Positions 1 through 64,000 of a stretch of 64,000 nt of DNA are shown in pieces (within the stretch, counting starts at the first letter, position 1; the number at the start of each line of letters is the position of its first letter). The position numbers and the translations under genes were made by a program. Location of the stretch: IMG/VR virus record IMGVR_UViG_3300005193_000001, positions 124,001 through 188,000 of that record; one strand, given 5' to 3'. The DNA comes from an uncultured virus (IMG/VR IMGVR_UViG_3300005193_000001) (lineage: Duplodnaviria; Heunggongvirae; Uroviricota; Caudoviricetes). Under the pieces are notes generated by a model that had not been told where the DNA came from, did no database searches, and saw only the letters and a program-made list of their open reading frames with translations.

Positions 1-336
1 GGGCGTCAAAGCATCGAGACGATCAGGATTGTTGGTCATCATGTCGTGATTTCCGGGCGTTAAAATCACCGGAACCCGCTCTCCGAGATTGGAAAGAAAG
101 TCCACCACCATTTCCACGAGCTCGGGGCTCATGTCGGCTTTAGAGTGCACGACGTCGCCCACTACTGCGGCTATGGAATTGGGATCCTTTCTTTCGTCTA
201 TTTCTTCGTAGATCTGATCGAATACGTGCCTGTATTCGTCGTGTCTCTTAAAGTTTCTGATGTGAAGATCAGCAATATGAAAGACGTTGCTCACTTCTTC
301 CAAATCTATAGGCAGATCTTGAATTTGAGAATCCAT
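1..336 (-). CDS. SbcD/Mre11-like metallophosphoesterase (T4 gp47-like recombination nuclease), runs off the window edge
   Basis: Manual minus-strand translation from ATG at 336: FHIADLHIR...GDVVH...PGNHD metallophosphoesterase motifs; not in the ORF track because it is truncated. Confidence 0.85.
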   Translation of the reverse strand, partial: MDSQIQDLPIDLEEVSNVFHIADLHIRNFKRHDEYRHVFDQIYEEIDERKDPNSIAAVVGDVVHSKADMSPELVEMVVDFLSNLGERVPVILTPGNHDMMTNNPDRLDALTP

Positions 337-416
337 ATTAGAGAAGTGTTGTAACTGGTCCACAAATAAATATACGCCGAAGACACGGCGCGAGATGAAC
401 TCTTCTTGAAGCCTCG

Positions 417-1379
417 TTACGTGGACCAGAGGCGACGTTCAATGAGATCGGACCTGGAAAGTACCTCCGTGTTTCGAATCAATTCCCAAGTCTTTTTGAA
501 TCCGAGATCGTCCGGGTCCTTTCCTGCTGGTAAATCGACGACGCGAACACCTATTCCTTCTTCTATCAGACTCTCAGCTATGTCCGTAGCCGTGTCTCGC
601 ATGTCGGGATCAAGCACCACATTCACCAAATCCAGTGAAGCCCTTATAATCCGGGCTTCGAGCTTGTCGGAAAGACGATTTCCAAGAAGTGGAACACAGT
701 TTCTCCGGACGCTAATGGCATCGAAAGGACCTTCCACCAGAGTTAAAGGAAAGGTCCAGTTGATAGTGTTTTCAAAGGGAATAATCTTAGATTTAGGTGC
801 CGAACAATTTTTGTATTTCGGCTTTTGAGAGCTCCATATGGCTCGACCAACGATATAATTCAATTCCCCTTCGCTATCGTAACTAGGGATAACGATGCGG
901 TTCTTGTACCTTCCTTCACCGCTATAACCCATGCGATACTTCACAATATCACCGTAGTTCACGCCCCGCTTTTTGAGCCTATTGATGGCGTGCTTAAACA
1001 AAATGTCGTTCTGGTTCTCCCAAAGCGGAGTGAAATCCTCCGGTGGATCGATAGAAACGCCTTCCTCTTCTTCGTCCTCCTCGTCTTCGGAACTGACATA
1101 AGCGGGAACGTCTATAACTTCTTTAAGCCTTTCAACGAGCGTCTGTGGGGCACTGGTTTCATCCAAAAGACTGAACAAAGATCCCCCACTCTTCTCGCAT
1201 ACCCAACAGTGCCAAGCTTGAAAGGTGTCACCATCCGGGTCGAGATTTACCCACAGCTTCTTTTTGCTTTCCGGATGCTGGCACCAAGGACAACTAAAGG
1301 CGTATTCTCCGTTTCTTCCCTTCTTTTCGGACTCGCTGTCAACGGCGCTTTCTATTATGGAAATGATCTCCTCGTTCAT
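417..1379 (-). CDS. DNA primase (Zn-binding domain + TOPRIM)
   Basis: CPWC...WHCWVC zinc finger, RIVIP, PKYKN, LVEGPFDAI, VLDPD and KDPDD motifs. Confidence 0.9.
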   Translation of the reverse strand: MNEEIISIIESAVDSESEKKGRNGEYAFSCPWCQHPESKKKLWVNLDPDGDTFQAWHCWVCEKSGGSLFSLLDETSAPQTLVERLKEVIDVPAYVSSEDEEDEEEEGVSIDPPEDFTPLWENQNDILFKHAINRLKKRGVNYGDIVKYRMGYSGEGRYKNRIVIPSYDSEGELNYIVGRAIWSSQKPKYKNCSAPKSKIIPFENTINWTFPLTLVEGPFDAISVRRNCVPLLGNRLSDKLEARIIRASLDLVNVVLDPDMRDTATDIAESLIEEGIGVRVVDLPAGKDPDDLGFKKTWELIRNTEVLSRSDLIERRLWST

Positions 1380-1897
1380 TGTTGCTCAACGTAAGCGGAA
1401 CCAAGGACAATAGCGTCGGCTTCATCTTCGTGTTGCTTTCTAATATTGTCGTATCGAGTCATGGACCACTCGATACCAAATTCTTCGGACACGGCGTCGA
1501 GGATCCACTGCTTGGTGTCGTCGTAGGAATCGGGCTTAATACCACGATCAAGACGAGACTGCTTTCGAGCCGTGTTAGGATGGTATCGAAGTACGTCTTT
1601 GCCCCTTCGATTCATTTCGTACCGGATCACGGCATTGAACTCGACGAGGACGGTAATGGATCTTCTAGTAGTCATTCCACCGTACTTCTTCGCCGCATCT
1701 TCGACGATAACAACGTCCGCTTGGTTGATTTGTTTCTCTATATCTGCGGTCAGAAGCTCTACGAGATCGTAGTGCCTCCAATCGTCGGGCTTCTCTTTCC
1801 CAATCCGAGAATATCCATGGTTTTCGACCCCGTTCTCGTCTCCGGTTGCCCACCCCACACAGGAGGTAGAAACGTCAAGCGCTAAAAAATCTGTCAT
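1376..1897 (-). CDS. RuvC-like Holliday junction resolvase
   Basis: N-terminal LALDVSTSCVGWA, central VIVED and C-terminal DEADAI acidic catalytic motifs. Confidence 0.8.
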   Translation of the reverse strand: MTDFLALDVSTSCVGWATGDENGVENHGYSRIGKEKPDDWRHYDLVELLTADIEKQINQADVVIVEDAAKKYGGMTTRRSITVLVEFNAVIRYEMNRRGKDVLRYHPNTARKQSRLDRGIKPDSYDDTKQWILDAVSEEFGIEWSMTRYDNIRKQHEDEADAIVLGSAYVEQQ

Positions 1898-1914
1898 AAG
1901 GAATGTAAGTAACT

Positions 1915-2226
1915 TTATTCGATTTCCTCTCCGTTGACTCGGATTCTTCCTATCTTGGAAGATCCGTCGCCATCAAATCCAAATTTGTCTTCACCGTCGT
2001 AATTGTCAATCTTAACCTGTCTGCTCGCCCCGGCATCGCCCATGTACTTTAGCTCCTTCAAAAGAGGATAGATTTGCTTTGCGGCGAACTCGCTACATTC
2101 TATTTCTATTTTATTGTCGTGACCGAAGTTCTCGTCCTCGTCGCCTTCAATTGCATCGGAAATTTCTACTTCTTCGGTTACGATCTCTTTGAGAACTCGT
2201 CGGAGCTTGGGGTGCATGTCATTCAT
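1915..2226 (-). CDS. hypothetical protein
   Basis: Acidic ORF coupled to the upstream gene; likely start MNDMHP. Confidence 0.6.
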   Translation of the reverse strand: MNDMHPKLRRVLKEIVTEEVEISDAIEGDEDENFGHDNKIEIECSEFAAKQIYPLLKELKYMGDAGASRQVKIDNYDGEDKFGFDGDGSSKIGRIRVNGEEIE

Positions 2227-2713
2227 CGCTTTCGAGTTCTTGCAAATCCACGTGTTCATAGGCGTCGGCAAGAGTCCAGCGATTGCACCAACCCTCGGGC
2301 TCCACGTATCCTCGGATTTGAGAACACACGTGCTTGCCAGTGGTGGTTTCCGTATAAAGGAATTCGCAGGTGGCGCAACTGTACCTTGGGTCCTGAGCTT
2401 CGGCTGTATAGCCCGATTCCTCTTTGCTCATCTTGTAAGGGGGCGTACCAGTCTTCAGCAGCCAATAAAGAAGAGGTCTTTCGGAACCTGACTCCTTGTA
2501 GTCTTGGATAGCCTCTCTGACGCCTTCGTGTACTTCTTCAAGGGGAATGTCGGGGTACTGTTCCGGAGCGTCTTCCTCCTGCTCGAAAAATGTACGTATC
2601 GGTTGCATGGCCTTCTCGGTGGCTCCTTCTACGTCCTCGATATCTTCGCTTTCGAGATCTTCTCGAATGGCCTGCCGCATTACCTCCATGAGTTGTTCTT
2701 CTCTATCAGTCAT
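2219..2713 (-). CDS. hypothetical protein with C-terminal HiPIP-like four-Cys domain
   Basis: Y...CATCEFL...C......VEPEGWCNRW resembles the high-potential iron-sulfur protein Cys pattern. Confidence 0.6.
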   Translation of the reverse strand: MTDREEQLMEVMRQAIREDLESEDIEDVEGATEKAMQPIRTFFEQEEDAPEQYPDIPLEEVHEGVREAIQDYKESGSERPLLYWLLKTGTPPYKMSKEESGYTAEAQDPRYSCATCEFLYTETTTGKHVCSQIRGYVEPEGWCNRWTLADAYEHVDLQELESDE

Positions 2714-3597
2714 GTGTCAAATCTAACTACTATATTCATAGGTGTTGAATCCGGCTTTCGGATTGGCGAAGAAAGCTTTCCAATGGCTAGAAGCCTATAA
2801 TCGTCGTCATATAGCCCAATCGTGCTTATGTAGGGTTTATCTGCTACGGGCTCGTCGCCATTTAAGATCGTGGGATTGGTAGTAGCTCCAAATTCTTCTG
2901 GCTCTATGGTAACAAATACCTCGTTTTCAAAATTAAAGGTGTCGCTTCTGAATTCGATTTCGAATTCTCGAAAAATGTTGTCAAATACAGTAAGTTGATA
3001 GTCGGGAAAGGTGGTGCCTTCTTCGACTTCGATGTTCATAACATCTTTGAAGTCGTAATTCGGCCATACCGAAATGCTAGAAATGGTGGGTTGCTGCTCA
3101 TCAAAGGGGCGACGGGTGAGAACCAAAACACCGTTACTATAAAAGATATTTCCAACGACGTCGTTCGTTCCCTTTACGAGCAGATTGCCATCACCATCGT
3201 CGGTAATAGTCAAACTCTGATCCCCGACAGATGTGGAAATTTCAAGAGAACCGGGAAAAACGCGGTTGCCAAATAACTCGCTCGAAATCTTGAGGACGTA
3301 AATGAGAGGATTGTCCCCTCTCGGAAAAGTATCTAGGTCTACGTTCTGAATGTCTTCGATGCCAAACCTTTCGTAGAAGTTGCCAGTGTAATACACATGG
3401 TCTATCATGTTATAGACAGCTTGCACCGAAGTTCCGCTTTTATTTCTTGGCACAAGATCAGTGGCGAATCGCTCGTCCAAGTCCGCACCAACATGAAATT
3501 CGAAGAACTCGCTACATTCCTCGCTCGTCACTTGCCAGAGCTTGCTGGCCGGGTATTTGTTCGTCTCAAAGTCTATCGGATCTAATTTTTTGAACAT
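2710..3597 (-). CDS. putative virion structural protein
   Basis: C-terminal PYISTIGLYDDDYRLLAIGKLSSPIRK motif shared with the 4523-5575 paralog; typical of large-phage tail/baseplate proteins. Confidence 0.65.
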   Translation of the reverse strand: MFKKLDPIDFETNKYPASKLWQVTSEECSEFFEFHVGADLDERFATDLVPRNKSGTSVQAVYNMIDHVYYTGNFYERFGIEDIQNVDLDTFPRGDNPLIYVLKISSELFGNRVFPGSLEISTSVGDQSLTITDDGDGNLLVKGTNDVVGNIFYSNGVLVLTRRPFDEQQPTISSISVWPNYDFKDVMNIEVEEGTTFPDYQLTVFDNIFREFEIEFRSDTFNFENEVFVTIEPEEFGATTNPTILNGDEPVADKPYISTIGLYDDDYRLLAIGKLSSPIRKPDSTPMNIVVRFDT

Positions 3598-3610
3598 GTT
3601 GGTTCATTAG

Positions 3611-4432
3611 CTAAAAAGGAAGCTTCTCTTTTTCAGCTTCCTCTTCCTCATCATTTTCTTCCTCGTTCCAAATATCCCGCTTTTTGTAGTCGTCGTGTAC
3701 GCTCTCCAAAGCATCCATTTGATTTTCCGACAGCTTGTTACGCTGACGAAGATACTGTAAAACGTCCTGAACGAATTCGTATGAAGATCGACCTTCGTTT
3801 CGAGGACGACCAATCTTCACGTGCCTCGGGTTAGGGTAGTCTTTATCTGACCTGTCAGAAATTTGAATGTCGTCTTTCAGAACTATAGTTTCCAGAAGGT
3901 TTTCGAGTCTCTCTTCCCACCGAGAAACCCGTCTCTGCTTCTTTTTCAGAAAGTCGAGATCGGTGTTCTTGATGTTAGTTACCACCGAATCCCGCATGTT
4001 CTGCGTAAATTCGCTCTCTCCGGTCGTCAAAATGTTGTACATGTCCCGAAGAAAGCTGTCTTCCTCAATTTCAAGACGAGCTTCCAGCCACTCGATGATC
4101 TCTTCGTATTCTTCGGCATACTTCTTTCGGCGGCGCTCTTTCTTCGCCTTCTCCTTGAGGTCTTCGATCTGACGTTCTACGTTCTGCATGTGAGACCACC
4201 CGGTTCCCATCACGTGCTCCAGGCAGTCGAGGCCGACGTCGTAATTGATATCGTCGTTGTCTTCGGCTTCGATCACCGCAGTGTAGCGGAGGTGAGTTCC
4301 GCAAAAGTCACATTGATGATCATCGCTCTGGTAATTTGATCCGGCGTCGTAGACCTCGTCAAGATTAAAGTCGTGGTCCTCGACGACGTCGAGAACCTCA
4401 GTCTTCCAACTCTTGCTTGGATTAGCTTTCAT
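3611..4432 (-). CDS. hypothetical protein with CxxC...H...C zinc-binding motif
   Basis: 273-aa ORF, CDFCGTH...VGLDC; has its own promoter-like motif at 4477-4501. Confidence 0.65.
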   Translation of the reverse strand: MKANPSKSWKTEVLDVVEDHDFNLDEVYDAGSNYQSDDHQCDFCGTHLRYTAVIEAEDNDDINYDVGLDCLEHVMGTGWSHMQNVERQIEDLKEKAKKERRRKKYAEEYEEIIEWLEARLEIEEDSFLRDMYNILTTGESEFTQNMRDSVVTNIKNTDLDFLKKKQRRVSRWEERLENLLETIVLKDDIQISDRSDKDYPNPRHVKIGRPRNEGRSSYEFVQDVLQYLRQRNKLSENQMDALESVHDDYKKRDIWNEEENDEEEEAEKEKLPF

Positions 4433-4476
4433 GAACCTAAGTGGTTTGGTGAGTGGCGATTTCTCTCACTGAAATA

Positions 4477-4501
4477 AACGTAGAAACAACATGAGCGTTC
4501 C
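4477..4501 (-). promoter_or_regulatory. ECF-like promoter motif GGAAC-N16-CGTT
   Basis: One of at least 11 copies; see findings. Confidence 0.65.
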
Positions 4502-4522
4502 TTAAGTCCTGTGAAGAGATCT

Positions 4523-5575
4523 TTAAAAGTCAATGTTTATCTCTACGCATAGCGGATCTCCATTTTCTTTTTCAAAGGGCTCTGAAAGCTTAGCAACCGC
4601 AAGAAGCCTATACTGATCGTCATACAAACCAATAGTAGTAGGAAACGTGGTTCCTACCTTTTCGAATGTAACATTACCGTCGTCGTCCGAGTAAGTAGGA
4701 TTAAGAGAGGCATTAAGATCCCCATCATCGTCGGCGGTGAAAATGGCTCTAATGGAAGTTTTCTCGGCTTGGGCATAAAAGGAACTCCCTCTACTTATAG
4801 CGTCGAACAGCTTTTTGTGATTCCTCTGTCCAACGTCGGGAGATATGACGGATGGAGAATCGGCTTTTTCTGCGAGTGTCTGAGGATTGAGGATAATAAT
4901 ACCCATAGAGGGATAAACGTAACCAACGAGGTCGTCGTTCGCACCATCGAGACTTCCCGTCACCACTCTAAGCTCTCGAATCGGGTCTGGGTCTCCGCTA
5001 ACGTCAGGAATTCCGTCTACGGCCTCGTCGACAAGTTCTATCCTGTTCCCTCCGAGTTCGAGCTCCAAGCTCCAGTTTCCGGGCCTTATCCTTCTGTTAA
5101 AGGCACGACGAGCGAAGTTAATCCCATAAAATTCGTCGTCATCAAGTTCTCCAAAGAAATCGTTTCTATCCTCAGGCAGAAGAGCTTGACGATATTGATT
5201 ATAAATCGCCTTCGCTGGTTCTAGCTGATTGTTAAGGCCGATCCCTTCTTCGTTTCCATAGGTCACGTAGAATTGAGGTTGCTGCGCTTTCTCTCTTTCT
5301 TTAATGTCCGTAATGAGAAAGCTGGTCTCGGTAGCATCAAATACCTTATAAAAATAGTCTCCCAAAGCGTCGGCGTCGTCAAGCTGTTGAGTTTGGGAAT
5401 CTAACTTGAGAGGGGCTGGTTTTTCAAGGGAAAACTGAGAAAGTTCGTAACGCTCACTAGGATCGGCACCGGATTGCCTTACACCCGGCAAAATCCAAGC
5501 ACTAACCACGGTAAAGTCGTCTCTGTTGACCGTTTTGTCCGGTACGGATAAAAATATGTTGTCTACATCAAGCAT
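4523..5575 (-). CDS. putative virion structural protein
   Basis: C-terminal TTIGLYDDQYRLLAVAKLSEP, paralogous to 2710-3597. Confidence 0.65.
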   Translation of the reverse strand: MLDVDNIFLSVPDKTVNRDDFTVVSAWILPGVRQSGADPSERYELSQFSLEKPAPLKLDSQTQQLDDADALGDYFYKVFDATETSFLITDIKEREKAQQPQFYVTYGNEEGIGLNNQLEPAKAIYNQYRQALLPEDRNDFFGELDDDEFYGINFARRAFNRRIRPGNWSLELELGGNRIELVDEAVDGIPDVSGDPDPIRELRVVTGSLDGANDDLVGYVYPSMGIIILNPQTLAEKADSPSVISPDVGQRNHKKLFDAISRGSSFYAQAEKTSIRAIFTADDDGDLNASLNPTYSDDDGNVTFEKVGTTFPTTIGLYDDQYRLLAVAKLSEPFEKENGDPLCVEINIDF

Positions 5576-5587
5576 CTATGTCGTGTG

Positions 5588-6268
5588 TTAACTTATTGAT
5601 ACTACTACATCGATCTCTTGAGCTATCCCGGTTTCATTACCCACTACTATTATTTGAGTTCTCGGACCATCGGTAGGACAATCGGGATCGTCCTGAAAGT
5701 CGGAAGGATCGAGACTACTTGCGGCCCATTCAACTTCAAACTCCGTTCCTACCGCAAATTCAGTCTGGGTTTGATCTCTATCGCTCAGATAAACCGGAAA
5801 TGTAGCATCTTCGAATTCGATTTGCCCATCTTGAGTAGCGCTGATGGTGACAAAATCCGTGTCCGCAACGATAGCAGTATAACCCAACTCGTCGTCAAGA
5901 TTGGTATCTTTTCCTTCAAGCTCGGTAGCTGGAGAAAATCTCTGTATATCGCCTTCATCCAGAGAAAGAGTGGCTTCTCCAGCGGGGAAATTGACTACTG
6001 GCACCTGATTCAAGTCGTCTTCAAGAGCTATGAGTCGAAATCGGGCAGATTGCCTCTCGTCAACGAAAGCTTCAAAAAGTGGAATATTTTCTATAATATC
6101 TCCAGCTACGTCGTCGTCTTCGTTTTCTTGCCAAAGATCGTAATCCACCTCATCGTCAGCTGCAACGAATTGAGTAATATTTAGCTCGCCTTCTTCTGCC
6201 AACGCTTGTCGGCCTTCTGCCGTAAGTCTAGCTTCTACTATCGTCTTTCTGTTGTCAAGGTGTCCCAT
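5588..6268 (-). CDS. putative virion structural protein
   Basis: N-terminal MGHLDN..IVEARLTAEGRQALA...DDEVDYDLW pattern recalled from large-phage structural blocks; position in the structural operon. Confidence 0.6.
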   Translation of the reverse strand: MGHLDNRKTIVEARLTAEGRQALAEEGELNITQFVAADDEVDYDLWQENEDDDVAGDIIENIPLFEAFVDERQSARFRLIALEDDLNQVPVVNFPAGEATLSLDEGDIQRFSPATELEGKDTNLDDELGYTAIVADTDFVTISATQDGQIEFEDATFPVYLSDRDQTQTEFAVGTEFEVEWAASSLDPSDFQDDPDCPTDGPRTQIIVVGNETGIAQEIDVVVSIS

Positions 6269-6331
6269 ATCGGATAAGCTTTGTTCAAAATTAAATAGAA
6301 AAGAATATCAAGTGCAATCGAGAATAGCCAA

Positions 6332-9300
6332 TTAACAGTCGGGGCAACAGCCTTTAGGAAAGCAAGAACCCACAGGTCTAGGAATACAAAATTGAGCGTC
6401 TACGTCTTCGTTAACAGAAGTTTGAGCAACGAGAGTCTTTCCTCCGATTTGTCCATCGGGCTTTGGAACCCTACTTCTGTCGAGAGCATGAGGCTCTATA
6501 ACTATACCTTCCAGCAGACGCGCACGCGCTGGCACGCATTTTCGTACGTGATCAAAAAAGGCATCATAAAATTCGTCCACCAGTTCCATGAAAAGCTGCC
6601 TGTCCACTCCTTCCTCGTATTTGTCGGTATACATTGAATTCAGGGTCTCGACGAACGTATACCTGTCGAGATTTTGATCCCTCGGATCACCGAGAAAGTC
6701 GTTTATATCCTCAATACCAATCTCAGAAAGAATGTCTCTGTTTATTCCCTCAACAAAAGAAAAGAAAATTCCAACTTTCCTGCTATCTCTAGTGAGAGAG
6801 TCAAACTCGCCTTCAAGAGCCGTTTCTTCGGGATCAAATCTGCCCACGACGTCTACGTCCTCTATTCTAATCTTAGAAGAAAAGAAGGACTGATTTCCCA
6901 TTCTGACGGGTTTAAAGAAATTAACCCTGTTAACGAGCTCAAATTGGAACGGGCTGCTACCTTCGTTCGGGTATCCGGAAGCTTCTATACCATCCCCTCC
7001 AGCAACCTGAATCGTGGAATCGTCTTGAAAAGCATAGTTGGGCCAAAGGGAAGGATTCTGAACTTCGATCTGAGACGGGGTGTCAAGCTGAAAGAACTCC
7101 TCATTGGGTGCCTCGTTCGGTATTTCCCGATCAGTGAACAAGTTCTGGGGTTCCGGAAAATCAACAAGCACCAAAAGTTCCCTACGCAACGTGTCAAGAG
7201 ATCTTCCAAATATGTCTTTCTCGTCCAAGAGAAAGTCGTTGTCGAAGTCAATTTTTGTTGGGGCAAGAGTATGTTCATTGAAGTTTTCGATGGACAGGTC
7301 CTCCTGCCAAATCATAAACTTGTCAACGTCTCCGATGAATCCGGACCCTTCGTTGAACGTGTCCGCATCCAGATTTCCTCCAACGTAAACGTCGGGGGCG
7401 GTGAGAAAGCCAATAGCTGTCGATATATCGAGTTGTATTGAGGTTTCACGCTCGTTCGACACGTTACCGAATGGACTTTGCCTCTGGAAAAAAAGGTCAA
7501 CGTAAGGTTCGTCCTCTCGTAGCTGCACAAGAATATTGCACCATCTATTATCGAAGATTGGAGCAGAAGAAGTTCTGGCGACTTCTCGGGTTCCGTCTCC
7601 CCTTCTTACTTCCATCACGACTTCTCCATTCGGAAAATCGGCGTTCCCTTTTTCCAACCTAACTTCAAGAGCCCCCTCAATTTCGAAAAGCTTAATTGGA
7701 ACGTTGTTTTGAAATTCGGTCCTAAACCTAATTTCAATTGCCTTCGGGTATTCATCGAAAGCTCCGAACAAATCTTCATAATCCGTGAAGCTTCCAATTT
7801 GTCTTCCAGTGTTCCATCCAGACCTAATATACTGATTGGAGAAAAATGGAAGAACGTAAGTCTCGTCCTCCACTTCAGTCGTTACATTTGGATCAGCATC
7901 GGGATCTCCGGGGATTCCACCAAACTCTCTGATGGTGAGAAAGCGAGAAGGAATTCCGAAGACGGAAAGCAGAGCTTCTATTCCTTTTTCCGTGCCTTTA
8001 GTCTTGTATTTGTGAATGACCGTGTTGAGAAGCCTTCTCCAGACCTGCTGCTGAGCCTGAAATCTGGTTAGGTTGATTTTGTCGTTTACGACTTCTCCAG
8101 ACTCGTCCACCACGCTGACGGGATCGGTAACTCCACCGGGCATGTTCTCAAAGAGCTTCTCCACATTATCCTTATCAAAGAACTCGTCGAGTATTTCATC
8201 GGCATCGAACCCATTAAAGGTATCGAGTCCAAAACTCTCCACAACTTCTCTCGAAAGGTCACTGCTGAGGCTCTGTGTAGAAAAAATGTCCTGAGACTGA
8301 TCAGAAAGGAACTCCAAATGCTCAATGTAAAGCCAGTTAACATCGAACCAATGGCCGATAAGATCAATGAAAAGAACGAACTCCTCGTTCCGCTCGTCTT
8401 CCAATATGTAATCAGGGATCTGCTTTCTGAGAGAGGCGTCGTTCTCGTCGTCAAATCTTCTGGCTTCTTCAAGCTTGTCTTCGAACCAAACTTTAGTAGT
8501 CGGAGAATCGGGCTTGTACAGAGACCCGTCGTTCCGCTTAGGATAAGCGGCTTCATCGTCGTTTTCAAAAAGCCACTGTTCATAGTCGTCAAAAGTGGCT
8601 ACCAGTTCGTCCGCTTTTCTCTTTACCGTTTCCGTACGTCCGGTAACGTCTCCTTCTTGTGCAAGCTTGTTAATTTCGCCTTGGTACTGTTCGAGGAGAC
8701 GAAGCTTGAATCGAAAGTTCTTCAAACGCTCTTCAGCACTCGAATATTGAACAAAATTATCAAACTCGGAGTAGTCTACGTTGAGATCAACTCTATCCTG
8801 CATACCGAAAGCCGAGTCCGCAAACTCTTTCGAGGTTTGACCGTCCAGAATATCCTCTATGCTCTCGGAGGTGGAAGACTGATCTCCGGTAACAGAAGAA
8901 GCCGTGAAATCCGGGGGTCCCAGATCTCGAACGGGTTCGGGCTGCGTGTCGGTTTCAAGGGAAAAGCGGTCAAAATACGATTTACCCAGAAGTTCGTCAA
9001 TCCAAACTTCCTGTCCTTTCTTTACATCGACTTCTTTTTGGAGACGAACGACGGCACCAAGAATTATAGGATCTCCGTTCATAGTCTGAACATTACCATC
9101 TTCATCGGTTTTGTATACTACATCCCAATCGAATATCGGAGAAAACTCGTTATTGGCAAAATTAGCAACAAACTTAAATGGCTCCGGGCTGCTTTCGAAA
9201 AGAGACCTGAAGTCGTTTCTAAAAGCTGATGTAACGTCGCGTCTTATGCGAATTCTAACTTCGGTGTTAGAAGTCTCCTGAATCCACATTGGGCTATTTG

Positions 9301-9652
9301 GATAACTACCGAGTTCCCTACGGAAAAAGTTGTATTGTGCCACATATTGCGGGTTGTCGGGAAGATCGGCATCTTTGACGTGCTGATAGAAATCAAGTTC
9401 AAACTCCTCGTTGCTAATGGAATTAAACCCAAAATCCCGGAGCCGAGTCCAATGTTGAAGGTTGCGTTCACTGTCATAAACGGCGAATTCTACACGTTCG
9501 TCTTTTATCCCATCATCTGGATTTTCCAAAATCGGGGGTTCTGCGATATCGACGACGAATTTATCTCGAAGCTGAGAATCTACAAACTCTCCATAAAAAG
9601 GATCAAATATCCCCCGTTCGAGTTCTCCTGAATTTACAAACTTGTTTAGCAT
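6332..9652 (-). CDS. large virion/baseplate structural protein with probable LamG/concanavalin-like domain
   Basis: 1106 aa; KTKGTEKGIEALLSVFGIP...IREFGG motif; beta-rich IEIRFRT...FDNRW...FIGDVD region. Confidence 0.65.
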   Translation of the reverse strand: MLNKFVNSGELERGIFDPFYGEFVDSQLRDKFVVDIAEPPILENPDDGIKDERVEFAVYDSERNLQHWTRLRDFGFNSISNEEFELDFYQHVKDADLPDNPQYVAQYNFFRRELGSYPNSPMWIQETSNTEVRIRIRRDVTSAFRNDFRSLFESSPEPFKFVANFANNEFSPIFDWDVVYKTDEDGNVQTMNGDPIILGAVVRLQKEVDVKKGQEVWIDELLGKSYFDRFSLETDTQPEPVRDLGPPDFTASSVTGDQSSTSESIEDILDGQTSKEFADSAFGMQDRVDLNVDYSEFDNFVQYSSAEERLKNFRFKLRLLEQYQGEINKLAQEGDVTGRTETVKRKADELVATFDDYEQWLFENDDEAAYPKRNDGSLYKPDSPTTKVWFEDKLEEARRFDDENDASLRKQIPDYILEDERNEEFVLFIDLIGHWFDVNWLYIEHLEFLSDQSQDIFSTQSLSSDLSREVVESFGLDTFNGFDADEILDEFFDKDNVEKLFENMPGGVTDPVSVVDESGEVVNDKINLTRFQAQQQVWRRLLNTVIHKYKTKGTEKGIEALLSVFGIPSRFLTIREFGGIPGDPDADPNVTTEVEDETYVLPFFSNQYIRSGWNTGRQIGSFTDYEDLFGAFDEYPKAIEIRFRTEFQNNVPIKLFEIEGALEVRLEKGNADFPNGEVVMEVRRGDGTREVARTSSAPIFDNRWCNILVQLREDEPYVDLFFQRQSPFGNVSNERETSIQLDISTAIGFLTAPDVYVGGNLDADTFNEGSGFIGDVDKFMIWQEDLSIENFNEHTLAPTKIDFDNDFLLDEKDIFGRSLDTLRRELLVLVDFPEPQNLFTDREIPNEAPNEEFFQLDTPSQIEVQNPSLWPNYAFQDDSTIQVAGGDGIEASGYPNEGSSPFQFELVNRVNFFKPVRMGNQSFFSSKIRIEDVDVVGRFDPEETALEGEFDSLTRDSRKVGIFFSFVEGINRDILSEIGIEDINDFLGDPRDQNLDRYTFVETLNSMYTDKYEEGVDRQLFMELVDEFYDAFFDHVRKCVPARARLLEGIVIEPHALDRSRVPKPDGQIGGKTLVAQTSVNEDVDAQFCIPRPVGSCFPKGCCPDC

Positions 9653-9665
9653 TAATACTTTTCGT

Positions 9666-12600
9666 TTATGGAATAAAGGGAACTACATTTCCTTGATCCG
9701 AATAATTCGTGTTCCCCGCCGTCTTTTCACCTCTTGCTCTAAAGTAATACTGTTCATCTTTCTTAAACAAAACCGGGCCTTCATAAGCGGTAATATTATT
9801 TTCTCCTCTGGGAAGACCCAAAAGTTTAACGCCATCTTCATCCAGTTCGGCGGTGGTATTCCAAGCCACGTCCGTATGCTGATTCGGCACGTCAACTGTT
9901 TGTGCATCTACCTCCGCCGTGTCTATCCTTTTCACGAAGTCTATAAACTGGGTATCATCGTAAACTGACGTTTGAAGCTTTCCTCGTTTAGGAATAGCCA
10001 TCCATCCTGTTGTTGAATCAATTTCGACGTTTCGAACGTCATGCGCTAAATCTGGAGCTACACCAAATATAAAGTTACTTCCGTCACTGTCGTCGTCATT
10101 AGTATACTCCCACTGTTTAATTCCAGAAGAATCCCATTTTTCCACGTATCCATTTTGCTGCCCCACTATCACGTTGTCTTCATAATCAACTTTCAGGTCA
10201 TAAGGTTTTCCTTTTAGGGGGATATCTCGAATCAATTCCACTCCATTCTTAGAGTATTTGTAGAGTTTGGGATCAACAAACTGATTCGATATGTAAGAAC
10301 CCACCCACAAATTACCATGGCTGTCAACATCCATGGTTCTTATTATTTGGTTTTGAACATGACCGTATCTTAGCAATTCTATCCCATCCGACGCTCTTAC
10401 CTTGATTATTTCCTCTTCTGTGTTAGATGTAGAATAAACGGCGTCGTCAACGGGGTCGTAAGCGACCGGAGAACGTCTTATACCAACATCATTGTCCGTG
10501 GTTCTTTCAAACCTATGCTCCCAAATCAAGGATCCGCTATCTCCATCCCTTTTTTGAACGTATCCGTCTCTATCTTCCCCAAAGAAACCGGGGGTTGAAA
10601 AGCGAAAAGCTACGTAGATGTTGTCTTCAAGATCGGAATCAAGTTCTATGCGAGTATCGCCATCATCTTCAATCGTTTGAAGACGTTCCTGCCAAATAAC
10701 GACACCACCCCGACTAGCTTTGGTCAAAAAAGGACTCGTTTCCGGACCGTCGCCATTGCCAGCACTAGCGGTTATTACATTTCCAGTTGTATCAGACGTG
10801 CAATCACGTCCCCCATCTACGTCTAAACTACTAATAATAGTGCCCGTTTTAGCATCGTGAAGATCTATGGAAATTCCACCAGTAACCCATACGGTGTCGT
10901 CGTAGTTTGAAGCCATGTTTCCGCCTACTGAACCAAGTTTTCCAGTAGTAATTAACCCACCTCCAGGATCGCCAGTTGTGATCCCATCAGGAGTTAAAAC
11001 ATAAAAAGCGGTGCTTGGCTTGTTCCCCTGAGATTCAGTAACAGCTATGAAAGGTCTTTTCGATTGAGGAGGATTGTCGATCTTTCCCACTTCGGCTATA
11101 CTCTTAAACGAAGAAAGAGTCCCTCCGGGATTTCCGGAGCTATCGGTTGCATCGTAAACTTCAACAACTCCGGTGGCCCCGGTAGCTAAGGCGAACCTTT
11201 TACCATTATTGGACCAACTTACGTCGTGGGCGGGTTCCGTAATCGTTTGATCTATGTTGCCATTACTGCTTAAATCAACATCGTTCAGGTCCGCGTCCCG
11301 AAGTCCATTATACACGAGAACTCGCCCATTGTCCGTGAATTCTTCCGCTTTCCCTATTGCTAACTTTCCCGATGCCGGGTCCCATTCCGCTGAAAATGAA
11401 ACTGGAGGATTGGCGGTATCTTCGAGACGAGCAAAATTATTGAAATTTTCATCAAAGATGAATGTTCTTCGCTGGAAAGCGGAGCTACCCCAAGTAACCA
11501 GTGCTAATCTTCCGGAAACAGGATCGAAGTCAACGTCAAGAGCCCTGTTACCGAATAACAAAGAAAACTCGTTGTTAGCATCCGCGATCAAATTCAAATC
11601 GGAATCGAAAACCTGAACTTGGTTTCCTTCACCTCCAAGAAGTCCAACTGCTAATCTACCATTTTTTTCGCCCCAATCCAACGCGTTAATTTCAAAGTTA
11701 TTGGGAATGTCGGGATTGGACAACACGGTTTCCAGAACGTAATTAACCACTTTACCAGAACTTGTGACCGGGGTATAAACCACTACATCTTCTCTGCCAT
11801 CAGCATTGTCTAATACTGACACCGCCACTCGACCCGTTGTTGGATCCACGTCCATAGCAGTCCCGTTAATTCCTGCGGGATTGGGGTTAGATTGAAATTT
11901 AGGTTTGTTAGAAATGTCTCCGAGAGAAACCTCGGGATCTCCTACTGATGTTTGTGGGTCGATGCTTCTGGAAAAGTTAGGGGCATTCGAAGGATCGCTG
12001 AAATCCGAATCTCCAAACTCGAAAGAGAAGTCTAGACCCCCAGCTTTTGCTATGGCCGAATTAATTTCGTCAATTCTAGAATCAAAGGTGGAGGCTACGG
12101 CCTTTTCTTCTCCCGAAACGGGTACGGTTGGAACACCGTCTTCGCTAAAGTTTCCGGTAGTAATAGAAAGGGGAGAAGGCGTTTCGAAATCAAGTATCTC
12201 TCCTTCATCGCTCGGTACAGTACTAGGATCACTAGAAATCCCAAACGCTTGAAAATAATACTCAACTCCGGGTTTTAGGGTTCCTTCGTACTCCAATACA
12301 ATGCTTTCAGCTATGGCTTGGTTCTGAGGAATATCACCACCTTGTCTTTGTCCTTCGGTTCCCACAACCGCCTTGCCAAATTCGGGAACCAGATCAAAAG
12401 ATATGGGGCGACTCGGTCTATCGTCTCCCACAAAAGCGGGATTAACGAGAATATTATTAGTATCAACACTAAGAACCTCGGAATCCCCGTCGTATTCTAC
12501 GGGATATATATTACCATCACTAAAGGCTACCTGTATCAAATCTTTTTCTTCGTCCCACGCAATTTGTGTTTGTCCAACATCATCCAGAACACTAGAGGTG

Positions 12601-14090
12601 GCAGAACCAAATTGATTCAAATCGATTTCATCGAGCTTGTCAAAAGACCCAGAAGAAACCCGAAGAACAGAAATAACACCATTGTCTTCACCAACTGCCA
12701 GCAAACCATTCTGGTCGTTCCAATCAAGACTAGAGAACCCATTGTTAATACGATCTATTTGAGCCAACAGCGAGAGAGAAGAATTGAATAGGAACAACGA
12801 TTCATTAGAACTCGCAAGTCCCGTGGATCCGGAGCCAACAGCTAATTTACCAGTGGTAGAGTCCCAAGCTACAGACTTGATTGTGTCCAAACCTTCCTGG
12901 CGCTCTTCACCTTCAGACTTTACATTTATAACCTCAGAACTTGTGAACGCCCCCCCAACTGGTGTAAAGATTTCAACATTTCTACTAGGACCAAAACCAA
13001 CTGCTATTCTTCCAGATTTTTCGTCCCAATCCATAGCACTAGTGGGGAAACCGTCACTGGAAGCTACTGTAGTATCCTCTAACTGGAAATTGCTGTCATA
13101 AATTCTTAAAACGTTGTCTTCTCTAGTAATGGTAGCGAGCCTTCCATCCCCCGTGGGGTTATATACTATATCGGCAGTGCCTTCGGGAATGGTACCGGGA
13201 TTCGTGTTATATTGAGCAGGACGAAGTATATCCAAAAAATCGAATTCTTCTCCGTAAACTCTAACTTGATGATCTTCTTGAGAAGCAACCGCTATTCTTT
13301 CGGAACCCGGATCTATGGAAACAGCTTTTCTATCAGAAAGGCCAGAGCTCAGTCGCTCACGAACGAAAAGCTTGGGGTCTTCCAATCTTTTGGAAAACAC
13401 GTCTCCCGGTTGTGGGCTCGTGTTATTATCGAGAATTACAATATTATCTTCTTCGGGAGCCGTCTGATTGGTGTCACTCCAACGAAGTCTAGGACCAACA
13501 AATCGTATACCGGAAACGGCTTCTATTTCCCCCTTTATCGTAGCGGCTTCGCTAGTAATGTCCTCCGCTTCCAAAGTTATAATTACCAACTCACCGAACG
13601 GAAGGGTCTTCCCCGTAGCTTCATCCATTTGAAGACACGCATCGGTTATCATATACGTGTACTCGGTATCGCTTTCCAATCCTTCTTCTCTAAACGGAAA
13701 TTCGGCATCTTCAGACAAAAGTATAGTTTCGTCTCTGCCAAGAATATAAGGCTCCGAAGTCTCGTTGACCAAACTAACAGTGAGAAAATCTATACCTTCT
13801 TCTATAACCTCGATTTCGGGCTCCGGTTTTGCTTCACAAGAAAAAAGAAGTTCATCAAATTTAGCTTGAGGTAAACTCAAAGGATCATCAAGAATAGAAT
13901 CTCCAATAATATACTCTACCGTCGTCCCGACTTCTATTTCTTTGCCATCTATCTTTCTGTGAAAGAGAGGAAAGCTCTCTTTTTGTAGATCATCTTCCAA
14001 TACAGTGAACTGTGTATCCCCCTCTTCTCTAAAAAAGATGGTATAAGGAGGTTCGGTCGACACTTCAAGAGAAATAAGTATTTTGCTCAT
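9666..14090 (-). CDS. large beta-propeller/FN3-like repeat protein, putative tail fibre or receptor-binding protein
   Basis: 1474 aa with many WD/PQQ-like blades (DWDEKSGRIAVG, AWDSTTGKLAVG) and FN3-like ends (GLESDTEYTY, LKPGVEYYFQA). Confidence 0.7.
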   Translation of the reverse strand: MSKILISLEVSTEPPYTIFFREEGDTQFTVLEDDLQKESFPLFHRKIDGKEIEVGTTVEYIIGDSILDDPLSLPQAKFDELLFSCEAKPEPEIEVIEEGIDFLTVSLVNETSEPYILGRDETILLSEDAEFPFREEGLESDTEYTYMITDACLQMDEATGKTLPFGELVIITLEAEDITSEAATIKGEIEAVSGIRFVGPRLRWSDTNQTAPEEDNIVILDNNTSPQPGDVFSKRLEDPKLFVRERLSSGLSDRKAVSIDPGSERIAVASQEDHQVRVYGEEFDFLDILRPAQYNTNPGTIPEGTADIVYNPTGDGRLATITREDNVLRIYDSNFQLEDTTVASSDGFPTSAMDWDEKSGRIAVGFGPSRNVEIFTPVGGAFTSSEVINVKSEGEERQEGLDTIKSVAWDSTTGKLAVGSGSTGLASSNESLFLFNSSLSLLAQIDRINNGFSSLDWNDQNGLLAVGEDNGVISVLRVSSGSFDKLDEIDLNQFGSATSSVLDDVGQTQIAWDEEKDLIQVAFSDGNIYPVEYDGDSEVLSVDTNNILVNPAFVGDDRPSRPISFDLVPEFGKAVVGTEGQRQGGDIPQNQAIAESIVLEYEGTLKPGVEYYFQAFGISSDPSTVPSDEGEILDFETPSPLSITTGNFSEDGVPTVPVSGEEKAVASTFDSRIDEINSAIAKAGGLDFSFEFGDSDFSDPSNAPNFSRSIDPQTSVGDPEVSLGDISNKPKFQSNPNPAGINGTAMDVDPTTGRVAVSVLDNADGREDVVVYTPVTSSGKVVNYVLETVLSNPDIPNNFEINALDWGEKNGRLAVGLLGGEGNQVQVFDSDLNLIADANNEFSLLFGNRALDVDFDPVSGRLALVTWGSSAFQRRTFIFDENFNNFARLEDTANPPVSFSAEWDPASGKLAIGKAEEFTDNGRVLVYNGLRDADLNDVDLSSNGNIDQTITEPAHDVSWSNNGKRFALATGATGVVEVYDATDSSGNPGGTLSSFKSIAEVGKIDNPPQSKRPFIAVTESQGNKPSTAFYVLTPDGITTGDPGGGLITTGKLGSVGGNMASNYDDTVWVTGGISIDLHDAKTGTIISSLDVDGGRDCTSDTTGNVITASAGNGDGPETSPFLTKASRGGVVIWQERLQTIEDDGDTRIELDSDLEDNIYVAFRFSTPGFFGEDRDGYVQKRDGDSGSLIWEHRFERTTDNDVGIRRSPVAYDPVDDAVYSTSNTEEEIIKVRASDGIELLRYGHVQNQIIRTMDVDSHGNLWVGSYISNQFVDPKLYKYSKNGVELIRDIPLKGKPYDLKVDYEDNVIVGQQNGYVEKWDSSGIKQWEYTNDDDSDGSNFIFGVAPDLAHDVRNVEIDSTTGWMAIPKRGKLQTSVYDDTQFIDFVKRIDTAEVDAQTVDVPNQHTDVAWNTTAELDEDGVKLLGLPRGENNITAYEGPVLFKKDEQYYFRARGEKTAGNTNYSDQGNVVPFIP

Positions 14091-14165
14091 ATCACTGATT
14101 TCTAGATAATACTCAGTTGTATTCTATGACTTAGAAAGACCAAATTCTCTCGACTTGATTGTCAC

Positions 14166-14351
14166 CTATTCGACGCTTGAATTTCTCGATAAGACTTCAT
14201 TTTCTTCTACTAGGTCGGAGGTGACGTCCGTGTCAAATATGCTATCTATTTCGTCTTCGTCTACATTATCAAGCTTTGGTACCAAGTCTAAAGTCGTAGT
14301 GCCATCGGGCTTTTCCCATATTATGAAGTTTCTTGAATTTCTCTCTATCAT
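14166..14351 (-). CDS. small hypothetical protein, in frame with the downstream 1474-aa ORF
   Basis: 61-aa acidic ORF ending in TAG; see findings. Confidence 0.5.
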   Translation of the reverse strand: MIERNSRNFIIWEKPDGTTTLDLVPKLDNVDEDEIDSIFDTDVTSDLVEENEVLSRNSSVE

Positions 14352-14354
14352 GAA

Positions 14355-15599
14355 TTATGCGCTGAGTGTTTCGAAGTATTGCTCTGGGGCAAATATCTGC
14401 TCGTTCTTAGTGACGGGATCTACGAATTTAAAAAGAATTTCGTAAGGCCTTTTTGGAAACAAATTCGAAAGATCGAGATCAAAGTAATGTCCATCAGAAT
14501 CGTAACTAACTACGGTGTAAGGATCGGAAAAAGGATGCACGGGTTCTTCGGTTCTCGCGTCTCGGATTTCGTAAAGCAAAGAACGCCGGGGGAGATAAGG
14601 TTCAGGCTCCGGATTTTGTCTTCTTTCTCTGCGCTCGCTAGGTCGAATCCCGAGAAAATCCCGGTCAGGAAACTTCTCTCTTACTTTAACCCGAAATCTC
14701 GTCTTGGCGGAAGCTCCGTAAGATTCCCTGAGATTAGTGATGAACACGGACATGCTTTCCGTGTTCTCGAAAACTTCAGCATTTTCGGGAACGTCGTACT
14801 CGAAGGTCTCCCTCCCGACGAGCAGGTGTGGAACGAATACCGTATTGGTGTTCCTGGAGAAAAAGCTGAGTTGAGAAAACCTGTCAAGATCCTCTCTTCT
14901 CCTCTTCAACAAAATCCCGTCGTCAGGATCAGCGTCGTTAAACAGTTCGTTAATTCTGAAGAAAACGTCGGGAGAGTCGTTGATATCGAAGGCTTCGGAA
15001 ACACTGACTGCTGTATCAAAATCGCCGCCCCTGCCGTTCCAGTCGATGCTTTCTTGTCTTTCGATCCAATTAACAGGTACTTCAGTAGGAGGATCGTTGT
15101 TGCGGCGTCCGAGACCTTCAGACCAGCTTTTTTGAACCGAGAAGACTTGAAGATCGTAGCTTTGCGGCAAGCCCTCTCCACGAGCGAAGTACATTCTGAG
15201 CCAAACGTCGGCATCGGGCTCGTCTTCTTCGACCGGAGGTTCAGGTTTTGGTTCTTGACGATCCGGTGCCAAGTCAATACCGAACTCGCCAAAAACGTTA
15301 ATACCTTCATCGTTAGGAAGAACGGAAGTTGTGCGTGTCGTAGTATCGATTCCGAACTCTCCAAACACATTCGGAGTAGCAGAACCCGTCACACCGACTT
15401 GGTTGAACCCTTCTTCTGGGACATCAAAATCGAACTCCAGAAGGACACGAGACGCGAGAACGGGATTCGAAACGTTATCCGAAACTCTGGTGTCGTTAGT
15501 GGAGGTGTTAAGCTCCAAGATTTCATCTATTCCACTGTTGAGATTCGGAAGATAGCCGTAAATGGTGGCGTCCTTTTCTGGACGTACAATCTCGAACAT
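14355..15599 (-). CDS. putative virion/baseplate structural protein
   Basis: KDATIY...NSGIDEILEL...SRVLLEF N-terminus; adjacent to the baseplate wedge gene; internal NVFGEFGID duplication. Confidence 0.6.
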   Translation of the reverse strand: MFEIVRPEKDATIYGYLPNLNSGIDEILELNTSTNDTRVSDNVSNPVLASRVLLEFDFDVPEEGFNQVGVTGSATPNVFGEFGIDTTTRTTSVLPNDEGINVFGEFGIDLAPDRQEPKPEPPVEEDEPDADVWLRMYFARGEGLPQSYDLQVFSVQKSWSEGLGRRNNDPPTEVPVNWIERQESIDWNGRGGDFDTAVSVSEAFDINDSPDVFFRINELFNDADPDDGILLKRRREDLDRFSQLSFFSRNTNTVFVPHLLVGRETFEYDVPENAEVFENTESMSVFITNLRESYGASAKTRFRVKVREKFPDRDFLGIRPSERRERRQNPEPEPYLPRRSLLYEIRDARTEEPVHPFSDPYTVVSYDSDGHYFDLDLSNLFPKRPYEILFKFVDPVTKNEQIFAPEQYFETLSA

Positions 15600-15606
15600 A
15601 TCATTT

Positions 15607-17472
15607 TTATATCACGCTTCCCGTTATGTCTTTGTCCGGAAATCTGAGTTCAAACACAGCCGGATCTTGAGGAGGGAAAACCACTCCTCTTCTCGTGGCT
15701 CTTTCAATGTCGTACCTGTTTCCGCTGTAATCCTCGGTTACGTTGAATCTGTTTTCTATGTCAAAGCTTCTGACCGTCTGGACTCCCTCAACACTTCTCA
15801 ACTCGTTAACCAATTCGCTGGTTATTATGGGGTCTCCGAAGTTCATGTTCTCTACCGATAGCATGTCCTGGAGTCTCGTGATGGCCCTAAACTTCGTCTT
15901 TCGCTTCGAAGACGTAGGACCAACGGAGATCTCAAAATCTACGGCAAAATTGATGGCAAAACCGTCTCTTATGCTAACTCCATCGGTAAGCATCCTGAAC
16001 TGGCCGAGAAATTCCTTCAGGTTCTCTTTAACGGCATCGTTTACGGGAACCAAACGGCCATTGGAGTTGAAGCCAAGAACGTATAAATTGATGCCAAGTG
16101 GATTGTCTCGGTTCGTGTCGGGGCGGACGGTAGCTTTGGCTACCGACCCGTACCTGCTCGGCATCGAGAGAACGCGGGTTCTGTAATCCTCCGCTGTCAC
16201 TGCCCTATCCTGAGCGGCAAAGAAAGCCTGCGCATTTCTCCTAATCTCGTCAATCGTCTCTCCCGGTCCACCGCCAGTAGCGGGAACAGGGTTCGTGACT
16301 CGAACTGAATCTTGAATGTTCTGCACGATCTGCTGGTTGTTGATGCCGTCCACGTCTCCCGGCCCGAATTCAAAGTCTACGGTAACTATGTTGGTGAGGT
16401 CGTTGATGGGAACGTTCGATTCTGTTCCACCACCTACGACGTACTCAACTTCGAGGCTCGTGTCGAAGGGAACCCTACCGAAGCTATCGGTGGACATGAA
16501 GTTAGCCGGATCGATAGGAAGATCAAGCTGGTTAATACTCGGAAGCTCCGGGTTTCCTATCGTAGTAGCGTCGGGAACCAGATTTTCATCAGAACCTCTC
16601 GAAACTCCGCTTCCGAATTGGATGTAAGTCGTGCCATCGCTTTCAGTTCTTCTTATAAACCTTCTTTCCTCTCTTCTAACGTCAATAAGGAAGGGCACTT
16701 CGTCGGAGAACGCGGAGAGATTAGAATCTATTCTGGCCCTGTTCCTGAACTCTGTGAAAATTTGTTCCTGAGCCAAGTAAGGAACCTCGTACCACTCGTT
16801 CCCTTCGGAATCTATAACATCAAGAATAGTTATAACGTTGTTGTCTGGAAGATCGCGGCGTGGGAAGGGCTCTGGATCGGAAAAATCGAAAGTAGTAGAC
16901 TCAATAGTGCCAGCAGAGGCTCTTACCTTTTTCGTGACCAGAAAACTCGCCGGGGTCTGGTCTGTTGGGTCTGTCTCGAAGATTCTAACTTCCCTTGGAC
17001 GGTCTGGGGTATCCACGGCGAAGTTGATGTCCTCCAATGTCCTGAATCGAACGTCGGGTCTACTTTCGCTGGACACTACCATATTTTCTCGAACCGCTGG
17101 GGCCAAACTGAAGTCGGGCTGAACGACGCCATCTTCTTCTTTTGCCGGAACAACAGCGAACACGTCGAGTGTGGTAGTTGCAGGTTCCGTGACGTTTGGC
17201 CTATATCCAAGCTCGTTTGCAAGGTCCCACACGTTCTCTCTTTCGTCCGCGTACTGGATGAAGCTCTCCTTAAATTGTACGTCGGTATAGAAAGAAAGAA
17301 CGTCACCGACGAAAGAGGCCATGTCGATGTACAAAAGGCCGATAGAACCTTCGCTGAAGTCCTGGATCGTATCTGGATAATAGGCTTCAGCGAAGTTTAT
17401 AAGACGCTCCTGAATAGAGGTAAAGTCCCTGTTCAGGTATCTTACATCTACGTCTTGTGTTCTGTCGGCCAT
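15607..17472 (-). CDS. baseplate wedge subunit (T4 gp6 / baseplate J-like)
   Basis: YLNRDF...GDVLSFYTD...A..LGY; ATGGGPGETIDEIR...QDRAVTAEDY signature. Confidence 0.9.
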   Translation of the reverse strand: MADRTQDVDVRYLNRDFTSIQERLINFAEAYYPDTIQDFSEGSIGLLYIDMASFVGDVLSFYTDVQFKESFIQYADERENVWDLANELGYRPNVTEPATTTLDVFAVVPAKEEDGVVQPDFSLAPAVRENMVVSSESRPDVRFRTLEDINFAVDTPDRPREVRIFETDPTDQTPASFLVTKKVRASAGTIESTTFDFSDPEPFPRRDLPDNNVITILDVIDSEGNEWYEVPYLAQEQIFTEFRNRARIDSNLSAFSDEVPFLIDVRREERRFIRRTESDGTTYIQFGSGVSRGSDENLVPDATTIGNPELPSINQLDLPIDPANFMSTDSFGRVPFDTSLEVEYVVGGGTESNVPINDLTNIVTVDFEFGPGDVDGINNQQIVQNIQDSVRVTNPVPATGGGPGETIDEIRRNAQAFFAAQDRAVTAEDYRTRVLSMPSRYGSVAKATVRPDTNRDNPLGINLYVLGFNSNGRLVPVNDAVKENLKEFLGQFRMLTDGVSIRDGFAINFAVDFEISVGPTSSKRKTKFRAITRLQDMLSVENMNFGDPIITSELVNELRSVEGVQTVRSFDIENRFNVTEDYSGNRYDIERATRRGVVFPPQDPAVFELRFPDKDITGSVI

Positions 17473-17475
17473 TGA

Positions 17476-17865
17476 TTATTGGGGTTGGTCGGAGATCTCG
17501 AAAAAGATCTCTACATTCTCTTCTTCCTCGTTGGGCAAAAAGAAAGTGGAAAATCTGACTTCGAGACGGACTACGCCCTCTTCGTCGAATTGGTCGATCT
17601 GTATGCTTTCAATCGTCACATAGGGTAAGAACCTGTCAACCACGCTTTCTATCTCGGATTGAATCTCCGCTTCCGTTTGTGGGGTGAGAGGTTCAAACAA
17701 GAATTCTTCCAGACGAGTCCCGAAATCGGGACGCAATACACGTTCTCCTCGACTCGTAGAAAGGACGTTAACAAGATTCGCCTTAACGTGTTCTACCGTA
17801 GTAGAAGTCTTGTCAAAGTACCCGTCCTCGGATCTGCGTATGGGATAGTTTACGCCAATAGACAT
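17476..17865 (-). CDS. baseplate protein gp25/GPW family
   Basis: NLVNVLSTSRGERVLRPDFGTRLEEFLFEP signature. Confidence 0.9.
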   Translation of the reverse strand: MSIGVNYPIRRSEDGYFDKTSTTVEHVKANLVNVLSTSRGERVLRPDFGTRLEEFLFEPLTPQTEAEIQSEIESVVDRFLPYVTIESIQIDQFDEEGVVRLEVRFSTFFLPNEEEENVEIFFEISDQPQ

Positions 17866-17868
17866 AAG

Positions 17869-18786
17869 CTATGGTTGATCATCGAACCTGTTGACAAGTT
17901 CGCTGTAGTCCCTGTTGGCCACCTGCCTTACGTGGTCGGGAACCTGTCCTCCGTGATTTCTAACGTTGTCTTGTCCTCCGGGGGCTGCTCCACCTCCTGC
18001 TCCAGCAGCTTGCTGCGGCTGGTTGGGCACGGCTCCGCCTAACTTCTGGTTTCCATCAACGGTGCCCCAATCTTCTTGGCTCCCTTGCTGAACGCCTTGC
18101 TGTTGCCCTCCGGTTACGGTGCTCTTCTGAGGAGCAGCGGCTCCAGCGGGGCTCTCGGCTTGCTGCGGATCAACAGGTTGTCCTCCTCCAGCGGAAGGCA
18201 TCCCTCCGCCTTGCTTGCCGAGAGCGGCTGCTGCTGCCGGGTTAAGTTGGCTCATGCCTTGATCCATTCCCCCTCCGCCTTGAGGCGCGGCCTGTTGCTG
18301 TGGGGCGGCCTGTTGTTGCATTCCCTGCTGTTGCTGATGCTGTTGTACCATCTGATCAGCAGGATGGGGTTCGTTTCCAGTCTGAACAGACTCCTGGATC
18401 TGACTTATTTGGTTCTTGATTTGGCCTATGCTCTCGTGTTGGTTGTTTCCGCCTCCATTACCCCCGCTTTTTTTTTCGGCTACTCCTTGACGGACAGCCT
18501 CTTTAGCGAAGTCGGTCTGGTCTTGACCCTGAATAGCTTCATTAACCACGGGGTCAGTGCTGGCGGGGTCCCTCATAGAGCCCTGCTGCTGTTGTTGTTG
18601 CTGTGGTTGCTGCTGCTGTCCGCCCTGAGCGAGAGCGTCTCGAACCTCCGTCAAGACTTCCTTCTTGACTTCGTTACGAATACGCTTCTCTGCCCTCTCA
18701 ACACGGTTGTTGATAGCCTCTCTTATGAATTTCAGAGGTCTCTTTTTGAAAGCCTTCAAGAGCTTCTTTCTTTTTTGCTTGTTCAT
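17869..18786 (-). CDS. Gln/Gly/Ala-rich low-complexity protein
   Basis: 305 aa; basic N-terminal helix followed by polyQ tracts. Confidence 0.7.
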   Translation of the reverse strand: MNKQKRKKLLKAFKKRPLKFIREAINNRVERAEKRIRNEVKKEVLTEVRDALAQGGQQQQPQQQQQQQGSMRDPASTDPVVNEAIQGQDQTDFAKEAVRQGVAEKKSGGNGGGNNQHESIGQIKNQISQIQESVQTGNEPHPADQMVQQHQQQQGMQQQAAPQQQAAPQGGGGMDQGMSQLNPAAAAALGKQGGGMPSAGGGQPVDPQQAESPAGAAAPQKSTVTGGQQQGVQQGSQEDWGTVDGNQKLGGAVPNQPQQAAGAGGGAAPGGQDNVRNHGGQVPDHVRQVANRDYSELVNRFDDQP

Positions 18787-18871
18787 ATCAAGTATAATTT
18801 GTGATTCAGATACGATAGTCCAGGATTTCTGTTATTAAATAGGAAGAACCCCGTAGCTGCGGTTCCTTTCG

Positions 18872-20032
18872 CTAGAGGTTATCGACAAAAGATTTCTCGC
18901 TTCGTATGGTCTTCTTAACCAACTCCAATATGCTCTTGTAAACGGGAGCTTGATTTGGAGGACCGGAAGGTCCAGCGGGAGTAGGGTGAGTTTCCCGTTG
19001 TAAGGTATTAAGAAGCCTCTCCAAACGATTTACAAGCTGCTGCCCCCTAACTGTAGGTTCGTTGTTGTTTTCGGTGGCTATGCGAATTTCGTTCTTAGCA
19101 TCAATAGTGAAGTCGTCCCCGCTAACAAAGTTGATGGAATCTGAAGCGAACCCAAAGATTTCGTTCTCCTTAGCATTAATAACGACCCTATCCGTGTCTA
19201 GAAATATTTGAGCACCATCGAAGGTGTCAGAAGGACTTTGAGCACTGAAAAGATGATCTGAAAGATCGGAAGTAGTTGCTTCGAAGTCGATTTCGGTGTC
19301 TTCGGTCATCCAAATGGCGGTAGGGTCTTCATTGATTTCCTCGAAAAAGGGCTCCAGAAAATCGGTATCTTCCAACTCTTCCCTTTGTCCGACCCGAAGA
19401 GTTACGACGGGATTCTGGTCTTCGTCTCTACCAAGCCTCATGCTGTTGCCGTATCTGCCTTCGTAGATCACGTCTCCGACCCTGTGTTGAAGAGGCTTAA
19501 TATCGGTGTTCACCGTAAAATCGTCGCCCTCAATATCAATGCCACCTCCTTCTGGGCTGCGCTGGAGTCCATCGGAAGCTTCGAGGTAACGCTCTTGGGT
19601 ATCGTCGCTGCTTTCTTCTTTACTAACCGATGAAAGAGGGACCGTGTTCTGATGGACGTTGTTGCGAACGTTGAAAGTTCGGAGATAATAAGTAATACCG
19701 TGAAGATCAATCGTAGAAACGAGCTCGTGTTCCAGCGGATAGGAACGTAACCTGTCATTTGCTGGTCGAGCATACTGAAGCGCATCTTCTCCACGATTGA
19801 ACTCCGACATGAGACGACGAATCTTGACCTTCCCAATGTCAGAATTTCTCTGATAATCGGGGTGATCTTCGCTTCTTATAACGTCCACAACCTCGGCAAG
19901 TTCGATTTCGTGAGTTTGAACCTCGGCTCTGGACGGGTCTCTGCTAGGGAAATCTCGATCAGCTATACGATTCGCTTCGTATCCATCTTTAGTGGGGGAC
20001 CCGGAAACACTTCTATTGTATCTGTACGGCAT
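18872..20032 (-). CDS. baseplate hub/spike protein (gp5/gpV-like)
   Basis: GDVIYEGRYGNSMRLG, beta-helix-like region, C-terminal THPTPAGPSGPP tip motif; next to the gp25/gp6 genes. Confidence 0.7.
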   Translation of the reverse strand: MPYRYNRSVSGSPTKDGYEANRIADRDFPSRDPSRAEVQTHEIELAEVVDVIRSEDHPDYQRNSDIGKVKIRRLMSEFNRGEDALQYARPANDRLRSYPLEHELVSTIDLHGITYYLRTFNVRNNVHQNTVPLSSVSKEESSDDTQERYLEASDGLQRSPEGGGIDIEGDDFTVNTDIKPLQHRVGDVIYEGRYGNSMRLGRDEDQNPVVTLRVGQREELEDTDFLEPFFEEINEDPTAIWMTEDTEIDFEATTSDLSDHLFSAQSPSDTFDGAQIFLDTDRVVINAKENEIFGFASDSINFVSGDDFTIDAKNEIRIATENNNEPTVRGQQLVNRLERLLNTLQRETHPTPAGPSGPPNQAPVYKSILELVKKTIRSEKSFVDNL

Positions 20033-20476
20033 TTATTCTTCTTCTCCAAGATCAAGTTCCTTGTCAACCTTTTCGGCTGCATCTTTAGCCTTGTCCGTCA
20101 ATTCGTCGTAATCGGTGTCTTCAAGGTCTTCTGCAACGTCTCGTATATAATCCTTGTCTTGATCGCTGAGAAGACCAGACCCTTCTTCGCCTTCTTCGTC
20201 TTGAGACGTTTGACGAACAGTGGCGTTGTACATCTTTTGAACGACCTGAGAAAGCTGAAGAAGCTGCTCGTTGTTCTTAACGCTGATCTCCATATAATCG
20301 GTGATCACGGGAACTATAGTAGCAGCGTCTCCTTCATCCTCTATTAGGTCGGAGAGTTGATCTACGAGATCTTCGATGAGGTGCTTGTTCTCGTAACTGC
20401 GTTCGTAAGCTTCTTCCAAAACGTCTCCAAGTGATTTGTCCTTGAAAGCTTTAATTTCATCGGGGTCAAGACTCAT
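20033..20476 (-). CDS. hypothetical helical protein
   Basis: 147-aa acidic ORF abutting the gp5-like gene. Confidence 0.65.
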   Translation of the reverse strand: MSLDPDEIKAFKDKSLGDVLEEAYERSYENKHLIEDLVDQLSDLIEDEGDAATIVPVITDYMEISVKNNEQLLQLSQVVQKMYNATVRQTSQDEEGEEGSGLLSDQDKDYIRDVAEDLEDTDYDELTDKAKDAAEKVDKELDLGEEE

Positions 20477-20482
20477 AGTAGT

Positions 20483-21316
20483 TTATTCAAAGAATTTGCC
20501 TTCTGGCTGAACGCTACCTGTGTTCTTATAATTATCAGACAGCTTGATATAATCCTCTCGAAACTTTTTTACCACTTTGGTAATGTGCTGAGTTCTTTCT
20601 ACGCCAGTCATTTCTCTAATCATGACGTAAAGCTGCCTCTTGTTAAAGGTTTCGATGGTGTCTCGTTTTTCGAAGATTTCCAGGAGAGCGTCGGCTATCC
20701 GAATGTCTCGCTTCTTGTCAAACATATTGGATATGCGCCCTCTCCAGTAGCTAATCATTTCTTCGAAGAATTCGTCTCGCTCTTCGACGTCTTCAAAGGT
20801 CTCCTCCATCGGCAGATCGAAATTGTTATCATCGTCGTCGATCCTGACCTCGGCCTTGTATCTGTCGTAGTTCTTGTTATTGATTTGGATAAACTTGTTA
20901 CGAGCGATGGTAGAGAAGTAAGAAAATGCCTTACTGTCTTTGGTCTCGTCGTACATGTCGATCTTCTCCACCATGTGGTGGAGAACTCGCTGCTGCACGT
21001 TCTCAAATGGAACATCAAAGTAGCTGAATCCAAAGTTATTAAACACTCCTTCTACCAACTTTTCAAAGGGCTCTTTGATTTCGTTTCTGTAGATGACATT
21101 TCTATCCAACATGAGCTTGTCACGCCTCTTCGAAAGCTCCCTCTCCCGCTCTGGATCGTCAATTTCTTCCAGCTTTTCCTCTATCTCTTCAACCTCTTCC
21201 GTTAGATTGTTGAACTTCTCGATGTACTTGTCCGTCTCTTCGGTGAAATAATATCCGTCGTCGTTTTCTTCCTCTTCATCTTCGGTGCTTACAACTCGTC
21301 TCTCTACTATTGACAT
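20483..21316 (-). CDS. putative phage sigma factor (T4 gp55-like, late transcription)
   Basis: YDETKDSKAFSYFSTIARNKFIQ resembles the sigma region-2.3/2.4 motif of gp55. Confidence 0.6.
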   Translation of the reverse strand: MSIVERRVVSTEDEEEENDDGYYFTEETDKYIEKFNNLTEEVEEIEEKLEEIDDPERERELSKRRDKLMLDRNVIYRNEIKEPFEKLVEGVFNNFGFSYFDVPFENVQQRVLHHMVEKIDMYDETKDSKAFSYFSTIARNKFIQINNKNYDRYKAEVRIDDDDNNFDLPMEETFEDVEERDEFFEEMISYWRGRISNMFDKKRDIRIADALLEIFEKRDTIETFNKRQLYVMIREMTGVERTQHITKVVKKFREDYIKLSDNYKNTGSVQPEGKFFE

Positions 21317-21373
21317 ATAATTTTTGAGAGTTTTCGATGCTGGGCGCTTTCACGACACGTTGCCGCTACTAGC

Positions 21374-21670
21374 CTATGAAGAAGAAGGGAAGTCTTCTTC
21401 AACTCGTTCCTCGGAGTAAAAACCAGACTTGAAAAGCTCCTTCATCATGCTCCGCAGGGTGTTATAAAAATTCCCTATCTGATCGTCACTTTGATATGCT
21501 CCTGTGTCATCTAGCCTTTGCAATTGAGTATATAGCTCTCTGACCATACCCGACAGCTGCTCGTAATAATCCTCGTAAAACACGTTCTGCCAATACAGGT
21601 TCCAAACGGCGTACCCGAGGATACAGGTAGTGCTAAAGAAGAAAGCCGCAAGACTGATCCAAATCCACAT
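21374..21670 (-). CDS. membrane-anchored hypothetical protein
   Basis: N-terminal hydrophobic helix followed by a coiled region. Confidence 0.65.
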   Translation of the reverse strand: MWIWISLAAFFFSTTCILGYAVWNLYWQNVFYEDYYEQLSGMVRELYTQLQRLDDTGAYQSDDQIGNFYNTLRSMMKELFKSGFYSEERVEEDFPSSS

Positions 21671-21678
21671 AACAAAGA

Positions 21679-22038
21679 CTAGGTAAAGAGTTCTTCAAAT
21701 TCCTCGTCGGCATCCTCACGCTCCTGCTGAGAAGGCTCGTTACTAACCTGTTCTTCTTCCTCCTTCTCTTCTTCATCGAACACGTCGTCGAATTCTTCCT
21801 CGTCTTCAGAATCTTCTTCCATGGGCTTTTCATCCTCGGAGGAGGAATTTTCCACGGTCTCTTCTTTGTCTTCGGTGAAGACTTCGGAGAGGGCTTTTCC
21901 CTCCACAACGTTGCCCATATCCTCGGCCTCAACGTCCATATCCACGTTTCCGTCCCCCTCAGAACTGAAACTGATGGTAAAACTTACGTCGTTCTCTGCG
22001 AGATACTCGATGAGCTTTCTGATTTCTTTTATTTGCAT
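21679..22038 (-). CDS. highly acidic hypothetical protein
   Basis: 119 aa, E/D-rich tail. Confidence 0.6.
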   Translation of the reverse strand: MQIKEIRKLIEYLAENDVSFTISFSSEGDGNVDMDVEAEDMGNVVEGKALSEVFTEDKEETVENSSSEDEKPMEEDSEDEEEFDDVFDEEEKEEEEQVSNEPSQQEREDADEEFEELFT

Positions 22039-22055
22039 GGGTTTTTGTATATTGA

Positions 22056-23333
22056 TTAAGGATCGTAGATCGTAAGCTTATCGCTAGCACGGGTAATAGC
22101 GACGTATTTGAGCCGCTCGATTTCGTGCGGATTCGGACAGGTGTTAACGTCTTCTATGTCCACGAAAACTTCGGTGAACGTAGAACCCTGAGCCCTGTGA
22201 ACTGTCATGGCGTAGGAATAATCGACGTGGGCAAAAGACTCTTTGTAATTGTAATAATCTCTCCACTTTCGCCCATTGTCCTTCGCTTTTTCTGCGAGTT
22301 CATTGAGCTTCTGTTGGTACCTGCCTTCTTCGTCTCTGTTAAGAACCTCGATGTGCCTATAATCGTCGGCGTCGGGTCCAGAAGAGATCTCAAGCTCCCA
22401 AGTATCGAATCCGTAGAGGGAACTTGGCTTTTTGCCCTCCACGATAAATTCTTCGCTGTTTTGGATGATCGGGGATCTGTACTCGTCGTCGACTCCGAAC
22501 CACGGTTCGGTGGCTACCAACCACTCTCCCTGCACGTACTGCTCGTTCGAATCTCCGTAGAGCATGGACCGGAAAACATCGTTGTAGGTCTCAACAACGT
22601 CGTTCCTGTAGGCGAGAACGCGTGCGTGATCCCCTCTACGAGCATAGAGGTCAGTATCGAAGCTTTCCATAGCACGTTCCACCAGATCCATCCTATCGTC
22701 AACAACGTAGACCCCCTTGTCGTCGTTCACTCGGGTTTCGAAGTTGTGATGATCGTTCTCCCTCACCATCATCGAAGTTTCTATGATAGGGTTGCCCTTC
22801 TCCTGACGAACTATATTTTCGAGCTTGTAGCCGTCGTGATCGAGAGCGGGGCTGGGATCCTCGTTAACGGGAGGAAGCTGAGCGGGGTCTCCGGAGATAA
22901 TGACAGAGAGATTATGAGCCTCTGCGGATTCCATGATCATATCATAAAGCTTGCTAGGGATCATGGACCCTTCGTCAATAGCCAAGAGAGCCCCCCAAAC
23001 GAACTTCTTGGGGCCGTCTCCAGTTGGGACGAACTTATATCCGCCCTTTCCATCGGGCTTTGGACGCATCCCGAAGGCGGAGTGAATTGTCTGGACTTCG
23101 TACCCCGTTCTGCGGCCCAACACTTCAGCCGCCTTGTGGGTTGGGGCCATCATGTAAGTCTCGTTAAATTCAGGCCCGTGCTTGTCAACGATGTGACGAA
23201 GAAGATGTGTTTTCCCGGTTCCGGCATAACCTTTGAGAGAGGCTACGCCACCGCCGAAAACAATATCCGTGATAGCTTTTTCCGCTTTCGACTGCTCGTC
23301 TGTAAGAGATATGCGTTCTGGATTATTTCTCAT
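22056..23333 (-). CDS. SF1B DNA helicase (Dda/RecD2-like)
   Basis: GYAGTGKT Walker A, APTHKAA, IDEGSM, GDPAQLPPV, YAMTVHRAQGSTF, YVAITRA. Confidence 0.93.
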   Translation of the reverse strand: MRNNPERISLTDEQSKAEKAITDIVFGGGVASLKGYAGTGKTHLLRHIVDKHGPEFNETYMMAPTHKAAEVLGRRTGYEVQTIHSAFGMRPKPDGKGGYKFVPTGDGPKKFVWGALLAIDEGSMIPSKLYDMIMESAEAHNLSVIISGDPAQLPPVNEDPSPALDHDGYKLENIVRQEKGNPIIETSMMVRENDHHNFETRVNDDKGVYVVDDRMDLVERAMESFDTDLYARRGDHARVLAYRNDVVETYNDVFRSMLYGDSNEQYVQGEWLVATEPWFGVDDEYRSPIIQNSEEFIVEGKKPSSLYGFDTWELEISSGPDADDYRHIEVLNRDEEGRYQQKLNELAEKAKDNGRKWRDYYNYKESFAHVDYSYAMTVHRAQGSTFTEVFVDIEDVNTCPNPHEIERLKYVAITRASDKLTIYDP

Positions 23334-23390
23334 TTAGAAACCTTGTTTTTCTGCGAGATTTGAAACGTGAAAAACGTGGGCTTGGTTTCG

Positions 23391-23636
23391 TTAAGCTTTC
23401 TTAAACCAAACGTAGCCATCTTCTCCTTCTTCTACCTTACACTCTTCCACTCCCAGGATATCACAGGCGAAGTCATAAGCCTCGTCGAAGTTCTGATGTT
23501 CTCCGGGACGAGAATCCTCGTCTGGATTGACGATTCTCGAAGGATATCCGACCTCGTCTTCACAAACGAGAGCCGAAATAGCCACGGGAAAGTCTTCGTT
23601 GTCTTCTATCGCTGCTGCTAGATCTTTGATACTCAT
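23391..23636 (-). CDS. hypothetical protein
   Basis: Acidic ORF on the coding strand. Confidence 0.55.
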   Translation of the reverse strand: MSIKDLAAAIEDNEDFPVAISALVCEDEVGYPSRIVNPDEDSRPGEHQNFDEAYDFACDILGVEECKVEEGEDGYVWFKKA

Positions 23637-23738
23637 AGATATGCTTGTAACTATTTGGGTTCAATTCATTCAATTATAGGTATGGCGGATTGACCTCGAA
23701 CGAGACCAACCCGCCATGAAGCCTCTGGAAAGCTTTTG

Positions 23739-23987
23739 TTAATTGTCCTTTTGGACTCCTTGCCATTGAGCCAGAGTGCTCATATAATAGTCGAGAGAAG
23801 CCTTATTGATCTTGTCTTCGTTGTAATCGTCCAAAATGCTATTAATAAGTTGGGTCTTCGTATATCCACCGGACTCCGCAATTTCGGACCAAAACTCGTC
23901 GAGCTTGTCGCGGTCGTTGGTTTGGATTGCGTCGTTGTACTTCTTGAGTAGTCCTTTTTCGGCGTTTTTCTCAACTGCAGAAGTCAT
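23739..23987 (-). CDS. hypothetical protein
   Basis: ORF on the coding strand. Confidence 0.55.
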   Translation of the reverse strand: MTSAVEKNAEKGLLKKYNDAIQTNDRDKLDEFWSEIAESGGYTKTQLINSILDDYNEDKINKASLDYYMSTLAQWQGVQKDN

Positions 23988-24053
23988 GGTTCTTCTAAAA
24001 TGTGGTTATAGTATTCCTACTTATTCGAAATTAACTTAAAGGGAGGACCTCGT

Positions 24054-24233
24054 CTAATCGTCGTCGTCCTCCTCTCTTTTTTGTTTGGCTTTCTCTTGAG
24101 CGTCACGAGTTTTGTTCCAATTGCTCCAAAACTCCGAGTCCTTAGACTTGGAGGTGGAGTCCATTATCTCTTCGGTAACATCTTTCTCGTCTTCAAGATC
24201 GTCTACTATACTATCGAACTTGTCTGGATCCAT
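24054..24233 (-). CDS. hypothetical protein
   Basis: Acidic ORF, likely start MDPDKF. Confidence 0.5.
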   Translation of the reverse strand: MDPDKFDSIVDDLEDEKDVTEEIMDSTSKSKDSEFWSNWNKTRDAQEKAKQKREEDDDD

Positions 24234-24249
24234 AATGGTTTTTTTGTCT

Positions 24250-24603
24250 TTAGTCTTCCGGGTCTTCCCAAATGCGTTGTACCTCTTCTTCACACTTAAA
24301 TACGAGTGGTTGGGCATCACCAGCCAGTATCTTGTACATGAAGCGAATAGCCCTAACATCGTCTTCTTTTATTTCCAAATCAGATCCAAATTGTCTGTGG
24401 TATTGACTCAATTCCACAACGCCGCTGTAGGTCTTTTTCGAGCCATCGAAACGGAGACCAACGCGAATACCGTTATCAAAGTGAAAAACAACGAAGAACC
24501 TTCTACCGCTTTGCTTTTCTTGAATTTGGACCCTCTTTACTATATGCTTGTAACCCAGCCAATCCTCGATTCTTTCTTCGGCCTCTTCATACCGATCAGA
24601 CAT
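24250..24603 (-). CDS. hypothetical protein
   Basis: ORF coupled to its neighbours. Confidence 0.55.
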   Translation of the reverse strand: MSDRYEEAEERIEDWLGYKHIVKRVQIQEKQSGRRFFVVFHFDNGIRVGLRFDGSKKTYSGVVELSQYHRQFGSDLEIKEDDVRAIRFMYKILAGDAQPLVFKCEEEVQRIWEDPED

Positions 24604-24847
24604 TATGATTCAAAATCTGCTCTACGACACCGAACACTACTTCTTGTTCGTCTCTCAGCGCCTTGTAATGATCGATAACTTCTTGTGATGAAACAAGCTT
24701 CGCTATATAACGCCCACTTTCATATCCGTTTTCTTTCAAAACCTTATCGGGTCTCGTAGGCCCGTTGCGTACAACGTACTCAACGAATTCTTCCGCGTCG
24801 AGGTGTGAGGTGGATCTTCCGTCCAGTATCTTGTAAATTGTCATCAT
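24596..24847 (-). CDS. hypothetical protein
   Basis: ORF coupled to its neighbours. Confidence 0.55.
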   Translation of the reverse strand: MMTIYKILDGRSTSHLDAEEFVEYVVRNGPTRPDKVLKENGYESGRYIAKLVSSQEVIDHYKALRDEQEVVFGVVEQILNHNV

Positions 24848-24853
24848 AGAATC

Positions 24854-25465
24854 CTAAGAGATTTCAAGTACGTTCCAATCGTCGTGTTTCTTGGCGTACT
24901 TCCACTTAACTTCGAACACGTCGCCTTCGGCGTTTTCCACCTCTATTTTGTCGTTACGTCCGAGTTTTTCAAGATCGGACTTTTCGTAAGGTACGCGTTC
25001 TATTTTCTTATCAAAAATGGTATTTCCGTTCAGATGGTCAATCTCATGCTGAACGACAACGGATTCCAAATAAGCTGGGTCTTCTTGCTTCTTGTCTTCG
25101 TCGTTTTCGTCCTGTTCGGTCCACTGACCGGGTCCGAATTCAAGCTTACCCATCCAATTGTCAGCTTCGACAGTGACCCAAACCGAACGCTCAGTCCGTA
25201 GCCGTTCTCCCGGAATGGAAAGACAACTTTCCCAAGTGCGGGTGGTCCCACTTCTATCAACGATTCTTGGGTTGATGAGCTCGATTTCTTCCTTAACGTC
25301 CAAAATGCACGAACGACTGTTCTGGACCCCGATTTGGTTGGCCGCGAGTCCGAAGCCTTGAACGTCCTGGAGCTCTTCCCTAATGCGATCAATAACTTCT
25401 TCGTGATCCACGTCGGAAGAATGAGTGACAGGAACGGTGAGTTGGTTCAAGTCCGTAACAATCAT
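24854..25465 (-). CDS. def: peptide deformylase
   Basis: GFGLAANQIG, ESCLS and QHEIDHLNG motifs. Confidence 0.93.
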   Translation of the reverse strand: MIVTDLNQLTVPVTHSSDVDHEEVIDRIREELQDVQGFGLAANQIGVQNSRSCILDVKEEIELINPRIVDRSGTTRTWESCLSIPGERLRTERSVWVTVEADNWMGKLEFGPGQWTEQDENDEDKKQEDPAYLESVVVQHEIDHLNGNTIFDKKIERVPYEKSDLEKLGRNDKIEVENAEGDVFEVKWKYAKKHDDWNVLEIS

Positions 25466-25512
25466 ACAACTGTAAAATCGGTATAATCTCTCAAAGCGAT
25501 AGTGGATCGTCG

Positions 25513-26235
25513 TTATTTGGCTACGGAAGCCGTCTCCGAAGAAGAAGCGAGTGGCGGACTACCGTTATAAGAGTGATCGGCAAAGAACCGAAAACGCTTT
25601 TCTTCAACATCCGGAACCGGAACCTTAGAAAATCTGGAAGCCCAGACGGGATGTGGCTTGTATCCGGGCATGGAGACTTCGCTGTAAAAATAGAGAGTAC
25701 TAGCGGAAAATGGACGCTCGCTAGAATCGGCATTCACTATCTGCCTCGAAGTATCGAGAGCTTGAAACCAATTCCTGGACTTATGAAATGGAGCCTTCAG
25801 ATGATCCGCGTCCAGAGTCAGATAATAATCTCTTTTGGGATTACTCCTGTTAAAGGCGCTGAACTGCTTGTCATCCAGCACGATATCTCGGTAGGTGGAC
25901 TTGCCATTGTAGTTAACGTCAACCCTATTTCTCACGACCCAGCCCACATACCTCATTTCTTTAGGCTTCGTGGTTTCGCTGTAGATAGCACGTGCAAGCC
26001 ACAGAACCCGATCACTTGTACGAGCCTTCAAAACAGTCCTAATACTATCGATCTCTTGTTCCCTGGACTCGTATTTCCACTCGGCTTCAAGTGCTCTTTC
26101 AAGGTTGGCATCTGCTCGTTTCTCGGCCTCAATGTGCTCCTGTTCCACCGAACTTACGCCCCAAGCAAAGACGCAAAAAGCTATCAAAGAAGTGATGGAA
26201 ATGGAAAGACAAAAAGGAACGAGGCGTATGTGCAT
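25513..26235 (-). CDS. cell wall hydrolase, SleB/Hydrolase_2 family, membrane-anchored
   Basis: LARAIYSE...VGWVVRNRV...QFSAFN...LYFY; N-terminal transmembrane segment. Confidence 0.85.
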   Translation of the reverse strand: MHIRLVPFCLSISITSLIAFCVFAWGVSSVEQEHIEAEKRADANLERALEAEWKYESREQEIDSIRTVLKARTSDRVLWLARAIYSETTKPKEMRYVGWVVRNRVDVNYNGKSTYRDIVLDDKQFSAFNRSNPKRDYYLTLDADHLKAPFHKSRNWFQALDTSRQIVNADSSERPFSASTLYFYSEVSMPGYKPHPVWASRFSKVPVPDVEEKRFRFFADHSYNGSPPLASSSETASVAK

Positions 26236-26298
26236 AGCTGAGTGGAGTTTTTGTTAAAGGAAATCACGTGAGTTCAACGAACTTAAAGGTCCGTTGTT

Positions 26299-26616
26299 TC
26301 AAGCCACCAGATCTCCTCCGCCTTCACCACCAATGTCGGGGGAGCTTCCCTTTCTAGTAAACACGATCCTCCAGTCACCAATAGACTCTCCATCGATGGT
26401 AACGTCGTCCACCTCCATCACAGCTTTTTGAACGTCGTCGTCTACAATTTCAGACATAAGAAGAAGCAAAGCTGCTTTTCTGGAAGCTGTAGTCTTGCCT
26501 ATATAATCTTCGTTCTCTATGGCCTTCTTCTTGACCAATTTTCCTATGCTTTTCTCGTCCCAATTAAGAATGGAAGTTGATTCTTTCTCATCTTCAGTGA
26601 GTTTCAATTCAGCCAT
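26299..26616 (-). CDS. hypothetical protein
   Basis: ORF coupled to the GroES-like gene. Confidence 0.55.
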   Translation of the reverse strand: MAELKLTEDEKESTSILNWDEKSIGKLVKKKAIENEDYIGKTTASRKAALLLLMSEIVDDDVQKAVMEVDDVTIDGESIGDWRIVFTRKGSSPDIGGEGGGDLVA

Positions 26617-26932
26617 GTATTTGGTCGTTTGATAGATTCGCACCGATAGCCAAAATCGAGTTTTCTTCTACGATCTTCGTTCCTTCATTGTCTATGGAGT
26701 AAGAACGCTCAGAAACGTAAAGAACCACGTCCCCTTTATCACAGGCTTCAAGGGTAGGCCCCACTCCCAGAACCACGGCTCCAGCCACTCTGCTATCGGT
26801 GGACAAAGAACCGCGAGAAAAACCGGAATCTGGCGTCTCTATTTGGTGGTTCTTATTCTCTTTAACTTCTAAATCTTGAATTATGGCATTGTTACGAGTT
26901 GGATCGAAGCCAACGTTAGAATAATCAATCAT
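26609..26932 (-). CDS. GroES/Cpn10-like co-chaperonin (divergent)
   Basis: PTRNNAII...AVVLGVGP...CDKGDVVLY...IVEENSILAI. Confidence 0.65.
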   Translation of the reverse strand: MIDYSNVGFDPTRNNAIIQDLEVKENKNHQIETPDSGFSRGSLSTDSRVAGAVVLGVGPTLEACDKGDVVLYVSERSYSIDNEGTKIVEENSILAIGANLSNDQIHG

Positions 26933-27306
26933 GAAGAATTGTTTGCATCTTGGGGCTCGTACTTTTCCCACAGATCTTTCATGTCTTGCCCTATGTGCTG
27001 AATAACGTCCTGCTTTTCCAAGCCTTGAACGTCAAAAAACTCGTGTTTCCACTTTTTGTAGAGATTGTTGAGCTTGTCTAGCTCTTCTTCACTTATAGAT
27101 CCACGCTCTTGTATTTTGACCAGACACTTGGAAAGAAATGTGAAGTCAGGATTGGGCTCACCACCTATCGCATTTCCGTTATCATCTACTGCTCCCTTAT
27201 AATCATTACTAGCCCGAAGACAACAGACCATGTAAAGACTAATAAGGTGGGTGCGATCTTTGACCCAATTAAGCCACTCCGTTTTCTCTTCTTCGGTAAT
27301 GCTCAT
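26929..27306 (-). CDS. hypothetical protein
   Basis: 125-aa ORF. Confidence 0.55.
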   Translation of the reverse strand: MSITEEEKTEWLNWVKDRTHLISLYMVCCLRASNDYKGAVDDNGNAIGGEPNPDFTFLSKCLVKIQERGSISEEELDKLNNLYKKWKHEFFDVQGLEKQDVIQHIGQDMKDLWEKYEPQDANNSS

Positions 27307-27345
27307 GACAAGAGCTAAAGAATAAGGTGAAAAAGAAAATAAAAA

Positions 27346-27421
27346 GCAGGGGGTGGAATGCGTGGAACTCCGGGCAACGACCGGGACTTCACCAAGAGCT
27401 CCACGCAGAGTTGAGCCCCCC
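27346..27421 (-). ncRNA. long hairpin RNA or terminator directly 3' of the suppressor tRNA
   Basis: GGGGG/CCCCC outer stem, 11-bp GCGTGGAGCTC/GAGTTCCACGC stem, CCGG/CCGG apical stem, followed by a T-run. Confidence 0.45.
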
Positions 27422-27425
27422 TATG

Positions 27426-27500
27426 AGCGGGAGAACGGATTCGAACCGCTGTCGCCAACCTTAGAAGTTGGGGTTATGGACCTTTCTAAACTACTCCCGC
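27426..27500 (-). tRNA. amber-suppressor tRNA (anticodon CUA), tRNA-Gly-like body
   Basis: Acceptor GCGGGAG/CTCCCGC + U73; anticodon arm CCAAC-TTCTAAG-GTTGG; T-loop TTCGAAT. Confidence 0.8.
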
Positions 27501-27564
27501 TGGTACCACGTGACAGAAAACCGCCCGTGGACCGTTCAAGTTTCATGAAGCTCTGTTGAAGAGA

Positions 27565-27831
27565 TTACTCCTCCACCACCAACACAGCCTCGTCCTCAAG
27601 AATGGCGTGATCGCCCTTCCAATCAAGACCGGATCGTGCAGAGTAATAAATAATATCACCCTCCTCGCAAGACTCGACTTCGGGTCCGGTTCGCACCACT
27701 TCGGCACGGTGAACAGCCTCTCCGGTCTGCTCAGGGAGATAAAGTCCCTGCTCAGTCTGCTGTTGGCTGCTTTCCTGAACGATGAGATTGTCTCGCGTCG
27801 GTGTACCTCTAACTGCTGTATGTGTAGCCAT
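27565..27831 (-). CDS. groES: GroES/Cpn10-like co-chaperonin
   Basis: PTRDNLIV...TEQGLYLP...AEVVRTGPEV...GDIIYY...ILEDEAVLVV. Confidence 0.8.
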   Translation of the reverse strand: MATHTAVRGTPTRDNLIVQESSQQQTEQGLYLPEQTGEAVHRAEVVRTGPEVESCEEGDIIYYSARSGLDWKGDHAILEDEAVLVVEE

Positions 27832-27903
27832 TTGGAATAATAGTTTATTAATTCGATTCACGAACCTGTTACGGTCCGTCCTTACTGCTTTATTAAATAG
27901 GTG

Positions 27904-28215
27904 TCAAAACATATCAAACAAGCGCTTCGCGATACCTTCTGCACACTTCACGTCTTCGAGCTCCGGGTCCGTGAAAGTATAAATCCTTGACTTGATGGAA
28001 ATGGAGCTACTTTCTTGATAAACTGTAAACTCGACCTTGAAAGACGCCTTCGACCTCTCTCTCGTATCATAAACGAAAGCTTGGATTATATCTCCGCTTT
28101 CGAAGGCTTTCTCGTATGCGGCCTCAGCACTAGAGTCTTTCGGTACGCGAAAGCTAGAATATTCGTTGTTCTCCAAAACCTCAAGTGACGTGCCGCTGCT
28201 TTTATTCAAAATCAT
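27904..28215 (-). CDS. hypothetical protein
   Basis: ORF coupled to the kinase gene. Confidence 0.5.
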   Translation of the reverse strand: MILNKSSGTSLEVLENNEYSSFRVPKDSSAEAAYEKAFESGDIIQAFVYDTRERSKASFKVEFTVYQESSSISIKSRIYTFTDPELEDVKCAEGIAKRLFDMF

Positions 28216-28675
28216 CGTATCTGTTCTCCATCATTTCGTACCAATCTTCGAAGTGCATGTCATCAACTCCCAGAGGATCTTTAACCCTGCTAACGCGCTT
28301 AATCACGGGAATCAGATACTCTTGTTCAGAGTCTTTAGCGCGTTCAATGCAAACCTCGGGAGAGGTGTGGAACTCCTTGAAAACGGTCTGGAAATTCTCG
28401 TCCCTGAACAGGTTCCGCCTCTCTTCGGTCGCCATCATAGAGTCCAAAATGACGACGTCGTGATGGTCGTGAAAAAGAGCTCGGACAGCCACCCTAACAT
28501 GCTTCCAGACAAGTGGTTCTGCCTGTTTGTTGTAGTGGCTACCATGCACGGCATATCTGAACCCGTCAACCTCCACTACGGGCCAACCGTGCTCTTCCAT
28601 CATTTCATTAATCCACGTGCTCTTCCCCGCTCTCGGGAGTCCGACAGTTGCTACTAACGTATCTTCCTCAGTCAT
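28202..28675 (-). CDS. P-loop kinase (AAA_33 / polynucleotide kinase-like)
   Basis: GLPRAGKSTW Walker A, VVILDS, EVCIERA. Confidence 0.8.
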   Translation of the reverse strand: MTEEDTLVATVGLPRAGKSTWINEMMEEHGWPVVEVDGFRYAVHGSHYNKQAEPLVWKHVRVAVRALFHDHHDVVILDSMMATEERRNLFRDENFQTVFKEFHTSPEVCIERAKDSEQEYLIPVIKRVSRVKDPLGVDDMHFEDWYEMMENRYDDFE

Positions 28676-28973
28676 GGGTATCTACCGTACCGTTTTTACT
28701 TTCAAGCATTCTTTCGAGTCTTTCGAGCTTATGGAGAACGCGATCCTCGACCTTAGACTTGTCGGTATGGAGGAGAATCAGTGTGGGTAGGAGAATGTAC
28801 ACGTCGGCAATCTCGTCCGCCCACTGGTCCGAATCGGCTCTCCCTTGTACCTGTTTCCCGAAAAGTTCGATAAGTTCTCCGATCTCTCCAATAGCGAGCT
28901 TTTCTTGACCTTCTTCCCCCCACTGGTCGATTGCTTCCTGAGCGGCTTCGAAAATTTGGTCCGTATGATTCAT
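28668..28973 (-). CDS. MazG-like NTP pyrophosphohydrolase
   Basis: WG...Q...AIGEIGELI...DEIADVYI. Confidence 0.75.
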   Translation of the reverse strand: MNHTDQIFEAAQEAIDQWGEEGQEKLAIGEIGELIELFGKQVQGRADSDQWADEIADVYILLPTLILLHTDKSKVEDRVLHKLERLERMLESKNGTVDTHD

Positions 28974-29242
28974 AAATTGTCGAAGTATTTGTAGTTGATA
29001 ATAGGCTTGTCTAGGGCTTCTCGGATGAGTTGTAAAGCGTTTTCGACGTCTTCTTTTGGCTCGTCGGAGTCCAAAGGTGATCGTACCTCAATAGGATTCA
29101 CGGAGCAAAGAACGGGCTCTCCGCTGTCATTGTAAAACACTTCGTGAACAGCGTGCCAATCTCCGTGCTGATTTTCATGTTTCAAGAGCCTATAATTAAA
29201 GCCGTCGATGTTATCCAAATCGCTTCCTTTTCCAGTGTTCAT
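28970..29242 (-). CDS. hypothetical phage protein
   Basis: NYRL...VHEVFYND.GEP motif recalled from small phage proteins. Confidence 0.6.
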   Translation of the reverse strand: MNTGKGSDLDNIDGFNYRLLKHENQHGDWHAVHEVFYNDSGEPVLCSVNPIEVRSPLDSDEPKEDVENALQLIREALDKPIINYKYFDNL

Positions 29243-29280
29243 GATAAAATTCGAAACGATGAGCTTTAGTTAATATAGAG

Positions 29281-29317
29281 GTGAGGGGAGCCAGCCCGAA
29301 AGCCAGCTCCCCTTCAC
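29281..29317. terminator. GC-rich hairpin, probable terminator
   Basis: GTGAGGGGAGC...GCTCCCCTTCAC inverted repeat in the intergenic gap. Confidence 0.5.
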
Positions 29318-29346
29318 CCCCCTCTTTCTCCCTTCAAGTCAAATGC

Positions 29347-29946
29347 CTAATTGACGATGAAGTCGTCTCCGTTAACCGAAATCTGGCGGATGGACTTCAA
29401 CTTGTAGTCTCGCAGGATTACCGGGTCTTCGACACCCTGACGAGAACTTCCGCTGGAGGAATAAAGGTACTCCTCCATGTCTTCGCGGGGGATGACGTTG
29501 CCGTTGGGACCAATGTACTCGGTCTCCAGAACGTTCTCCACTTTAGCCTCCAGGTAGAAGCTACCCTTATGCTCGACCAATGGAGTGCCTTCAACGCGCT
29601 CTCCCCACTGGCGGGGCTCAGGCTCGAACGGCTCGTGGTCTTCACCGTTCTCACGCTCTCGCTGGTAATTGACGGAGTTACCGTAATTAAAGTTAATCGT
29701 CACGTTAACCCGGCTCCGCTTCGTTACCAAGCAGTTCCCATCGTCGTCGTGAAACTCGTTGTAAGGAGTGCCACGACCATCCTCTGTCTTGCGCATCCGA
29801 GGCGTAGTTTCCGCCGTGAATGTAGCAAATGCGGCACGACGAGGAAGGTTTGCCAACATCTCCTTCAAGCCGTCCTGCGTGAGAACGTTAATGTCGGAGA
29901 TTTTGGTCTCGGAATCGAATGCAGCCTCTCGGATAGAAGATCGCAT
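29347..29946 (-). CDS. hypothetical protein
   Basis: 199-aa ORF preceded by the repeated promoter motif. Confidence 0.7.
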   Translation of the reverse strand: MRSSIREAAFDSETKISDINVLTQDGLKEMLANLPRRAAFATFTAETTPRMRKTEDGRGTPYNEFHDDDGNCLVTKRSRVNVTINFNYGNSVNYQRERENGEDHEPFEPEPRQWGERVEGTPLVEHKGSFYLEAKVENVLETEYIGPNGNVIPREDMEEYLYSSSGSSRQGVEDPVILRDYKLKSIRQISVNGDDFIVN

Positions 29947-30009
29947 GGCGTAAGGTGGTGGTTGATGAAAAAGTAGCTGCTGTCTCCTTCCTTCTGTTGC
30001 GGTAATTTA

Positions 30010-30034
30010 AACACGCGTGAGCATGTTGCGTTCC
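30010..30034 (-). promoter_or_regulatory. promoter motif GGAAC-N16-TGTT
   Basis: Intergenic copy of the repeated motif. Confidence 0.6.
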
Positions 30035-30055
30035 TGAACGCGTGTGAAGACTCTG

Positions 30056-30406
30056 TTAAAGCCCTGTGAACTCCTCAGTCAAAAGATCGGAAATCTCGTT
30101 TCCATCAACCACAATTTCTACAAGCCAACGACCGTACTTGCCCGTGTCGTCGTTCTTGTAAGTCCTAACCAAAATCTGGTCGGCCTCCGAAATTTTGCTC
30201 TTGACAAATTCCATGTGAGCCACGCCCCTCTCGTACTCGTCGCTGCCTTCCTCGACGTTATGAATCTCTGCGGTATCGACACCGAGAAGACGGGCTCTAA
30301 TATACCTCTTCGTCCTGAACCCAAGGTCCAGAAGAAGATCGAAGGTATCCCCGTCTACAACATTCTGGACTTGGGCTTTATAGGTGTAAGGGTGCATATC
30401 GCTCAT
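30056..30406 (-). CDS. thermonuclease (SNase-like)
   Basis: VVDGDT...RLLGVDTAE...GKYGRWL. Confidence 0.88.
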   Translation of the reverse strand: MSDMHPYTYKAQVQNVVDGDTFDLLLDLGFRTKRYIRARLLGVDTAEIHNVEEGSDEYERGVAHMEFVKSKISEADQILVRTYKNDDTGKYGRWLVEIVVDGNEISDLLTEEFTGL

Positions 30407-30418
30407 AAAGAAGTAAAG

Positions 30419-30775
30419 TTAAATCGAGTTCCTAAGACCCGAAAGAATTGAATCTACGTAGTCTTCGATGCAAAAGTATCTGGGCTCGTCGTTCACGTGA
30501 ACAAGCTCCTTCATTTCATCCGAAGAGAAGTCAATAGTTTTCACGGCATCTTCGCCATAGTCTTTGACGGCCTTTACCACGTTTCTTCCATTCAGGCTCA
30601 GAGAGCACATGATACTGTTTTCGGCGCTGTACTGGACCATGACAAAGACTTCGAGCCACAGGTTATCGGCAAGCTTTTTCTTGAAGGTAACTCTGGGCTT
30701 CGCGTGATTTTCAGTTACGTGATCAAAATCCAGTTCCGTTTCAACATCGAAGTACTTGGTTTCGTAGCAGTTCAT
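30419..30775 (-). CDS. hypothetical protein
   Basis: ORF in a tightly packed run. Confidence 0.55.
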   Translation of the reverse strand: MNCYETKYFDVETELDFDHVTENHAKPRVTFKKKLADNLWLEVFVMVQYSAENSIMCSLSLNGRNVVKAVKDYGEDAVKTIDFSSDEMKELVHVNDEPRYFCIEDYVDSILSGLRNSI

Positions 30776-31236
30776 TTAATATAAACGTCAATGACAAATT
30801 GTTCGAATTTTTCAGACATGAAGTCACGGACAAAATCTTCATCGAAACTGTCGTTCCAAACTTCAACCATCACATAGTTGTGATGAGAAGAGGTGGTCTG
30901 AAGTCTGTTCTTGAGATCGTCGGAATTTCGAATGGAAACGAGACCGATCTCTTCCGAGTAAATGATATCTGAGGGATCGTCGGGCAACTCCTCGTTATAA
31001 AGAGACTCTTCGGTTTCACGATGAAATACAGCCGCAGAAGAACCATAAGCAGAAAGGTTGCCATCGCTACTTTCAGATATAGCTCTGAAAACTGCTTCTT
31101 TGTGAGCAGACTTGGGACTGGCGACTTTCTTACCATCGATGTAGATGGCATGGCTCTCTTCGGCATGAACGTGCAGAACTTCAATTCCAGAGCCTTCAAA
31201 GGTGAAGGTAGGCTCGAACGGAAGATCTTCAAACAT
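30772..31236 (-). CDS. hypothetical protein
   Basis: Likely start MFEDLP. Confidence 0.55.
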   Translation of the reverse strand: MFEDLPFEPTFTFEGSGIEVLHVHAEESHAIYIDGKKVASPKSAHKEAVFRAISESSDGNLSAYGSSAAVFHRETEESLYNEELPDDPSDIIYSEEIGLVSIRNSDDLKNRLQTTSSHHNYVMVEVWNDSFDEDFVRDFMSEKFEQFVIDVYIK

Positions 31237-31546
31237 CGAATTCATCAAATTTTTTATAAAGATCGTCGTCGATTTCTTCTCCAAACACTTCTACCAAATA
31301 CTCTTCTTGGGTCATGGGCTCTATACGTCTGTAGTCTAAAGTGGACTTCCAAAGTTCTTGCACCGTGTCTCCGCTGGCCACCAAGGTCTCTTTCAGGTAC
31401 TCGAAGTCCACCTCTTTGTCCGGGCCTTCTCTTCTCTTATCGACCCACTGTCCGGGACCGTCCTCGGTGGAAACTTCGTTCCCAACGAGAGCAAACATGG
31501 TATCGAAGAAACGAGAGATACGAATCTCGTCGGCGTCGGGAAACAA
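31229..31546 (-). CDS. hypothetical protein
   Basis: Acidic ORF. Confidence 0.5.
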   Translation of the reverse strand: MFPDADEIRISRFFDTMFALVGNEVSTEDGPGQWVDKRREGPDKEVDFEYLKETLVASGDTVQELWKSTLDYRRIEPMTQEEYLVEVFGEEIDDDLYKKFDEFDV

Positions 31547-31584
31547 ATGGTGAAGCCTTCATAAAGCTTTCTTTTCTTGATCCA

Positions 31585-31791
31585 TTACAGTTCTTCTATG
31601 TTTCCACATTTTTGGCACTCGGCCACTTTGATGTAGTTTAGCCAAGCAAGCCCGAGAGTGAAAACAGACATAACTTTCTTCTCCGTCGTTACCTTACGAG
31701 TTGGTCCGGGATTCGGATGATTGTCGTAAAGGTAAACGTCGTGGAGAACTTCGCCTTGACATTTCTTACAATACCTTCTTTCAGAATCCAT
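31585..31791 (-). CDS. small zinc-ribbon protein
   Basis: CKKC...hydrophobic stretch...CQKCG. Confidence 0.55.
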   Translation of the reverse strand: MDSERRYCKKCQGEVLHDVYLYDNHPNPGPTRKVTTEKKVMSVFTLGLAWLNYIKVAECQKCGNIEEL

Positions 31792-31795
31792 CGGT

Positions 31796-32002
31796 CTATT
31801 CCGTCTGTTGCATTCTAGATTCTCCACAATAAGGACAGTACCGAAAAGGTGGACCTTCGTATTCAGGAAATCCAGAGTGCATCGTGGCAAGATTCATAAT
31901 GCCGCCGATTATAGAAACGTGTTCCATCCAATCGTTGCAGCACTCGTATTCAGGGTCTTTTAGCCCTTCCACCTTCTTATAAGACTCGTCGTCTTCACTC
32001 AT
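31796..32002 (-). CDS. small Cys-rich protein
   Basis: CC...FRYCPYCG. Confidence 0.55.
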   Translation of the reverse strand: MSEDDESYKKVEGLKDPEYECCNDWMEHVSIIGGIMNLATMHSGFPEYEGPPFRYCPYCGESRMQQTE

Positions 32003-32023
32003 AAGAACTTTGTCTTTTATTAG

Positions 32024-32125
32024 TCGTGTGGGCGGGACTCGAACCCGCGTTTCCGTGTGATCTCGGATTTGAACCAAGCCTCACCTCGACCTATCGGTCG
32101 GTGTTACCGGACGTTTTCCACACGA
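32024..32125 (-). ncRNA. tRNA-like RNA with two T-arms (copy A)
   Basis: Acceptor CGTGTGG/CCACACG-A; hairpin CGACC-GATA-GGTCG; CTTGG-TTCAAAT-CCGAG; GCGGG-TTCGAGT-CCCGC. Confidence 0.7.
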
Positions 32126-32129
32126 TTGG

Positions 32130-32545
32130 TTGTGTTTGCTCGCCGCAAACGGCCCTTCCAGCTTGCTCTGTACCGCTGATCAGACGGTAGGGGGCGCACC
32201 TTCAAAGTCGCTCACGGTGGTAGGCCACAACGGGCCAGCCGAGTGGGGCAGAGTCGAACTGGACCTCGCAAGTGCCAGCCGTGAAGCCAAGACACTCGCC
32301 CATCCACCCGGCTATTGCTTTTTTGGTGTCGGAAGCTATTCAAGGTATCGTTCGCCCTTCATGTTCTTCCGGAGAACGCAGTGATCGCTTTCAACGCAGC
32401 ACGCCGTCACGCTTTTTATCGCAGCGTGTTTACGGAATCGAACCGTCCAGTCCCGCTTCTCGTGGGTTCAAAGTTATGCGGATTCTGACCACTCTTGGCG
32501 GAGACCTGTCCCTGCTTTCGAGCCTGTCCCTTACTCGGCCCTAGC
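32130..32545 (-). ncRNA. candidate large structured ncRNA (or cluster of ncRNAs)
   Basis: About 415 nt without an acidic ORF; T-arm ACGG-TTCGATT-CCGT at 32432-32446; closed domain AGCCGGGTGG/CCACTCGGCT with T-loop at 32237-32313. Confidence 0.55.
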
Positions 32546-32643
32546 GTTTCCATATTTTAGTCTTTCGTGTTCCCCTTTGATCTTTCGATAAAGTTTCGAC
32601 CCATCCATGGCTTTCTCGTCTGTCAATCAAATGTTGGGGCCTA

Positions 32644-32958
32644 TTAACTGCTCGAATCTTGAAGTTGTTCCGAAGAAACTCGATCTTCATCTGGATTTAA
32701 TCTGGGCTTTGGCACCATGCCGTAGGCTACTGGAAAAATGACGAACATAAGATAAACCATCCAGAACCAAATGTTGGTAATTTGAAGAGCGGTAGTTGCA
32801 TCCAGGATCATGGTAAAGGAGAGAATAGCTGCCGCGATTCGAAAATACTGCCTGTAGATCTTCGGCTTCTCGTTGCTCAGCCAGTGCAACAGGTAGGTGG
32901 CACCCGCAAACACGGCTATAACCGCAAAAAGTATGAGAAGCGCTACGGGAGTGCTCAT
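32644..32958 (-). CDS. membrane protein
   Basis: Three hydrophobic helices. Confidence 0.65.
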   Translation of the reverse strand: MSTPVALLILFAVIAVFAGATYLLHWLSNEKPKIYRQYFRIAAAILSFTMILDATTALQITNIWFWMVYLMFVIFPVAYGMVPKPRLNPDEDRVSSEQLQDSSS

Positions 32959-33308
32959 TGATCTTGGATTCTTTCAGTGTACAAGTCCACGAACAGGTCC
33001 GTCATTTCGGCTTCCCTATCAAGGGCAGAAGCGTCCCAATCTTCCGTCTCTTTCTTGAGATATATCATGCTCTCGTGGAGAGATTCAACCACGTCTGCAC
33101 CATCCACGTCGCCTTCGATCTCGTCGTGAATCCTGCGGATGGCCGGAAGCGACATACCAGCCGCGTCTCCGCCAATTTCTACTCCTATACCATTAAGATA
33201 TGCGATATGCTGGTAGGCAGATTCCAAAGACTCCGCCAAAGATTCGACGTTTTCGGCGTCGTCAAGAAGACCAGAGTGTACCCACTTCTCGGTAAGAGAC
33301 GAGGACAT
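32955..33308 (-). CDS. hypothetical protein (N-terminus reminiscent of gp23-type capsid proteins)
   Basis: LTEKWVHSGLLD...SLPAIRRI. Confidence 0.55.
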   Translation of the reverse strand: MSSSLTEKWVHSGLLDDAENVESLAESLESAYQHIAYLNGIGVEIGGDAAGMSLPAIRRIHDEIEGDVDGADVVESLHESMIYLKKETEDWDASALDREAEMTDLFVDLYTERIQDQ

Positions 33309-33337
33309 ATATAACTAGTATTTGAAGTGACAATGCG

Positions 33338-33398
33338 CTGATCCTACGGAGTCGAACCGCTTCTCACTGCGCAAGTGAAACGGGCCAAAGACGGACCA
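33338..33398 (-). pseudogene. D-armless tRNA-like element, anticodon-loop triplet GCG
   Basis: TGGTCC/GGATCA acceptor, TTCAC-TTGCGCA-GTGAG arm, GCGG-TTCGACT-CCGT T-arm, no D-arm. Confidence 0.5.
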
Positions 33399-33402
33399 AT
33401 TG

Positions 33403-33475
33403 TTGCAGGGAGGGGACTCGAACCCCCAACATGTGGGACATGAATCCACCGTTCTGCCGATTGAACTACCCTGCA
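33403..33475 (-). tRNA. tRNA-Met (CAT)
   Basis: Cloverleaf; anticodon loop TTCATGT. Confidence 0.85.
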
Positions 33476-33486
33476 ATATAACTTTG

Positions 33487-33579
33487 AAACTCGTTGAATT
33501 TCTCCTCCACGAACCCAGAGTCATGACCTCCCATATCTTTCATACGAGTTCTCGCTCTGCCAAACTGAGCTACGGAGCA
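33487..33579 (-). pseudogene. tRNA 5' half (acceptor strand + D-arm) fused to a non-tRNA stem-loop
   Basis: TGCTCCGTAGCTCAGTTTGGCAGAGC followed by a GAACTCGT/ACGAGTTT stem; no intact T-arm or 3' acceptor strand. Confidence 0.5.
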
Positions 33580-33589
33580 TTGTTGAAAG

Positions 33590-33835
33590 TCAATCATCGA
33601 GCTTTTCGAGCGAACCTTCCGGTGGCGTGTTAGGAACTTTGTAGGGATCGTGAGGAGTGGGCTCGGTGTTTCCGTTCAGAGCTTCCTCTAACTTCCTGTC
33701 CCTAATTTCATCCATCTGCTTCCAAGTCAATCGTTGAGTTTCTACACCGAATTCATGAAGCTCGCCATCAACGTAGATGCCCCAACGATAACGATCTCGA
33801 ATGAACCTGCTCCAGACCTTAACGCTTTCCATCAA
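33590..33835 (-). CDS. hypothetical protein
   Basis: ORF coupled to the upstream gene. Confidence 0.5.
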   Translation of the reverse strand: MMESVKVWSRFIRDRYRWGIYVDGELHEFGVETQRLTWKQMDEIRDRKLEEALNGNTEPTPHDPYKVPNTPPEGSLEKLDD

Positions 33836-34155
33836 TCGAGAGAGAACGTGTCAACTTTACGATCTCGCACCTCTTTCGCCCTATCTTCTATGTTGTCCTT
33901 CTTGTCTTCAAAGTCTTTGAAGGCCGGGAACTTGTGCTGCCTACTTGGAACGTGTACTTCTCTTCCATCCAGGAAGAACCCGACGCCATCTTCCCAATCT
34001 CCTCCGATTCTGCCATAGAAAACGGGCTCGTCGTCTATGACATATGAAACGACAGCGGTACAATTTTCCGTTCCCTCTACATGACCCGAAAGTTCTTCGG
34101 ACCACCTGAGATCGGTTCTGGTCTCCCTGTCAAAATTACGATCATGTTCAAACAT
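33832..34155 (-). CDS. hypothetical protein
   Basis: Likely start MFEHDR just after tRNA-Ile. Confidence 0.55.
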   Translation of the reverse strand: MFEHDRNFDRETRTDLRWSEELSGHVEGTENCTAVVSYVIDDEPVFYGRIGGDWEDGVGFFLDGREVHVPSRQHKFPAFKDFEDKKDNIEDRAKEVRDRKVDTFSLD

Positions 34156-34158
34156 AAG

Positions 34159-34232
<74 letters not shown>

Positions 34233-34240
34233 GGATCGAG

Positions 34241-34585
34241 CTAAACTTGGGGCCTATCGTTGTTCTCGATAAAGTGCTTAAACAATCTTCTACCCGCTCT
34301 TTCAGGATTATCGATAGGAACCTCAACGGTGTCGAAGTAATCTCCGTATCTCTCCACTTCAACGTGCATCATGTTCCGAAAAGTGTTAGCGTTATCCGGG
34401 TTCATAACGTTATAGGCGAAGCCTCCATCCATGTAGACCTTGTATCCTTCCGAGAGCTTGTGTTCGACCACGTCTTTAATGTCCTGACCACCGAAGCTAT
34501 CCATTTCTTCGGTAACTTGCTTGGCGTAGTCAATTCCGGTCACTTCAAAGATCATTCTTCTAACCGCTTCTCTCAAATCATTCAT
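34241..34585 (-). CDS. hypothetical protein
   Basis: 114-aa acidic ORF. Confidence 0.6.
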   Translation of the reverse strand: MNDLREAVRRMIFEVTGIDYAKQVTEEMDSFGGQDIKDVVEHKLSEGYKVYMDGGFAYNVMNPDNANTFRNMMHVEVERYGDYFDTVEVPIDNPERAGRRLFKHFIENNDRPQV

Positions 34586-34635
34586 CGAAATCGCTCTGAT
34601 TTAAAGGCCCAATCTTCTAAGGTCAAATAACAGTT

Positions 34636-34729
34636 GTGGGCGATCAGAGATTCGAACTCCGTTAACCAAATTGATGGATTCGAACCATCGTTCACGGTAG
34701 CGAGCCGTGTTCCCAGGATTATCGCCCAT
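34636..34729 (-). ncRNA. tRNA-like RNA with two T-arms (copy B)
   Basis: Acceptor GGGCGAT/ATCGCCC-A; hairpin CACGG-CTCGCTA-CCGTG; GATGG-TTCGAAT-CCATC; CGGAG-TTCGAAT-CTCTG. Confidence 0.75.
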
Positions 34730-34836
34730 ATCTCACGCCTTGTTAAAGAGGGCGTGAGCAAACTCTTGGGCCGCTCTCGATGGAGAGCAAAAGGTCCACC
34801 ACCTCGTTTTTGTAGAAGAACGAGGAAACCTAACTG

Positions 34837-34910
34837 CACCCCCGACGAGATCCGAACTCGCGACCTCTTCCGTGACAGGGAAGCATCCTAGACCACTAGA
34901 CCACGGGGGT
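34837..34910 (-). tRNA. tRNA-Asp (GTC)
   Basis: Cloverleaf; CTTCC-CTGTCAC-GGAAG; G73. Confidence 0.92.
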
Positions 34911-34919
34911 ATAATTATG

Positions 34920-34992
34920 CTCCCCGGAGTGGACTCGAACCACTAACCGCCCGGTTAACAGCCGGGTGCTCTGCCGATTGAGCTACCGAGGA
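34920..34992 (-). tRNA. tRNA-Asn (GTT)
   Basis: Cloverleaf; CCCGG-CTGTTAA-CCGGG. Confidence 0.95.
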
Positions 34993-35186
34993 ATGAAGTT
35001 TTTAGAACCGCTTTCAAGACCCAAAAGCGGTGTGATAACCGCTACCAAATTTCGGTATTTCAATTGTTCTATTGGTCGAGGCAACGTGCTCCCCCGTAAA
35101 GGAAAAGCGCGAAACCACAAACCACGAGAGCGTCAAACAGCATCACGGTTTGCTTGGGTCTGAATGAGAAAGAAAGCGAAAAATAG

Positions 35187-35261
35187 CACGGACGGAAGGA
35201 TTTGAACCCTCGGCACGCGGGTTTGGAATCCGCTGCTCTGACCGACCTGAGCTACGTCCGT
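35187..35261 (-). tRNA. tRNA-Trp (CCA)
   Basis: Cloverleaf; loop TTCCAAA; G73. Confidence 0.92.
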
Positions 35262-35417
35262 ATGATTAGACCCGATTCCTTCTTCAAATGCTTCGTTTCG
35301 GGTCCTATCCAAGTGAAGCAGTCTTGGCGGTTCTAGTCGCAACTATACGCTGATATCGCCCACCTAAAGCTTCATCAACGCTCTGACCGTTGTTAGGGCA
35401 ACGATCAGCAACCTTCT

Positions 35418-35633
35418 TTACTGTTCGGGTTTTTCTATTTGTCCGATCATTTTCTGAAACACGTCAAGCCTTAGATTATCTTCTTCGGTAAGATCTTGAT
35501 TGTCTCCGTTTTTGAGATCTACGTCAGTTACCGAACCATTTTTAAACTTTACGAGGCAGCTATATTCGTGGACCTCGTTCTCTTCTGCTACTTTTGCTGT
35601 GGTAACTTTCCAAATAACGTTTGGACTTGCCAT
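35418..35633 (-). CDS. hypothetical protein
   Basis: 71-aa ORF. Confidence 0.5.
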   Translation of the reverse strand: MASPNVIWKVTTAKVAEENEVHEYSCLVKFKNGSVTDVDLKNGDNQDLTEEDNLRLDVFQKMIGQIEKPEQ

Positions 35634-35667
35634 CTTTTTACAAATTTATTAAAGGTAAATGTTGTTG

Positions 35668-35743
35668 TAGCGGGGGCAGGATTCGAACACTGCGTATGCG
35701 TGGATATGAGCCACGTCTGGAACCAGCCTCCAGTTACCCCGCA
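35668..35743 (-). tRNA. tRNA-Met (CAT), initiator-like
   Basis: TGCGGGG start with unpaired 1:72; CGTGG-CTCATAT-CCACG; one-base bulge in the T-stem. Confidence 0.75.
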
Positions 35744-35748
35744 ATATG

Positions 35749-36153
35749 TTAAACGATCTCTACTTTCGAAGACCTGTCAATGAAGTCGTAGAGATCAACG
35801 TCGTCTCTGATAGCTTTCCCCTCGGCGTCTTGCATCAACACCAAATCGGCTTCACTTTCCCAGACCACGTGTCCAGCCTTTTTCAACTCCTCTTCGGTCT
35901 CGAAGTAAAAGATCTTGCAAATGGGTTCCGAAACGATTCCCGCATGATAGCTATCGAGCTCCGGTCCCTCGTAGTTGATGCCGTTCTCCCGAAATTGCAA
36001 CCTCACATTGTCGGAATCGGGAATAGGAACTTGCAGGTGAAGCCAGTCGTCTTCGATGTAGTGTGGACAGCTGTACTCTACATCTTCGCTATCCTCTTCA
36101 CCGTTTCCGAAGAAGGACCAAATGAACCTCATCATACTCATAAAAGAAACCAT
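35749..36153 (-). CDS. hypothetical protein
   Basis: 134-aa acidic ORF. Confidence 0.55.
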   Translation of the reverse strand: MVSFMSMMRFIWSFFGNGEEDSEDVEYSCPHYIEDDWLHLQVPIPDSDNVRLQFRENGINYEGPELDSYHAGIVSEPICKIFYFETEEELKKAGHVVWESEADLVLMQDAEGKAIRDDVDLYDFIDRSSKVEIV

Positions 36154-36199
36154 TTTTTACAAAGAAACGGTGCTACATCGCTCTCACCTATAAGTATAA

Positions 36200-36347
36200 A
36201 GCGGATTTGAGGAAGCCTCCCGGCTTTCGCCGTCTTCGAAGTCTTGCAGGACCATTCCGTAGCCGGACACTAGTAATCCGTACTCGATCACACTCCTTCC
36301 GACGCTGGCCTTGCGCCTTCCGGAAGCTCACCGAGATTAGGTCCGCT
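36200..36347 (-). ncRNA. candidate structured ncRNA (about 150 nt)
   Basis: Terminal stem AGCGGA/TCCGCT, second stem GAGCTTCC/GGAGGCTT, internal hairpins CGGC-GAAA-GCCG and TCCG-GCTA-CGGA. Confidence 0.55.
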
Positions 36348-36357
36348 CCCTTTTGTG

Positions 36358-36460
36358 TGCTTCTGGTGGGATTTGAACCCACGGCCTCGGGGTCGAGCGC
36401 ACTCGGTCAAGGACCGATTCACGTAGTGCCCCGCGCTCTGCCGAACTGAGCTACAAAAGC
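36358..36460 (-). ncRNA. tRNA body with a 36-nt structured insert in place of the anticodon loop
   Basis: Intact acceptor, D and T arms; CGGGG/CCCCG stem encloses CACTACGTGAATCGGTCCTTGACCGAGTGCGCTCGA. Confidence 0.8.
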
Positions 36461-36479
36461 AAATTTCGCGTGTACCTTC

Positions 36480-36504
36480 AACGAAACCAACGCTTTCTGG
36501 TTTC
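36480..36504 (-). promoter_or_regulatory. promoter motif GAAAC-N16-CGTT
   Basis: 20 nt upstream of the anticodon-insert tRNA-like RNA; preceded by AAGCTTCAT. Confidence 0.65.
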
Positions 36505-36647
36505 ATGAAGCTTTCTTTAATTCTGAGGTCTGTTGAACACGAATCCAGCAATCCACCTGTTGTCGAACATAACATGTGGAAGCTTTTCCGCTGGACCACA
36601 GGTGTTATGAATTCTTACACAAATCTCGACGGCAAGCTCGTTTTGAT

Positions 36648-37295
36648 CTACCATTCAGAAGCAAGTGTTGGTCTGCCGTAGAATCCCGGCTTTCCATTGG
36701 AAATTACATCTTTAATCATCCTTCGGAAATCGACCTCCGTGGCGTCGTTGACGAAATCGGGCATCAATCCATCTAGATCAAGTTCGGACCTGTGGTACTC
36801 GGGACCGAAATTCATGAACGGAGAAAGAAGGCTCTTGAAAAGCGGACTCTTAGCTATGCGCTTTTTTACCGGATTAAGATCGGGGTGTCTGGAAGGTCTC
36901 TCTATGATGTAGACCTCCGCCCCAACGTGCTCCAGAGCAACAAGCTCTTCTTTGAATCTGACGTCGTCCACAACGAACTTGTCGCCGTCCGAATGGCTCA
37001 AACGTAGCAAAAGAGACTTGATCCAAAAAAGCTCTCCAAATTGTTCTCGAAAAAGCTCAGATCCTATTATTTGCATCGCTTCTCTGCGAGAGATATCCCA
37101 AAGGCTGTAAACCTCTTCCTTGTCGATACCCTCGGGAAACCGAAAGGTGGAATCAACTACCTCCTGAATGGGGTCTGCAATTGACACGGTCTCGTATTCC
37201 GAAAGAGCCTCAGCAGCGGTGCTCTTTCCTGCTTGCTTTTTCCCGGCAAATGCTATAATGTCTTTGTCAAGGGGTTTAGGTAAAATGTCGGACAT
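36648..37295 (-). CDS. deoxynucleoside monophosphate kinase
   Basis: GKKQAGKSTAA, ADPI, REAMQIIGSE..R, VVDDVRF..E, HRSE. Confidence 0.88.
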   Translation of the reverse strand: MSDILPKPLDKDIIAFAGKKQAGKSTAAEALSEYETVSIADPIQEVVDSTFRFPEGIDKEEVYSLWDISRREAMQIIGSELFREQFGELFWIKSLLLRLSHSDGDKFVVDDVRFKEELVALEHVGAEVYIIERPSRHPDLNPVKKRIAKSPLFKSLLSPFMNFGPEYHRSELDLDGLMPDFVNDATEVDFRRMIKDVISNGKPGFYGRPTLASEW

Positions 37296-37301
37296 ATTAC
37301 T

Positions 37302-37946
37302 TTATGATAACAGAGTTTCGAAGTGCCTCGTCGATGCCGAATACCCATCCCCGATAAGCTCCGAAAGCCAAAATTCGGTGTGATCTCCGTTGTTCTTTCC
37401 AACGTCTTCCAGGATTCGGAGCTCGTCGGTGAATTGACTCATGGTGTGTTGGCACAACCCGCATGGAGCCACGTCCCCGCTCTGGTCTTGTGGAGAAACG
37501 GCCATGGCGTGAAACTGAGTAGCGCCATTGAACACGGCGTTGAACATAGCCAACATTTCAGCATGTGTGGAGGTAGAACGCCCGGAAACCTCCACGTTAG
37601 CTCCTTTGAAGACGCCTTTGTTGGTCATGACGGCGGCTCCGACTTCGTACTCGCTGTAAGGGGCAAAAGCTCTCGACCGGGCTTCACGAGCATCCTGCAT
37701 CAACTCTTCATCGACCATTCGAAAGTTCCAGTACATTTCTTCCAGAGCATCTTGTATGGCGCTAGAAGGAGATTGACTGGAGGTGCCGAATTGAAGAGGC
37801 CCGTGATCGTCGTGAGGAGTCCAAGACTTCAACCTTCCGTCTATAGACTTTCTGGTATAGGTGTCAGCGACGGCACCTTCTGGAGGGTCTTGAAACTCGA
37901 AAGTCTCTTTCTTAACCGTGTACTCAGTCTTGTCAGTTCTTTGCAT
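37302..37946 (-). CDS. cdd: cytidine deaminase with N-terminal extension
   Basis: AFAPYSEYEVGAAV...GANVE...HAE...PCGLC. Confidence 0.9.
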   Translation of the reverse strand: MQRTDKTEYTVKKETFEFQDPPEGAVADTYTRKSIDGRLKSWTPHDDHGPLQFGTSSQSPSSAIQDALEEMYWNFRMVDEELMQDAREARSRAFAPYSEYEVGAAVMTNKGVFKGANVEVSGRSTSTHAEMLAMFNAVFNGATQFHAMAVSPQDQSGDVAPCGLCQHTMSQFTDELRILEDVGKNNGDHTEFWLSELIGDGYSASTRHFETLLS

Positions 37947-38400
37947 GCTTGGGTCTCCAAATGTGTACGTTATTAGGAAGATGCTCTTCTAAAATAGGTT
38001 TTACGTCTTCAATGTCGCGCCCCCCATTCCCTATCGCAGGAAAGTTAAGATCGAAACGTTTCCAATCGTGCTTGTGGGCTACATCGCCAAGAATCTTCGT
38101 GGATTTCTCCACCAAATCGAGAGGAGAATTGTCTTTAAAGTGCTTTTTGACCTGAAAGGCTACGAGTCTGGAATTGTCAGGATCAAGTGGAAGAACTCCA
38201 TAAAACCCAAGATCTCCGCATTTCTCCTCGATTCTGCTTCCGAACTTCTGATCAACGTCTAAAACCTCGTCTGCGACCTTGGCTATCCCACGACCCATCA
38301 CCAAAGAGCCATCATTTCTGATGAAGCTGTTGGTGGTTATGCAAAACGCGTCGGAGTGTTTGTAGCCGTTCCACATGTTACCGAACTCGTACTCGGGCAT
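37933..38400 (-). CDS. macro domain-like (ADP-ribose-binding) protein
   Basis: ITTN...LVMGRGIA...FQVK.HF...PAIGNGG. Confidence 0.75.
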   Translation of the reverse strand: MPEYEFGNMWNGYKHSDAFCITTNSFIRNDGSLVMGRGIAKVADEVLDVDQKFGSRIEEKCGDLGFYGVLPLDPDNSRLVAFQVKKHFKDNSPLDLVEKSTKILGDVAHKHDWKRFDLNFPAIGNGGRDIEDVKPILEEHLPNNVHIWRPKHAKN

Positions 38401-38403
38401 GAC

Positions 38404-38922
38404 TTATTTAGGCAATTTGGATACTGCGTAAAAGAACACGTCGTGACTAGGGTTTCTGCAAGCTACGACTTCCAAAACGGCAAACGTGCTACTTCGAAAC
38501 CTGTTGAAGTCGATATCGGAGGGGTAGCACATTCCAGTAGGGTGATTGTGAACGACGCCCAAGTACTCTAAAGGACTTAAAGAGCAGTTGGCGTTGTCAA
38601 AAGATCCAAAGCTACCTCCGGACATTTTAACGTCCGGAACCATCAGGCTCTCGACGAAGAGGGTATCACCCTCGTTACGACCATGGAGACAAAAAGGAAA
38701 CTCTGAATTCTGGCTCTTGTAAGCATGTCGCAGAGTTTCCTTCAACCCTTTGCGAAATAAGACTTCTCTATCTCCAGCGGTAAGAACAGAAGTAAAATTA
38801 GAGTCCGGAAGATACGGCGAAGAAGTGCTTTCTTCTCCTTCGTCCATCACGAAGCTATCCATGAAAAAAAGAAGCCCGATGAACGCCAAACAGAAGAGCC
38901 AAAAGGCACGAACGTCCATCAA
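38404..38922 (-). CDS. membrane-anchored JAB/MPN-like metalloprotein
   Basis: N-terminal transmembrane segment; E...GVVHNHPTGMCYPSDID JAMM motif. Confidence 0.7.
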   Translation of the reverse strand: MMDVRAFWLFCLAFIGLLFFMDSFVMDEGEESTSSPYLPDSNFTSVLTAGDREVLFRKGLKETLRHAYKSQNSEFPFCLHGRNEGDTLFVESLMVPDVKMSGGSFGSFDNANCSLSPLEYLGVVHNHPTGMCYPSDIDFNRFRSSTFAVLEVVACRNPSHDVFFYAVSKLPK

Positions 38923-39275
38923 AGTCCGGAGTCTTGGGCTACTTTAATAGCGTGAGAGTCGGTCATAGTACCAACGAGCCCACGTTCTTCCGACCAACCT
39001 TTCACGGCTTCCTCGTCTCCCCAACAACCAACGGGGAAGCAATTGTTCAGGTACATGACAATATCCTCGATTCTATCCGTCATGTGCTGGTCAGCTTTCC
39101 CAACAGCAAGAGAAAGATCGTTAGTGATACAGGCCCACACGAAGCTTCCTTTGCTGGGAAGACGCCCTTGAAGGGCAAACTGCCTCAAGCTCCGAAACAC
39201 GCTGGGGTTCGCCTCTTGGATGCGTCGAGCGTAAGGCTTGCTGGGAACCGTGTTGTAAAACTCGGAAATCGTCAT
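38919..39275 (-). CDS. hypothetical phage protein
   Basis: GSFV.A...NDL..AV..AD...P.GCWG motif. Confidence 0.6.
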   Translation of the reverse strand: MTISEFYNTVPSKPYARRIQEANPSVFRSLRQFALQGRLPSKGSFVWACITNDLSLAVGKADQHMTDRIEDIVMYLNNCFPVGCWGDEEAVKGWSEERGLVGTMTDSHAIKVAQDSGL

Positions 39276-39316
39276 GATGAATAAAAGTTGGGTGGATTTG
39301 AAGTTATCGAGTCGTT

Positions 39317-39781
39317 TTACCCGTCATAAGACTCGGTGTAATCACAATCGGTATCGCCGTACCGGGAACAACCCAGGAACTTACCGTGCTTTCCGCTCCG
39401 AACGCTAAGAGGGGCACCACAATTCCCGCAACGGCCCTCGATCATGTCCTTCCAGTTGGAAAGACGCTTCTTGAGATTCTTCCGCCAAGTCTGGATGCGA
39501 TGAACACGCTTGCTGGAGCCAATGGCTTTCCACTCCGAACCGTCCTTCCACATCAGCACGACGCGAATCGCGTCTTCTCCACTTTCTCGGGACCTTCTAG
39601 TCCTGCTATCGATAGACGAGTAGACTCGAATCATCAGATCTTCACCACCCTTGGTGGAAAACGGGTAATCGTAAATCCGCTCTTTAGCGCTCTTAACGTC
39701 GGTAGAGGGGGTGAAGTCCATTTCCTCGATCAAAAACTCGTCCATTTCGCCTTCCGTGATCTCCGTGTAAGTGGCGGACAT
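39317..39781 (-). CDS. hypothetical protein with C-terminal topoisomerase-type C4 zinc finger
   Basis: CGNCGAPL..RSGKHGKFLGCSRY...CDYT. Confidence 0.75.
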   Translation of the reverse strand: MSATYTEITEGEMDEFLIEEMDFTPSTDVKSAKERIYDYPFSTKGGEDLMIRVYSSIDSRTRRSRESGEDAIRVVLMWKDGSEWKAIGSSKRVHRIQTWRKNLKKRLSNWKDMIEGRCGNCGAPLSVRSGKHGKFLGCSRYGDTDCDYTESYDG

Positions 39782-39823
39782 CTTGTTGGGTGGTGGTCTG
39801 TTTGACTCTATCGCGTTCTTTTT

Positions 39824-39848
39824 TACGTTTCAAGGCACATGGGGTTCC
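39824..39848 (-). promoter_or_regulatory. promoter motif GGAAC-N16-CGTA
   Basis: Intergenic copy. Confidence 0.6.
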
Positions 39849-39881
39849 GCTAGAAAAACGATCTTAACAGAGTCTTCACAG

Positions 39882-40238
39882 CTAAACGGCATCCTTTACA
39901 TACTCCAACTCGTGATATTTTAGGTGAGAAAGAAGATACTCGGTCCTTTCAGCGCTAAACCACTTTTCTAACTGTTCATAAAGCATCTGAAAGGGTTCGC
40001 TTCTTTCGAAGGATCTTTTGCCGTCGCTATCAACAGTTTCTACTCTATGAAATTCAAACGTCTTCGTTCTGTCAGGAATAGTTTCCGTCCAAACCGTAAG
40101 ACCAAAAAGCTCATAGGTCTTCTTGTATTCTCCGAAGTGCAGAATTATTCTATCCCTGTAATCGCTGTAGCCGACTTTAACGGCAGTCACGACTTCATAA
40201 TAATCTATTTGCTTAAGTTTTTCCACCGGAAGTCTCAT
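39882..40238 (-). CDS. hypothetical protein
   Basis: 118-aa ORF. Confidence 0.55.
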   Translation of the reverse strand: MRLPVEKLKQIDYYEVVTAVKVGYSDYRDRIILHFGEYKKTYELFGLTVWTETIPDRTKTFEFHRVETVDSDGKRSFERSEPFQMLYEQLEKWFSAERTEYLLSHLKYHELEYVKDAV

Positions 40239-40264
40239 AACTGATCTTCACTGCTGAATAATAT

Positions 40265-40496
40265 CAAAGGAGAAAAAGCCTGTAGCCCGGATTCTGTTAT
40301 TTCAACCTATCATCTGCCTTTACGCTCCCTACCCACCCATTATCGGTCTGCTCACCACCAAATAGGGCTGTTCGGGATTTCACCCTCTCCGGTTAAGAAC
40401 GAACCTCTCGGTTCTCCCGGATTAGAGCAGAGGTGTCCGGAGCTTCCTCACGAACGACAAAAGCCGAACGTGCGATAGGTCAGCTTCCTTCCTTTG
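40265..40496 (-). ncRNA. rnpB: shortened RNase P RNA
   Basis: P1 CAAAGGAAGGAAGC/GCTTTTTCTCCTTTG; P2 CCTATCG/TGATAGG; P4 5' GAGGAAGCTCCGGAC and 3' ACAGAATCCGGGCTA; internal AGGGTGAAA and GAGCAG elements in the expected order. Confidence 0.85.
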
Positions 40497-40677
40497 AAGG
40501 GTCTTCAAAATTCGAGAGATCCGTGAGGTACCACCAGAGCCGCGCCGTAGGTACAAGAATAGAGATACTGACCAAAAAACCGGACGTAGAGCCTTCTCTG
40601 AAACTGATAGCCGTGTTGACAAAAAGACCAACCACCAACGCGAGATAATAAACTGAAAGTTCTACGCGACTAACCAT
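40480..40677 (-). CDS. small membrane protein
   Basis: Two hydrophobic helices; 3' end overlaps the rnpB P1 5' strand. Confidence 0.5.
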   Translation of the reverse strand: MVSRVELSVYYLALVVGLFVNTAISFREGSTSGFLVSISILVPTARLWWYLTDLSNFEDPSKEGS

Positions 40678-40862
40678 TACGTGGGTTCCGTTTGTGATTT
40701 GAGATCGCTTATGAATTGCTCGATTTCTTCCGAGATTTCCTCCTCACTCGCTTCGTGAAGAAAACCAACGTCCAACATCGCCTGGATCTTCACCTTCTTG
40801 TTAAGTGTGTTAGGGTCGAAAGTCTGGTAAAGGTCGGACTCAACGTCTTCAAAAAGTTGCAT
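40677..40862 (-). CDS. hypothetical protein
   Basis: 61-aa acidic ORF. Confidence 0.5.
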   Translation of the reverse strand: MQLFEDVESDLYQTFDPNTLNKKVKIQAMLDVGFLHEASEEEISEEIEQFISDLKSQTEPT

Positions 40863-40867
40863 ATTAA

Positions 40868-41308
40868 TTACTTTCTTCCAGTGGAACCGAAACCGGAATC
40901 ACCACGCTTCGTGTCCGGAAGTTCTTCTACCTGCTCAATTCCTCCGTCGTAGTAAGGAGAGAACATAATCTGTCCTACCCTTTCTCCGACTTCGTAAATA
41001 TCTCCAGTGGGATCTACCTTGTAAAACCGAAATTGAATGGTCCCCGTGTAATCGGGATCAACGATTCCCGCTGCATTGGCCTGAATGAGCCCTGTTTCCG
41101 AAACGCTGGATCGAGCTCTGGCATCGCCAAAGAACCCGTCAGGGATGTTGAAGGCAACTCCAGTCTCGTACCAGATTTGATGCTCAGTTTCCTTTTGAAT
41201 CTCGGCTGCATAAAGGTCAAAAGCAGCGGCGGTGCTGTATCCCCTCTCTGGAGGTCGTGCGTTCGAATGCGTTAGCTTGTACTGTAGAAGATCATCGTCT
41301 CTGTGCAT
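40868..41308 (-). CDS. dut: dUTPase (trimeric)
   Basis: AAFDL, RSS, GIVDPDYTG, RVGQ, RGDSGFGSTG. Confidence 0.95.
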   Translation of the reverse strand: MHRDDDLLQYKLTHSNARPPERGYSTAAAFDLYAAEIQKETEHQIWYETGVAFNIPDGFFGDARARSSVSETGLIQANAAGIVDPDYTGTIQFRFYKVDPTGDIYEVGERVGQIMFSPYYDGGIEQVEELPDTKRGDSGFGSTGRK

Positions 41309-41345
41309 GTAATCTATTGAAAAGCATTAAGAATTCAGGGTCTTC

Positions 41346-41669
41346 TCACGAAATTCGTTCGACAGAATAGACCGAGTTCATGGTCTCGATCACTACCTCT
41401 TTCTCGCCACGTTCTTCGACGTTCTGAACGGGTGAAGTCTCCATAACGCCTTGAATAGGCTCGCCGTTCCTCTCATGCCCGTCAATGATCATGGGCATGT
41501 CTTCCACGATGCTGTGTACGAGGCGACCTTGAACTGCGTAATCGACTGGTAGAGATTTTTGGGGATTCCCGGAGCCGTGATCGTGTTCTTCCCAAGATGG
41601 AGTCTCGTGTTCCGGGTTTTTCGAGGTATCGACTTTGACGGCGGAGACCTTAGTTCCCTTGTCAAACAT
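41346..41669 (-). CDS. hypothetical protein
   Basis: 107 aa; TSPV...ETMNSVY. Confidence 0.6.
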   Translation of the reverse strand: MFDKGTKVSAVKVDTSKNPEHETPSWEEHDHGSGNPQKSLPVDYAVQGRLVHSIVEDMPMIIDGHERNGEPIQGVMETSPVQNVEERGEKEVVIETMNSVYSVERIS

Positions 41670-41687
41670 GAAGAAATTAAAGACTTG

Positions 41688-41915
41688 TTAGCAAGAACCG
41701 AACTTGTAAGAAATGAAGCTCTTGGGCGGATCGTCGTCTCGGACAATGAAACCGAGATCATCGAGCCTTTCCTTGTCTTCATCGCTCACTTCATCGGGAT
41801 GAACGCCACACACAAAAAGCACGTCATGTTCACAGTGAAAAGGGGCGTACTGGTCGTCGTTGTATTTCTGGAAAATTTGGCAAGCCTTCGCCATGTCTCC
41901 GAACCCGTCAGACAT
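41688..41915 (-). CDS. hypothetical phage protein
   Basis: IFQKY...PFHCEHDVLFV...VSDED..RL.DLGF. Confidence 0.6.
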   Translation of the reverse strand: MSDGFGDMAKACQIFQKYNDDQYAPFHCEHDVLFVCGVHPDEVSDEDKERLDDLGFIVRDDDPPKSFISYKFGSC

Positions 41916-41950
41916 ATCGGACCAAAAGCGGTCAATAATAAAGAATCGAG

Positions 41951-42024
41951 TGGAGGTGAAGGGATTTGAACCCCCGACTTCCGCCGTGCAAAAGCGGTGC
42001 TCTACCAAACTGAGCTACACCCCC
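41951..42024 (-). tRNA. tRNA-Ala (TGC)
   Basis: Cloverleaf; G3:U70; loop TTTGCAC. Confidence 0.95.
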
Positions 42025-42174
42025 TGGCGAGTATTTGTATAGCGCTCTCAAGCGCTCAGGCGGAGAGGCTATCTCCACCGCTCTGTCCTTTTTTATTTTC
42101 GGGTCCGTACAGCCGCGACCCGGCTACTAATCGATAGCTACCTTCCGGCTGGTAAACCACGACTTTCACGTCAG

Positions 42175-42261
42175 TACCGATGGAGGGACTCGAACCCACA
42201 CGGCATATTTCAGCCACTGCGCCCTCAACGCAGCGCGTCTACCAGATTCCGCCACATCGGC
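42175..42261 (-). tRNA. tRNA-Leu (GAG)
   Basis: Class II cloverleaf; CTGCG-TTGAGGG-CGCAG. Confidence 0.93.
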
Positions 42262-42422
42262 TTATGTGTCTTCGTCACCGGACGACTTGAAATCTTCCTC
42301 AAGCTCTTCTCCGTCCCCACGAACGATAACGTGATTTTCCGACTTTCTGACCACCTGAGGAGGATGATCCATTCGGTTGTCGTCCAATTTGTCCAAAACG
42401 TCGAGTATCTTCTTCATAAATG

Positions 42423-42497
42423 TCCCCCCGACTGGACTCGAACCAACAACTCACCAGCCTTCGCAGGGCTGGGCTCTTCCAGTTGAGCTACGGGGGA
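42423..42497 (-). tRNA. tRNA-Arg (GCG)
   Basis: Cloverleaf; CAGCC-CTGCGAA-GGCTG. Confidence 0.9.
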
Positions 42498-42500
42498 ATG

Positions 42501-42525
42501 AACAAAGGAACGAAAAGCCTGTTCC
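42501..42525 (-). promoter_or_regulatory. promoter motif GGAAC-N16-TGTT
   Basis: Immediately upstream of tRNA-Arg(GCG); preceded by AAGCTTCAT. Confidence 0.6.
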
Positions 42526-42544
42526 ATGAAGCTTCGGTAAAAAG

Positions 42545-42617
42545 TGGAGCAGAAGGGAATCGAACCCCCAACATCGACGCTGCCAGCGTCACGTTCTACC
42601 GATTGAACTACTACCCC
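42545..42617 (-). tRNA. tRNA-Ala (GGC)
   Basis: Cloverleaf; G3:U70; loop CTGGCAG. Confidence 0.92.
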
Positions 42618-42623
42618 AAACAG

Positions 42624-42696
42624 AGCGGCAGGAGGCAGTCGAAGCCTCAACATCGACCTTGGAAGGGTCGCGCTCTGCCACTTGAGCTACTGCCGC
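42624..42696 (-). tRNA. tRNA-Gly (TCC)
   Basis: Cloverleaf; CGACC-CTTCCAA-GGTCG; U73. Confidence 0.92.
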
Positions 42697-42722
42697 TTGT
42701 GCAAAAAGTAGATATAAAGTCG

Positions 42723-42920
42723 TTAAGCGGCGTCCCGAACCTTCTGGTACTGAGTCTCGGGCTCGTTGCCGAGAAAACCCGTAAGAAGATAAAGGCCCAT
42801 GTCGTGTGCAACTCTCTGCACGCTCCTGGCACTACTCATGTCGGCACGCCCGGATTCTCGAACGACCTCGTATTCACTCAATATCCTTTCTTTTCTCTCT
42901 TCGGACTCGAAATCTTTCAT
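42723..42920 (-). CDS. hypothetical protein
   Basis: 65-aa ORF between tRNAs. Confidence 0.55.
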   Translation of the reverse strand: MKDFESEERKERILSEYEVVRESGRADMSSARSVQRVAHDMGLYLLTGFLGNEPETQYQKVRDAA

Positions 42921-42945
42921 GTCGATTCTGATCTATATGTTCTAG

Positions 42946-43020
42946 TAGGGGCGGTAGGACTCGAACCCACGTATCTTCCAGTTATAAGCCGGACGCCTTC
43001 ACCAACTTGGCCACGCCCCT
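42946..43020 (-). tRNA. tRNA-Ile (TAT)
   Basis: Cloverleaf; TCCGG-CTTATAA-CTGGA; A73. Confidence 0.9.
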
Positions 43021-43037
43021 GTGCGAAGTTAAATATG

Positions 43038-43295
43038 TCAAGAAAGAGGCTTCCAGTCTTCGCTCTCTCGATCCCAATGTCTAACGTCGTAAAAAGAGAG
43101 TATGTAATCTTCCGATGGAGTCCGAAGCATCAGAGTAACTCCAGCGTGATCCATCCTCCTCTTGATCTTGACGTCGAAGCTATAAGTCAGGATACGGTCG
43201 GCCTCGCTAACGTCACCAGTAGGGACTCTTTCAAGCTCCAGAGCCTTCTTGCCCCAAAGCTTAAAGCCTTTGCACCAGTGATCTTCATGATTCAT
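43038..43295 (-). CDS. hypothetical protein
   Basis: ORF coupled to the upstream gene. Confidence 0.5.
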   Translation of the reverse strand: MNHEDHWCKGFKLWGKKALELERVPTGDVSEADRILTYSFDVKIKRRMDHAGVTLMLRTPSEDYILSFYDVRHWDRESEDWKPLS

Positions 43296-43510
43296 AGCTC
43301 TTCGGGATCAATGACATTAATTTCCTCCGAATCCGAAGCGATCTCGACCTCATCTTCGTAATCTTCCTTTACCTCTTCCCAATCCTCCGGGCCAATGCCC
43401 AAGGCTTGATCAATGAGAAAGTTGACCTTAGGATCGGAAGTCATAGGGGGCCAATCGTAGAAGTACTCGTTGTTAACAAGCTCTTCGGCGTCTTCTACGG
43501 TCTCAATCAC
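43292..43510 (-). CDS. hypothetical protein
   Basis: Acidic ORF. Confidence 0.5.
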   Translation of the reverse strand: MIETVEDAEELVNNEYFYDWPPMTSDPKVNFLIDQALGIGPEDWEEVKEDYEDEVEIASDSEEINVIDPEEL

Positions 43511-43563
43511 GGCACGAAGTAGATGTTGTTAAACTTTCGCGGACTACATTAAACGGAGACTCG

Positions 43564-43863
43564 CTATTTTTGTTCCGAGTCTTTGTTAAAGTCCAGTGAA
43601 GACAGGTCCGCGCTCGCGTGAACCTCTATCCTGTGTGAACCGTCTCTGTACTTCCCGACATTCGAGTATCGAACCTGCTCCACTCGAAGGTCAACAGTAT
43701 CGCCTTCGTAGTCTTCGTTTCTCGGATTGACCGTGCTTCTTAAGTGGAAGTCAGAAATGACTTCGCCTTTGCGAGGAATACACAGCATATCGGTATAGTA
43801 ATCCTCGGCAAACCCGTCAATGTCGAATTTGATCTCGTAAACAGTAGTATATTTCTTCGGCAT
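43564..43863 (-). CDS. hypothetical protein
   Basis: 99-aa ORF. Confidence 0.55.
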   Translation of the reverse strand: MPKKYTTVYEIKFDIDGFAEDYYTDMLCIPRKGEVISDFHLRSTVNPRNEDYEGDTVDLRVEQVRYSNVGKYRDGSHRIEVHASADLSSLDFNKDSEQK

Positions 43864-43867
43864 AGAA

Positions 43868-44230
43868 CTAGTATCTGTTGAAAAGGTTCTTCTTCGGCGT
43901 CCGGTCTTCCATCGTTTGGATCAATTCCGTGACGGTCAGACCGTCTAGCCACGAGCAGTGCTTCTCCAAAAGATGCGCGTTCTTGGGATCGTCGAGATCG
44001 ACCATGCCCTCGTTGCCCATGACCTCGAAGCCGCATTGAAAACCAGCTACTTTGGTGGCCTTGTCGAAATCGTCTTCCAGATTAGAGTCGTCAATGCTTT
44101 CCTCCATCTTGTCGATGGACTCACTGAGGTTGTCAAGATCCGTTTCCGGACCACCAGCGCACCCATAGACGACAACGGCGAAAAGAAGAAGGAGCGAAAA
44201 TCCGAGACTAACTAAATCAGAACCGCGCAT
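43868..44230 (-). CDS. putative lipoprotein
   Basis: Hydrophobic leader ending VVYG-C. Confidence 0.6.
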   Translation of the reverse strand: MRGSDLVSLGFSLLLLFAVVVYGCAGGPETDLDNLSESIDKMEESIDDSNLEDDFDKATKVAGFQCGFEVMGNEGMVDLDDPKNAHLLEKHCSWLDGLTVTELIQTMEDRTPKKNLFNRY

Positions 44231-44261
44231 ATAAATTATCCGCTTTGTTGTTGAAAATTAG

Positions 44262-44422
44262 CGACGACGGCGAGACTTGAACCCGCATGCACGCCCCGCT
44301 AAGTGACGTACATTTTAGGAGGCTATCCTATTTGCGCCGAAACACCGTGGCTAACGGCTTCGGGTTAGAGGGTCCCCCCTAACCGCTGGCGGCGATTACC
44401 GATTGCTCGCCACACGCCATCG
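44262..44422 (-). ncRNA. 160-nt tRNA-like RNA with multiple inserted hairpins
   Basis: 8-bp acceptor CGATGGCG/CGTCGTCG, D-like arm TGGCGA/TCGCCG, T-arm GCGGG-TTCAAGT-CTCGC, four internal hairpins; promoter-like motif at 44441-44465. Confidence 0.7.
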
Positions 44423-44440
44423 TAAAGTAACGCCCTTCGA

Positions 44441-44465
44441 AACGGGATCAAGAAACGGACGTTTC
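44441..44465 (-). promoter_or_regulatory. promoter motif GAAAC-N16-CGTT
   Basis: 19 nt upstream of the 160-nt tRNA-like RNA; preceded by AAGCTTCAT. Confidence 0.65.
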
Positions 44466-44480
44466 ATGAAGCTTTCTTAA

Positions 44481-44656
44481 ACACCCACGGCCAACGGCGG
44501 AAACCGTTGGCCGGGTTCGGGGTCTAACCGAACAATGGAAGCTGGGTGCAGTCCTTTTACATCCTTCCAGGCGTAGGTATCGGCTGGCGCTTTCACCAGA
44601 TCCATTTGTCGCTGGTACCCCTACGCGTTGCAGCGCTCGCTCCCATTCGTGGGTGC
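44481..44656 (-). ncRNA. candidate multibranch ncRNA (about 175 nt)
   Basis: Terminal stem GCACCCACG/CGTGGGTGT; arms GCGTAGG/CCTACGC, GTTCGG/CCGAAC, CGGCCAACGG/CCGTTGGCCG. Confidence 0.6.
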
Positions 44657-44663
44657 TAACAGG

Positions 44664-44921
44664 TCACCATGTGATGTAAAGATGTCTAACCTTACCGTCA
44701 GGAGACCTCGAAACTTCAGTTTCGAACCCAAGAACCCGCATATCTTCTCGAATCTCTTCAACCTTGTCCCAACCCCTGTCAACGTGCACTCTGCAATAGT
44801 CGTAGTCGTTAAGTGCATATCGTCTCACGCAGTCGGTAACGTATTCACCCAAATCCATGTCTTCCATGGAAAGGTCATTAGCCTCCTGAGCCGATATGTT
44901 TACACTGAGGTTGTTCGACAT
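44664..44921 (-). CDS. hypothetical protein
   Basis: 85-aa ORF. Confidence 0.5.
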   Translation of the reverse strand: MSNNLSVNISAQEANDLSMEDMDLGEYVTDCVRRYALNDYDYCRVHVDRGWDKVEEIREDMRVLGFETEVSRSPDGKVRHLYITW

Positions 44922-45445
44922 ACTGTAACTGGAAGTTCAACGCTTGTGTTAAATTCTGCAGCGGCTTTTACGGCACGCTGAGCCAATTTGACGGGATTAT
45001 CTTCTTTCATAGCAGCCATAGCCCCATAAGCCTCTCTCGCTCCAGTTCCGAGGGCGAAGAAGGGTTGATCAAAACGAATGACGGAAAAGTCCTTCTGAAC
45101 TTTGAATATTTTGTTCTTGACGGCCAGAAGAAACATTCCTCCTTCTTTTCTGTTGTTTTTTATCTTCGTAAAGCCCTTGCTTTCTAAAACGTGTCGGATC
45201 TTAGGAAGGAGAACGTCTATGGCGTAGAACCTTTCGCTTTCCGAATTTATATCGGGAGGACACAAATGGTGCTCCAAGATTTGACCCATCCTGAAACTCG
45301 TCGTATACCCCAAAGCCAACTCAATGCCATCGAATTTAAGAACCTTACTATTCCGAGACTTTCTCGTGTGATGGTTGCCCACACAGGCCGAGTCTCCAGC
45401 CAAAATAGCACCGGGATCCGATTCCACTCCTACAATACAGGTCAT
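44900..45445 (-). CDS. Ntn-hydrolase peptidase (HslV/proteasome-beta-like)
   Basis: N-terminal M-T-CIVG...AGDS, SKV, ALGTG...AYGAM. Confidence 0.8.
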   Translation of the reverse strand: MTCIVGVESDPGAILAGDSACVGNHHTRKSRNSKVLKFDGIELALGYTTSFRMGQILEHHLCPPDINSESERFYAIDVLLPKIRHVLESKGFTKIKNNRKEGGMFLLAVKNKIFKVQKDFSVIRFDQPFFALGTGAREAYGAMAAMKEDNPVKLAQRAVKAAAEFNTSVELPVTVCRTTSV

Positions 45446-45936
45446 CGTACGATACTTTCTATTTTTCTACAATCCTTTGCCGTTATGCCAACTGAAGGGT
45501 CCGTCTTGACGAAGTTGCTTTTGTGTCCGACTTTAGCACCGGGATTGTCGTCCACCACGACGTAATCTTCCTCCAGCCCCACGTCGGAAGCTTCTCTATG
45601 AAGCCACCGAGATATTACGGCCCCACGAGTGTCACTCTCTCCAAGCCCCCACGCCGAAATCTGTCGAGGTCCGGTAGTATCGACGACGGGACAGTTGTAC
45701 CAACCGTAGAGAGCCATAATGGAGGCCAATTTCTCCGGGCCGTGTCCCTGTCTCCAAGAACTCGACCACACGACGTGAAACCCCATCCTGTCAACTACGG
45801 TTCGAACGAGCCCAATCCTAACAGGGTCGAGCCTCCATGGACGACGGGCGGAACCGTAGCCCTCGAAGGCTCTACAAGAGTCCGAAGAATTCAGAACTCC
45901 ATCTACGTCAAGAAAAAGAAGGGGCGGTTTACTCAT
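45442..45936 (-). CDS. HAD-family phosphatase (Swiss-army-knife RNA-repair type)
   Basis: LFLDVDGVLN, VWSSSWR, RG..I..WL, YVVVDD. Confidence 0.85.
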   Translation of the reverse strand: MSKPPLLFLDVDGVLNSSDSCRAFEGYGSARRPWRLDPVRIGLVRTVVDRMGFHVVWSSSWRQGHGPEKLASIMALYGWYNCPVVDTTGPRQISAWGLGESDTRGAVISRWLHREASDVGLEEDYVVVDDNPGAKVGHKSNFVKTDPSVGITAKDCRKIESIVR

Positions 45937-46120
45937 CGTACACGTCGGTTTCGGCTTTCGTGGCTCGTCCAGACGTGGACGCGCTAAACTTGTCACTTAC
46001 GTCCGCTCTGGTTTCTCCATCTTCGAGCACAACGAACTGGTGAGGCTCGTAACTGGAGGGTTGCATGATGATGAAGTCCGCTCCGGGAGGAACGTCTTCG
46101 AAATCGATGTACAAATCCAT
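45929..46120 (-). CDS. hypothetical protein
   Basis: 63-aa ORF coupled to the HAD gene. Confidence 0.45.
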   Translation of the reverse strand: MDLYIDFEDVPPGADFIIMQPSSYEPHQFVVLEDGETRADVSDKFSASTSGRATKAETDVYDE

Positions 46121-46191
46121 CGTGACTTAAAGGTTGATGCTTGGTGTTGCGGATGGACTTGAACTTGAAAGAAATGCGTCGGGTTCTTCCT

Positions 46192-46410
46192 TCATTTACG
46201 CTTCACAGAAGGAGGAGGGACCGTATAGAGCGGAAGAGGAATCGGATAGTTCTCACGAAGCTCCGTTCTATCGAGAAAATCGGACATAGGAACGGTTCGG
46301 CCTTGATCGTGGTGTCTTTTGGCGGATTTCACTCGGGCCATAACGTCTTCTTCACCAAGTCCGAAGTACTCGTTTCGAATGTGATTTGGAAGGTCGTCAG
46401 GACTTTTCAT
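46192..46410 (-). CDS. hypothetical protein
   Basis: Likely start MKSPDD. Confidence 0.45.
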   Translation of the reverse strand: MKSPDDLPNHIRNEYFGLGEEDVMARVKSAKRHHDQGRTVPMSDFLDRTELRENYPIPLPLYTVPPPSVKRK

Positions 46411-46879
46411 CTGCGTGCTTGGATATGACTTTGTTAATGTGTTCGTCGTGGATGGACCCCAATCTCTTAACTTCACGTCCAAGATCAACGTCTAACGTTC
46501 CTTCGGGGCCATGAAAAGCCCACTCGTGACCAAAAAGCCTGTCGAAAACGAACCCACCGTCTTTCCACTCTATGATAGCGATACCTCCAGAGTAGTCGTG
46601 AATCAACTGCTCCGGGTCTTCGACGTCCGCTGGAGTTCCATGCTCTTCGTACTCGCGGCGTTGTGTCTCGGCGCTCGTGTCCTTAACGCGCTTCACAACG
46701 TCTCCTTCCCACAGACTCTCCTCGTTCATATCTGACCACCCGGTAAACCAAGAAATCTCGTACCTGCTTTCGGAAAGGTCGGGAAGGTCTTCCTGAGAAA
46801 GTTGTTGTATATGAGCCTCCAAGACGAACTCGTAAGAGAGGACGTCAAACACCCTTAATTTACTTGGAAAGCTGCTCAT
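46397..46879 (-). CDS. YopX-family protein
   Basis: KLRVFD...FTGWSDMNEESLWEGDVV...LGSIHD. Confidence 0.7.
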   Translation of the reverse strand: MSSFPSKLRVFDVLSYEFVLEAHIQQLSQEDLPDLSESRYEISWFTGWSDMNEESLWEGDVVKRVKDTSAETQRREYEEHGTPADVEDPEQLIHDYSGGIAIIEWKDGGFVFDRLFGHEWAFHGPEGTLDVDLGREVKRLGSIHDEHINKVISKHADEKS

Positions 46880-47161
46880 AATTAGGCAAGATTTCGTTGG
46901 AGGAGTTCCAGACAAACCTGTAGTAGCCCTTAATGTTGAAGTCGCCTCCACCTTTAAGGTAAGAAAGGTAATCGCTGGCGAATCTCTATCCGAGGACATT
47001 GTTGCCAATGTGAATATCTTCTCCCCCAAGACCACTGAGTTCCGAAAGCTCATATTCAAGCCCGTCGATCATCGACTCCTTACGAAAATCGGACATCTTG
47101 TAGTCGTCGGGAAATTCCTCATTCGTAGAAGTGTAAGCAGTGACCCCAGAATTGCTCATAA

Positions 47162-47389
47162 TTAATTGACATTTAAAAAGTCGGAACGCGAATCTATGAT
47201 TTCCACGATATCGTTTCTGACCCTTCTTCCGTAAGCCCCGTTATCGTAGAGGTCGTCGGCAAGGTTCCGAAGACCACTAAGGGTAGATACAGGATAGCCA
47301 TACTTGTTCAAGTCCATAGAATCTCCGTTCTCATCGACCCTACGTATAGTGAGGTCGTCAAAGTCTATCTTGAAAGAGTCTACAGTCAT
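47162..47389 (-). CDS. hypothetical protein
   Basis: 75-aa ORF. Confidence 0.5.
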   Translation of the reverse strand: MTVDSFKIDFDDLTIRRVDENGDSMDLNKYGYPVSTLSGLRNLADDLYDNGAYGRRVRNDIVEIIDSRSDFLNVN

Positions 47390-47416
47390 AACGAGACGGG
47401 ATTTATTGCGCGAAAA

Positions 47417-47495
47417 TGGTCGGGGTAGAAAGATTCGAACTCCCGCTTACAGAGATTAAGAGTCTCCGGCTCTGACCTACCTGAGCTATACCCCG
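47417..47495 (-). tRNA. tRNA-Lys (CTT), encoded CCA
   Basis: Cloverleaf; GGAGA-CTCTTAA-TCTCT. Confidence 0.88.
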
Positions 47496-47858
47496 CTATA
47501 CTTTTTGTCCTAAAATGTCGTTGTAATTCTGCACGAATTCTCGAAGCGTGGTTCCCACAACTTCTGCAGATTCTACTCCGAAGTGCTTCATCCGAAGAAG
47601 CTCCTCACTAATCCTTCCCAGCTTCAAGCCGTAAAGAAACCAATAAGCGATCTCGTCCACTTGATTCATAGAATCGGAAGGTTCGAGAATTCGGTGTCAT
47701 TTCCAGACTCGATCTTCGCGATAATGCTTCCGAAGCCTATGTAGCCCTTTCGGAGCCCTTGGGTAACTTGAGAGTCTATCGGCTCCGCCTTGACTTCGAA
47801 TTCTATTTCTGGAATACCGTCCATAGGAACGTTTCTTTCTCTCTTTGAGATAAAAGGG

Positions 47859-47932
47859 TAGCCCCTGAGAGATTCGAACTCCCGACACCCGCCTCGTAAG
47901 GACGGTGCTCTCGGCCACTGAGCTAAGGGGCT
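47859..47932 (-). tRNA. tRNA-Val (TAC)
   Basis: Cloverleaf; CCGTC-CTTACGA-GGCGG. Confidence 0.9.
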
Positions 47933-47934
47933 AT

Positions 47935-48030
47935 TGGTGCCGTTATAGGGATTTTCACCCTTGCATCGTCAATCGTACGCCTCTGCTGATGATCTTCTAA
48001 CATCGGTCAAGGTCTTCAAACGATAACGGC
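47935..48030 (-). ncRNA. tRNA-like RNA: 8-bp acceptor + 4-bp T-like arm + ACCA, non-tRNA interior
   Basis: GCCGTTAT/ATAACGGC-ACCA; AGGG-TGAAAAT-CCCT. Confidence 0.6.
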
Positions 48031-48040
48031 ATGAATTGTG

Positions 48041-48189
48041 AGCGGGGCGCGGACTCGAACCGCTTGCCGAGTAGCCTTGCCTCTACCACCATCCGGTCGG
48101 GGGATTTCAACCCTTCCCGTCAGGAGATCTACAAGGCATCCGTCTTTGACCCACAGGTTCGCACAACTAGCTCACTTAGCTGTTCCACT
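48041..48189 (-). ncRNA. candidate tRNA-like ncRNA with a large interior
   Basis: 3' GCGG-TTCGAGT-CCGC-GCCCCGCT; imperfect 5' partner; internal GGG-TTGAAAT-CCC T-loop hairpin. Confidence 0.45.
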
Positions 48190-48229
48190 GCTTTTTTGAG
48201 TTGCACTATTCACGAACAGCGTAGAGCGG

Positions 48230-48304
48230 TACTGCGTCTCGGATTTGAACCGAGGTTTCCGGCTTGAAAGGCCAGCGTCCTAGACCGAGCTAGACGAACG
48301 CAGC
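48230..48304 (-). tRNA. tRNA-Glu (TTC)
   Basis: Cloverleaf; loop CTTTCAA. Confidence 0.93.
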
Positions 48305-48309
48305 AGTCT

Positions 48310-48612
48310 TTAAGTAATCTCGAAAAGCGAAGGAGTTTCGACGTTATCCATATCGAACCAATCGTTGTCCGAAATGTAGTCGAAAAGCTTCTCCGCGATC
48401 TCCTTGTTGTCGGTTTCGGTCAAGTCCTGCGACTCCAAGAACTTGAAAATCCTACTCTTCAGCTTCTTACGCTTCTTCATCCGATCAAGCTCGTCTTCGA
48501 AGACCCCGATATCGAAATCGGGACACAAAGCTATGTCTTCGAGAAGAGAACGGTTGACCCTGCGGACGCGCTCCCTTTCCGCAAGAGAATTTCCAGAATT
48601 ATTGCCTTCCAT
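48310..48612 (-). CDS. hypothetical protein
   Basis: 100-aa ORF behind the promoter motif. Confidence 0.55.
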   Translation of the reverse strand: MEGNNSGNSLAERERVRRVNRSLLEDIALCPDFDIGVFEDELDRMKKRKKLKSRIFKFLESQDLTETDNKEIAEKLFDYISDNDWFDMDNVETPSLFEIT

Positions 48613-48652
48613 GAGACTGAAGGTCGGTTGTTCAAAAAGTAGCGGGTTATTT

Positions 48653-48677
48653 TACGAAAAGAGACGTAAAGAGTTCC
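48653..48677 (-). promoter_or_regulatory. promoter motif GGAAC-N16-CGTA
   Basis: Intergenic copy. Confidence 0.6.
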
Positions 48678-48692
48678 AAGTTCAAAAGAGCT

Positions 48693-48875
48693 TCACTCGT
48701 CGTCTACGTTCTTCGCTTCTTGGATACCCCTCGGAGACGCGTCGTCTTCCACCGGATAAGCCTTGCCCGAACACCCTTGAATCTCGCAAGCATGAATGCT
48801 CGTAAAGAGCGGAGGCCCCGTGGTCCAAACGTGTCCACATTCTTTGCACTTGTACTCGTAGGTTTCAGTGTTCAT
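48693..48875 (-). CDS. small zinc-ribbon protein
   Basis: YEYKCKECGH...C....C. Confidence 0.55.
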   Translation of the reverse strand: MNTETYEYKCKECGHVWTTGPPLFTSIHACEIQGCSGKAYPVEDDASPRGIQEAKNVDDE

Positions 48876-49038
48876 GGTATTGCTGAGTTAATTGTAAAAA
48901 GAGAATAGAGTTTCGGTTCTAAAAAGGGCTGTCGCTTACAAGAGGATTTACGCCGCTCTCTTTGCTTGCTTTAAGCAACTTAACTGTCACCACAGCCAAC
49001 AAGCAAAGCGGAGAAAAGTAATAGATTAAGGTATCTCA

Positions 49039-49740
49039 TTAATCAAATGTATATCCGATTCCAAATTGCACGTTATGATTCGGTGGCAAGTCGCCGTAAG
49101 TGTAGTTGTATCCACCGATGAAAGAAAGGTGGCCGAACATCCGAATCATTCCTCCAGCCCCAATGTTCGAGTGGAACGTTTTGTGTCCGTCTGGATGCTC
49201 TCTGTAAACCACATTTCCAGCTTCGGTAATTGCCGACTGGTAGTTGGTAGAGCGTGTTACGCCCGTTTCTAAGAACACGGAAGCGGTGTTGAGCCGCCAC
49301 GTGTCTAAGTCAAAGGTTCGCGTCGTGCCACCTGTTGCAGTCCGTTGAAACGTTTTCTTTCCCGTCACAGCAGACTCTGAACCGAAAAGTGTCGCTTGTT
49401 GAGTTTGTAGCACCATCGTAGTTGGCACGCCGCTTCCGGTTCTACCAGCAATAACAACAATTCCAGAGTCTTCATCACCAATTTGCAAATCAAAGTCGGT
49501 AGTCACAACATCGTCGTTGTAGAAGCTTCGGGCTGCAAACCTCAACCCGTAGGACCCCTCTTTCGTCGTGTAAGCTCCGATACCAATCGGTGATCTCATC
49601 GTGCCACTATAATGAGCCGTAAAATCTCGATCCGGTGGAATCTCTACGCTGAACAAGATCGGTTGTCTAGCGTCGGTCGTGTCTTGCCCGAAACTAGCAA
49701 TTGGAAAGAAAAGAATCAACACATAAAGCAAGTGTCGCAT
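49039..49740 (-). CDS. putative outer-membrane beta-barrel protein
   Basis: Sec signal peptide, alternating amphipathic strands, C-terminal VQFGIGYTF-D barrel signal. Confidence 0.7.
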   Translation of the reverse strand: MRHLLYVLILFFPIASFGQDTTDARQPILFSVEIPPDRDFTAHYSGTMRSPIGIGAYTTKEGSYGLRFAARSFYNDDVVTTDFDLQIGDEDSGIVVIAGRTGSGVPTTMVLQTQQATLFGSESAVTGKKTFQRTATGGTTRTFDLDTWRLNTASVFLETGVTRSTNYQSAITEAGNVVYREHPDGHKTFHSNIGAGGMIRMFGHLSFIGGYNYTYGDLPPNHNVQFGIGYTFD

Positions 49741-49761
49741 GAGCTTAAACTAAATGACAAT

Positions 49762-49786
49762 AAAAAACGGGGGCCTTTCGCCCCCG
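49762..49786 (-). terminator. rho-independent terminator
   Basis: CGGGGGC-GAAA-GGCCCCCG followed by TTTTTT on the minus strand. Confidence 0.7.
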
Positions 49787-49818
49787 CTGTATTCCGATGC
49801 ACTAAGTGGCCGTGCTGT

Positions 49819-50754
49819 TTAGATGATAATGATAATGCCACCATCGTCGCCACCGATGTTTACACCGTCTTCTGCGCTCCCGTTTACATTGTTATAGAGA
49901 AACACAGGGTCTTGATTGTCGGTATCTATGTACTCATCCGAGACCTGAAGCTCCAATAGAACCGAAGCCGTTCCGTCGCGGTACTGTCCCGGCGCAAGGT
50001 TGATTGTCCCCTCACCAGTATCAAACGTAGCACCACTTCGGTTCTGGAAGTCTGCTCCGTTTCTTGCAGTAGTGCGGTCGCCCGCGTCTATGCCACTTGG
50101 ATCGATTCCGACGCCGCCAAGAGGCGTGTCTTCAGTAAATAGACGGCCTGCAAGGGCAGAAGCATTTCCCTTACTGTTTTCAAGGGTCACTTCGAACTGA
50201 TTCCCGTCGCCAGCGAACTGAAGATTTGCATTGAAGCTCAGGCCAAACTCTGTGAAGAGGGTTGCATCTTGATCATTGTTGTCACCGCCACGAAAATCAA
50301 CTTCCGTGACCTCTCCTGAATTAACGACCACGTTTCCGTCGCCGTCTCCGGTTGTGGCAAACACAATGGCGCTGTTGCGGTCGGGAGTGTTGTAGTCCCT
50401 GAAGCCCAGAAGATCTACGTCATAGTCCCCTGCGGGAACCACAAACTCCGCAACGACAGTACCGCCGGACTTCGGGTAGTTAATCCCGAAGTCTTCGCGG
50501 GTTTCGCCGCTTACGTCGCCCGTTCCGTTAACAAAGACATTGAGCTGGTCCCCTTCTTCAAGAGACGAGGCTTCACGGGTAATGGTCGTGTTGGCTTTCG
50601 CTCCGCTACTAGCCGGATTCTTGATGGTCAAAGTCAACTCTTCCATTTCTTGCTCTTCTTGCATACCCGAGCCGCCACCGTCACAGCCGACCATAAGAGC
50701 CGGAAGAGCGAGAAAAAGCAGTGCGGTGGTGAAGTTTCGAATTGTAGTAGTCAT
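49819..50754 (-). CDS. lipoprotein, beta-rich
   Basis: Signal peptide with LMVG-C lipobox; 311 aa; own promoter motif. Confidence 0.75.
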   Translation of the reverse strand: MTTTIRNFTTALLFLALPALMVGCDGGGSGMQEEQEMEELTLTIKNPASSGAKANTTITREASSLEEGDQLNVFVNGTGDVSGETREDFGINYPKSGGTVVAEFVVPAGDYDVDLLGFRDYNTPDRNSAIVFATTGDGDGNVVVNSGEVTEVDFRGGDNNDQDATLFTEFGLSFNANLQFAGDGNQFEVTLENSKGNASALAGRLFTEDTPLGGVGIDPSGIDAGDRTTARNGADFQNRSGATFDTGEGTINLAPGQYRDGTASVLLELQVSDEYIDTDNQDPVFLYNNVNGSAEDGVNIGGDDGGIIIII

Positions 50755-50798
50755 GGTTACAAGCTTTCTATTGTTGAGTGTAAAAAGTGAACTGAGTC

Positions 50799-50823
50799 AA
50801 CGAAAAGCTGGAAGTGGCGTTCC
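50799..50823 (-). promoter_or_regulatory. promoter motif GGAAC-N16-CGTT
   Basis: Upstream of the lipoprotein gene. Confidence 0.65.
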
Positions 50824-50926
50824 AAAGAAAAGAAAGCTTAACCAAAACTTCACAGACTCGATACATGGGCAAGCAAAAGTAGACTGAAAGACTCGGAAAC
50901 CACGGGTAGACAAAAAAGAAGTGTAG

Positions 50927-51001
50927 TTGCCCCGGAGGGATTTGAACCCACGACTCTCGGCTTAAAAGGCCGCTGCTCTAACCTGACTGAGCTACGGAGC
51001 A
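50927..51001 (-). tRNA. tRNA-Lys (TTT)
   Basis: Cloverleaf; loop CTTTTAA. Confidence 0.92.
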
Positions 51002-51116
51002 TGGTTGGAGGCTTTCCACCCCACTTGGCTAATGCTATTAGCTCACTGTTCGCCTTTTCGCTACCAACGATGGGCTTGGATTGCCGCTTGAACGGTCCTA
51101 AGGTCAAGCAAGGTTG

Positions 51117-51305
51117 TTAAATCATCGAAGGACCACCTTCTCCAAAGATTTCTCTCAAGCTTTTGTCCGTTTCAGTGTGGCCTGGAAGAAAGTCAACGTC
51201 TCCGTCTATCGTGTTTCCAGACTTCAACAGGACGAGGAAATTGTCGTCCTTCAACGCATATTCTCCGCCGTTATCTTCGAATTCATCAATCTCAACAAGT
51301 TTCAT
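51117..51305 (-). CDS. hypothetical protein
   Basis: 62-aa acidic ORF. Confidence 0.5.
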   Translation of the reverse strand: MKLVEIDEFEDNGGEYALKDDNFLVLLKSGNTIDGDVDFLPGHTETDKSLREIFGEGGPSMI

Positions 51306-51330
51306 AAGGATTTTGCTTCTTTATGATTAG

Positions 51331-51405
51331 TACTGCTTCTCGGATTCGAACCGAGGTTTCCGGCTTGAAAGGCCAGCGTCCTGGACCAGACTAGACGAAA
51401 GCAGC
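51331..51405 (-). tRNA. tRNA-Glu (TTC), second copy
   Basis: Near-identical to 48230-48304. Confidence 0.93.
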
Positions 51406-51426
51406 ATATGTAAAATGCTCTATCTT

Positions 51427-51690
51427 CTATAACAAAGCGGTCTTCTCCGGTGTCATAAGGTCGTCGGAAATGACCTCCGACGAATCGACGTAATTTTCAA
51501 GAACTTCTCGGTCGGCAGGACCTTCCGTGGGCGTCGTCGGACCATCAGGGTTCGGATCGACCGGAAGGTCTCCGTCTTCGTCGTTTCGTCCTTCGTCATC
51601 ACTACCGCCCCAAGACAGAGAATCAATATACTTGAAAAAGAGATAAACCACCGTTAATCCCAAGGACGTCAAAAAAGTGGCTAAAAACAC
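51427..51690 (-). CDS. membrane-anchored acidic protein
   Basis: N-terminal transmembrane segment, D/P-rich tail. Confidence 0.55.
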   Translation of the reverse strand: MFLATFLTSLGLTVVYLFFKYIDSLSWGGSDDEGRNDEDGDLPVDPNPDGPTTPTEGPADREVLENYVDSSEVISDDLMTPEKTALL

Positions 51691-51718
51691 CTTTCTCTTT
51701 TTGTGGTTTAAGTATTAG

Positions 51719-51793
51719 TACTGCCAGCGAGATTTGAACTCGCGTTACCGCCTTGAGAGGGCGGCGTCCTGGACCGAGCTAGACGATGGCAGC
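51719..51793 (-). tRNA. tRNA-Glu (CTC)
   Basis: Cloverleaf; CCGCC-CTCTCAA-GGCGG. Confidence 0.93.
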
Positions 51794-51936
51794 AAAGTGG
51801 AGGGAATCTCACCCTCCTGTCGCTTGGATGGTTCCACGGTCAAAGCGAATAATAAAAAGTGCCGCGCTCTTCGCTCTATCGCTAAAGGCAATAAGCACGG
51901 CTCCGGGTCGGGTCGTACAAGTCCCGCCGTTGCGAG

Positions 51937-52014
51937 CGAGTGGCACGGGATTCGAACCCGTAGGCCCCAGCTAAGGGTTTACCATATGGGGCGGGCCAGT
52001 GCCCCGTCCCACTC
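51937..52014 (-). ncRNA. tRNA-like RNA with expanded anticodon region
   Basis: GAGTGG/CCACTC acceptor, ACGGG-TTCGAAT-CCCGT T-arm, GCCCCA/TGGGGC stem enclosing 17 nt. Confidence 0.6.
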
Positions 52015-52389
52015 TTAGATCTCTTGATCACCCTTTTTGCCGCAAAGGACTTTGGGGGATCTGTCGGCCTCAACGTACATGAACTCTCTTCCCTTAGGAA
52101 ATTCGAGAGTCATAGTAGAATCTGTACTGCTCTTGATTTCCCACTCCGTTCCTCCGGGAAACCTAATAGTGTTTCCTTCGTACTTGACGGTTCGAGGAAA
52201 GACCATGCAGTCTCCTTCGCCGTTAATGCTCCAAACGAAGAGAATCCTCGGACCAAAGTTCAAGTAAACCGTTCTGTCTTTGTCCTGAAACTCGTGTCTG
52301 AGGTATTTCGCGTCGTCGTCTTGCCCATGGGCAAACGAAAAGGAGCCCAAGAAGAGGAACACCGCGATCACACTGAGAAGCTTTTTCAT
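52015..52389 (-). CDS. secreted hypothetical protein
   Basis: MKKLLSVIAVFLFLGSFSFAHG signal peptide. Confidence 0.65.
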   Translation of the reverse strand: MKKLLSVIAVFLFLGSFSFAHGQDDDAKYLRHEFQDKDRTVYLNFGPRILFVWSINGEGDCMVFPRTVKYEGNTIRFPGGTEWEIKSSTDSTMTLEFPKGREFMYVEADRSPKVLCGKKGDQEI

Positions 52390-52417
52390 ACCATTTTTGA
52401 ATTTAAGAGTCAAGATA

Positions 52418-52642
52418 TTAGTCTACGGATTCAAGGCTGTCGAGGTTAAGAACGTGATAGACGTTGTCCTCCTCGTTAACGGAAGCAATTTCGTTTCCTT
52501 CGGCTTTACGATTAGCAGCCCAATCCAGCAAAGTAATCGCGTTGTTCAGGAGCTCTCGGGTAGACAGCCCACCGAGCTTTCTCTTCATTTCGTCCAACGC
52601 CTTCTCCTGTTCCTCCGAAAACTTTATACGAACTTCAGTCAT
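52418..52642 (-). CDS. ribbon-helix-helix-like DNA-binding protein
   Basis: VRIKFSEE...LDEMK...STRELLNNAITLL. Confidence 0.6.
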   Translation of the reverse strand: MTEVRIKFSEEQEKALDEMKRKLGGLSTRELLNNAITLLDWAANRKAEGNEIASVNEEDNVYHVLNLDSLESVD

Positions 52643-52684
52643 AGCGACAAATGTAAATAAATGGGTTACATCCAACAAAGCGCT

Positions 52685-52781
52685 TGCTCGTGGATCGCTG
52701 TCCGGACAGCAACCCCTCGGGTCACGCTCCCTACGCCGCCGACACTTTCACACGACGCCCATCTTGGCTGGTTAACGAGCA
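52685..52781 (-). ncRNA. candidate structured ncRNA (about 97 nt)
   Basis: Terminal stem TGCTCGT/ACGAGCA; hairpins GCTGT-CCGG-ACAGC and GTGAAAG-containing loop; non-coding. Confidence 0.45.
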
Positions 52782-52784
52782 GTT

Positions 52785-52835
52785 TGGTGGAGCAGTCGGA
52801 TTCGAACCGACGATTACTGACCAACAGTTACTCCA
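52785..52835 (-). ncRNA. 51-nt tRNA minihelix-like element ending in CCA
   Basis: TGGAGTA/TGCTCCA-CCA, single hairpin ACTG-TTGGT-CAGT, T-arm GTCGG-TTCGAAT-CCGAC. Confidence 0.6.
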
Positions 52836-53580
52836 ACAAGTTTTCTATTTCGTAATTTTTCGCCCACCTTATATTTCCAGTATTTGTTTTCGGGTCTTCT
52901 ACTCTAAGGTGTATCCCTCTTTTTGGAGCATCGCTAAACTCAACTCCATAAACCTTATTTGTCTCTGAACAGTATATGGCAAACAAGTCTATGTCATCTT
53001 TATGATAAGACCCGCTTTTATTTATATTTTTATTGTACGAGTTTCCACTTCTTTCTAACTTTGCTACTATGCAACCATTTTTATAGTTTCCATTTTTTAC
53101 TTGCAGTTTCAAAAACCCATTCGAACTTTCAATCAAAAGGTCTTCTGCCGACCTCACTACTGGTTCATATATTTTATATCCTAATTCTACCAGTTTGGTT
53201 CTAACTTTCTCTTCCGCCAGAATTCCCTTATGTCGTTTTGAACCTAAAAACTCTTTTTTTGTTTTTGCTTTTCTCGGCTCTTTCGGTTCTTTTTTCAACT
53301 GGTCTTTTGTTTCTTTAGTCGTATATTTTACAACTGTCGTTTTAGATACACCTAAATTTTCCGCAACTGCGCTTACTGTCTCCCCACTTTTTCGAAGAGA
53401 GTTTATTTTCCGTTCTTTTTCTTTGCTTATCTTTTGTTGCTTTTTTCCAGTATCTTCAAGCCCCGCTTGCTTACAGTGGTAAGCTACCGTGCCTTTCGAG
53501 CAGTCAAGCTCATTTTCAATTTCACGATAGCTTTTACCCTCTTTTCGAAGTCGGATTATATCTTGCTTATACTTGCTCAT
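52828..53580 (-). mobile_element. free-standing homing-endonuclease-like gene: two HTH domains + PD-(D/E)XK nuclease (I-Ssp6803I-like)
   Basis: G.SYREI...L.CSKGTV HTH; KGILAE...DLLI...KLQVK...Y...DIDLFAIY; Lys-rich and visibly AT-richer than its flanks. Confidence 0.8.
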
Positions 53581-53675
53581 TAAACTTACTTAATTTGAAC
53601 CGTGTGCATTATTATATATACTTGCGGTTCAAAACTTTTGGTTCAAAAAGCCTATTTCAAAGCATATTCAAAAAG

Positions 53676-53748
53676 GGCGAGTGCTCGGATTCGAACCGAG
53701 ACTAAGGCGACCACAACGCCTCGTGCTACCGATTACACCACACCCACC
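53676..53748 (-). tRNA. tRNA-His (GTG) with encoded G-1
   Basis: AGGCG-TTGTGGT-CGCCT; G-1:C73. Confidence 0.93.
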
Positions 53749-53798
53749 ATATTTACGCAGCGGGTTAGACCAGACTTGCCAATGCCCCACATGTTCCT

Positions 53799-54056
53799 TT
53801 ATCCGATAAGCTTCTTGCGACCGCTCTTCTGGAAATCTTCCTGCTCCTTGAATGCTGCTCCGTAAGCGGCCAAAAGCCGATCAAGCAAGACACCTCCCGT
53901 GACGCTGAGAGAAAAAGAAAGAGGAGCGAGAATGAGGTGCGTAATCAGAAAACCGATAAAGTAAGGTCGGCCCTGAGGACGCACGAAGAAGTAGTTCTCC
54001 ACCGTCATGTAAAAAGTCCAGAAGATAGTAAAGGCGAGATAAAGATAAAAGAACAT
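53799..54056 (-). CDS. membrane protein
   Basis: Two hydrophobic helices. Confidence 0.6.
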   Translation of the reverse strand: MFFYLYLAFTIFWTFYMTVENYFFVRPQGRPYFIGFLITHLILAPLSFSLSVTGGVLLDRLLAAYGAAFKEQEDFQKSGRKKLIG

Positions 54057-54098
54057 TCAGTGTCGTTGTTTAAGTTACAAAGTGTCACTTGATTTTCG

Positions 54099-54171
54099 TC
54101 CCCCCGGCAGGATTCGAACCCACGTCGTTCTCGATCCGAAGTCGAGCGCCTATCCACTCGGCCACGGAGGA
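54099..54171 (-). tRNA. tRNA-Arg (TCG)
   Basis: CTCGA-CTTCGGA-TCGAG. Confidence 0.9.
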
Positions 54172-54187
54172 ATGTGTCGGATGCTTT

Positions 54188-54212
54188 AACACCCGAACAG
54201 ATCCGTTGTTCC
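54188..54212 (-). promoter_or_regulatory. promoter motif GGAAC-N16-TGTT
   Basis: Upstream of tRNA-Arg(TCG). Confidence 0.6.
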
Positions 54213-54233
54213 GGATTCACAAGAGCTTCAAAG

Positions 54234-54304
54234 ATGCCCCCCTCGGATTCGAACCGAGACTAACGGCTCCAAAGGCCGCTGTCCTACCATTAGACCAGGG
54301 AGCA
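54234..54304 (-). tRNA. tRNA-Gln (TTG)
   Basis: GCGGC-CTTTGGA-GCCGT. Confidence 0.92.
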
Positions 54305-54444
54305 ATATATCGGTTTTGTTGTCGTTTTTAGGTACCGCATTTTGTGGGGAAACCGAAAACCCCTCAAGGCTATTATTTCAAGCCTTCAGCACCCCGGTTT
54401 CAGCATGTTTGTTACCGGAAAGCGATTGAGAGCCCAAGTGAACG

Positions 54445-54780
54445 TCATTGAGCAGAATCTTTGTACTTGTCTTCAATTTCGGAAAGCTTTTCTTGAATCT
54501 CGTCAATCTCACCAGCGTCGATGTACTGAGGCATTTCCCAAGGTTCTTTGACCTTCCAAGTCACGTAATGATGAAGGCTCTTGTCTTTCGTGCAACCGAA
54601 CATGAAAGTGTCCTCCTCTATGCTTCCAAGAATTTCGTCGAGAACCTTGGCTTCGTACCTCACGAAATCGTCGTTTTCAAGGATTTCAGCAATTTCCACG
54701 ACCAAAGCCATCGACTTGTCGGTATATTGCACCGTGTCTTCCTCTTCGAGATTAAGTCGCTTTTCCTTTTCTTCCACCAT
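54445..54780 (-). CDS. hypothetical protein
   Basis: Likely start MVEEK. Confidence 0.55.
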   Translation of the reverse strand: MVEEKEKRLNLEEEDTVQYTDKSMALVVEIAEILENDDFVRYEAKVLDEILGSIEEDTFMFGCTKDKSLHHYVTWKVKEPWEMPQYIDAGEIDEIQEKLSEIEDKYKDSAQ

Positions 54781-54805
54781 AAATTTACGTTCGTTGAATG
54801 AAAAA

Positions 54806-54898
54806 GAAGCCCGAGTATGGCGGTATCTCAAGAACGCCTCGGCAACCGCTGGTGCAGATACGTCATTAGCTCCCGCCTATCCTGCAAATTCGGGCTTT
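54806..54898 (-). ncRNA. candidate three-way-junction ncRNA
   Basis: AAAGCCCGAAT/ACTCGGGCTTC closing stem; TGCAG/CTGCA and GCGGT/ACCGC arms; directly 3' of tRNA-Ile. Confidence 0.5.
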
Positions 54899-54916
54899 AA
54901 AAGCTTCTATACGGTG

Positions 54917-54993
54917 TCGGCCCGGAAGGATTTGAACCCTCGACTGACCGGATATATCAGACCCGCGCTCTGACCAGACTGAGCTACGAGCCG
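54917..54993 (-). tRNA. tRNA-Ile (GAT), divergent second copy
   Basis: CGGGT-CTGATAT-ATCCG. Confidence 0.8.
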
Positions 54994-54999
54994 ACTTAG

Positions 55000-55073
55000 T
55001 TCAGGTGGCCGGATTCGAACCGACAACCTCCAGCTCTTCAAACTGGCACTCTACCGAATTGAGTTACACCTGA
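55000..55073 (-). tRNA. tRNA-Phe (GAA)
   Basis: CCAGT-TTGAAGA-GCTGG. Confidence 0.88.
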
Positions 55074-55081
55074 ATCTACCT

Positions 55082-55537
55082 TCATGCCGCGATGTAGATG
55101 TCTACCTCTTTACCGTTCTTGAAGTCAAGTTCCCCGTTCGTGTGATGAGTCTCTTCCGCGATCCGTTCAAGGTGTCGAGCCTCGATGCCGTAGAACTTGG
55201 AGAAGAAGTTCAAAGGCACGTCTGCATAAAGCTTCCAGGGCTCTTGATGATCTCTATACCGCTGAACAGCGGGGTCTTCGTTCAAAACGTTCACGAGCTC
55301 TCGAAACGTGACGTCGTTGGGATCCACGTCCCGGTCCGGAAGTTTCTCGATCTTGAAGAGGTGGATCTTCTCCGGGGCAAACCCGTGCTCCACTTTGGCG
55401 ACCGCCTCCTTGATCTCGTCGTCGGAAGGATCGGCAACGTCCGTCCTGAGAAGAACCAGAGACTGCTCCGGGTTCTCCACGTCTTCTGGATTCTCGAACG
55501 TGTAGCGGTAAGTCGCGTATTCAACGAGAAGTCTCAT
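55082..55537 (-). CDS. hypothetical protein
   Basis: 151-aa acidic ORF. Confidence 0.6.
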   Translation of the reverse strand: MRLLVEYATYRYTFENPEDVENPEQSLVLLRTDVADPSDDEIKEAVAKVEHGFAPEKIHLFKIEKLPDRDVDPNDVTFRELVNVLNEDPAVQRYRDHQEPWKLYADVPLNFFSKFYGIEARHLERIAEETHHTNGELDFKNGKEVDIYIAA

Positions 55538-55563
55538 AGTCTTTTATGTTATTAGAAGAACGG

Positions 55564-55636
55564 CTGCTCAGCAAGGAGTCGAACCTTGAACCTCGTGGTC
55601 CAGAGCCACGCGCTCTACCGATTGAGCTACTGAGCA
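55564..55636 (-). tRNA. tRNA-Gln (CTG)
   Basis: CGTGG-CTCTGGA-CCACG; U1:A72, G73. Confidence 0.92.
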
Positions 55637-55640
55637 TTTC

Positions 55641-56267
55641 TCAGATTTCCAACTCGATGCCATCCAATGTTAAACTCGGATCGTCGTTCTCCTGCAAGAC
55701 CTCAAGAATTTCGAGCATCCTGTCAAATTCGATACCACCGAACCGAAGATCGTTGACCCCAAGTTCTGGAGTACCCCCAACTTTCGCCTCTACCTCGAAC
55801 CCGTTCAGTTCTCCAGTAACGGTTCGGGCGTAACCGAGGTTCGTGTTGCCAAACCCAAAGCGGTCATACAGAACGTCTCGCCTTCTCTGGTTTTCCCTTG
55901 TTCTCTCCTTTCTCTCTTCCCTTTTCTTCGCTTTTCGTTTTCCGATTTCTTCGGCCAAATCAGCGACTTCCTTCCACTTCTTTCGAAGCTTCTTGGCATC
56001 GATCTCGCTGGACCTCGCGCCACGCCACCTGCTCCGGTCTGGAACCTCCACTTTGACTCCAAAGTGGTACTTTTTGTAGAGAAGGTGGCCTTTCTTGGGG
56101 TGATCGGGAAGTTCTCCGCCGAACGCGGTAAGAAAGGCGAGTTTGGCTATCGCGTCTTCATTTCTGCTCAAACCATCGCGCCAGTCGTTAGGCATCCAAG
56201 CCGGGTTGACGGACGGATTCAGAGCCGAAACGTCTATTGTACCGGACTCTACCAAGTCGAGAGACAT
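55641..56267 (-). CDS. hypothetical protein
   Basis: Likely start MSLDLV. Confidence 0.6.
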   Translation of the reverse strand: MSLDLVESGTIDVSALNPSVNPAWMPNDWRDGLSRNEDAIAKLAFLTAFGGELPDHPKKGHLLYKKYHFGVKVEVPDRSRWRGARSSEIDAKKLRKKWKEVADLAEEIGKRKAKKREERKERTRENQRRRDVLYDRFGFGNTNLGYARTVTGELNGFEVEAKVGGTPELGVNDLRFGGIEFDRMLEILEVLQENDDPSLTLDGIELEI

Positions 56268-56486
56268 AAGGTAAAGAACAATTAAATTAAAGTGGCAAGC
56301 AACAGGCCCAGAAAAAAGAAGAACCAAAGAGGATCGGAACTATCCTCCTCATTTTCGGTCTTCTCCTTTTTCGGTGAAGCGGGGTCCATCTGTTTTCGCA
56401 TACGGTACTCACGATTCATTTCTTTTTCCGGCATCGAACCGTCACGTCCTGTCATGATCCGAGAACTACAAATTATAAAAAGCGAG

Positions 56487-56561
56487 TCGGGCGAGTAGGA
56501 TTCGAACCTACGGCTTCGCGCACCCAAAGCGCGAGCTCTGACCGTGCTGAGCTATCGCCCG
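56487..56561 (-). tRNA. tRNA-Pro (TGG)
   Basis: CGCGC-TTTGGGT-GCGCG. Confidence 0.92.
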
Positions 56562-56566
56562 TAGAG

Positions 56567-56640
56567 TCGGGACGACTGGATTTGAACCAGCGACCACCAC
56601 GCCCCCAGCGAAGTGCGCTACCAGACTGCGCCACGTCCCG
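56567..56640 (-). tRNA. tRNA-Pro (GGG)
   Basis: Cloverleaf; loop CTGGGGG. Confidence 0.9.
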
Positions 56641-56649
56641 AAAAGGAGG

Positions 56650-56853
56650 CTATGCCTCCACCAGAAAAAGCGGACCACGAAAGGCTAGTGGGCCACCGAA
56701 TTCTTCCGTCTCTCCAGTCTCGATGTTTTCGCCAATCACCCCGGCGCATCCGTTGATGGTCGTGAATTCCACGACTTCATGCCTCTCGTCAGAGCGGCCT
56801 TCCTCAACGAAGACGTCGCCTTTTTCGAGATTGTTAGGGTTGATACGTTCCAT
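56650..56853 (-). CDS. hypothetical protein
   Basis: 67-aa ORF. Confidence 0.5.
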   Translation of the reverse strand: MERINPNNLEKGDVFVEEGRSDERHEVVEFTTINGCAGVIGENIETGETEEFGGPLAFRGPLFLVEA

Positions 56854-56865
56854 AACTTATTGAAT

Positions 56866-57201
56866 TTAGTCAGAAAGTTCAACGCGATAGATGGTCTCGT
56901 CCGACCACAAAATTTCGATCCTGTGAAGAGCCGACCACTCGTAAGATTGGAGGGTGCTCTCCATAAATCCGTAAAGCCAATGGTCCTTCGGCAAATCGTC
57001 CTTATTGCCCATCCAAGGCTTGTGGAACTCCTCAAAGGACTCGCCGTCCACCGTGCCTTCTTCGACAATATCGTCGAGACGCTCTTTGTCTTCGTCAATC
57101 ATCCACTGCCACATTTCTTCGCGTCTTTCCCGATCAACGGGAATAACGACGCGGCACCCGTTCTCCGGGTTGTGAATGTGAACTTTGGCAAGAACGTCCA
57201 T
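56866..57201 (-). CDS. hypothetical protein
   Basis: 111-aa acidic ORF. Confidence 0.55.
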   Translation of the reverse strand: MDVLAKVHIHNPENGCRVVIPVDRERREEMWQWMIDEDKERLDDIVEEGTVDGESFEEFHKPWMGNKDDLPKDHWLYGFMESTLQSYEWSALHRIEILWSDETIYRVELSD

Positions 57202-57235
57202 TCCTCTTTGGTAACAACTGAAAGAGAACGAATAG

Positions 57236-57318
57236 TGGGCCGGAGAGGATTCGAACCTCTGAAGGATTAACCGCCTGATTTACAGTCAGGCTCCTTTGGC
57301 CGACTTGGATACCGACCC
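57236..57318 (-). tRNA. tRNA-Tyr (GTA), bacterial type
   Basis: CCTGA-CTGTAAA-TCAGG; long variable arm; G1:C72. Confidence 0.93.
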
Positions 57319-57325
57319 TAACGTG

Positions 57326-57616
57326 TTACCGCCGAATGTCAACCGCTTCTCCGGTGCGAACGAACACGAAGCTCTGCGCGATCTCCAACGAAGTCGTGAT
57401 TGCTTCGAGAACAGGCGTCGGAGCCAACCGGGTGATGGTCTGAATGGTCTCTTTGACCTTCTTCACCGTACCAACGCGAGAAGCGTTTCGGAGCATCCGA
57501 AGCGCATAATCTCCAACGCGAGTGTGGTCAAGACCGTTCACTCTTTCTTCCAACATCCGCTCGTCGTCAGCAATTGCTTCCGAAAGATCTTCCATCATCG
57601 AGGTCTGGTGAGTCAT
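57326..57616 (-). CDS. hypothetical protein
   Basis: Likely start MTHQ. Confidence 0.5.
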   Translation of the reverse strand: MTHQTSMMEDLSEAIADDERMLEERVNGLDHTRVGDYALRMLRNASRVGTVKKVKETIQTITRLAPTPVLEAITTSLEIAQSFVFVRTGEAVDIRR

Positions 57617-57871
57617 TGTCCCAAGGCTGGTTGGTGAAAAAGCGTCGGATTGTCTTTCACGTAAGAAACAAGGGGAGCGTTCCAATCCCCACGGAGCTTC
57701 ACAGAGCCTTAAAACTCGAATGCCCCTCGTCTCCTGTGCGGAAACAAGGGGCGAAGAAGTCTCACCAAAACGCACAGGGGTCCATCAACCGGGGTTTTTC
57801 GGTTCAATAGCAAATTGTTGATAAGTCCGTGCGAAAGTAATCATGGTGTGTCTGCCTTTAAGTATAAACGG

Positions 57872-58411
57872 TCAACCAGAAAACAGCGTCGTCAACCGCT
57901 CAAGTTGTTCCAACCTGTTTCGAAGGTCGTCGATTTCCTTGTCGTAATCGAATTGTCCTTTCACCAACTCCAGATCGTACTCGTCAACGAAACTTTCCAG
58001 CAACCCAACGAGATCGTCGTGTGGGTCGTTTCGAAAAGAAAACTGAATATCGAGGACACCGTTTTGGTTCGAATCCGGTGGGGTAGTTCTAACAATCGTT
58101 CTACCGTGATTCGACGGATCAATAGAGCCCACTTGAACGACTCTTCCAAGTTCGGTGAACGGCTCCGTCATGCCGTCTGGGGGATCGGAAATGAAAAGCT
58201 GCAGAAAGCTTCCATCCCTGTCAATCCTGGAAACCGAGACTTCACCGTCATAATCGTGAAGAAACTCGAACAGTTCTTCAACCGCGAGTTTCGACGCCTC
58301 TGCACGGACGTCTTCCAAAACGTCGGTGAGGGAGTCAAGGTCTTCTTCCAAACTGTCTTTCTCAGACTTTATGTCTTCAAGCTTGGAAAGGGCACTTTCG
58401 AGATCGTCCAT
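57872..58411 (-). CDS. hypothetical coiled-coil protein
   Basis: 179-aa acidic ORF. Confidence 0.6.
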   Translation of the reverse strand: MDDLESALSKLEDIKSEKDSLEEDLDSLTDVLEDVRAEASKLAVEELFEFLHDYDGEVSVSRIDRDGSFLQLFISDPPDGMTEPFTELGRVVQVGSIDPSNHGRTIVRTTPPDSNQNGVLDIQFSFRNDPHDDLVGLLESFVDEYDLELVKGQFDYDKEIDDLRNRLEQLERLTTLFSG

Positions 58412-58442
58412 ACGGAGTTGTGACTAATTTAACAGAAAAAAG

Positions 58443-58517
58443 CACCCCCGAAGGGATTTGAGCCCTCGACCTCCGCCGTGACAAGGCGGCGTTCACTCCA
58501 AACTGAACCACGGGGGT
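58443..58517 (-). tRNA. tRNA-Asp (GTC), second copy
   Basis: CCGCC-TTGTCAC-GGCGG. Confidence 0.9.
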
Positions 58518-58528
58518 GTGTTAGGACG

Positions 58529-58602
58529 TGGGCCGGGAGGGACTTGAACCCACGACCACGCGATTATGAGTCGCACGCTCTAACCAACTGAGCTACCGGC
58601 CC
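58529..58602 (-). tRNA. tRNA-CAT (probable Ile2, otherwise elongator Met)
   Basis: GGGCC start; TGCGA-CTCATAA-TCGCG; A73. Confidence 0.88.
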
Positions 58603-58624
58603 TCCCTATTAATGCACCACTTTT

Positions 58625-58649
58625 AACAAGCGGGAACGCCACTTGTTCC
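58625..58649 (-). promoter_or_regulatory. promoter motif GGAAC-N16-TGTT
   Basis: Upstream of tRNA-CAT; preceded by AAGCTTCAC. Confidence 0.6.
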
Positions 58650-58661
58650 GTGAAGCTTCTG

Positions 58662-59114
58662 TTAACCGAAGACGCGGCGAATCTCCTGCTGAATCACCTT
58701 GCGGATATCGCTCTCCGAAAGCTGGAGGGAATCGCCACTGTCGAGAGAAGCCGTTGGAGAAGTAGCACTCGTGACCTCCTGGTCTTCTTCAATGGTAGGT
58801 GCGATCCAGCGCTCCATGGGATCGACAGCTTCTCGTTCTCGAACCGTTTCCTCGGTCGAGGTGTCGTCGGAAAAAAGGTCGCTCATCACGTTCTCCACGG
58901 TTTCCTTCATTTCTACAGGATCGTGGGACTGCGTTTGGTCACTGTCGTTACCGGAAACGTCGTCTGGAAGCTCGAAGTTGGGGGAATCGTTCATTTCCAC
59001 CTCGTCTCCCTCGTCGAGCCGCTCCTGTCCGTCCTCGGTAAGCATAGTGCGCTGACCCGTTTCCTCGTCCTTGAGAATTACGGGAAAAGATTCTTTAAGC
59101 TGGTTCTGGTTCAT
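58662..59114 (-). CDS. highly acidic hypothetical protein
   Basis: 150 aa; C-terminal LSESDIRKVIQQEI helix. Confidence 0.6.
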   Translation of the reverse strand: MNQNQLKESFPVILKDEETGQRTMLTEDGQERLDEGDEVEMNDSPNFELPDDVSGNDSDQTQSHDPVEMKETVENVMSDLFSDDTSTEETVREREAVDPMERWIAPTIEEDQEVTSATSPTASLDSGDSLQLSESDIRKVIQQEIRRVFG

Positions 59115-59140
59115 TGGGCTTGTACGGTCTTGGTTCGTGG

Positions 59141-59587
59141 TTATGTATCAAGGCGATTTTGCCAGAACCTGACCTGAAGACCACGTTCCAAGTAGCGACG
59201 AGCACGATCCGACATTTTATCGTTATGGAGCCGTGGGGCATCTTTTACGACTTCAATACTGCTTTCACGTGTCTTGATATGCCCTGCGTAGTCCGGAAGG
59301 TCTTCAACGACGCCCTCGGGAGCCGCGAACCAGAAGTAGTTGGGAATGCCGCTCTTCTTCGCGTTCTCCAAAATCCGGTGCTTCCTGGACTTGGTGTCAA
59401 ATTCCCGAAGGAAATCCGTGGTACTTCGCTTGATTTCGAATTCGTGCACGAACAGGGCCTTGGTAACACTGAGGAGATCAGATTCACCTCTCGGCGTCAT
59501 GGCCTTGCAGTTGGGCACCGTCATGATGTGGTTTTTGTCTGAACTAAACCTGGAATACAGGACGTTTTGGATTTCTCGCTCTTTCAT
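59141..59587 (-). CDS. PD-(D/E)XK nuclease-like protein (MmcB-like)
   Basis: ESDLL...EFEIKRSTTDF..E...PNYFWFAAP...LPDYAG. Confidence 0.75.
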   Translation of the reverse strand: MKEREIQNVLYSRFSSDKNHIMTVPNCKAMTPRGESDLLSVTKALFVHEFEIKRSTTDFLREFDTKSRKHRILENAKKSGIPNYFWFAAPEGVVEDLPDYAGHIKTRESSIEVVKDAPRLHNDKMSDRARRYLERGLQVRFWQNRLDT

Positions 59588-59809
59588 GCGTGTGTGTACT
59601 TTGTAAGCTTAAAAGCTCTCTTAATGCTGAGCAACGAAGTTGCTGGTTGTTCTCTTTCTTTTTTATTTTAGTTTTTTCTTTCTCTTCAGCGTACACGTGT
59701 ACGCTTCTTTTTCTTTGTGTTTTTTGGTTCTTTTTTATATTTCTTTTTCTTCCGGATACCTGAGCCCATAGCTGCTCAGCTTCCGGTACCAGCGTGCACG
59801 TGCGTTCAT

Positions 59810-60181
59810 TTACTCGGATGCGGGGGCTCCCTGAAGAATTCCATAGAGGGTAATCTCTTCGTTGACTTCAGGCCACTTCACCTTCTTTCTGCCTTCAGCC
59901 ACTTCGAACCCCGAAAGGTCTTCGGCCTCGTCAAGCTTCGTGCTCCACCAGACCGGAATAGAGATAAGCCTATCGTCAGAAAGTTTAAACGTAATATACT
60001 GGTCTTCCACAGTCACCGAAGTAATTTTTACGTCCTTGGTAAAGTACGTGGCGAGCTCGTCTTTCGTAACCGACTCTTCTTTGAAATCTTCGAACTCTTC
60101 GGTCAAATTGTCGAGCCTGTTCTTGAAGTTTTTCAAGAGCGCGGCCTTTTCCAGTTCCTTTTGCAAGTCTGTGTCTCCCAT
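59810..60181 (-). CDS. DUF2442-like protein
   Basis: LSDDRLISIPVWWS.KL..A...WPEVNEEITL.GIL. Confidence 0.65.
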   Translation of the reverse strand: MGDTDLQKELEKAALLKNFKNRLDNLTEEFEDFKEESVTKDELATYFTKDVKITSVTVEDQYITFKLSDDRLISIPVWWSTKLDEAEDLSGFEVAEGRKKVKWPEVNEEITLYGILQGAPASE

Positions 60182-60222
60182 ATTAATATCTGTTTATCTT
60201 TGAAATGCCATCGATTCTACAC

Positions 60223-60287
60223 TTCTCTCGGGCTCTGACACTGGAGTCGGTACTGAAACCTTGATCTCGTGTCAGAGCCCGAGAGAA
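60223..60287. repeat. perfect 19-bp inverted repeat with 27-bp spacer
   Basis: TTCTCTCGGGCTCTGACAC ... GTGTCAGAGCCCGAGAGAA. Confidence 0.9.
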
Positions 60288-60309
60288 CCTCGTTAAAACA
60301 AGCACGTAT

Positions 60310-60870
60310 CTACGCCAGAGGATGAAGCTTGATGTTAGTGAAGATCTTTCCGACCTTCATGTCGCTTCTTACTGCGTCTCTGGCTGGTCTAACGGCAACA
60401 TTTCTTTTCTCTGGAATTGCCCATTTCTCGTTGTCTTTTATGGGCGGTCTGCCCCCGAGAACGTGAATTCCTTTAGAACTACACCTTGATCTCCAAACCT
60501 CAAAGTCCATGGCTGCATACTCTGCCCAGAGCATACCGAACTCGTAACAGAACAGAGGCCCATGGCTTTCGGTGAACGGGGTCTTCCCCAACGCCGCAAT
60601 TATGGCGTGGGAAAGCTCGTGGAGAAGAGTAGTCACGTTCCCACTCGTTAACGCTGCGGTATGAAAGTTGGGAAGGTATACGTTATCTTCGCTCTTCTCG
60701 ATCTCGGGAACTCGGAGCTCTTTGAATGGGACCCTTCGCTTCCAAAGCTCGTCGGCTATTGAACGTAGAGTATCAAAAGGTAAAACTTCGTCACCAACAG
60801 GGTCCGCGATTTCAAACTGCTCTCTGTAAAGTACAGACTTTTGCGAGTCCTTAGTTGTTACTTGCTCCAT
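60310..60870 (-). CDS. HExxH zinc metallopeptidase-like protein
   Basis: LLHELSH...HGPLF. Confidence 0.65.
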   Translation of the reverse strand: MEQVTTKDSQKSVLYREQFEIADPVGDEVLPFDTLRSIADELWKRRVPFKELRVPEIEKSEDNVYLPNFHTAALTSGNVTTLLHELSHAIIAALGKTPFTESHGPLFCYEFGMLWAEYAAMDFEVWRSRCSSKGIHVLGGRPPIKDNEKWAIPEKRNVAVRPARDAVRSDMKVGKIFTNIKLHPLA

Positions 60871-61118
60871 TTTTGCCTCGCGCTTTCCACGAACTTTTCT
60901 AGAGACTTTTGATTATCGAAGATGTACTCAACTCCATCGATAGCTACGAAATCCATTTTAGCTTCGACAGCCAGATCAAGCTTTTTCATCAGATCTTCGT
61001 CAACCATTTTTATAACGCCGCCTCTGATCTCGTCTGCGCCCACAGAATCATCAGAGGGGGGTTGACTGTAGTAAATTGTGTCGAACTCGTCGCGGAGACG
61101 AGAAATGACGTCCTCCAT
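60858..61118 (-). CDS. hypothetical protein
   Basis: 86-aa ORF. Confidence 0.55.
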   Translation of the reverse strand: MEDVISRLRDEFDTIYYSQPPSDDSVGADEIRGGVIKMVDEDLMKKLDLAVEAKMDFVAIDGVEYIFDNQKSLEKFVESARQKWSK

Positions 61119-61262
61119 CTAGAAGTTGCTTCTGTTAACAAGCTTGTTTCTTACCCACCTCTTAATTCTGGAAATCTCCCTTTCCACGTGTGGGCGCTCC
61201 GCGTTATCGACAAGATAGTCAGCTAACTTCATAATAGCTTTAGGGACTGTTCCCATTAAGAG

Positions 61263-61339
61263 AGCCTCTGGCGGGGGTCGAACCCACATTTCGCTCCTTA
61301 CGAAGGAGCCCTGATTTCCATCGCTCCAGGCACAGAGGC
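61263..61339 (-). tRNA. tRNA-Thr (CGT), atypical D-arm
   Basis: GCCTCTG/CAGAGGC; GCTCC-TTCGTAA-GGAGC. Confidence 0.7.
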
Positions 61340-61346
61340 ATAAAAG

Positions 61347-61422
61347 AGCACGGGGTGGGATTTGAACCCACGGATAGATGTTTTGCAGACATCGGCGTTA
61401 GACCGGGCTTCGCCACCCGTGC
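61347..61422 (-). tRNA. tRNA-Cys (GCA)
   Basis: GATGT-CTGCAAA-ACATC; U73. Confidence 0.88.
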
Positions 61423-61517
61423 TTCTATCTCTCGCTGTCTTTGATTATCTTCTTTCTTACGTTATAGGCAAACACCAAGACGAAAACAACCGGAGCAGCG
61501 AGCAAGAAATCCACAGG

Positions 61518-61748
61518 TTATTCTTCGAAGTCAGCTACTTCTCTCGAAGAAACCATGGCGACGTCGGGCTCTCGGATGAAGACGCTCGACGTGTCAATCG
61601 TGGCGTTCCAGGAGATCTGCTCCAAGCCTCGCTCTCTGATAAGCTCCTTCGGAGCGTCCTCTGGAGCGAGAACCAGTGCCGATTGTTTTCTCTTCTTACT
61701 TCTGCACGAGAAGGTGGTGATCTTTTGACTAACTTTGTACAGTGTCAT
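61518..61748 (-). CDS. hypothetical protein
   Basis: 76-aa ORF. Confidence 0.45.
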   Translation of the reverse strand: MTLYKVSQKITTFSCRSKKRKQSALVLAPEDAPKELIRERGLEQISWNATIDTSSVFIREPDVAMVSSREVADFEE

Positions 61749-61797
61749 GGTTGTTTATCTAGTCTTCGGTTCAAGTCCTCATAGAAGCTCTGTAATG

Positions 61798-61869
61798 AGG
61801 TGAGGGGTGGATTCAAACCACCGTAGCAGCCGTTGCAAGACTGTGCCTAATCAACTCGGCTACCTCACC
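61798..61869 (-). tRNA. tRNA-Cys (GCA), second unrelated copy
   Basis: CAGTC-TTGCAAC-GGCTG; U73; T-loop TTTGAAT. Confidence 0.82.
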
Positions 61870-61882
61870 TTACGGAAAATCC

Positions 61883-62071
61883 TTAGTTCCTGTGACCAGA
61901 AAGAAATTCTTCGCCTCCAACTTCGTTTGACTCTTCTCGTATTCCTTCCAACATCTTCTGTACGATGGCCTCACGTGCGGCTTCGGATTCGAGATTAGCG
62001 TCGTTAAACTTTTCGAGAGTGTTCCTAGCGATTTCAAGTAGGTTTTTCTCTTCAAAGAGGATCATTTTCAT
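61883..62071 (-). CDS. hypothetical protein
   Basis: 62-aa acidic ORF. Confidence 0.5.
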   Translation of the reverse strand: MKMILFEEKNLLEIARNTLEKFNDANLESEAAREAIVQKMLEGIREESNEVGGEEFLSGHRN

Positions 62072-62099
62072 AACGGTACTTCTAAGGTAAGAGCGTGAG

Positions 62100-62183
62100 T
62101 ACCCCCGACAGGAATCGAACCTGCACGCTATGATAAGCAGCGGGATTTGAATCCGCCACGTATGCCAGTTCCGTCACGGGGGC
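62100..62183 (-). tRNA. tRNA-Leu (CAA)
   Basis: Class II cloverleaf; loop TTCAAAT. Confidence 0.9.
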
Positions 62184-62407
62184 GTATGCTAGTCTTCGTC
62201 TTCTTCCCAATCGACTCCATACTTGCGGAACCGATGGAGCTTCTTCTCCACGTCTCGAAAGATCTCACCATACTTTCCGGGAAGTGACCAATCTTCTGCC
62301 AAAGGCTTATCGTTTTTGTCCGCCATAATAGGTATAGATCGTTTGTTCTCTTTGTTAAATAGCTGAACGGGGGTTTCGTTTCGCGTTTCACGGAAGCTTA
62401 ATACAGA

Positions 62408-62432
62408 TGTGGGGGGCTCTCGCCCCCCACGT
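62408..62432. terminator. GC-rich hairpin, possible terminator
   Basis: GTGGGGGGC-TCTC-GCCCCCCAC. Confidence 0.45.
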
Positions 62433-62559
62433 TTTCTCTGCCTCGGTAGCGCCGTTGTTAACTACGAGCCCTGTTCCGAACGTCTTCGAAGTTCCGCTCC
62501 ACCAGACTTTTCTTCCAACGGTCAGCGACCCTTTCTGGGTCATTCATAGCTGGCATAAA

Positions 62560-63072
62560 TTAGGATTTAATTTCGTCAGAAAGTTCATCGATAGTGGCAA
62601 CCCTTATGTTTTCTGGAGGTTCCACGGGAACGGGCTCAATCGGAGCGATGGCGGCAAGATCTATTTGCTCTCTGACTTCGTTCATGTCCACGAGCTCTCC
62701 GGGACAGGTCTTCATGTCAGTAAAGGCTCTGTGGCCGTAGATCTCTTCAACGGGAATGTCGTACTCGTCCATCTTTCTGATGCAAAGAGCAACGACAGCA
62801 TCCCACTGCTCCGGGGTCCACTCTTCGTAGTCTCCGTGTCCCTGAATGCAGATTCCAAGCGATCCCGTGTTATGTCCTTTGACGTGGGCTCCAATCATGT
62901 GATCTTCACGGCCTCTTTGGACCGTTCCATCTTTAAGAATGAAGTAGTGGTATCCCACCATCATCCATCCTCTGTCTCTGTGCCATTGGTCAATATCCTC
63001 AATGTCGTAATCGGAGCCCTCGTAGGCTGCTGTGTGAAGAACAAGCTTGTTGATTTCTGAGTGAGTAGCCAA
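62560..63072 (-). CDS. N-acetylmuramoyl-L-alanine amidase (Amidase_2, T7 lysozyme-like endolysin)
   Basis: LVLHTAA...WHRDRGW..VGYHY...GAHVKGHN..SLGIC...GHR...KTCPG. Confidence 0.92.
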   Translation of the reverse strand: MATHSEINKLVLHTAAYEGSDYDIEDIDQWHRDRGWMMVGYHYFILKDGTVQRGREDHMIGAHVKGHNTGSLGICIQGHGDYEEWTPEQWDAVVALCIRKMDEYDIPVEEIYGHRAFTDMKTCPGELVDMNEVREQIDLAAIAPIEPVPVEPPENIRVATIDELSDEIKS

Positions 63073-63215
63073 CGTACTTCTAAAAGTTCTTGTTTCGAAA
63101 CGTCCACGAAGCTTGAATGAAGCTTCGATGTTTCGAAAGCAACGTGTGACCCTTTAAGACTCAGATGTATACCGTTTGCTTCTTCACTTTTATGTATCCA
63201 GGAAAAGACGGTAAG

Positions 63216-63290
63216 TAGGGGCGGAGGGGATCGAACCCTCATGCGACTGATTTTAAGTCAGTCAGGTCTGCCAGTTCCCGTCACGCCCCC
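63216..63290 (-). tRNA. tRNA-Leu (TAA) with short variable region
   Basis: ACTGA-CTTAAAA-TCAGT; variable region only CGCAT. Confidence 0.85.
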
Positions 63291-63480
63291 TTGTGACAAT
63301 TTTCGAGATTTCCGATCTCTCTCACGCGCTTCTCGGTTCCATCTTCAAACACGAGAACAAGTTCGTGGTCACAAGATCTACGAAGGCAATAGTCGGGGCT
63401 TTCGAAGCTCCAGCTTTTAAGCTTTTTACACCCCTCCTCCGTCTTTATATGTTTAGTATCCGTGAAGTCGTCGAGTCTGA

Positions 63481-63888
63481 TCACATCAATATCGCCGCAA
63501 AGAACATCCAAGAAAAGAGTGAAAGACCGAGGGCTCCGAATCCGTGCTTCGTTTCCCCCTTAACGAAAAGAACGATGGACATAATAATGCCGATAATCGG
63601 AAGAAGGAATCCGGTGATATAGCTGCCCACGATCAAACCTGTGCTAGCTCCACCATTGTCTTCGCCGCTCCCGACACTGGTGCTTCGAACGAAAGTGTGA
63701 AACTCGGGCTCTTCGAACTGGTCTCCGTTCCGAAGCTGGTTGATAATCTCGCTAGCTTCGTAGGTGTCGCCCTCGAATTCTACGGTTTCGGACTTCGACT
63801 CGAACGTGATTTCTTCAAGTCGGCCATTACTGGACCTCGAAAGCTGTGAAACTGCGCTCGTGTTATTGAATGCGTCGTAAATGTCCAT
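63481..63888 (-). CDS. membrane protein
   Basis: Two C-terminal transmembrane helices. Confidence 0.6.
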   Translation of the reverse strand: MDIYDAFNNTSAVSQLSRSSNGRLEEITFESKSETVEFEGDTYEASEIINQLRNGDQFEEPEFHTFVRSTSVGSGEDNGGASTGLIVGSYITGFLLPIIGIIMSIVLFVKGETKHGFGALGLSLFSWMFFAAILM

Positions 63889-63922
63889 GATTGTAACCTT
63901 GTGTTGTTATTATTAAGATTCG

Positions 63923-64000
63923 TGCCCAAGAGAGGACTCGAACCTCCACGGCCAAAAGCCACTGCGGTCTGAACGCAGCACGTCTACCTATTCCGTCACT
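63923..64000 (-). tRNA. tRNA-Leu (CAG), 5' end beyond the window
   Basis: CTGCG-TTCAGAC-CGCAG; long variable arm. Confidence 0.88.

Follow-up and report, generated by a model that had tools for sequence, protein, structure and literature searches.

The tRNA island of a large phage raises the question of whether its tRNA genes, the tRNA-like elements scattered among them and a candidate RNase P RNA belong to one processing machine or merely lie next to one another. A first-pass annotation of the window (the whole stretch of 64,000 nt analysed here) had listed ten tRNA mimics, placed a phage-encoded mini RNase P in the tRNA cluster and joined them into an integrated system. We identified the window as the tRNA island of a T4-like jumbo phage that comes from brine and infects a bacterium; its 263-kb genome is rated 100% complete by CheckV. 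ARAGORN called 34 tRNAs in the window, every one on the minus strand; Rfam added one tRNA clipped by the window end and a 103-nt tRNA at 36358-36460, our own tRNA covariance model (R1) added 35668-35743, and no family besides tRNA was obtained in a gathering-threshold Rfam search of the window. The phage, with a set of roughly 50 pre-tRNAs, also encodes a CCA-adding enzyme, a Thg1-like protein, three to four RNA ligases, PNK-like kinases and 2H phosphoesterases as judged by Pfam, and no splicing-endonuclease family was found in Pfam scans of 268 ORFs. Two features belong to this setting:

35668..35743, minus strand: unusual tRNA-Met(CAU)-like gene with a U1xU72 mismatch, a 5-bp D stem and an 8-nt T-loop
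45442..45996, minus strand: HAD domain protein of the 'Swiss Army Knife' RNA-repair kind (Pfam HAD_SAK_2, 2.8e-23), given as context and not as one of the RNAs

The tRNA-Met(CAU)-like gene scored 38.2 bits with R1 over its full length; it was skipped by default ARAGORN and by Rfam, and was called by ARAGORN under -ps80 and -mt.

The candidate RNase P RNA lies within the same island:

40267..40491, minus strand: 225-nt mini RNase P RNA of bacterial type A (Rfam RNaseP_bact_a, RF00010)

Using Rfam at an E-value threshold, we found that this locus matches RNaseP_bact_a with 63.2 bits (E 4e-17) over model positions 1-367, that is, the whole model; the Rfam check proposed earlier thus recovers the family by E-value, with a score that stays under the gathering score of 100. 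Reading the helices directly, we observed a retained catalytic core of P1-P6 and P15-P17, including P4 with its bulged U, the P6 pseudoknot and the GGU-containing loop GGGUAGG of P15-P17, with CR-I, CR-IV and CR-V intact. The S-domain is reduced from ~140 model positions to 44 nt, of which one 5-bp stem and a GNRA hairpin form the remnant, and P18 is absent (23 model positions represented by 1 nt). RnpA (PF00825) was not found in the 263-kb phage genome by a search that was positive in 10 of 14 control genomes, and the neighbours of the RNA gene in this phage are protein genes, not tRNAs. No published description of such a phage RNase P RNA was found in our literature search.

The nearest relative of the phage, LR756508 (major capsid protein 65.6% identical), carries a 226-nt ortholog in which P4 has changed from CCGG to CUAG on both strands and P6 from CUGCU/AGCAG to CCGCU/AGCGG. 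Some 30 other loci in phages, metagenomes and tRNA arrays carry RNAs of the same kind, which show compensatory changes in P4, P5, P6 and P17. Three P4 pairs left free by the search pattern (the base facing the fixed A and the two variable positions next to the bulged U) were complementary in 28 of 28 nhmmer-positive loci, as compared to 5 of 37 pattern matches rejected by nhmmer, and two of these positions each showed three pair types among the 28 loci. In an alignment of 8 sequences and 22 pairs, 97.1% of cells were paired and 13 pairs changed on both sides, a level reached by 0 of 500 shuffles, while slid controls remained at or below 47%. The mini forms are found within tRNA arrays: among 33 loci, a same-strand tRNA starts within 45 nt after CR-V in 10 and ends within 70 nt before CR-I in 8. 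Together with the ortholog, this covariation bears out the mini RNase P of the first-pass annotation and confirms that a genuine, strongly reduced phage-encoded RNase P RNA exists; its substitution pattern indicates that it is under selection.

What, then, are the tRNA-like elements? We refer to them by their first coordinate:

32025..32124, minus strand: 100-nt tRNA-derived RNA gene with an 8-bp acceptor stem, T-arm, A73 and C74
32238..32310, minus strand: degenerate 73-nt tRNA-Ala(GGC)-like cloverleaf, C74 kept
34638..34727, minus strand: 90-nt tRNA-derived RNA gene with an 8-bp acceptor stem, two tandem T-arms and C74
36358..36460, minus strand: 103-nt tRNA body with intact acceptor, D and T arms and a 29-nt hairpin insert within the anticodon loop
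44263..44421, minus strand: 159-nt tRNA-derived RNA with an 8-bp acceptor stem and T-arm
47936..48029, minus strand: 9-bp closing stem followed by CCA, with an atypical T-like hairpin (loop UGAAAAU), directly 5' of tRNA-Val
51936..52014, minus strand: tRNA-sized (77-79 nt) pseudo-tRNA with 6 of 7 acceptor pairs, intact D and T arms and C74
52788..52835, minus strand: 48-nt tRNA-His-type relic with acceptor stem, a 4-bp hairpin with a 5-nt loop, and T-arm

Five of them (32025, 34638, 36358, 44263 and 52788) have a perfect 7-8 bp acceptor stem stacked directly on a 5-bp T-arm with a UUCRANU loop, around an interior unlike that of a tRNA. A strict scan for this combination returned 44 pairings on the minus strand, including real tRNAs and their alternative partners, versus one on the plus strand; five of the pairings are the non-tRNA elements. 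Strict orphan T-arms numbered 7 on the minus strand of the island, 14 on the remaining minus strand of the 263-kb genome and 5, mostly with poor loops, on its whole plus strand, and their enrichment in the island is real. Moreover, C74 was present in 47 of 47 tRNAs and in all 8 tRNA-like elements checked, against a background C frequency of 0.23. Several elements retain the acceptor stem and T-arm, as the first-pass annotation had noticed, and also N73 and C74; these are the parts read by RNase P, by 3'-processing enzymes and in CCA addition, and the retention of C74 suggests that the elements are probably cut out like tRNAs.

Outside this top half the elements differ. In 32025, the D and anticodon arms are replaced by a tetraloop hairpin and a second T-arm-like hairpin (fold z -2.85; 0 of 200 shuffles as good), and R1 matches the T-arm alone with 17.3 bits. 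Element 34638 lacks a D stem and has an anticodon-like arm with the loop CUCGCUA (z -1.77; 12 of 200 shuffles; R1 T-arm matches of 17.7 and 11.2 bits). The interior of 44263 comprises a D-arm-like hairpin (7-bp stem, GG in the loop), two extra hairpins, an anticodon-like hairpin and a long variable-arm-like hairpin (z -2.45; 4 of 200 shuffles), with a 1-nt indel polymorphism in a loop at 44401. Three elements pair at 13 of 13 top-half positions around an unrecognisable interior, and in 32025, 34638 and 44263 the perfect pairing of both the acceptor stem and the T stem argues for selection on these three, in which case a purposeful RNA would fit better than accident. Element 36358 is an Rfam tRNA of 55.7 bits (z -2.05) that ARAGORN -i reads as tRNA-Glu(CUC) with a 29-nt intron at 32/33. 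ARAGORN called 32238 and 51936 at relaxed thresholds only (-ps90): 32238 (R1 8.8 bits; z -1.07) is likely a pseudo-tRNA, and 51936 has a broken anticodon stem (z -3.04), with R1 matching its T-arm alone at 15 bits. Element 47936, which may also be read as 8 bp plus A73 with the last A of the stem taken as discriminator, has no match with R1 (z -1.74; 9 of 200 shuffles) and is weak as a tRNA mimic. Two further proposed mimics, at 33338 (z +0.35) and 48041 (z +0.65), are T-arm-like hairpins only, with folds no better than shuffles, and are not supported.

The ten listed mimics accordingly reduce to five with a perfect acceptor/T-arm, two decayed cloverleaves (32238 and 51936), one weak case and two unsupported ones. 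No covariation support was found for the tRNA-like elements, which share no homology with one another outside the T-arm. The comparison by covariance models that had been suggested returned, with single-sequence models, no homolog of 32025 in LR756508 or the other phage islands examined, and none of 44263 (model R2) in 802 kb including these; LR756508 was the sole related genome searched whole and few relatives are available, a scarcity that may be all that the missing homologs reflect. None of the window elements reached the non-tRNA models tmRNA or YrlA of Rfam; the YrlA match in the window (23 bits) falls on ordinary tRNAs, and the tmRNA match, on 52788, has merely 16 bits versus 47. Two elements had been placed behind promoters of their own, a claim that was not confirmed: promoter-like sites occur at chance level (10 versus 11.1 expected and 6 versus 7.1 expected) and the -10 hexamer of the sole site near 34638 falls within the element.

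The history of one element can be traced through its neighbourhood, which also holds a mimic of another kind:

52828..53580, minus strand: HTH and PD-(D/E)XK homing-endonuclease-like gene between tRNA-His and relic 52788
54807..54897, minus strand: 91-nt mimic of 23S rRNA helices 76-78 (L1 stalk), directly 3' of tRNA-Ile

The endonuclease-like gene (Pfam PDDEXK_5, 4e-21, and HTH_38) has a 54% identical homolog adjoining tRNA-His in LR756508. The T-arm and 3' strand of 52788 (z -2.31; R1 21 bits) match the tRNA-His that precedes this homologous gene, with a compensatory change in the T-stem, and the stop codon of the upstream endonuclease gene sits inside the 5' strand of the relic; by sequence comparison, the relic is linked to the endonuclease gene. 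Passages of PMC2330249, PMC13096335 and PMC8421152 describe homing endonucleases of tRNA clusters that cut inside tRNA genes and drive segmental rearrangement, and the last also mentions pseudogenes in tRNA arrays. The L1-stalk copy matches Rfam LSU_rRNA_bacteria at model positions 2125-2216 (45.4 and 39.2 bits, E about 1e-10); stand-alone copies of a similar kind occur in 8 of 16 viral-contig hits, and none was found in LR756508. Overall, the tRNA-like elements are heterogeneous: one is a tRNA carrying a 29-nt insert, two are decayed tRNAs, one is a homing-endonuclease relic of tRNA-His and three are singletons. The view that they form one family or array of tRNA mimics is not supported.

Several models may be considered for how these RNAs relate to one another. 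The integrated system proposed earlier would use tRNA top halves as handles for freeing cargo RNAs, which would serve as protein sponges or as decoys for anticodon nucleases or tRNA sensors and be matured by a tailored, elbow-blind phage RNase P; cargo release, decoy function and a dedicated link to this enzyme are presumed in it. The top-half determinants including C74 in 8 of 8 elements, the five perfect acceptor and T stems with differing interiors, the expected tolerance of an S-domain-less RNase P for odd lower halves, and a genome rich in tRNA repair and maturation genes are compatible with such a system, and parts of PMC13096335 document phage tRNAs countering tRNA-targeting defences. 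Against it stand the lack of relationship among the elements beyond the T-arm, the failure to find homologs of 44263 and 32025 in LR756508 or the other islands examined, the chance-level promoters, the several members that are plainly decayed tRNAs or an endonuclease relic, and the 4 of 10 mini RNase P loci examined that have no orphan T-arm at all. A D-loop-like GG is moreover still present in most elements, so that an elbow-blind enzyme would not be needed, and we consider the integrated system unlikely.

It is still less probable that the mini RNase P RNA is no enzyme, acting instead as an RnpA sponge that shuts down host tRNA maturation or representing a decaying captured rnpB fragment, with the tRNA-like elements as neutral debris. 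The score under the gathering threshold, the loss of the S-domain and P18, the missing protein subunit gene and the two elements folding no better than shuffles would be in keeping with this. Yet double compensatory changes that keep P4, P5, P6 and P17 across 8 to 28 sequences and the intact CR-I, CR-IV and CR-V are unlike decay, a sponge would need the protein-binding part only and not the P4/P6 core, and the 13 of 13 top-half pairs in three elements are not what debris would show. Least probable of all is that the elements are interrupted tRNAs whose inserts are removed and whose halves are rejoined by the RNA ligases, kinases and phosphoesterases of the phage to give working tRNAs. Without its 29-nt insert, 36358 would have a 7-nt loop with anticodon CUC, ARAGORN reports 'introns' of 175-193 nt in two LR756508 tRNAs, and RNA-repair enzymes are abundant in the phage; but the insert lies at 31/32-33 and the remaining loop has G33, not U33, the Pfam scans of the 268 ORFs show no splicing-endonuclease family, group I intron models match nowhere in the phage (two weak matches lie elsewhere in LR756508), and no excision from 32025, 34638 or 44263 yields a cloverleaf accepted by ARAGORN or the tRNA model.

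We favour, with a probability of about 0.6, a model in which the mini RNase P, the tRNA-derived genes and the other translation mimics are island neighbours and not one machine. The tRNA-like genes seem to have been generated by a tRNA island that changes rapidly, and do not look designed as components of a single system. As the phage has no RnpA gene, its RNase P RNA most likely assembles with host RnpA, and would remove the 5' leader from each of the roughly 50 phage pre-tRNAs; without the elbow-reading specificity domain, the enzyme would recognise a substrate by its acceptor stem, leader and 3' end (C74) instead of by the T/D-loop elbow. While tRNAs are expressed massively, the phage would probably gain either processing capacity or independence from the host RNA subunit. 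About eight tRNA-derived genes keep the processing half while the anticodon half was inserted into, replaced or decayed, each probably having arisen singly by insertion, partial duplication, decay or homing-endonuclease-driven rearrangement. They are probably released from the precursor transcripts of the tRNAs by the enzymes that process those, and no more than a few (36358, 32025, 34638, 44263) may have taken on a function other than decoding. The L1-stalk copy would represent a third kind of RNA, an additional translation-related mimic.

Among known systems, the phage RNase P RNA is closest to E. coli M1 RNA (rnpB), with which it shares CR-I/CR-IV/CR-V, P1-P5, the bulged-U P4, the P6 pseudoknot and P15-P17 with the GGGUAGG loop; RF00010 is its best Rfam family, an assignment over type-T that was decided by Rfam clan competition alone. 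Unlike type-A RNAs of roughly 330-400 nt, the 225-nt RNA has a stem and GNRA hairpin in place of P7-P14 (CR-II and CR-III included) and no P18, is phage-encoded without a cognate protein gene and scores below the gathering threshold. The type-T minimal RNase P RNA of Pyrobaculum/Thermoproteaceae, which has lost nearly all of its S-domain yet, according to Lai et al. 2010 (cited in passages of PMC7191817), is catalytically active, provides a precedent for S-domain loss with activity. Type-T belongs to an archaeal lineage with archaeal proteins and is the sole RNase P of the cell, whereas the phage RNA, descended from bacterial type A, would exist in addition to the host enzyme.

RNAC and RNAD of T4 (the species 1 and 2 stable RNAs) have tRNA-like ends. 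Parts of PMC3014915 describe them as small non-tRNA RNAs from the T4-type tRNA region with roles unknown, and by description, the only level at which they were compared, they resemble the present elements, which are singletons without detected homologs. T4 SegB, described in passages of PMC2330249, PMC13096335 and PMC8421152 as cutting within tRNA genes with ensuing co-conversion and segmental amplification, likewise has its gene between tRNA genes and fits the tRNA-His relic 52788; the phage gene is of the HTH and PD-(D/E)XK type, not GIY-YIG. The tRNA-like domain of tmRNA, YrlA (Y RNA-like, RF02553) and mascRNA share with the elements an acceptor/T-arm module read by RNase P and other tRNA enzymes, although no window element reaches the tmRNA or YrlA model. 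YrlA is circularly permuted relative to the window elements. Separately, YrlA-like matches of 43.8 and 27.5 bits were observed in the tRNA island of LR756508. Finally, 54807-54897 has the conserved AGGAUAGG.GGGAG / UGA.AUACC.CC core of the L1 stalk (H76-78) and of L1 autoregulatory operators, with a compensatory change; it differs from both as a free-standing 91-nt copy behind a phage tRNA, neither within rRNA nor upstream of rplA/rplK.

Only tRNAs were reported for the window at Rfam gathering thresholds; with E-value thresholds, the Rfam search also recovered the phage-encoded mini RNase P RNA that the first-pass annotation had claimed:

40267-40491, minus strand: mini RNase P RNA; RNaseP_bact_a (RF00010), 63.2 bits, E 4e-17, model positions 1-367

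The score lies below the RF00010 gathering score of 100 bits, which two relatives exceed (L004, 118.5 bits; L140, 163.5 bits). Upon alignment to RF00010, P1-P3, CR-I, P5, P15-P17, CR-IV and CR-V are all present, the specificity domain (P7-P14, CR-II, CR-III) has gone, with about 140 model positions replaced by 44 nt, and P18 is likewise gone (23 model positions reduced to 1 nt). The remnant of the specificity domain consists of a 5-bp stem around a GAG and a 4-bp hairpin with a GAGA tetraloop. Within the window sequence, P1, P2 (7 bp), P3, P4 with its bulged U, P5 and P15-P17 all pair, and the P6 pseudoknot is formed by CUGCU and the AGCAG of the P17 loop. The specificity domain is the part of RNase P that reads the tRNA elbow. 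The significant match across the model, together with the paired catalytic helices, bears out the claim of a phage-encoded mini RNase P RNA, which is a selected, elbow-blind and probably active enzyme subunit. A search for the protein subunit RnpA (PF00825) gave no matches in the phage genome, the control search being positive in 10 of 14 genomes, and we infer that the RNA must borrow the protein subunit of its host. In the window phage, the gene is flanked by protein genes. A 65-codon hydrophobic open reading frame (40480-40677, minus strand) has its stop codon within P1/P2 of the RNase P RNA.

Related RNAs were sought using a pattern in which CR-I and CR-V lie 122-152 nt apart, a spacing far below that of cellular RNase P RNAs; the pattern requires CCGG in P4, so that variants such as the one encoded by LR756508, the nearest related phage genome, escape it. 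Among viral contigs the pattern gave 5 matches, 3 of them (on contigs of 124-191 kb) with Rfam RNase P RNAs of 207-221 nt lying among tRNAs, and in metagenomes it matched 65 loci. The metagenome loci also include one identical to the window and one repeating a viral contig, and three metagenome pattern loci (L021, L040 and L071) fell outside the regular-expression capture and were left out of the counts. An nhmmer profile built from four seeds accepted 28 non-redundant sequences. The three P4 pairs that the pattern leaves free, namely those of the two variable positions next to the bulged U and that of the base facing the fixed A, were complementary in 28/28 accepted sequences as compared to 5/37 rejected matches, and three pair types were encountered at each of two positions among the accepted sequences. 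Moreover, a same-strand tRNA starts at most 45 nt after CR-V in 10 of 33 mini forms, and one ends at most 70 nt before CR-I in 8 of 33.

The LR756508 ortholog (226 nt, 49 bits; its gene adjoins tRNA-Ser) carries CUAG in place of CCGG on both strands of P4 and a compensatory change in P6. To evaluate covariation, we used a MAFFT alignment of 8 sequences and 22 pairs (P4, P5, P6, P16 and P17), from which P1-P3 and the remnant of the specificity domain were excluded since MAFFT misaligned them. In this set, 97.1% of the cells were paired and 13 pairs were altered on both sides; none of 500 shuffles reached any of the measures, and slid partners gave at most 47%. All seven P4 pairs were retained in 8/8 sequences, with compensatory changes, and P5, P6 and P17 covaried as well.

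In cellular genomes, sampled as one genome per species over 185,579 species, the pattern gave 44 matches, few of which are real. These include a 230-nt mini RNase P RNA (86 bits) within an array of at least 23 tRNAs in 3.1 kb of a Micromonospora isolate genome (L164, 1462-1691) and a 209-nt one (65.5 bits) on a 13-tRNA contig of a cellular genome record (L152, 584-792), both placed head-to-tail with the dense tRNA arrays. The latter contig additionally holds an 83-nt tmRNA-like match. A 206-nt RNase P RNA in a Candidatus Shapirobacteria MAG (L141, 1472-1677) is best matched by the archaeal model, at 103.8 bits and above its gathering score, and may be the reduced RNase P of this CPR bacterium itself. 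Taken together, and judged by sequence and pairing, the mini RNase P RNA is a recurrent class of about 205-230 nt that is both phage-borne and tRNA-array-borne.

The window corresponds to bases 124001-188000 of a single 263,015-bp contig, a virus record rated 100% complete (IMG/VR/CheckV), and Pfam identifies a T4-type myovirus (Gp23 capsid, T4 portal, gp25, gp32, RecA-like protein, family B polymerase and an intein-bearing terminase) that also carries markers of a bacterial host (peptide deformylase, Cpn10 and DnaJ). The phage was contained in four DNA runs, all from one brine-metagenome study, and in no RNA run; its sequence is identical across them and yields no informative variants. LR756508.1 (uncultured phage, 484 kb) is the closest genome in the phage collection by capsid protein (65.6% identity), followed by Microcystis, Flavobacterium and Rhodothermus phages, and a related-locus search of viral contigs with three phage proteins gave no confirmed relative. 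Three proteins of the same genome, namely the large terminase, one DnaB-like and one SNF2 helicase, contain inteins with LAGLIDADG or Hint domains, at the following loci:

L011, 9422-12211: LAGLIDADG or Hint domain
L007, 1717-4158: LAGLIDADG or Hint domain
L009, 13116-15962: LAGLIDADG or Hint domain

ARAGORN identified 34 tRNA genes in the window, every one on the minus strand, and 47-49 genome-wide. A tRNA whose anticodon is CUA (of the amber suppressor type, labelled 'Pyl' by ARAGORN) is found both in the window (27425-27500, minus strand) and in LR756508 (434334-434405). The genome further encodes a tRNA maturation and repair kit comprising a CCA-adding enzyme, a Thg1-like enzyme, a T4 Rnl1-like ligase and two more RNA ligases, a 2'-5' ligase/2H enzyme, 2H-SAK and HAD-SAK domains, and two PNK-like kinases. 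Compared with LR756508, the tRNA island gives just 15 scattered protein matches and lacks synteny. When the phage collection was searched with the island by blastn, hits were confined to tRNAs and two protein genes.

The first-pass annotation had also listed a series of tRNA mimics within this island, in which the top half of a tRNA (acceptor stem and T-arm) would be kept and the remainder replaced. Using a strict scan (5-bp T-stem, [U/G]UCRA loop and 7 pairs with a directly abutting upstream strand), we obtained 44 matches on the minus strand versus 1 on the plus strand, the former comprising real tRNAs, alternative partners of these and five extra elements. Strict orphan T-arms, that is, T-arm hairpins outside normal tRNA genes, numbered 7 on the island minus strand, 14 on the remaining minus strand of the genome and 5 on the entire plus strand. 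The individual elements, named by their start positions, are as follows:

32025-32124, minus strand, 100 nt: 8 Watson-Crick acceptor pairs, T-arm, interior tetraloop hairpin and a second T-arm-like hairpin; z -2.85
34638-34727, minus strand, 90 nt: acceptor stem of 8 pairs, D stem absent, anticodon-like arm followed by two T-arms; z -1.77
44263-44421, minus strand, 159 nt: class-II-like layout; z -2.45
36358-36460, minus strand: tRNA body of 55.7 bits (Rfam) with a structured segment of 36 nt as its anticodon 'loop'; z -2.05
51936-52014, minus strand: tRNA-sized degenerate cloverleaf, called at relaxed thresholds only; z -3.04
32238-32310, minus strand: tRNA-sized degenerate cloverleaf, called at relaxed thresholds only; z -1.07
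47935: weak element with an atypical loop and no match to the tRNA model
35668-35743, minus strand: unusual tRNA-Met-like gene, detected by the phage tRNA model (38.2 bits) but neither by Rfam nor by ARAGORN at default settings

The list of mimics therefore stands in part: the strict scan yields five top-half elements beyond the tRNAs, 33338 and 48041 fold no better than shuffles, 47935 is weak, and 51936 and 32238, called by ARAGORN at relaxed thresholds only, are degenerate. Inside 44263, a D-like hairpin of 7 bp is joined by two extra hairpins, by a small one resembling an anticodon arm and by one of 11 bp resembling a variable arm. Applied to 32025, 34638, 44263, 51936 and 32238, the phage tRNA model returned the T-arm or matches of 8-18 bits only, as measured against 53-79 bits for the class I tRNAs from which it was built and 37.5-49 bits for four other genuine tRNAs; none of these five elements scores as a full cloverleaf with a 7-nt anticodon loop, and none appears in the Rfam lists. 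A contig in two of the four DNA runs is one base short at window position 44401, which belongs to the loop of the first hairpin in 44263. In two runs, a contig runs from 47934 to 48045 via 10 other letters, a junction that would delete the weak element 47935; as the flanks are only 20 letters long, this joint may be another organism's, and short-flank joints in the DNA runs may more generally derive from tRNAs of other organisms.

A further element could be traced to its source:

52788-52835, minus strand: T-arm and 3' strand (UGCUCCACC) matching a tRNA-His of LR756508

In LR756508, this tRNA-His precedes a homologous HTH/PD-(D/E)XK endonuclease gene, and the match includes a compensatory change in the T-stem. 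The D arm of 52788 is missing, its anticodon loop has 5 nt, and the endonuclease reading frame of the window (52828-53580, minus strand) has its stop codon inside the 5' acceptor strand of the element. By virtue of the match to the tRNA-His before the homologous endonuclease gene, 52788 is explained at the sequence level as a tRNA-His relic. Free-standing endonucleases such as T4 SegB are described as cutting tRNA genes and rearranging tRNA clusters (PMC2330249, PMC13096335, PMC8421152).

C74 is encoded in 47/47 tRNAs called by ARAGORN across the genome; U predominates at position 75 (29 tRNAs), and C75-A76 is mostly not encoded in these genes. The 8 tRNA-like elements checked all carry C74 as well, at a background C frequency of 0.23. 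Given this signature and their intact acceptor and T stems, the elements are probably handled by the same processing enzymes as the tRNAs. C74 is near-universal in most phage arrays examined, with a similar pattern at position 75; the arrays of L039 (0/5) and L060 (3/9) differ and share the same RNase P subtype, which rules out a tie between C74 and the mini RNase P.

We then asked whether the elements constitute one array or system, as the first-pass annotation had proposed in combining them with the RNase P into a single machinery for cargo release. Blastn of elements and inserts revealed similarity to one another and to tRNAs that is limited to the T-arm. Single-sequence covariance models of 44263 and 32025 found no homologs in the phage, in the whole of LR756508 or in 12-16 other islands (802-814 kb), the best other matches being ordinary tRNAs at 17-25 bits. 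The inserts are not repeated mobile hairpins either, as they have no second copy in the phage genome or LR756508, and a search of the phage genome for group I introns (RF00028; E <= 1) returned nothing, the interrupted tRNA-like genes included. The proposal that elements sit behind their own promoters also fell away, since promoter-like and terminator-like sites occur at or below shuffle expectation. Among known RNAs, tmRNA (RF00023) is matched at 52785-52865 with 16 bits (E 0.014) against a gathering score of 47, ARAGORN reporting none at its default threshold; the sole window match of YrlA (RF02553; 23.3 bits) overlaps two ordinary tRNAs, and the phage Pfam scans contain no TROVE domain that would indicate a Ro60 partner.

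Islands with a mini RNase P elsewhere contain 0-2 orphan T-arms per 1-6 kb, with none in 4/10, and the three L1-stalk loci compared contain 2-3. The oddities of LR756508 differ from those of the window; among them are two YrlA-like RNAs below threshold and an Ala-type acceptor/T-arm RNA of 108 nt. The YrlA matches (L082, minus strand, 25637-25737 and 23530-23649; 43.8 and 27.5 bits) share an identical T-arm, and the 108-nt RNA (414,805-414,911) of this relative has a G3:U70 pair. Overall, the sequence evidence argues against a family or system of tRNA-like elements, and the integrated cargo-release system finds no positive support. Many half-tRNAs arise in phage tRNA islands via insertion, decay and endonuclease traffic, and they are not to be taken for a designed array unless conservation or expression supports it. 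We favor a model in which the tRNA-like genes would be derivatives and relics that arose individually in a rapidly rearranging island. Among them, the intact top half and remodelled interior of 36358, 32025, 34638 and 44263 hint at selection for a non-decoding role, and non-decoding tRNA mimics are best sought among the few elements whose bottom half is remodelled and whose top half, C74 included, is intact, these being good candidates.

The island contains one further RNA feature of ribosomal origin:

54807-54897, minus strand, 91 nt: free-standing copy of the L1 stalk (23S rRNA H76-78), directly 3' of tRNA-Ile; 45 bits, E 1e-10

Viral contigs scanned with a pattern yielded 16 matches; real rRNA accounts for 2 and stand-alone Rfam LSU matches for 8 (seven of 80-84 nt and one of 228 nt); three such stand-alone L1-stalk loci (L087, L088 and L091) also contain tRNA genes. 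Neither LR756508 nor the other loci compared, including those with a mini RNase P, carry such a copy, which speaks against it as a partner of the mini RNase P. Two large viral contigs carry a type-P1 twister ribozyme match (L093, 3308-3362; L096, 3309-3363; 44.3 bits versus a threshold of 67.2) about 750 nt from L1-stalk-like pattern matches.

A more far-reaching model would regard phage tRNA islands as self-contained RNA-processing modules, in which an elbow-blind mini RNase P working with the host protein subunit would mature tRNAs together with purpose-built non-decoding top-half RNAs (the tRNA body whose anticodon is replaced by a hairpin, the double-T-arm RNAs and the 159-nt RNA). These would serve as decoys or sponges for tRNA-targeting defences and tRNA-binding factors, and the free L1-stalk copy would belong to the same counter-translation toolkit. 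Taken jointly, we consider this model rather improbable.

RNase P RNA is considered a ribozyme universal to cells. We found no description of a virus- or phage-encoded RNase P RNA in the main texts of the open literature, including papers on RNase P gene finding, reviews of RNase P and papers on tRNA arrays. In its passages on phages, a 2024 history and review of RNase P has them figure as substrate sources only (PMC11143913). As for stable RNAs of T4, no account of species 1 RNA was found in the open literature, and a T4 review lists RNAC and RNAD of the tRNA region with roles unknown (PMC3014915). Against this background, the mini form, which lacks a specificity domain and has about 205-230 nt, would rank as the smallest bacterial-type RNase P RNA in nature and would serve as a natural experiment on the catalytic domain acting alone; it would also be a new entry among the translation parts brought along by large phages.

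What the first reader, a model, noticed from the sequence alone, without database searches (positions are those of the whole stretch)
32024..32125. Double-T-arm tRNA-like RNA (copy A)
Seen: acceptor CGTGTGG/CCACACG-A, hairpin CGACC-GATA-GGTCG, T-like arm CTTGG-TTCAAAT-CCGAG, linker, T-arm GCGGG-TTCGAGT-CCCGC. The linkers can also pair (TCCG/CGGA, GTGA/TCAC). Its sequence is unrelated to copy B but the architecture is the same. Caveat: the inner loop could be read as a Leu(CAA) anticodon loop, but no D-arm is present.
Basis: partly seen in the sequence, partly recalled or inferred. Interest (0 to 1): 0.75.

Follow-up and report, generated by a model that had tools for sequence, protein, structure and literature searches.

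The report
Two-T-arm tRNA look-alike in phage
This 100-base stretch of a giant brine phage looks like a worn-down tRNA gene that has lost its codon-reading arm and gained a second "T arm"; it is one more example of the phage tRNA-shaped RNAs (such as RNA2 of phage T5) whose job is still unknown.

Summary
On the minus strand, window 32024-32125 folds into an 8-bp closing (acceptor) stem, a 3' T-arm, an inner second T-arm, a tetraloop hairpin and two short linker helices (MFE -42 kcal/mol, z -2.85, 0 of 200 shuffles as stable). ARAGORN and Rfam do not call it a tRNA.

The Leu(CAA) caveat carries no information: any T-loop TTCRA read as an anticodon loop gives CAA or CGA. The inner arm is also 15/15 identical to the T-arm of this phage's tRNA-Glu.

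New points:
- The element is tRNA-derived. Its first 72 nt keep canonical tRNA segment lengths, a D-loop remnant and a vestigial second 3' acceptor strand.
- Copies A and B are related, not unrelated. They share a D-loop motif found only 3 times in 2x263 kb.
- Phage T5 RNA2, annotated as a "tRNA-like stable RNA with unknown functions", has the same two-T-arm design, with covariation. A is not a sequence member of that family.

This scan has already met this two-T-arm class on other DNA.

Best reading (0.55): a non-decoding, tRNA-derived RNA processed like a tRNA. Expression is untested. Verdict: a new variant of a known kind, of moderate interest.

The parts
32118..32124 (-). 5' acceptor strand CGTGTGG (T at 32125 can add an 8th pair with A 32024)
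   Evidence: pair probability 0.96-1.0 with 32025-32031
32101..32111 (-). D-loop remnant plus 3' D-stem strand, TCCGGTA-ACAC. The 5' D-stem strand is lost, so no D-stem forms. TCCG (32111-32108) is predicted to pair with CGGA (32055-32052).
   Evidence: The motif TCC(N)GG(N)AACAC occurs 3 times in 2x263 kb, two of them in copies A and B. The same motif is the GTGT/ACAC-type D-arm of called tRNAs in other phage contigs. Linker helix probability 0.76-0.88.
32087..32100 (-). hairpin CGACC-GATA-GGTCG (4-nt loop) in the place of the anticodon arm; it can be extended by CAC/GTG with an AG bulge
   Evidence: probability 0.92-1.0; the segment after ACAC is 22 nt, the canonical length for position 26 + anticodon arm + variable loop (my count on the sequence)
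32062..32078 (-). inner T-arm CTTGG-TTCAAAT-CCGAG, predicted to cap the central arm
   Evidence: 5/5 pairs; GGTTCAAATCCGAGA is 15/15 identical to the T-arm of tRNA-Glu(ttc) at genome 172237-172251
32054..32060 (-). vestigial second 3' acceptor strand TCACACG, complementary 7/7 (one G-U) to the 5' acceptor strand. In the MFE its TCAC pairs with GTGA (32084-32081) instead.
   Evidence: the fold forced to use it is -33.2 against -41.2 kcal/mol for the outer fold
32032..32048 (-). outer T-arm GCGGG-TTCGAGT-CCCGC
   Evidence: the only part matched by the Rfam tRNA/tmRNA models; probability 0.99-1.0
32024..32031 (-). 3' acceptor strand CCACACG plus discriminator A (32024). No CCA is encoded. The next ORF's ATG is at 32002, 21 nt downstream.
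34637..34728 (-). copy B: GGGCGAT / AATCCTGGGAACAC / CACGG-CTCGCTA-CCGTG / GATGG-TTCGAAT-CCATC / AATTTGGTTAA / CGGAG-TTCGAAT-CTCTG / ATCGCCC-A

Best explanation
Copy A is a tRNA-derived gene for an RNA that can no longer decode, in the tRNA array of a 263-kb tailed phage from brine. It keeps the part of a tRNA that the processing machinery reads: an 8-bp acceptor stem stacked on a normal 3' T-arm. It has lost the D-stem. A tetraloop hairpin stands where the anticodon arm should be. A second T-arm caps the predicted central arm. Proposed mechanism, with shown and inferred steps marked. (1) It is transcribed with the surrounding minus-strand tRNAs and small ORFs (inferred from orientation only). 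(2) It folds as (shown by computation on one sequence). (3) Its acceptor/T-arm minihelix is cut by RNase P at the 5' end and by RNase Z or exonucleases at the 3' end, and it receives CCA from the host or from the phage's own CCA-adding-type enzyme. This is inferred from established knowledge that a minihelix is enough for these enzymes. (4) The result is a compact RNA of about 100 nt and, at the same time, a defined 5' end for the mRNA that starts 21 nt downstream. That is the role tRNA-like 't-elements' play in plant mitochondria (recalled). The second T-arm most likely serves as a folding knob, as in T5 RNA2. Any trans-acting role is unknown.
For: Not a decoder. ARAGORN at default settings and the Rfam tRNA model do not call it. 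Even in a 341-nt search only the outer T-arm matches, at 14.2 bits against a cut-off of 29.

tRNA descent. The first 72 nt have canonical tRNA segment lengths and align with the phage's tRNA-His (local score 40). There is a D-loop/ACAC remnant of a D-arm type seen in called tRNAs of other phages. The inner T-arm is 15/15 identical to the tRNA-Glu T-arm.

Structure kept rather than decayed. All four hairpin or closing stems are perfect (one G-U); z -2.85, 0 of 200 shuffles as stable; pair probabilities 0.92-1.0. A and B share the D-loop remnant found in no called tRNA of this genome (3 hits in 2x263 kb). Yet they differ at 6 of 7 acceptor pairs on both sides while staying paired (my count on the sequences).

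Precedent. T5 RNA2 is annotated 'tRNA-like stable RNA with unknown functions'. It has an inner and an outer T-arm inside an 8-bp closing stem. Across 9 aligned T5-like phages the structure is 93.5% paired, 16 of 35 pairs change on both sides, 0 of 500 shuffles reach that, and slid controls give 33-45% paired.

Recurrence. Among 80 unique two-T-arm pattern hits in viral contigs with both T-stems formed, 15 have a 7-bp closing stem with at most 1 G-U at the correct register, against 0-7 (mean about 4) at 11 shifted registers.

Machinery. The phage encodes a PolyA_pol/CCA-adding family protein and two RNA_ligase family proteins, and a HAD RNA-repair domain protein in the window.

Position. A, B, the 33338 element and the 44263 element each end 21-51 nt upstream of a minus-strand ORF.
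Against: There is no expression data: no RNA run is listed, and all four runs holding the sequence are DNA runs from one study. No diverged homologue of A was found (0 hits; the one metagenome hit is 857/857 identical). So no helix of A has covariation support, and the linker helices rest on thermodynamics alone. The homology of A and B rests on one 11-12-nt motif, and their downstream ORFs are unrelated. The vestigial inner acceptor strand fits a rearrangement scar as well as a function. The punctuation role is an analogy and was not tested. Promoter-like and terminator-like sites are at chance level. With G-U pairs allowed freely, the closing-stem criterion does not discriminate (21 of 81 at the true register against 7-19 of 81 at shifted registers), so my first count of 26 look-alikes overstated the recurrence.
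Confidence: 0.55

Rival explanations
1. A functionless scar. A tRNA gene decayed (D-stem and anticodon loop lost) and picked up a second T-arm plus acceptor strand through recombination or partial duplication inside a fast-evolving tRNA array. The good fold is inherited from the parent tRNAs and is not under selection.
For: There are two near-identical 3' acceptor strands (TCACACG and CCACACG, 6/7 identical), both complementary to the one 5' strand. The inner 72 nt keep tRNA segment lengths but the D-stem is broken. In viral contigs 56 of 109 unique pattern hits are ordinary tRNAs followed within 0-14 nt by an orphan T-arm, so stray T-arms next to tRNAs are common. A homing-endonuclease-like PD-(D/E)XK+HTH gene lies in the array. 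The window holds several other odd tRNA-like pieces.
Against: A decaying gene should accumulate stem mismatches, but here 27 of 27 pairs in the acceptor, hairpin and both T-arms are standard. The anticodon-arm segment was remodelled into a new perfect hairpin without any change in length. The two T-arm stems differ at 4 of 5 pairs, so this is not a recent duplication, yet both acceptor strands still pair. There is no tyrosine integrase in the genome. The same design is conserved with covariation in T5 RNA2.
Confidence: 0.27
2. A trans-acting tRNA mimic. The processed two-T-arm RNA acts as a decoy or sponge for a factor that recognises the tRNA elbow or T-arm, such as a tRNA-targeting defence nuclease, a modification enzyme or RNase P. 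Alternatively it acts as a carrier.
For: Two intact T-loops with the full GGTTCRANTCC consensus. Several independent phage lineages keep two-T-arm RNAs. The phage invests in tRNA and RNA repair functions.
Against: Nothing here tests binding. The functions of T5 RNA2 and T4 species 1 RNA are annotated as unknown. A GG-bearing linker that could dock the inner T-loop is no more frequent in uncalled two-T-arm elements (22 of 36) than in controls (31 of 44).
Confidence: 0.12
3. A working tRNA: either tRNA-Leu(CAA) using the inner arm as its anticodon arm, or a tRNA whose odd middle is an intron removed by the phage's RNA repair enzymes.
For: The inner loop TTCAAAT has U33 and A37, and the discriminator is A. 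The phage has another tRNA with a 29-nt insert in its anticodon loop, and Lak phages carry 'enigmatic' tRNA introns (passages of 10.1101/356790). RNA ligase genes are present.
Against: Any T-loop TTCRA reads as CAA or CGA, so the anticodon is automatic. The arm is 15/15 identical to a T-arm. There is no D-stem. No contiguous excision gives a cloverleaf: ARAGORN -i at its default threshold makes no call, and the ps80 model is poor. Canonical Leu(CAA) and four other Leu tRNAs are already encoded.
Confidence: 0.05

Closest known systems
Phage T5 RNA2 (misc_RNA rna2, T5s06, NC_005859 32959-33083; 'tRNA-like stable RNA with unknown functions')
   Same: A closing acceptor stem of 7-8 bp and a 3' T-arm directly next to it. 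A second T-loop hairpin (GCTCG-TTCGATT-CGAGT) caps the central arm where a tRNA has its anticodon. It sits in a phage tRNA cluster on the same strand as the tRNAs.
   Different: T5 RNA2 has a regular D-arm and a small variable hairpin, is 125 nt long and is conserved in 437 phage records. Copy A has no D-stem, has a side hairpin and a vestigial inner acceptor strand, and has no sequence relatives. The T5 RNA2 covariance model scores A at 20.6 bits, aligning only the acceptor and outer T-arm, which is within the range of ordinary tRNAs of the window (8.8-24.2 bits).
Phage T4 species 1 RNA (rnaC, NC_000866 70908-71046; 'small, stable RNA')
   Same: A non-decoding stable RNA inside a phage tRNA cluster, with a canonical T-arm (CCGGG-TTCGAAT-CCCGG) next to its 3' end.
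   Different: It has one T-arm only, is 139 nt long and has long unrelated arms.
[quoted passage not shown]
   Same: A T-arm-bearing, tRNA-like module nested inside a tRNA frame in a large phage. My hits L029 and L051 are tRNA-Thr(TGT)-type genes with such an insert.
   Different: There the outer gene is a complete tRNA with an anticodon stem, and the insert is a self-contained minihelix in the anticodon loop. Copy A has no outer anticodon arm, and its inner T-arm pairs with outer sequence.
Plant mitochondrial t-elements and the MALAT1 mascRNA (recalled, not looked up here)
   Same: tRNA-like acceptor/T-arm structures used only as RNase P/RNase Z cutting signals that define the ends of neighbouring transcripts.
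   Different: They occur in eukaryotic organelles or the nucleus. No processing data exist for copy A.
tmRNA tRNA-like domain
   Same: An acceptor stem, a T-arm and a D-loop analogue without a D-stem. The Rfam tmRNA model matches the outer T-arm (16.3 bits).
   Different: There is no tag reading frame, there are no pseudoknots and there is no G3:U70 (A has T3-A70). ARAGORN's tmRNA search finds none, and the score is far below the cut-off of 47.

Membership tests
Canonical tRNA (Rfam RF00005 / ARAGORN) | Whole-molecule match at or above the curated score | tested here: not met
   No hit at gathering threshold. Only a local T-arm match of 14.2 bits against 29 in a 341-nt search. ARAGORN default and -i make no call.
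Canonical tRNA (Rfam RF00005 / ARAGORN) | D-arm with a 3-4 bp stem | tested here: not met
   In the canonical register AACG/CACC gives 1 of 4 pairs. A D-loop and the ACAC strand remain.
Canonical tRNA (Rfam RF00005 / ARAGORN) | Anticodon arm: 5-bp stem with a 7-nt loop at positions 27-43 | tested here: not met
   That segment forms CGACC-GATA-GGTCG with a 4-nt loop. The only 7-nt U33 loop is the inner T-arm, 15/15 identical to the tRNA-Glu T-arm.
Canonical tRNA (Rfam RF00005 / ARAGORN) | 7-bp acceptor stem directly next to a 5-bp T-stem with a TTCRANY loop | tested here: met
T5 RNA2 family | Second T-loop hairpin capping the central arm inside an acceptor/T-arm frame | tested here: met
   The MFE of A places CTTGG-TTCAAAT-CCGAG on top of TCCG/CGGA and GTGA/TCAC. 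In T5 RNA2, helix 6 caps helices 3-5.
T5 RNA2 family | Match to a covariance model of the family across the interior, above ordinary tRNAs | tested here: not met
   With R1 (built from 9 sequences), A scores 20.6 bits with the interior unaligned and B scores 10 bits, while ordinary tRNAs of the window score up to 24.2 bits.
T5 RNA2 family | Regular D-arm (5-bp stem, GG loop) | tested here: not met
   It is present and covarying in the T5 family (helix 2) but absent in A.
T5 RNA2 family | Accumulates as a stable RNA in infection | not testable with these tools
   No RNA run is listed for this DNA.
tmRNA | Tag ORF, pseudoknots, G3:U70 | tested here: not met
   ARAGORN finds no tmRNA. The Rfam tmRNA model matches 18 nt of T-arm only. 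Pair 3-70 is T-A.
Bacterial Y RNA / YrlA | Ro60 (TROVE) partner gene and a match to the Rfam model | tested here: not met
   PF05731 has 0 matches in the 263-kb genome. No Rfam hit at E up to 10.
Intron-bearing tRNA | Removing one contiguous insert leaves a cloverleaf with an anticodon | tested here: not met
   ARAGORN -i at its default threshold makes no call. At ps80 it gives Leu(gag) with a 9-nt intron, 1 of 4 D-stem pairs and a 24-nt unpaired variable region.
Integrase att-site scar at a tRNA 3' end | Integrase gene, and a direct repeat of the tRNA 3' part | tested here: not met
   PF00589 has 0 matches. The two 3' modules are 5 nt apart, share 6 of 7 acceptor bases but differ at 4 of 5 T-stem pairs.

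The most novel reading that the evidence does not exclude
Copies A and B are working 'two-elbow' tRNA mimics. After tRNA-type processing and CCA addition, the RNA presents two T-loop elbows on one acceptor handle. It acts in trans, for example by soaking up a host factor that recognises tRNA elbows or T-arms (a tRNA-cutting defence nuclease or a processing or modification enzyme). On this reading, T5 RNA2 and the unrelated two-T-arm RNAs of other large phages are convergent solutions to the same conflict.
Probability: 0.12. Interest if true: 0.8.

Novelty: new variant of a known kind. Interest (0 to 1): 0.42.

Why it matters
Phage tRNA clusters have been known for decades to hold tRNA-shaped stable RNAs (T4 species 1, T5 RNA1 and RNA2) with no assigned function. 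Copy A adds an independent, sequence-unrelated example from a hypersaline jumbo phage. Unusually, it shows its own history: the same molecule still carries a tRNA-length body, a D-loop remnant and a leftover acceptor strand. That makes it a useful case for asking how a decoding tRNA gene turns into a two-T-arm RNA, and which parts selection keeps (the acceptor/T-arm handle and a second T-loop). If the two-T-arm design has a trans-acting role, it would be a widespread and overlooked phage RNA function. If it is only a cutting signal or a scar, it is a warning for tRNA annotation in large phages.

Tried and rejected
1. Leu(CAA) reading: rejected (see rivals). The same reasoning makes copy B's 'Ser(CGA)' reading automatic.

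2. Homologues of A for covariation. A specific two-T-arm pattern found 0 viral contigs. A hairpin+T1+T2 pattern found 1 metagenome contig, 857/857 identical to the window. blastn of 8 kb against 50,697 phage records matched only tRNA-sized pieces, at most 3% coverage. The scan's own index has no look-alike.

3. Expression: no RNA holder is listed. There are 4 DNA runs of one brine-metagenome study, which may be the source of this DNA.

4. Population variation: contigs of the 4 runs show no differing letter inside 32024-32125, which is uninformative.

5. My first count of look-alikes (26 of 121 matches with a 7/7 closing stem, G-U allowed) did not survive a control: 21 of 81 at the true register against 7-19 of 81 at shifted registers. 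Only the stricter count stands (15 of 80 against 0-7).

6. Idea that a GG-bearing linker after the inner T-arm forms a second elbow: not supported statistically (22 of 36 uncalled elements against 31 of 44 controls have GG).

7. T5 RNA2 membership: rejected by the covariance model. L106 from another phage does align through its inner T-arm at 22.5 bits.

8. Y RNA, tmRNA and att-scar readings: rejected.

9. A+ORF and B+ORF as duplicated cassettes: the downstream proteins show no similarity.

10. Sigma-70 promoter and terminator scan of 31500-35500: counts at chance.

11. The MAFFT alignment of A with B is not structural and was not used for counts.

12. Literature. Four full-text searches found no paper on two-T-arm phage RNAs or on T5 RNA2 in the held library. 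Old T4/T5 papers from subscription journals are not in it, so this is not proof of absence. The supplements of the Lak preprint (Table S6, intron sequences) were not opened.

Full report
CONTEXT. The window is bases 124001-188000 of a 263,015-bp virus record rated complete. It is a tailed phage. Pfam finds a gp25 baseplate wedge, a primase, an SF1 helicase, dUTPase, dCMP deaminase, a peptide deformylase, Cpn10 and a cell-wall hydrolase-like protein (72 ORFs scanned, 22 with a hit). This set points to a bacterial rather than an archaeal host. Shine-Dalgarno-like cores are rare upstream of long ORFs (20 of 216). The DNA is held by four DNA runs of one brine-metagenome study. ARAGORN with introns allowed finds 49 tRNA genes in the genome, 35 of them in the window, and 48 of the 49 on the minus strand. 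The phage also encodes a PolyA_pol/CCA-adding family protein, two RNA_ligase family proteins and a HAD 'Swiss Army Knife' RNA-repair domain protein. It has no RtcB, no Ro60 and no tyrosine integrase.

THE OBSERVATION. The MFE fold (-42.0 kcal/mol) contains every one of them, including the two linker helices. 200 dinucleotide shuffles average -31.8 (z -2.85) and none folds as well. Pair probabilities are about 1.0 for the acceptor, 0.98-1.0 for both T-stems, 0.92-1.0 for the hairpin and 0.76-0.88 for the linker helices. A scan of the genome for 5-bp stems around TTCRANY loops gives 164 hits, of which 48 lie in called tRNAs. Only 22 of the rest have 5/5 pairs, and four of those make the two tight pairs of copies A and B.

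IT IS NOT A tRNA. ARAGORN at default settings and the Rfam gathering search tRNAs each in the window and skip this place. With permissive thresholds Rfam matches only the outer T-arm: the tmRNA model at 16.3 bits against 47, and the tRNA model at 14.2 bits against 29 in a 341-nt search. That model is a 'Leu(gag)' with a 9-nt intron, one D-stem pair of four and a 24-nt unpaired variable region.

THE Leu(CAA) CAVEAT. A T-loop has the consensus T-T-C-R-A. Read as positions 32-36 of an anticodon loop, it always gives anticodon CAA (Leu) or CGA (Ser). So A 'reading' Leu and B 'reading' Ser is automatic and carries no information. Positive evidence says the inner arm is a T-arm. GGTTCAAATCCGAGA is 15/15 identical to the T-arm of the phage's tRNA-Glu(ttc), and the same CTCGG-TTCRAAT-CCGAG arm serves tRNA-His, Gln and a second Glu. 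Canonical tRNA-Leu(CAA) and tRNA-Ser(CGA) are encoded elsewhere in the genome.

WHERE IT COMES FROM. Three things show descent from an ordinary tRNA gene.
- From C1, the segments have canonical lengths: 7 (acceptor), 2, 4+7+4 (D region), then 22 nt up to the inner T-arm (1+17+4 in a tRNA), then the 17-nt T-arm. The stretch aligns with the phage's tRNA-His over about 72 nt (local score 40).
- TCCGGTA-ACAC is a D-loop plus the 3' strand of a D-stem. In other phage contigs the same motif is the D-arm GTGT-AATCC(N)GG(N)A-ACAC of tRNAs called Pro, Leu, Gln, Ala and Ser (25 loci, 16 of them inside an ARAGORN tRNA call). In A the 5' strand reads AACG, so the stem cannot form.
- Directly after the inner T-arm (one A later) comes TCACACG, a 7/7 complement (one G-U) of the 5' acceptor strand.

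So A is a 72-nt tRNA body followed by GAAAC and a second T-arm plus acceptor strand (CCACACG). The outer closure wins by about 8 kcal/mol (-41.2 against -33.2). The old anticodon-arm segment has been remodelled, without any change in length, into a perfect tetraloop hairpin.

COPIES A AND B. The motif TCC(N)GG(N)AACAC occurs three times in both strands of the 263-kb genome. Two of the three lie right after the 5' acceptor strand of A and of B, and none lies in a called tRNA of this phage. Both hairpins also start on the CAC of that motif and end with GTG. If A and B are paralogues, their acceptor stems differ on both sides at 6 of 7 pairs and their T-stems at 2-3 of 5, and all stay paired (my count on the sequences). 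Any two tRNAs would look like that too, so this is weak support. B's two-T-arm fold (-29.4) is within 0.4 kcal/mol of its MFE, which pairs the two palindromic TTCGAA loops. The ORFs downstream of A and B are unrelated.

IS THE DESIGN FOUND ELSEWHERE? My first tally of closed elements (26 of 121) failed a control. With G-U allowed, a 7/7 closing stem turns up about as often at shifted registers (7-19 of 81) as at the true one (21 of 81). With at most one G-U the true register gives 15 of 80 against 0-7 (mean about 4). So roughly ten of the fifteen are real. They fall into three groups:
- short uncalled elements like A and B: L049, L059/L088, L075/L085, L106, L107; 91-99 nt;
- tRNAs with a T-arm-bearing insert in the anticodon loop (L029, L051, L041, L072);
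- tRNAs nested in a larger closed element.

Of 109 unique loci, 56 are simply a called tRNA followed within 0-14 nt by an orphan T-arm whose 3' strand does not pair with that tRNA's 5' end. [quoted passage not shown]

THE CLOSEST KNOWN THING. A note from this scan pointed me to the stable RNAs of phage T5. In NC_005859, rna2 (32959-33083) is annotated 'tRNA-like stable RNA with unknown functions'. Its sequence has an inner T-arm GCTCG-TTCGATT-CGAGT and an outer T-arm GCAGG-TTCGAAT-CCTGT inside an 8-bp closing stem. blastn finds it in 437 phage records. I aligned nine of them, chosen to span 77-100% identity. RNAalifold gives an acceptor, a D-arm, a long central arm capped by the inner T-arm, and the outer T-arm, with 16 of 35 pairs changed on both sides. 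On that structure 93.5% of cells pair, against 82.1% in shuffles (0 of 500 reach the observed value) and 33-45% when partners are slid. The inner T-stem has 3 of 5 pairs with double changes. The two-T-arm design is thus a conserved feature of a known phage RNA.

Copy A is not a member of that family. The covariance model built from the nine sequences scores A at 20.6 bits with only the acceptor and outer T-arm aligned. Ordinary tRNAs of the window score 8.8-24.2 bits and copy B scores 10 bits. One element from another phage, L106, does align through its inner T-arm at 22.5 bits. T4 species 1 RNA has a single T-arm. This scan has reported the two-T-arm class several times on other DNA. I did not check those reports beyond the T5 facts above.

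HOW IT MOST LIKELY WORKS. Shown, by computation on one sequence: the fold, its tRNA descent and its inability to decode. Inferred: the element is transcribed with the array, and the acceptor/outer-T-arm minihelix is cut by RNase P and RNase Z and receives CCA. None is encoded, as in the phage's tRNAs, and the phage carries a CCA-adding-type gene. This would leave a compact RNA of about 100 nt. It would also give the mRNA that begins 21 nt downstream a defined 5' end. A, B and the elements at 33338 and 44263 all end 21-51 nt before an ORF. I put 0.55 on 'a maintained, processed, non-decoding tRNA-like RNA'. Within that, a cis role as a processing handle is more likely than a trans role. The main rival (0.27) is a functionless rearrangement scar. 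A trans-acting mimic gets 0.12 and a real decoder or an intron-bearing tRNA 0.05.

LIMITS. There are no RNA data. There is no diverged homologue. There is no variation among the four runs. Promoter and terminator scans are at chance. The idea that a GG-bearing linker docks the inner T-loop found no statistical support. Four literature searches found nothing on this design in the held library. The old T4/T5 papers are not in that library.

VERDICT. It needs three corrections: A is visibly tRNA-derived with a leftover acceptor strand, it is related to B, and its design is already known from T5 RNA2. It is a new variant of a known kind whose function is still unknown.

Noticed in passing
window 34637-34728 (-): Copy B: a second two-T-arm element. 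It has a D-loop remnant (AATCCTGGGAACAC) but no 5' D-stem strand, and a 5-bp/7-nt-loop hairpin (loop CTCGCTA). Both T-loops are TTCGAAT, so they can pair with each other.
   Followed up: partly
window 33338-33399 (-): A 62-nt tRNA-like element directly after tRNA-Met. It has a 7-bp closing stem (with G-U pairs), a 12-nt GG-bearing linker instead of a D-arm, the hairpin TTCAC-TTGCGCA-GTGAG and a T-arm with a TTCGACT loop.
   Followed up: partly
window 52788-52834 (-): A mini tRNA-like element of about 47 nt: an acceptor stem (one mismatch), a D-arm-like hairpin ACTG-TTGGT-CAGT, the T-arm GTCGG-TTCGAAT-CCGAC, no anticodon arm, followed by an encoded CCA.
   Followed up: no
window 44263-44421 (-): A 159-nt element closed by a 7-bp stem next to the T-arm GCGGG-TTCAAGT-CTCGC, with several strong internal hairpins (MFE -64.4). 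It ends 32 nt before an ORF.
   Followed up: no
window 32126-32312 (-): The 190 nt upstream of copy A are also non-coding and strongly folded. A 76-nt piece (32236-32312) has a 9-11-bp closing stem, a long hairpin and a weak T-loop-like AGTTCGACTC. 32178-32218 gives a weak, sub-threshold match to the archaeal C/D-box sRNA model sR42 (15.3 bits against 38).
   Followed up: partly
window 35672-35742 (-): A probable tRNA with a CAT anticodon (loop CTCATAT) and an odd T-loop region, missed by ARAGORN and by Rfam at gathering score. It was found with the T5 RNA2 model at 12.6 bits.
   Followed up: no
window 36357-36460 (-): A tRNA (55.7 bits with Rfam) with an insert of about 29-35 nt in its anticodon loop that folds into its own hairpin. 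Short tRNA inserts are unusual for a phage of bacteria. Genome 235268-235451 (+) is called tRNA-Pro(cgg) with an 86-nt intron.
   Followed up: no
window 27425-27500 (-): A tRNA with anticodon CTA (called 'Pyl', that is, an amber suppressor). TAG still ends 41 of 216 long ORFs, so whether the phage recodes TAG is open.
   Followed up: no
window 63215-63290 (-) and genome 189074-189148: tRNAs with Leu anticodons TAA and TAG that are only 75-76 nt long and have no long variable arm. Bacterial tRNA-Leu is normally class II.
   Followed up: no
window 52828-53580 (-), 45442-45996 (-), 28202-28675 (-): A PD-(D/E)XK endonuclease with HTH domains (homing-endonuclease-like) lies inside the tRNA array. 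There is also a HAD 'Swiss Army Knife' RNA-repair domain protein and an AAA_33 kinase-like protein.
   Followed up: no
loci L002-L119 (viral contigs): In 56 of 109 unique two-T-loop hits an ordinary tRNA is followed within 0-14 nt by an orphan T-arm whose 3' strand does not pair with that tRNA's 5' end. This is a common, unexplained arrangement in phage contigs.
   Followed up: partly
loci L136-L138, L146, L150, L151, L154: Phage tRNA-like genes with the GTGT/ACAC D-arm, for which ARAGORN reports a four-base 'anticodon' gggc (an 8-nt loop).
   Followed up: no
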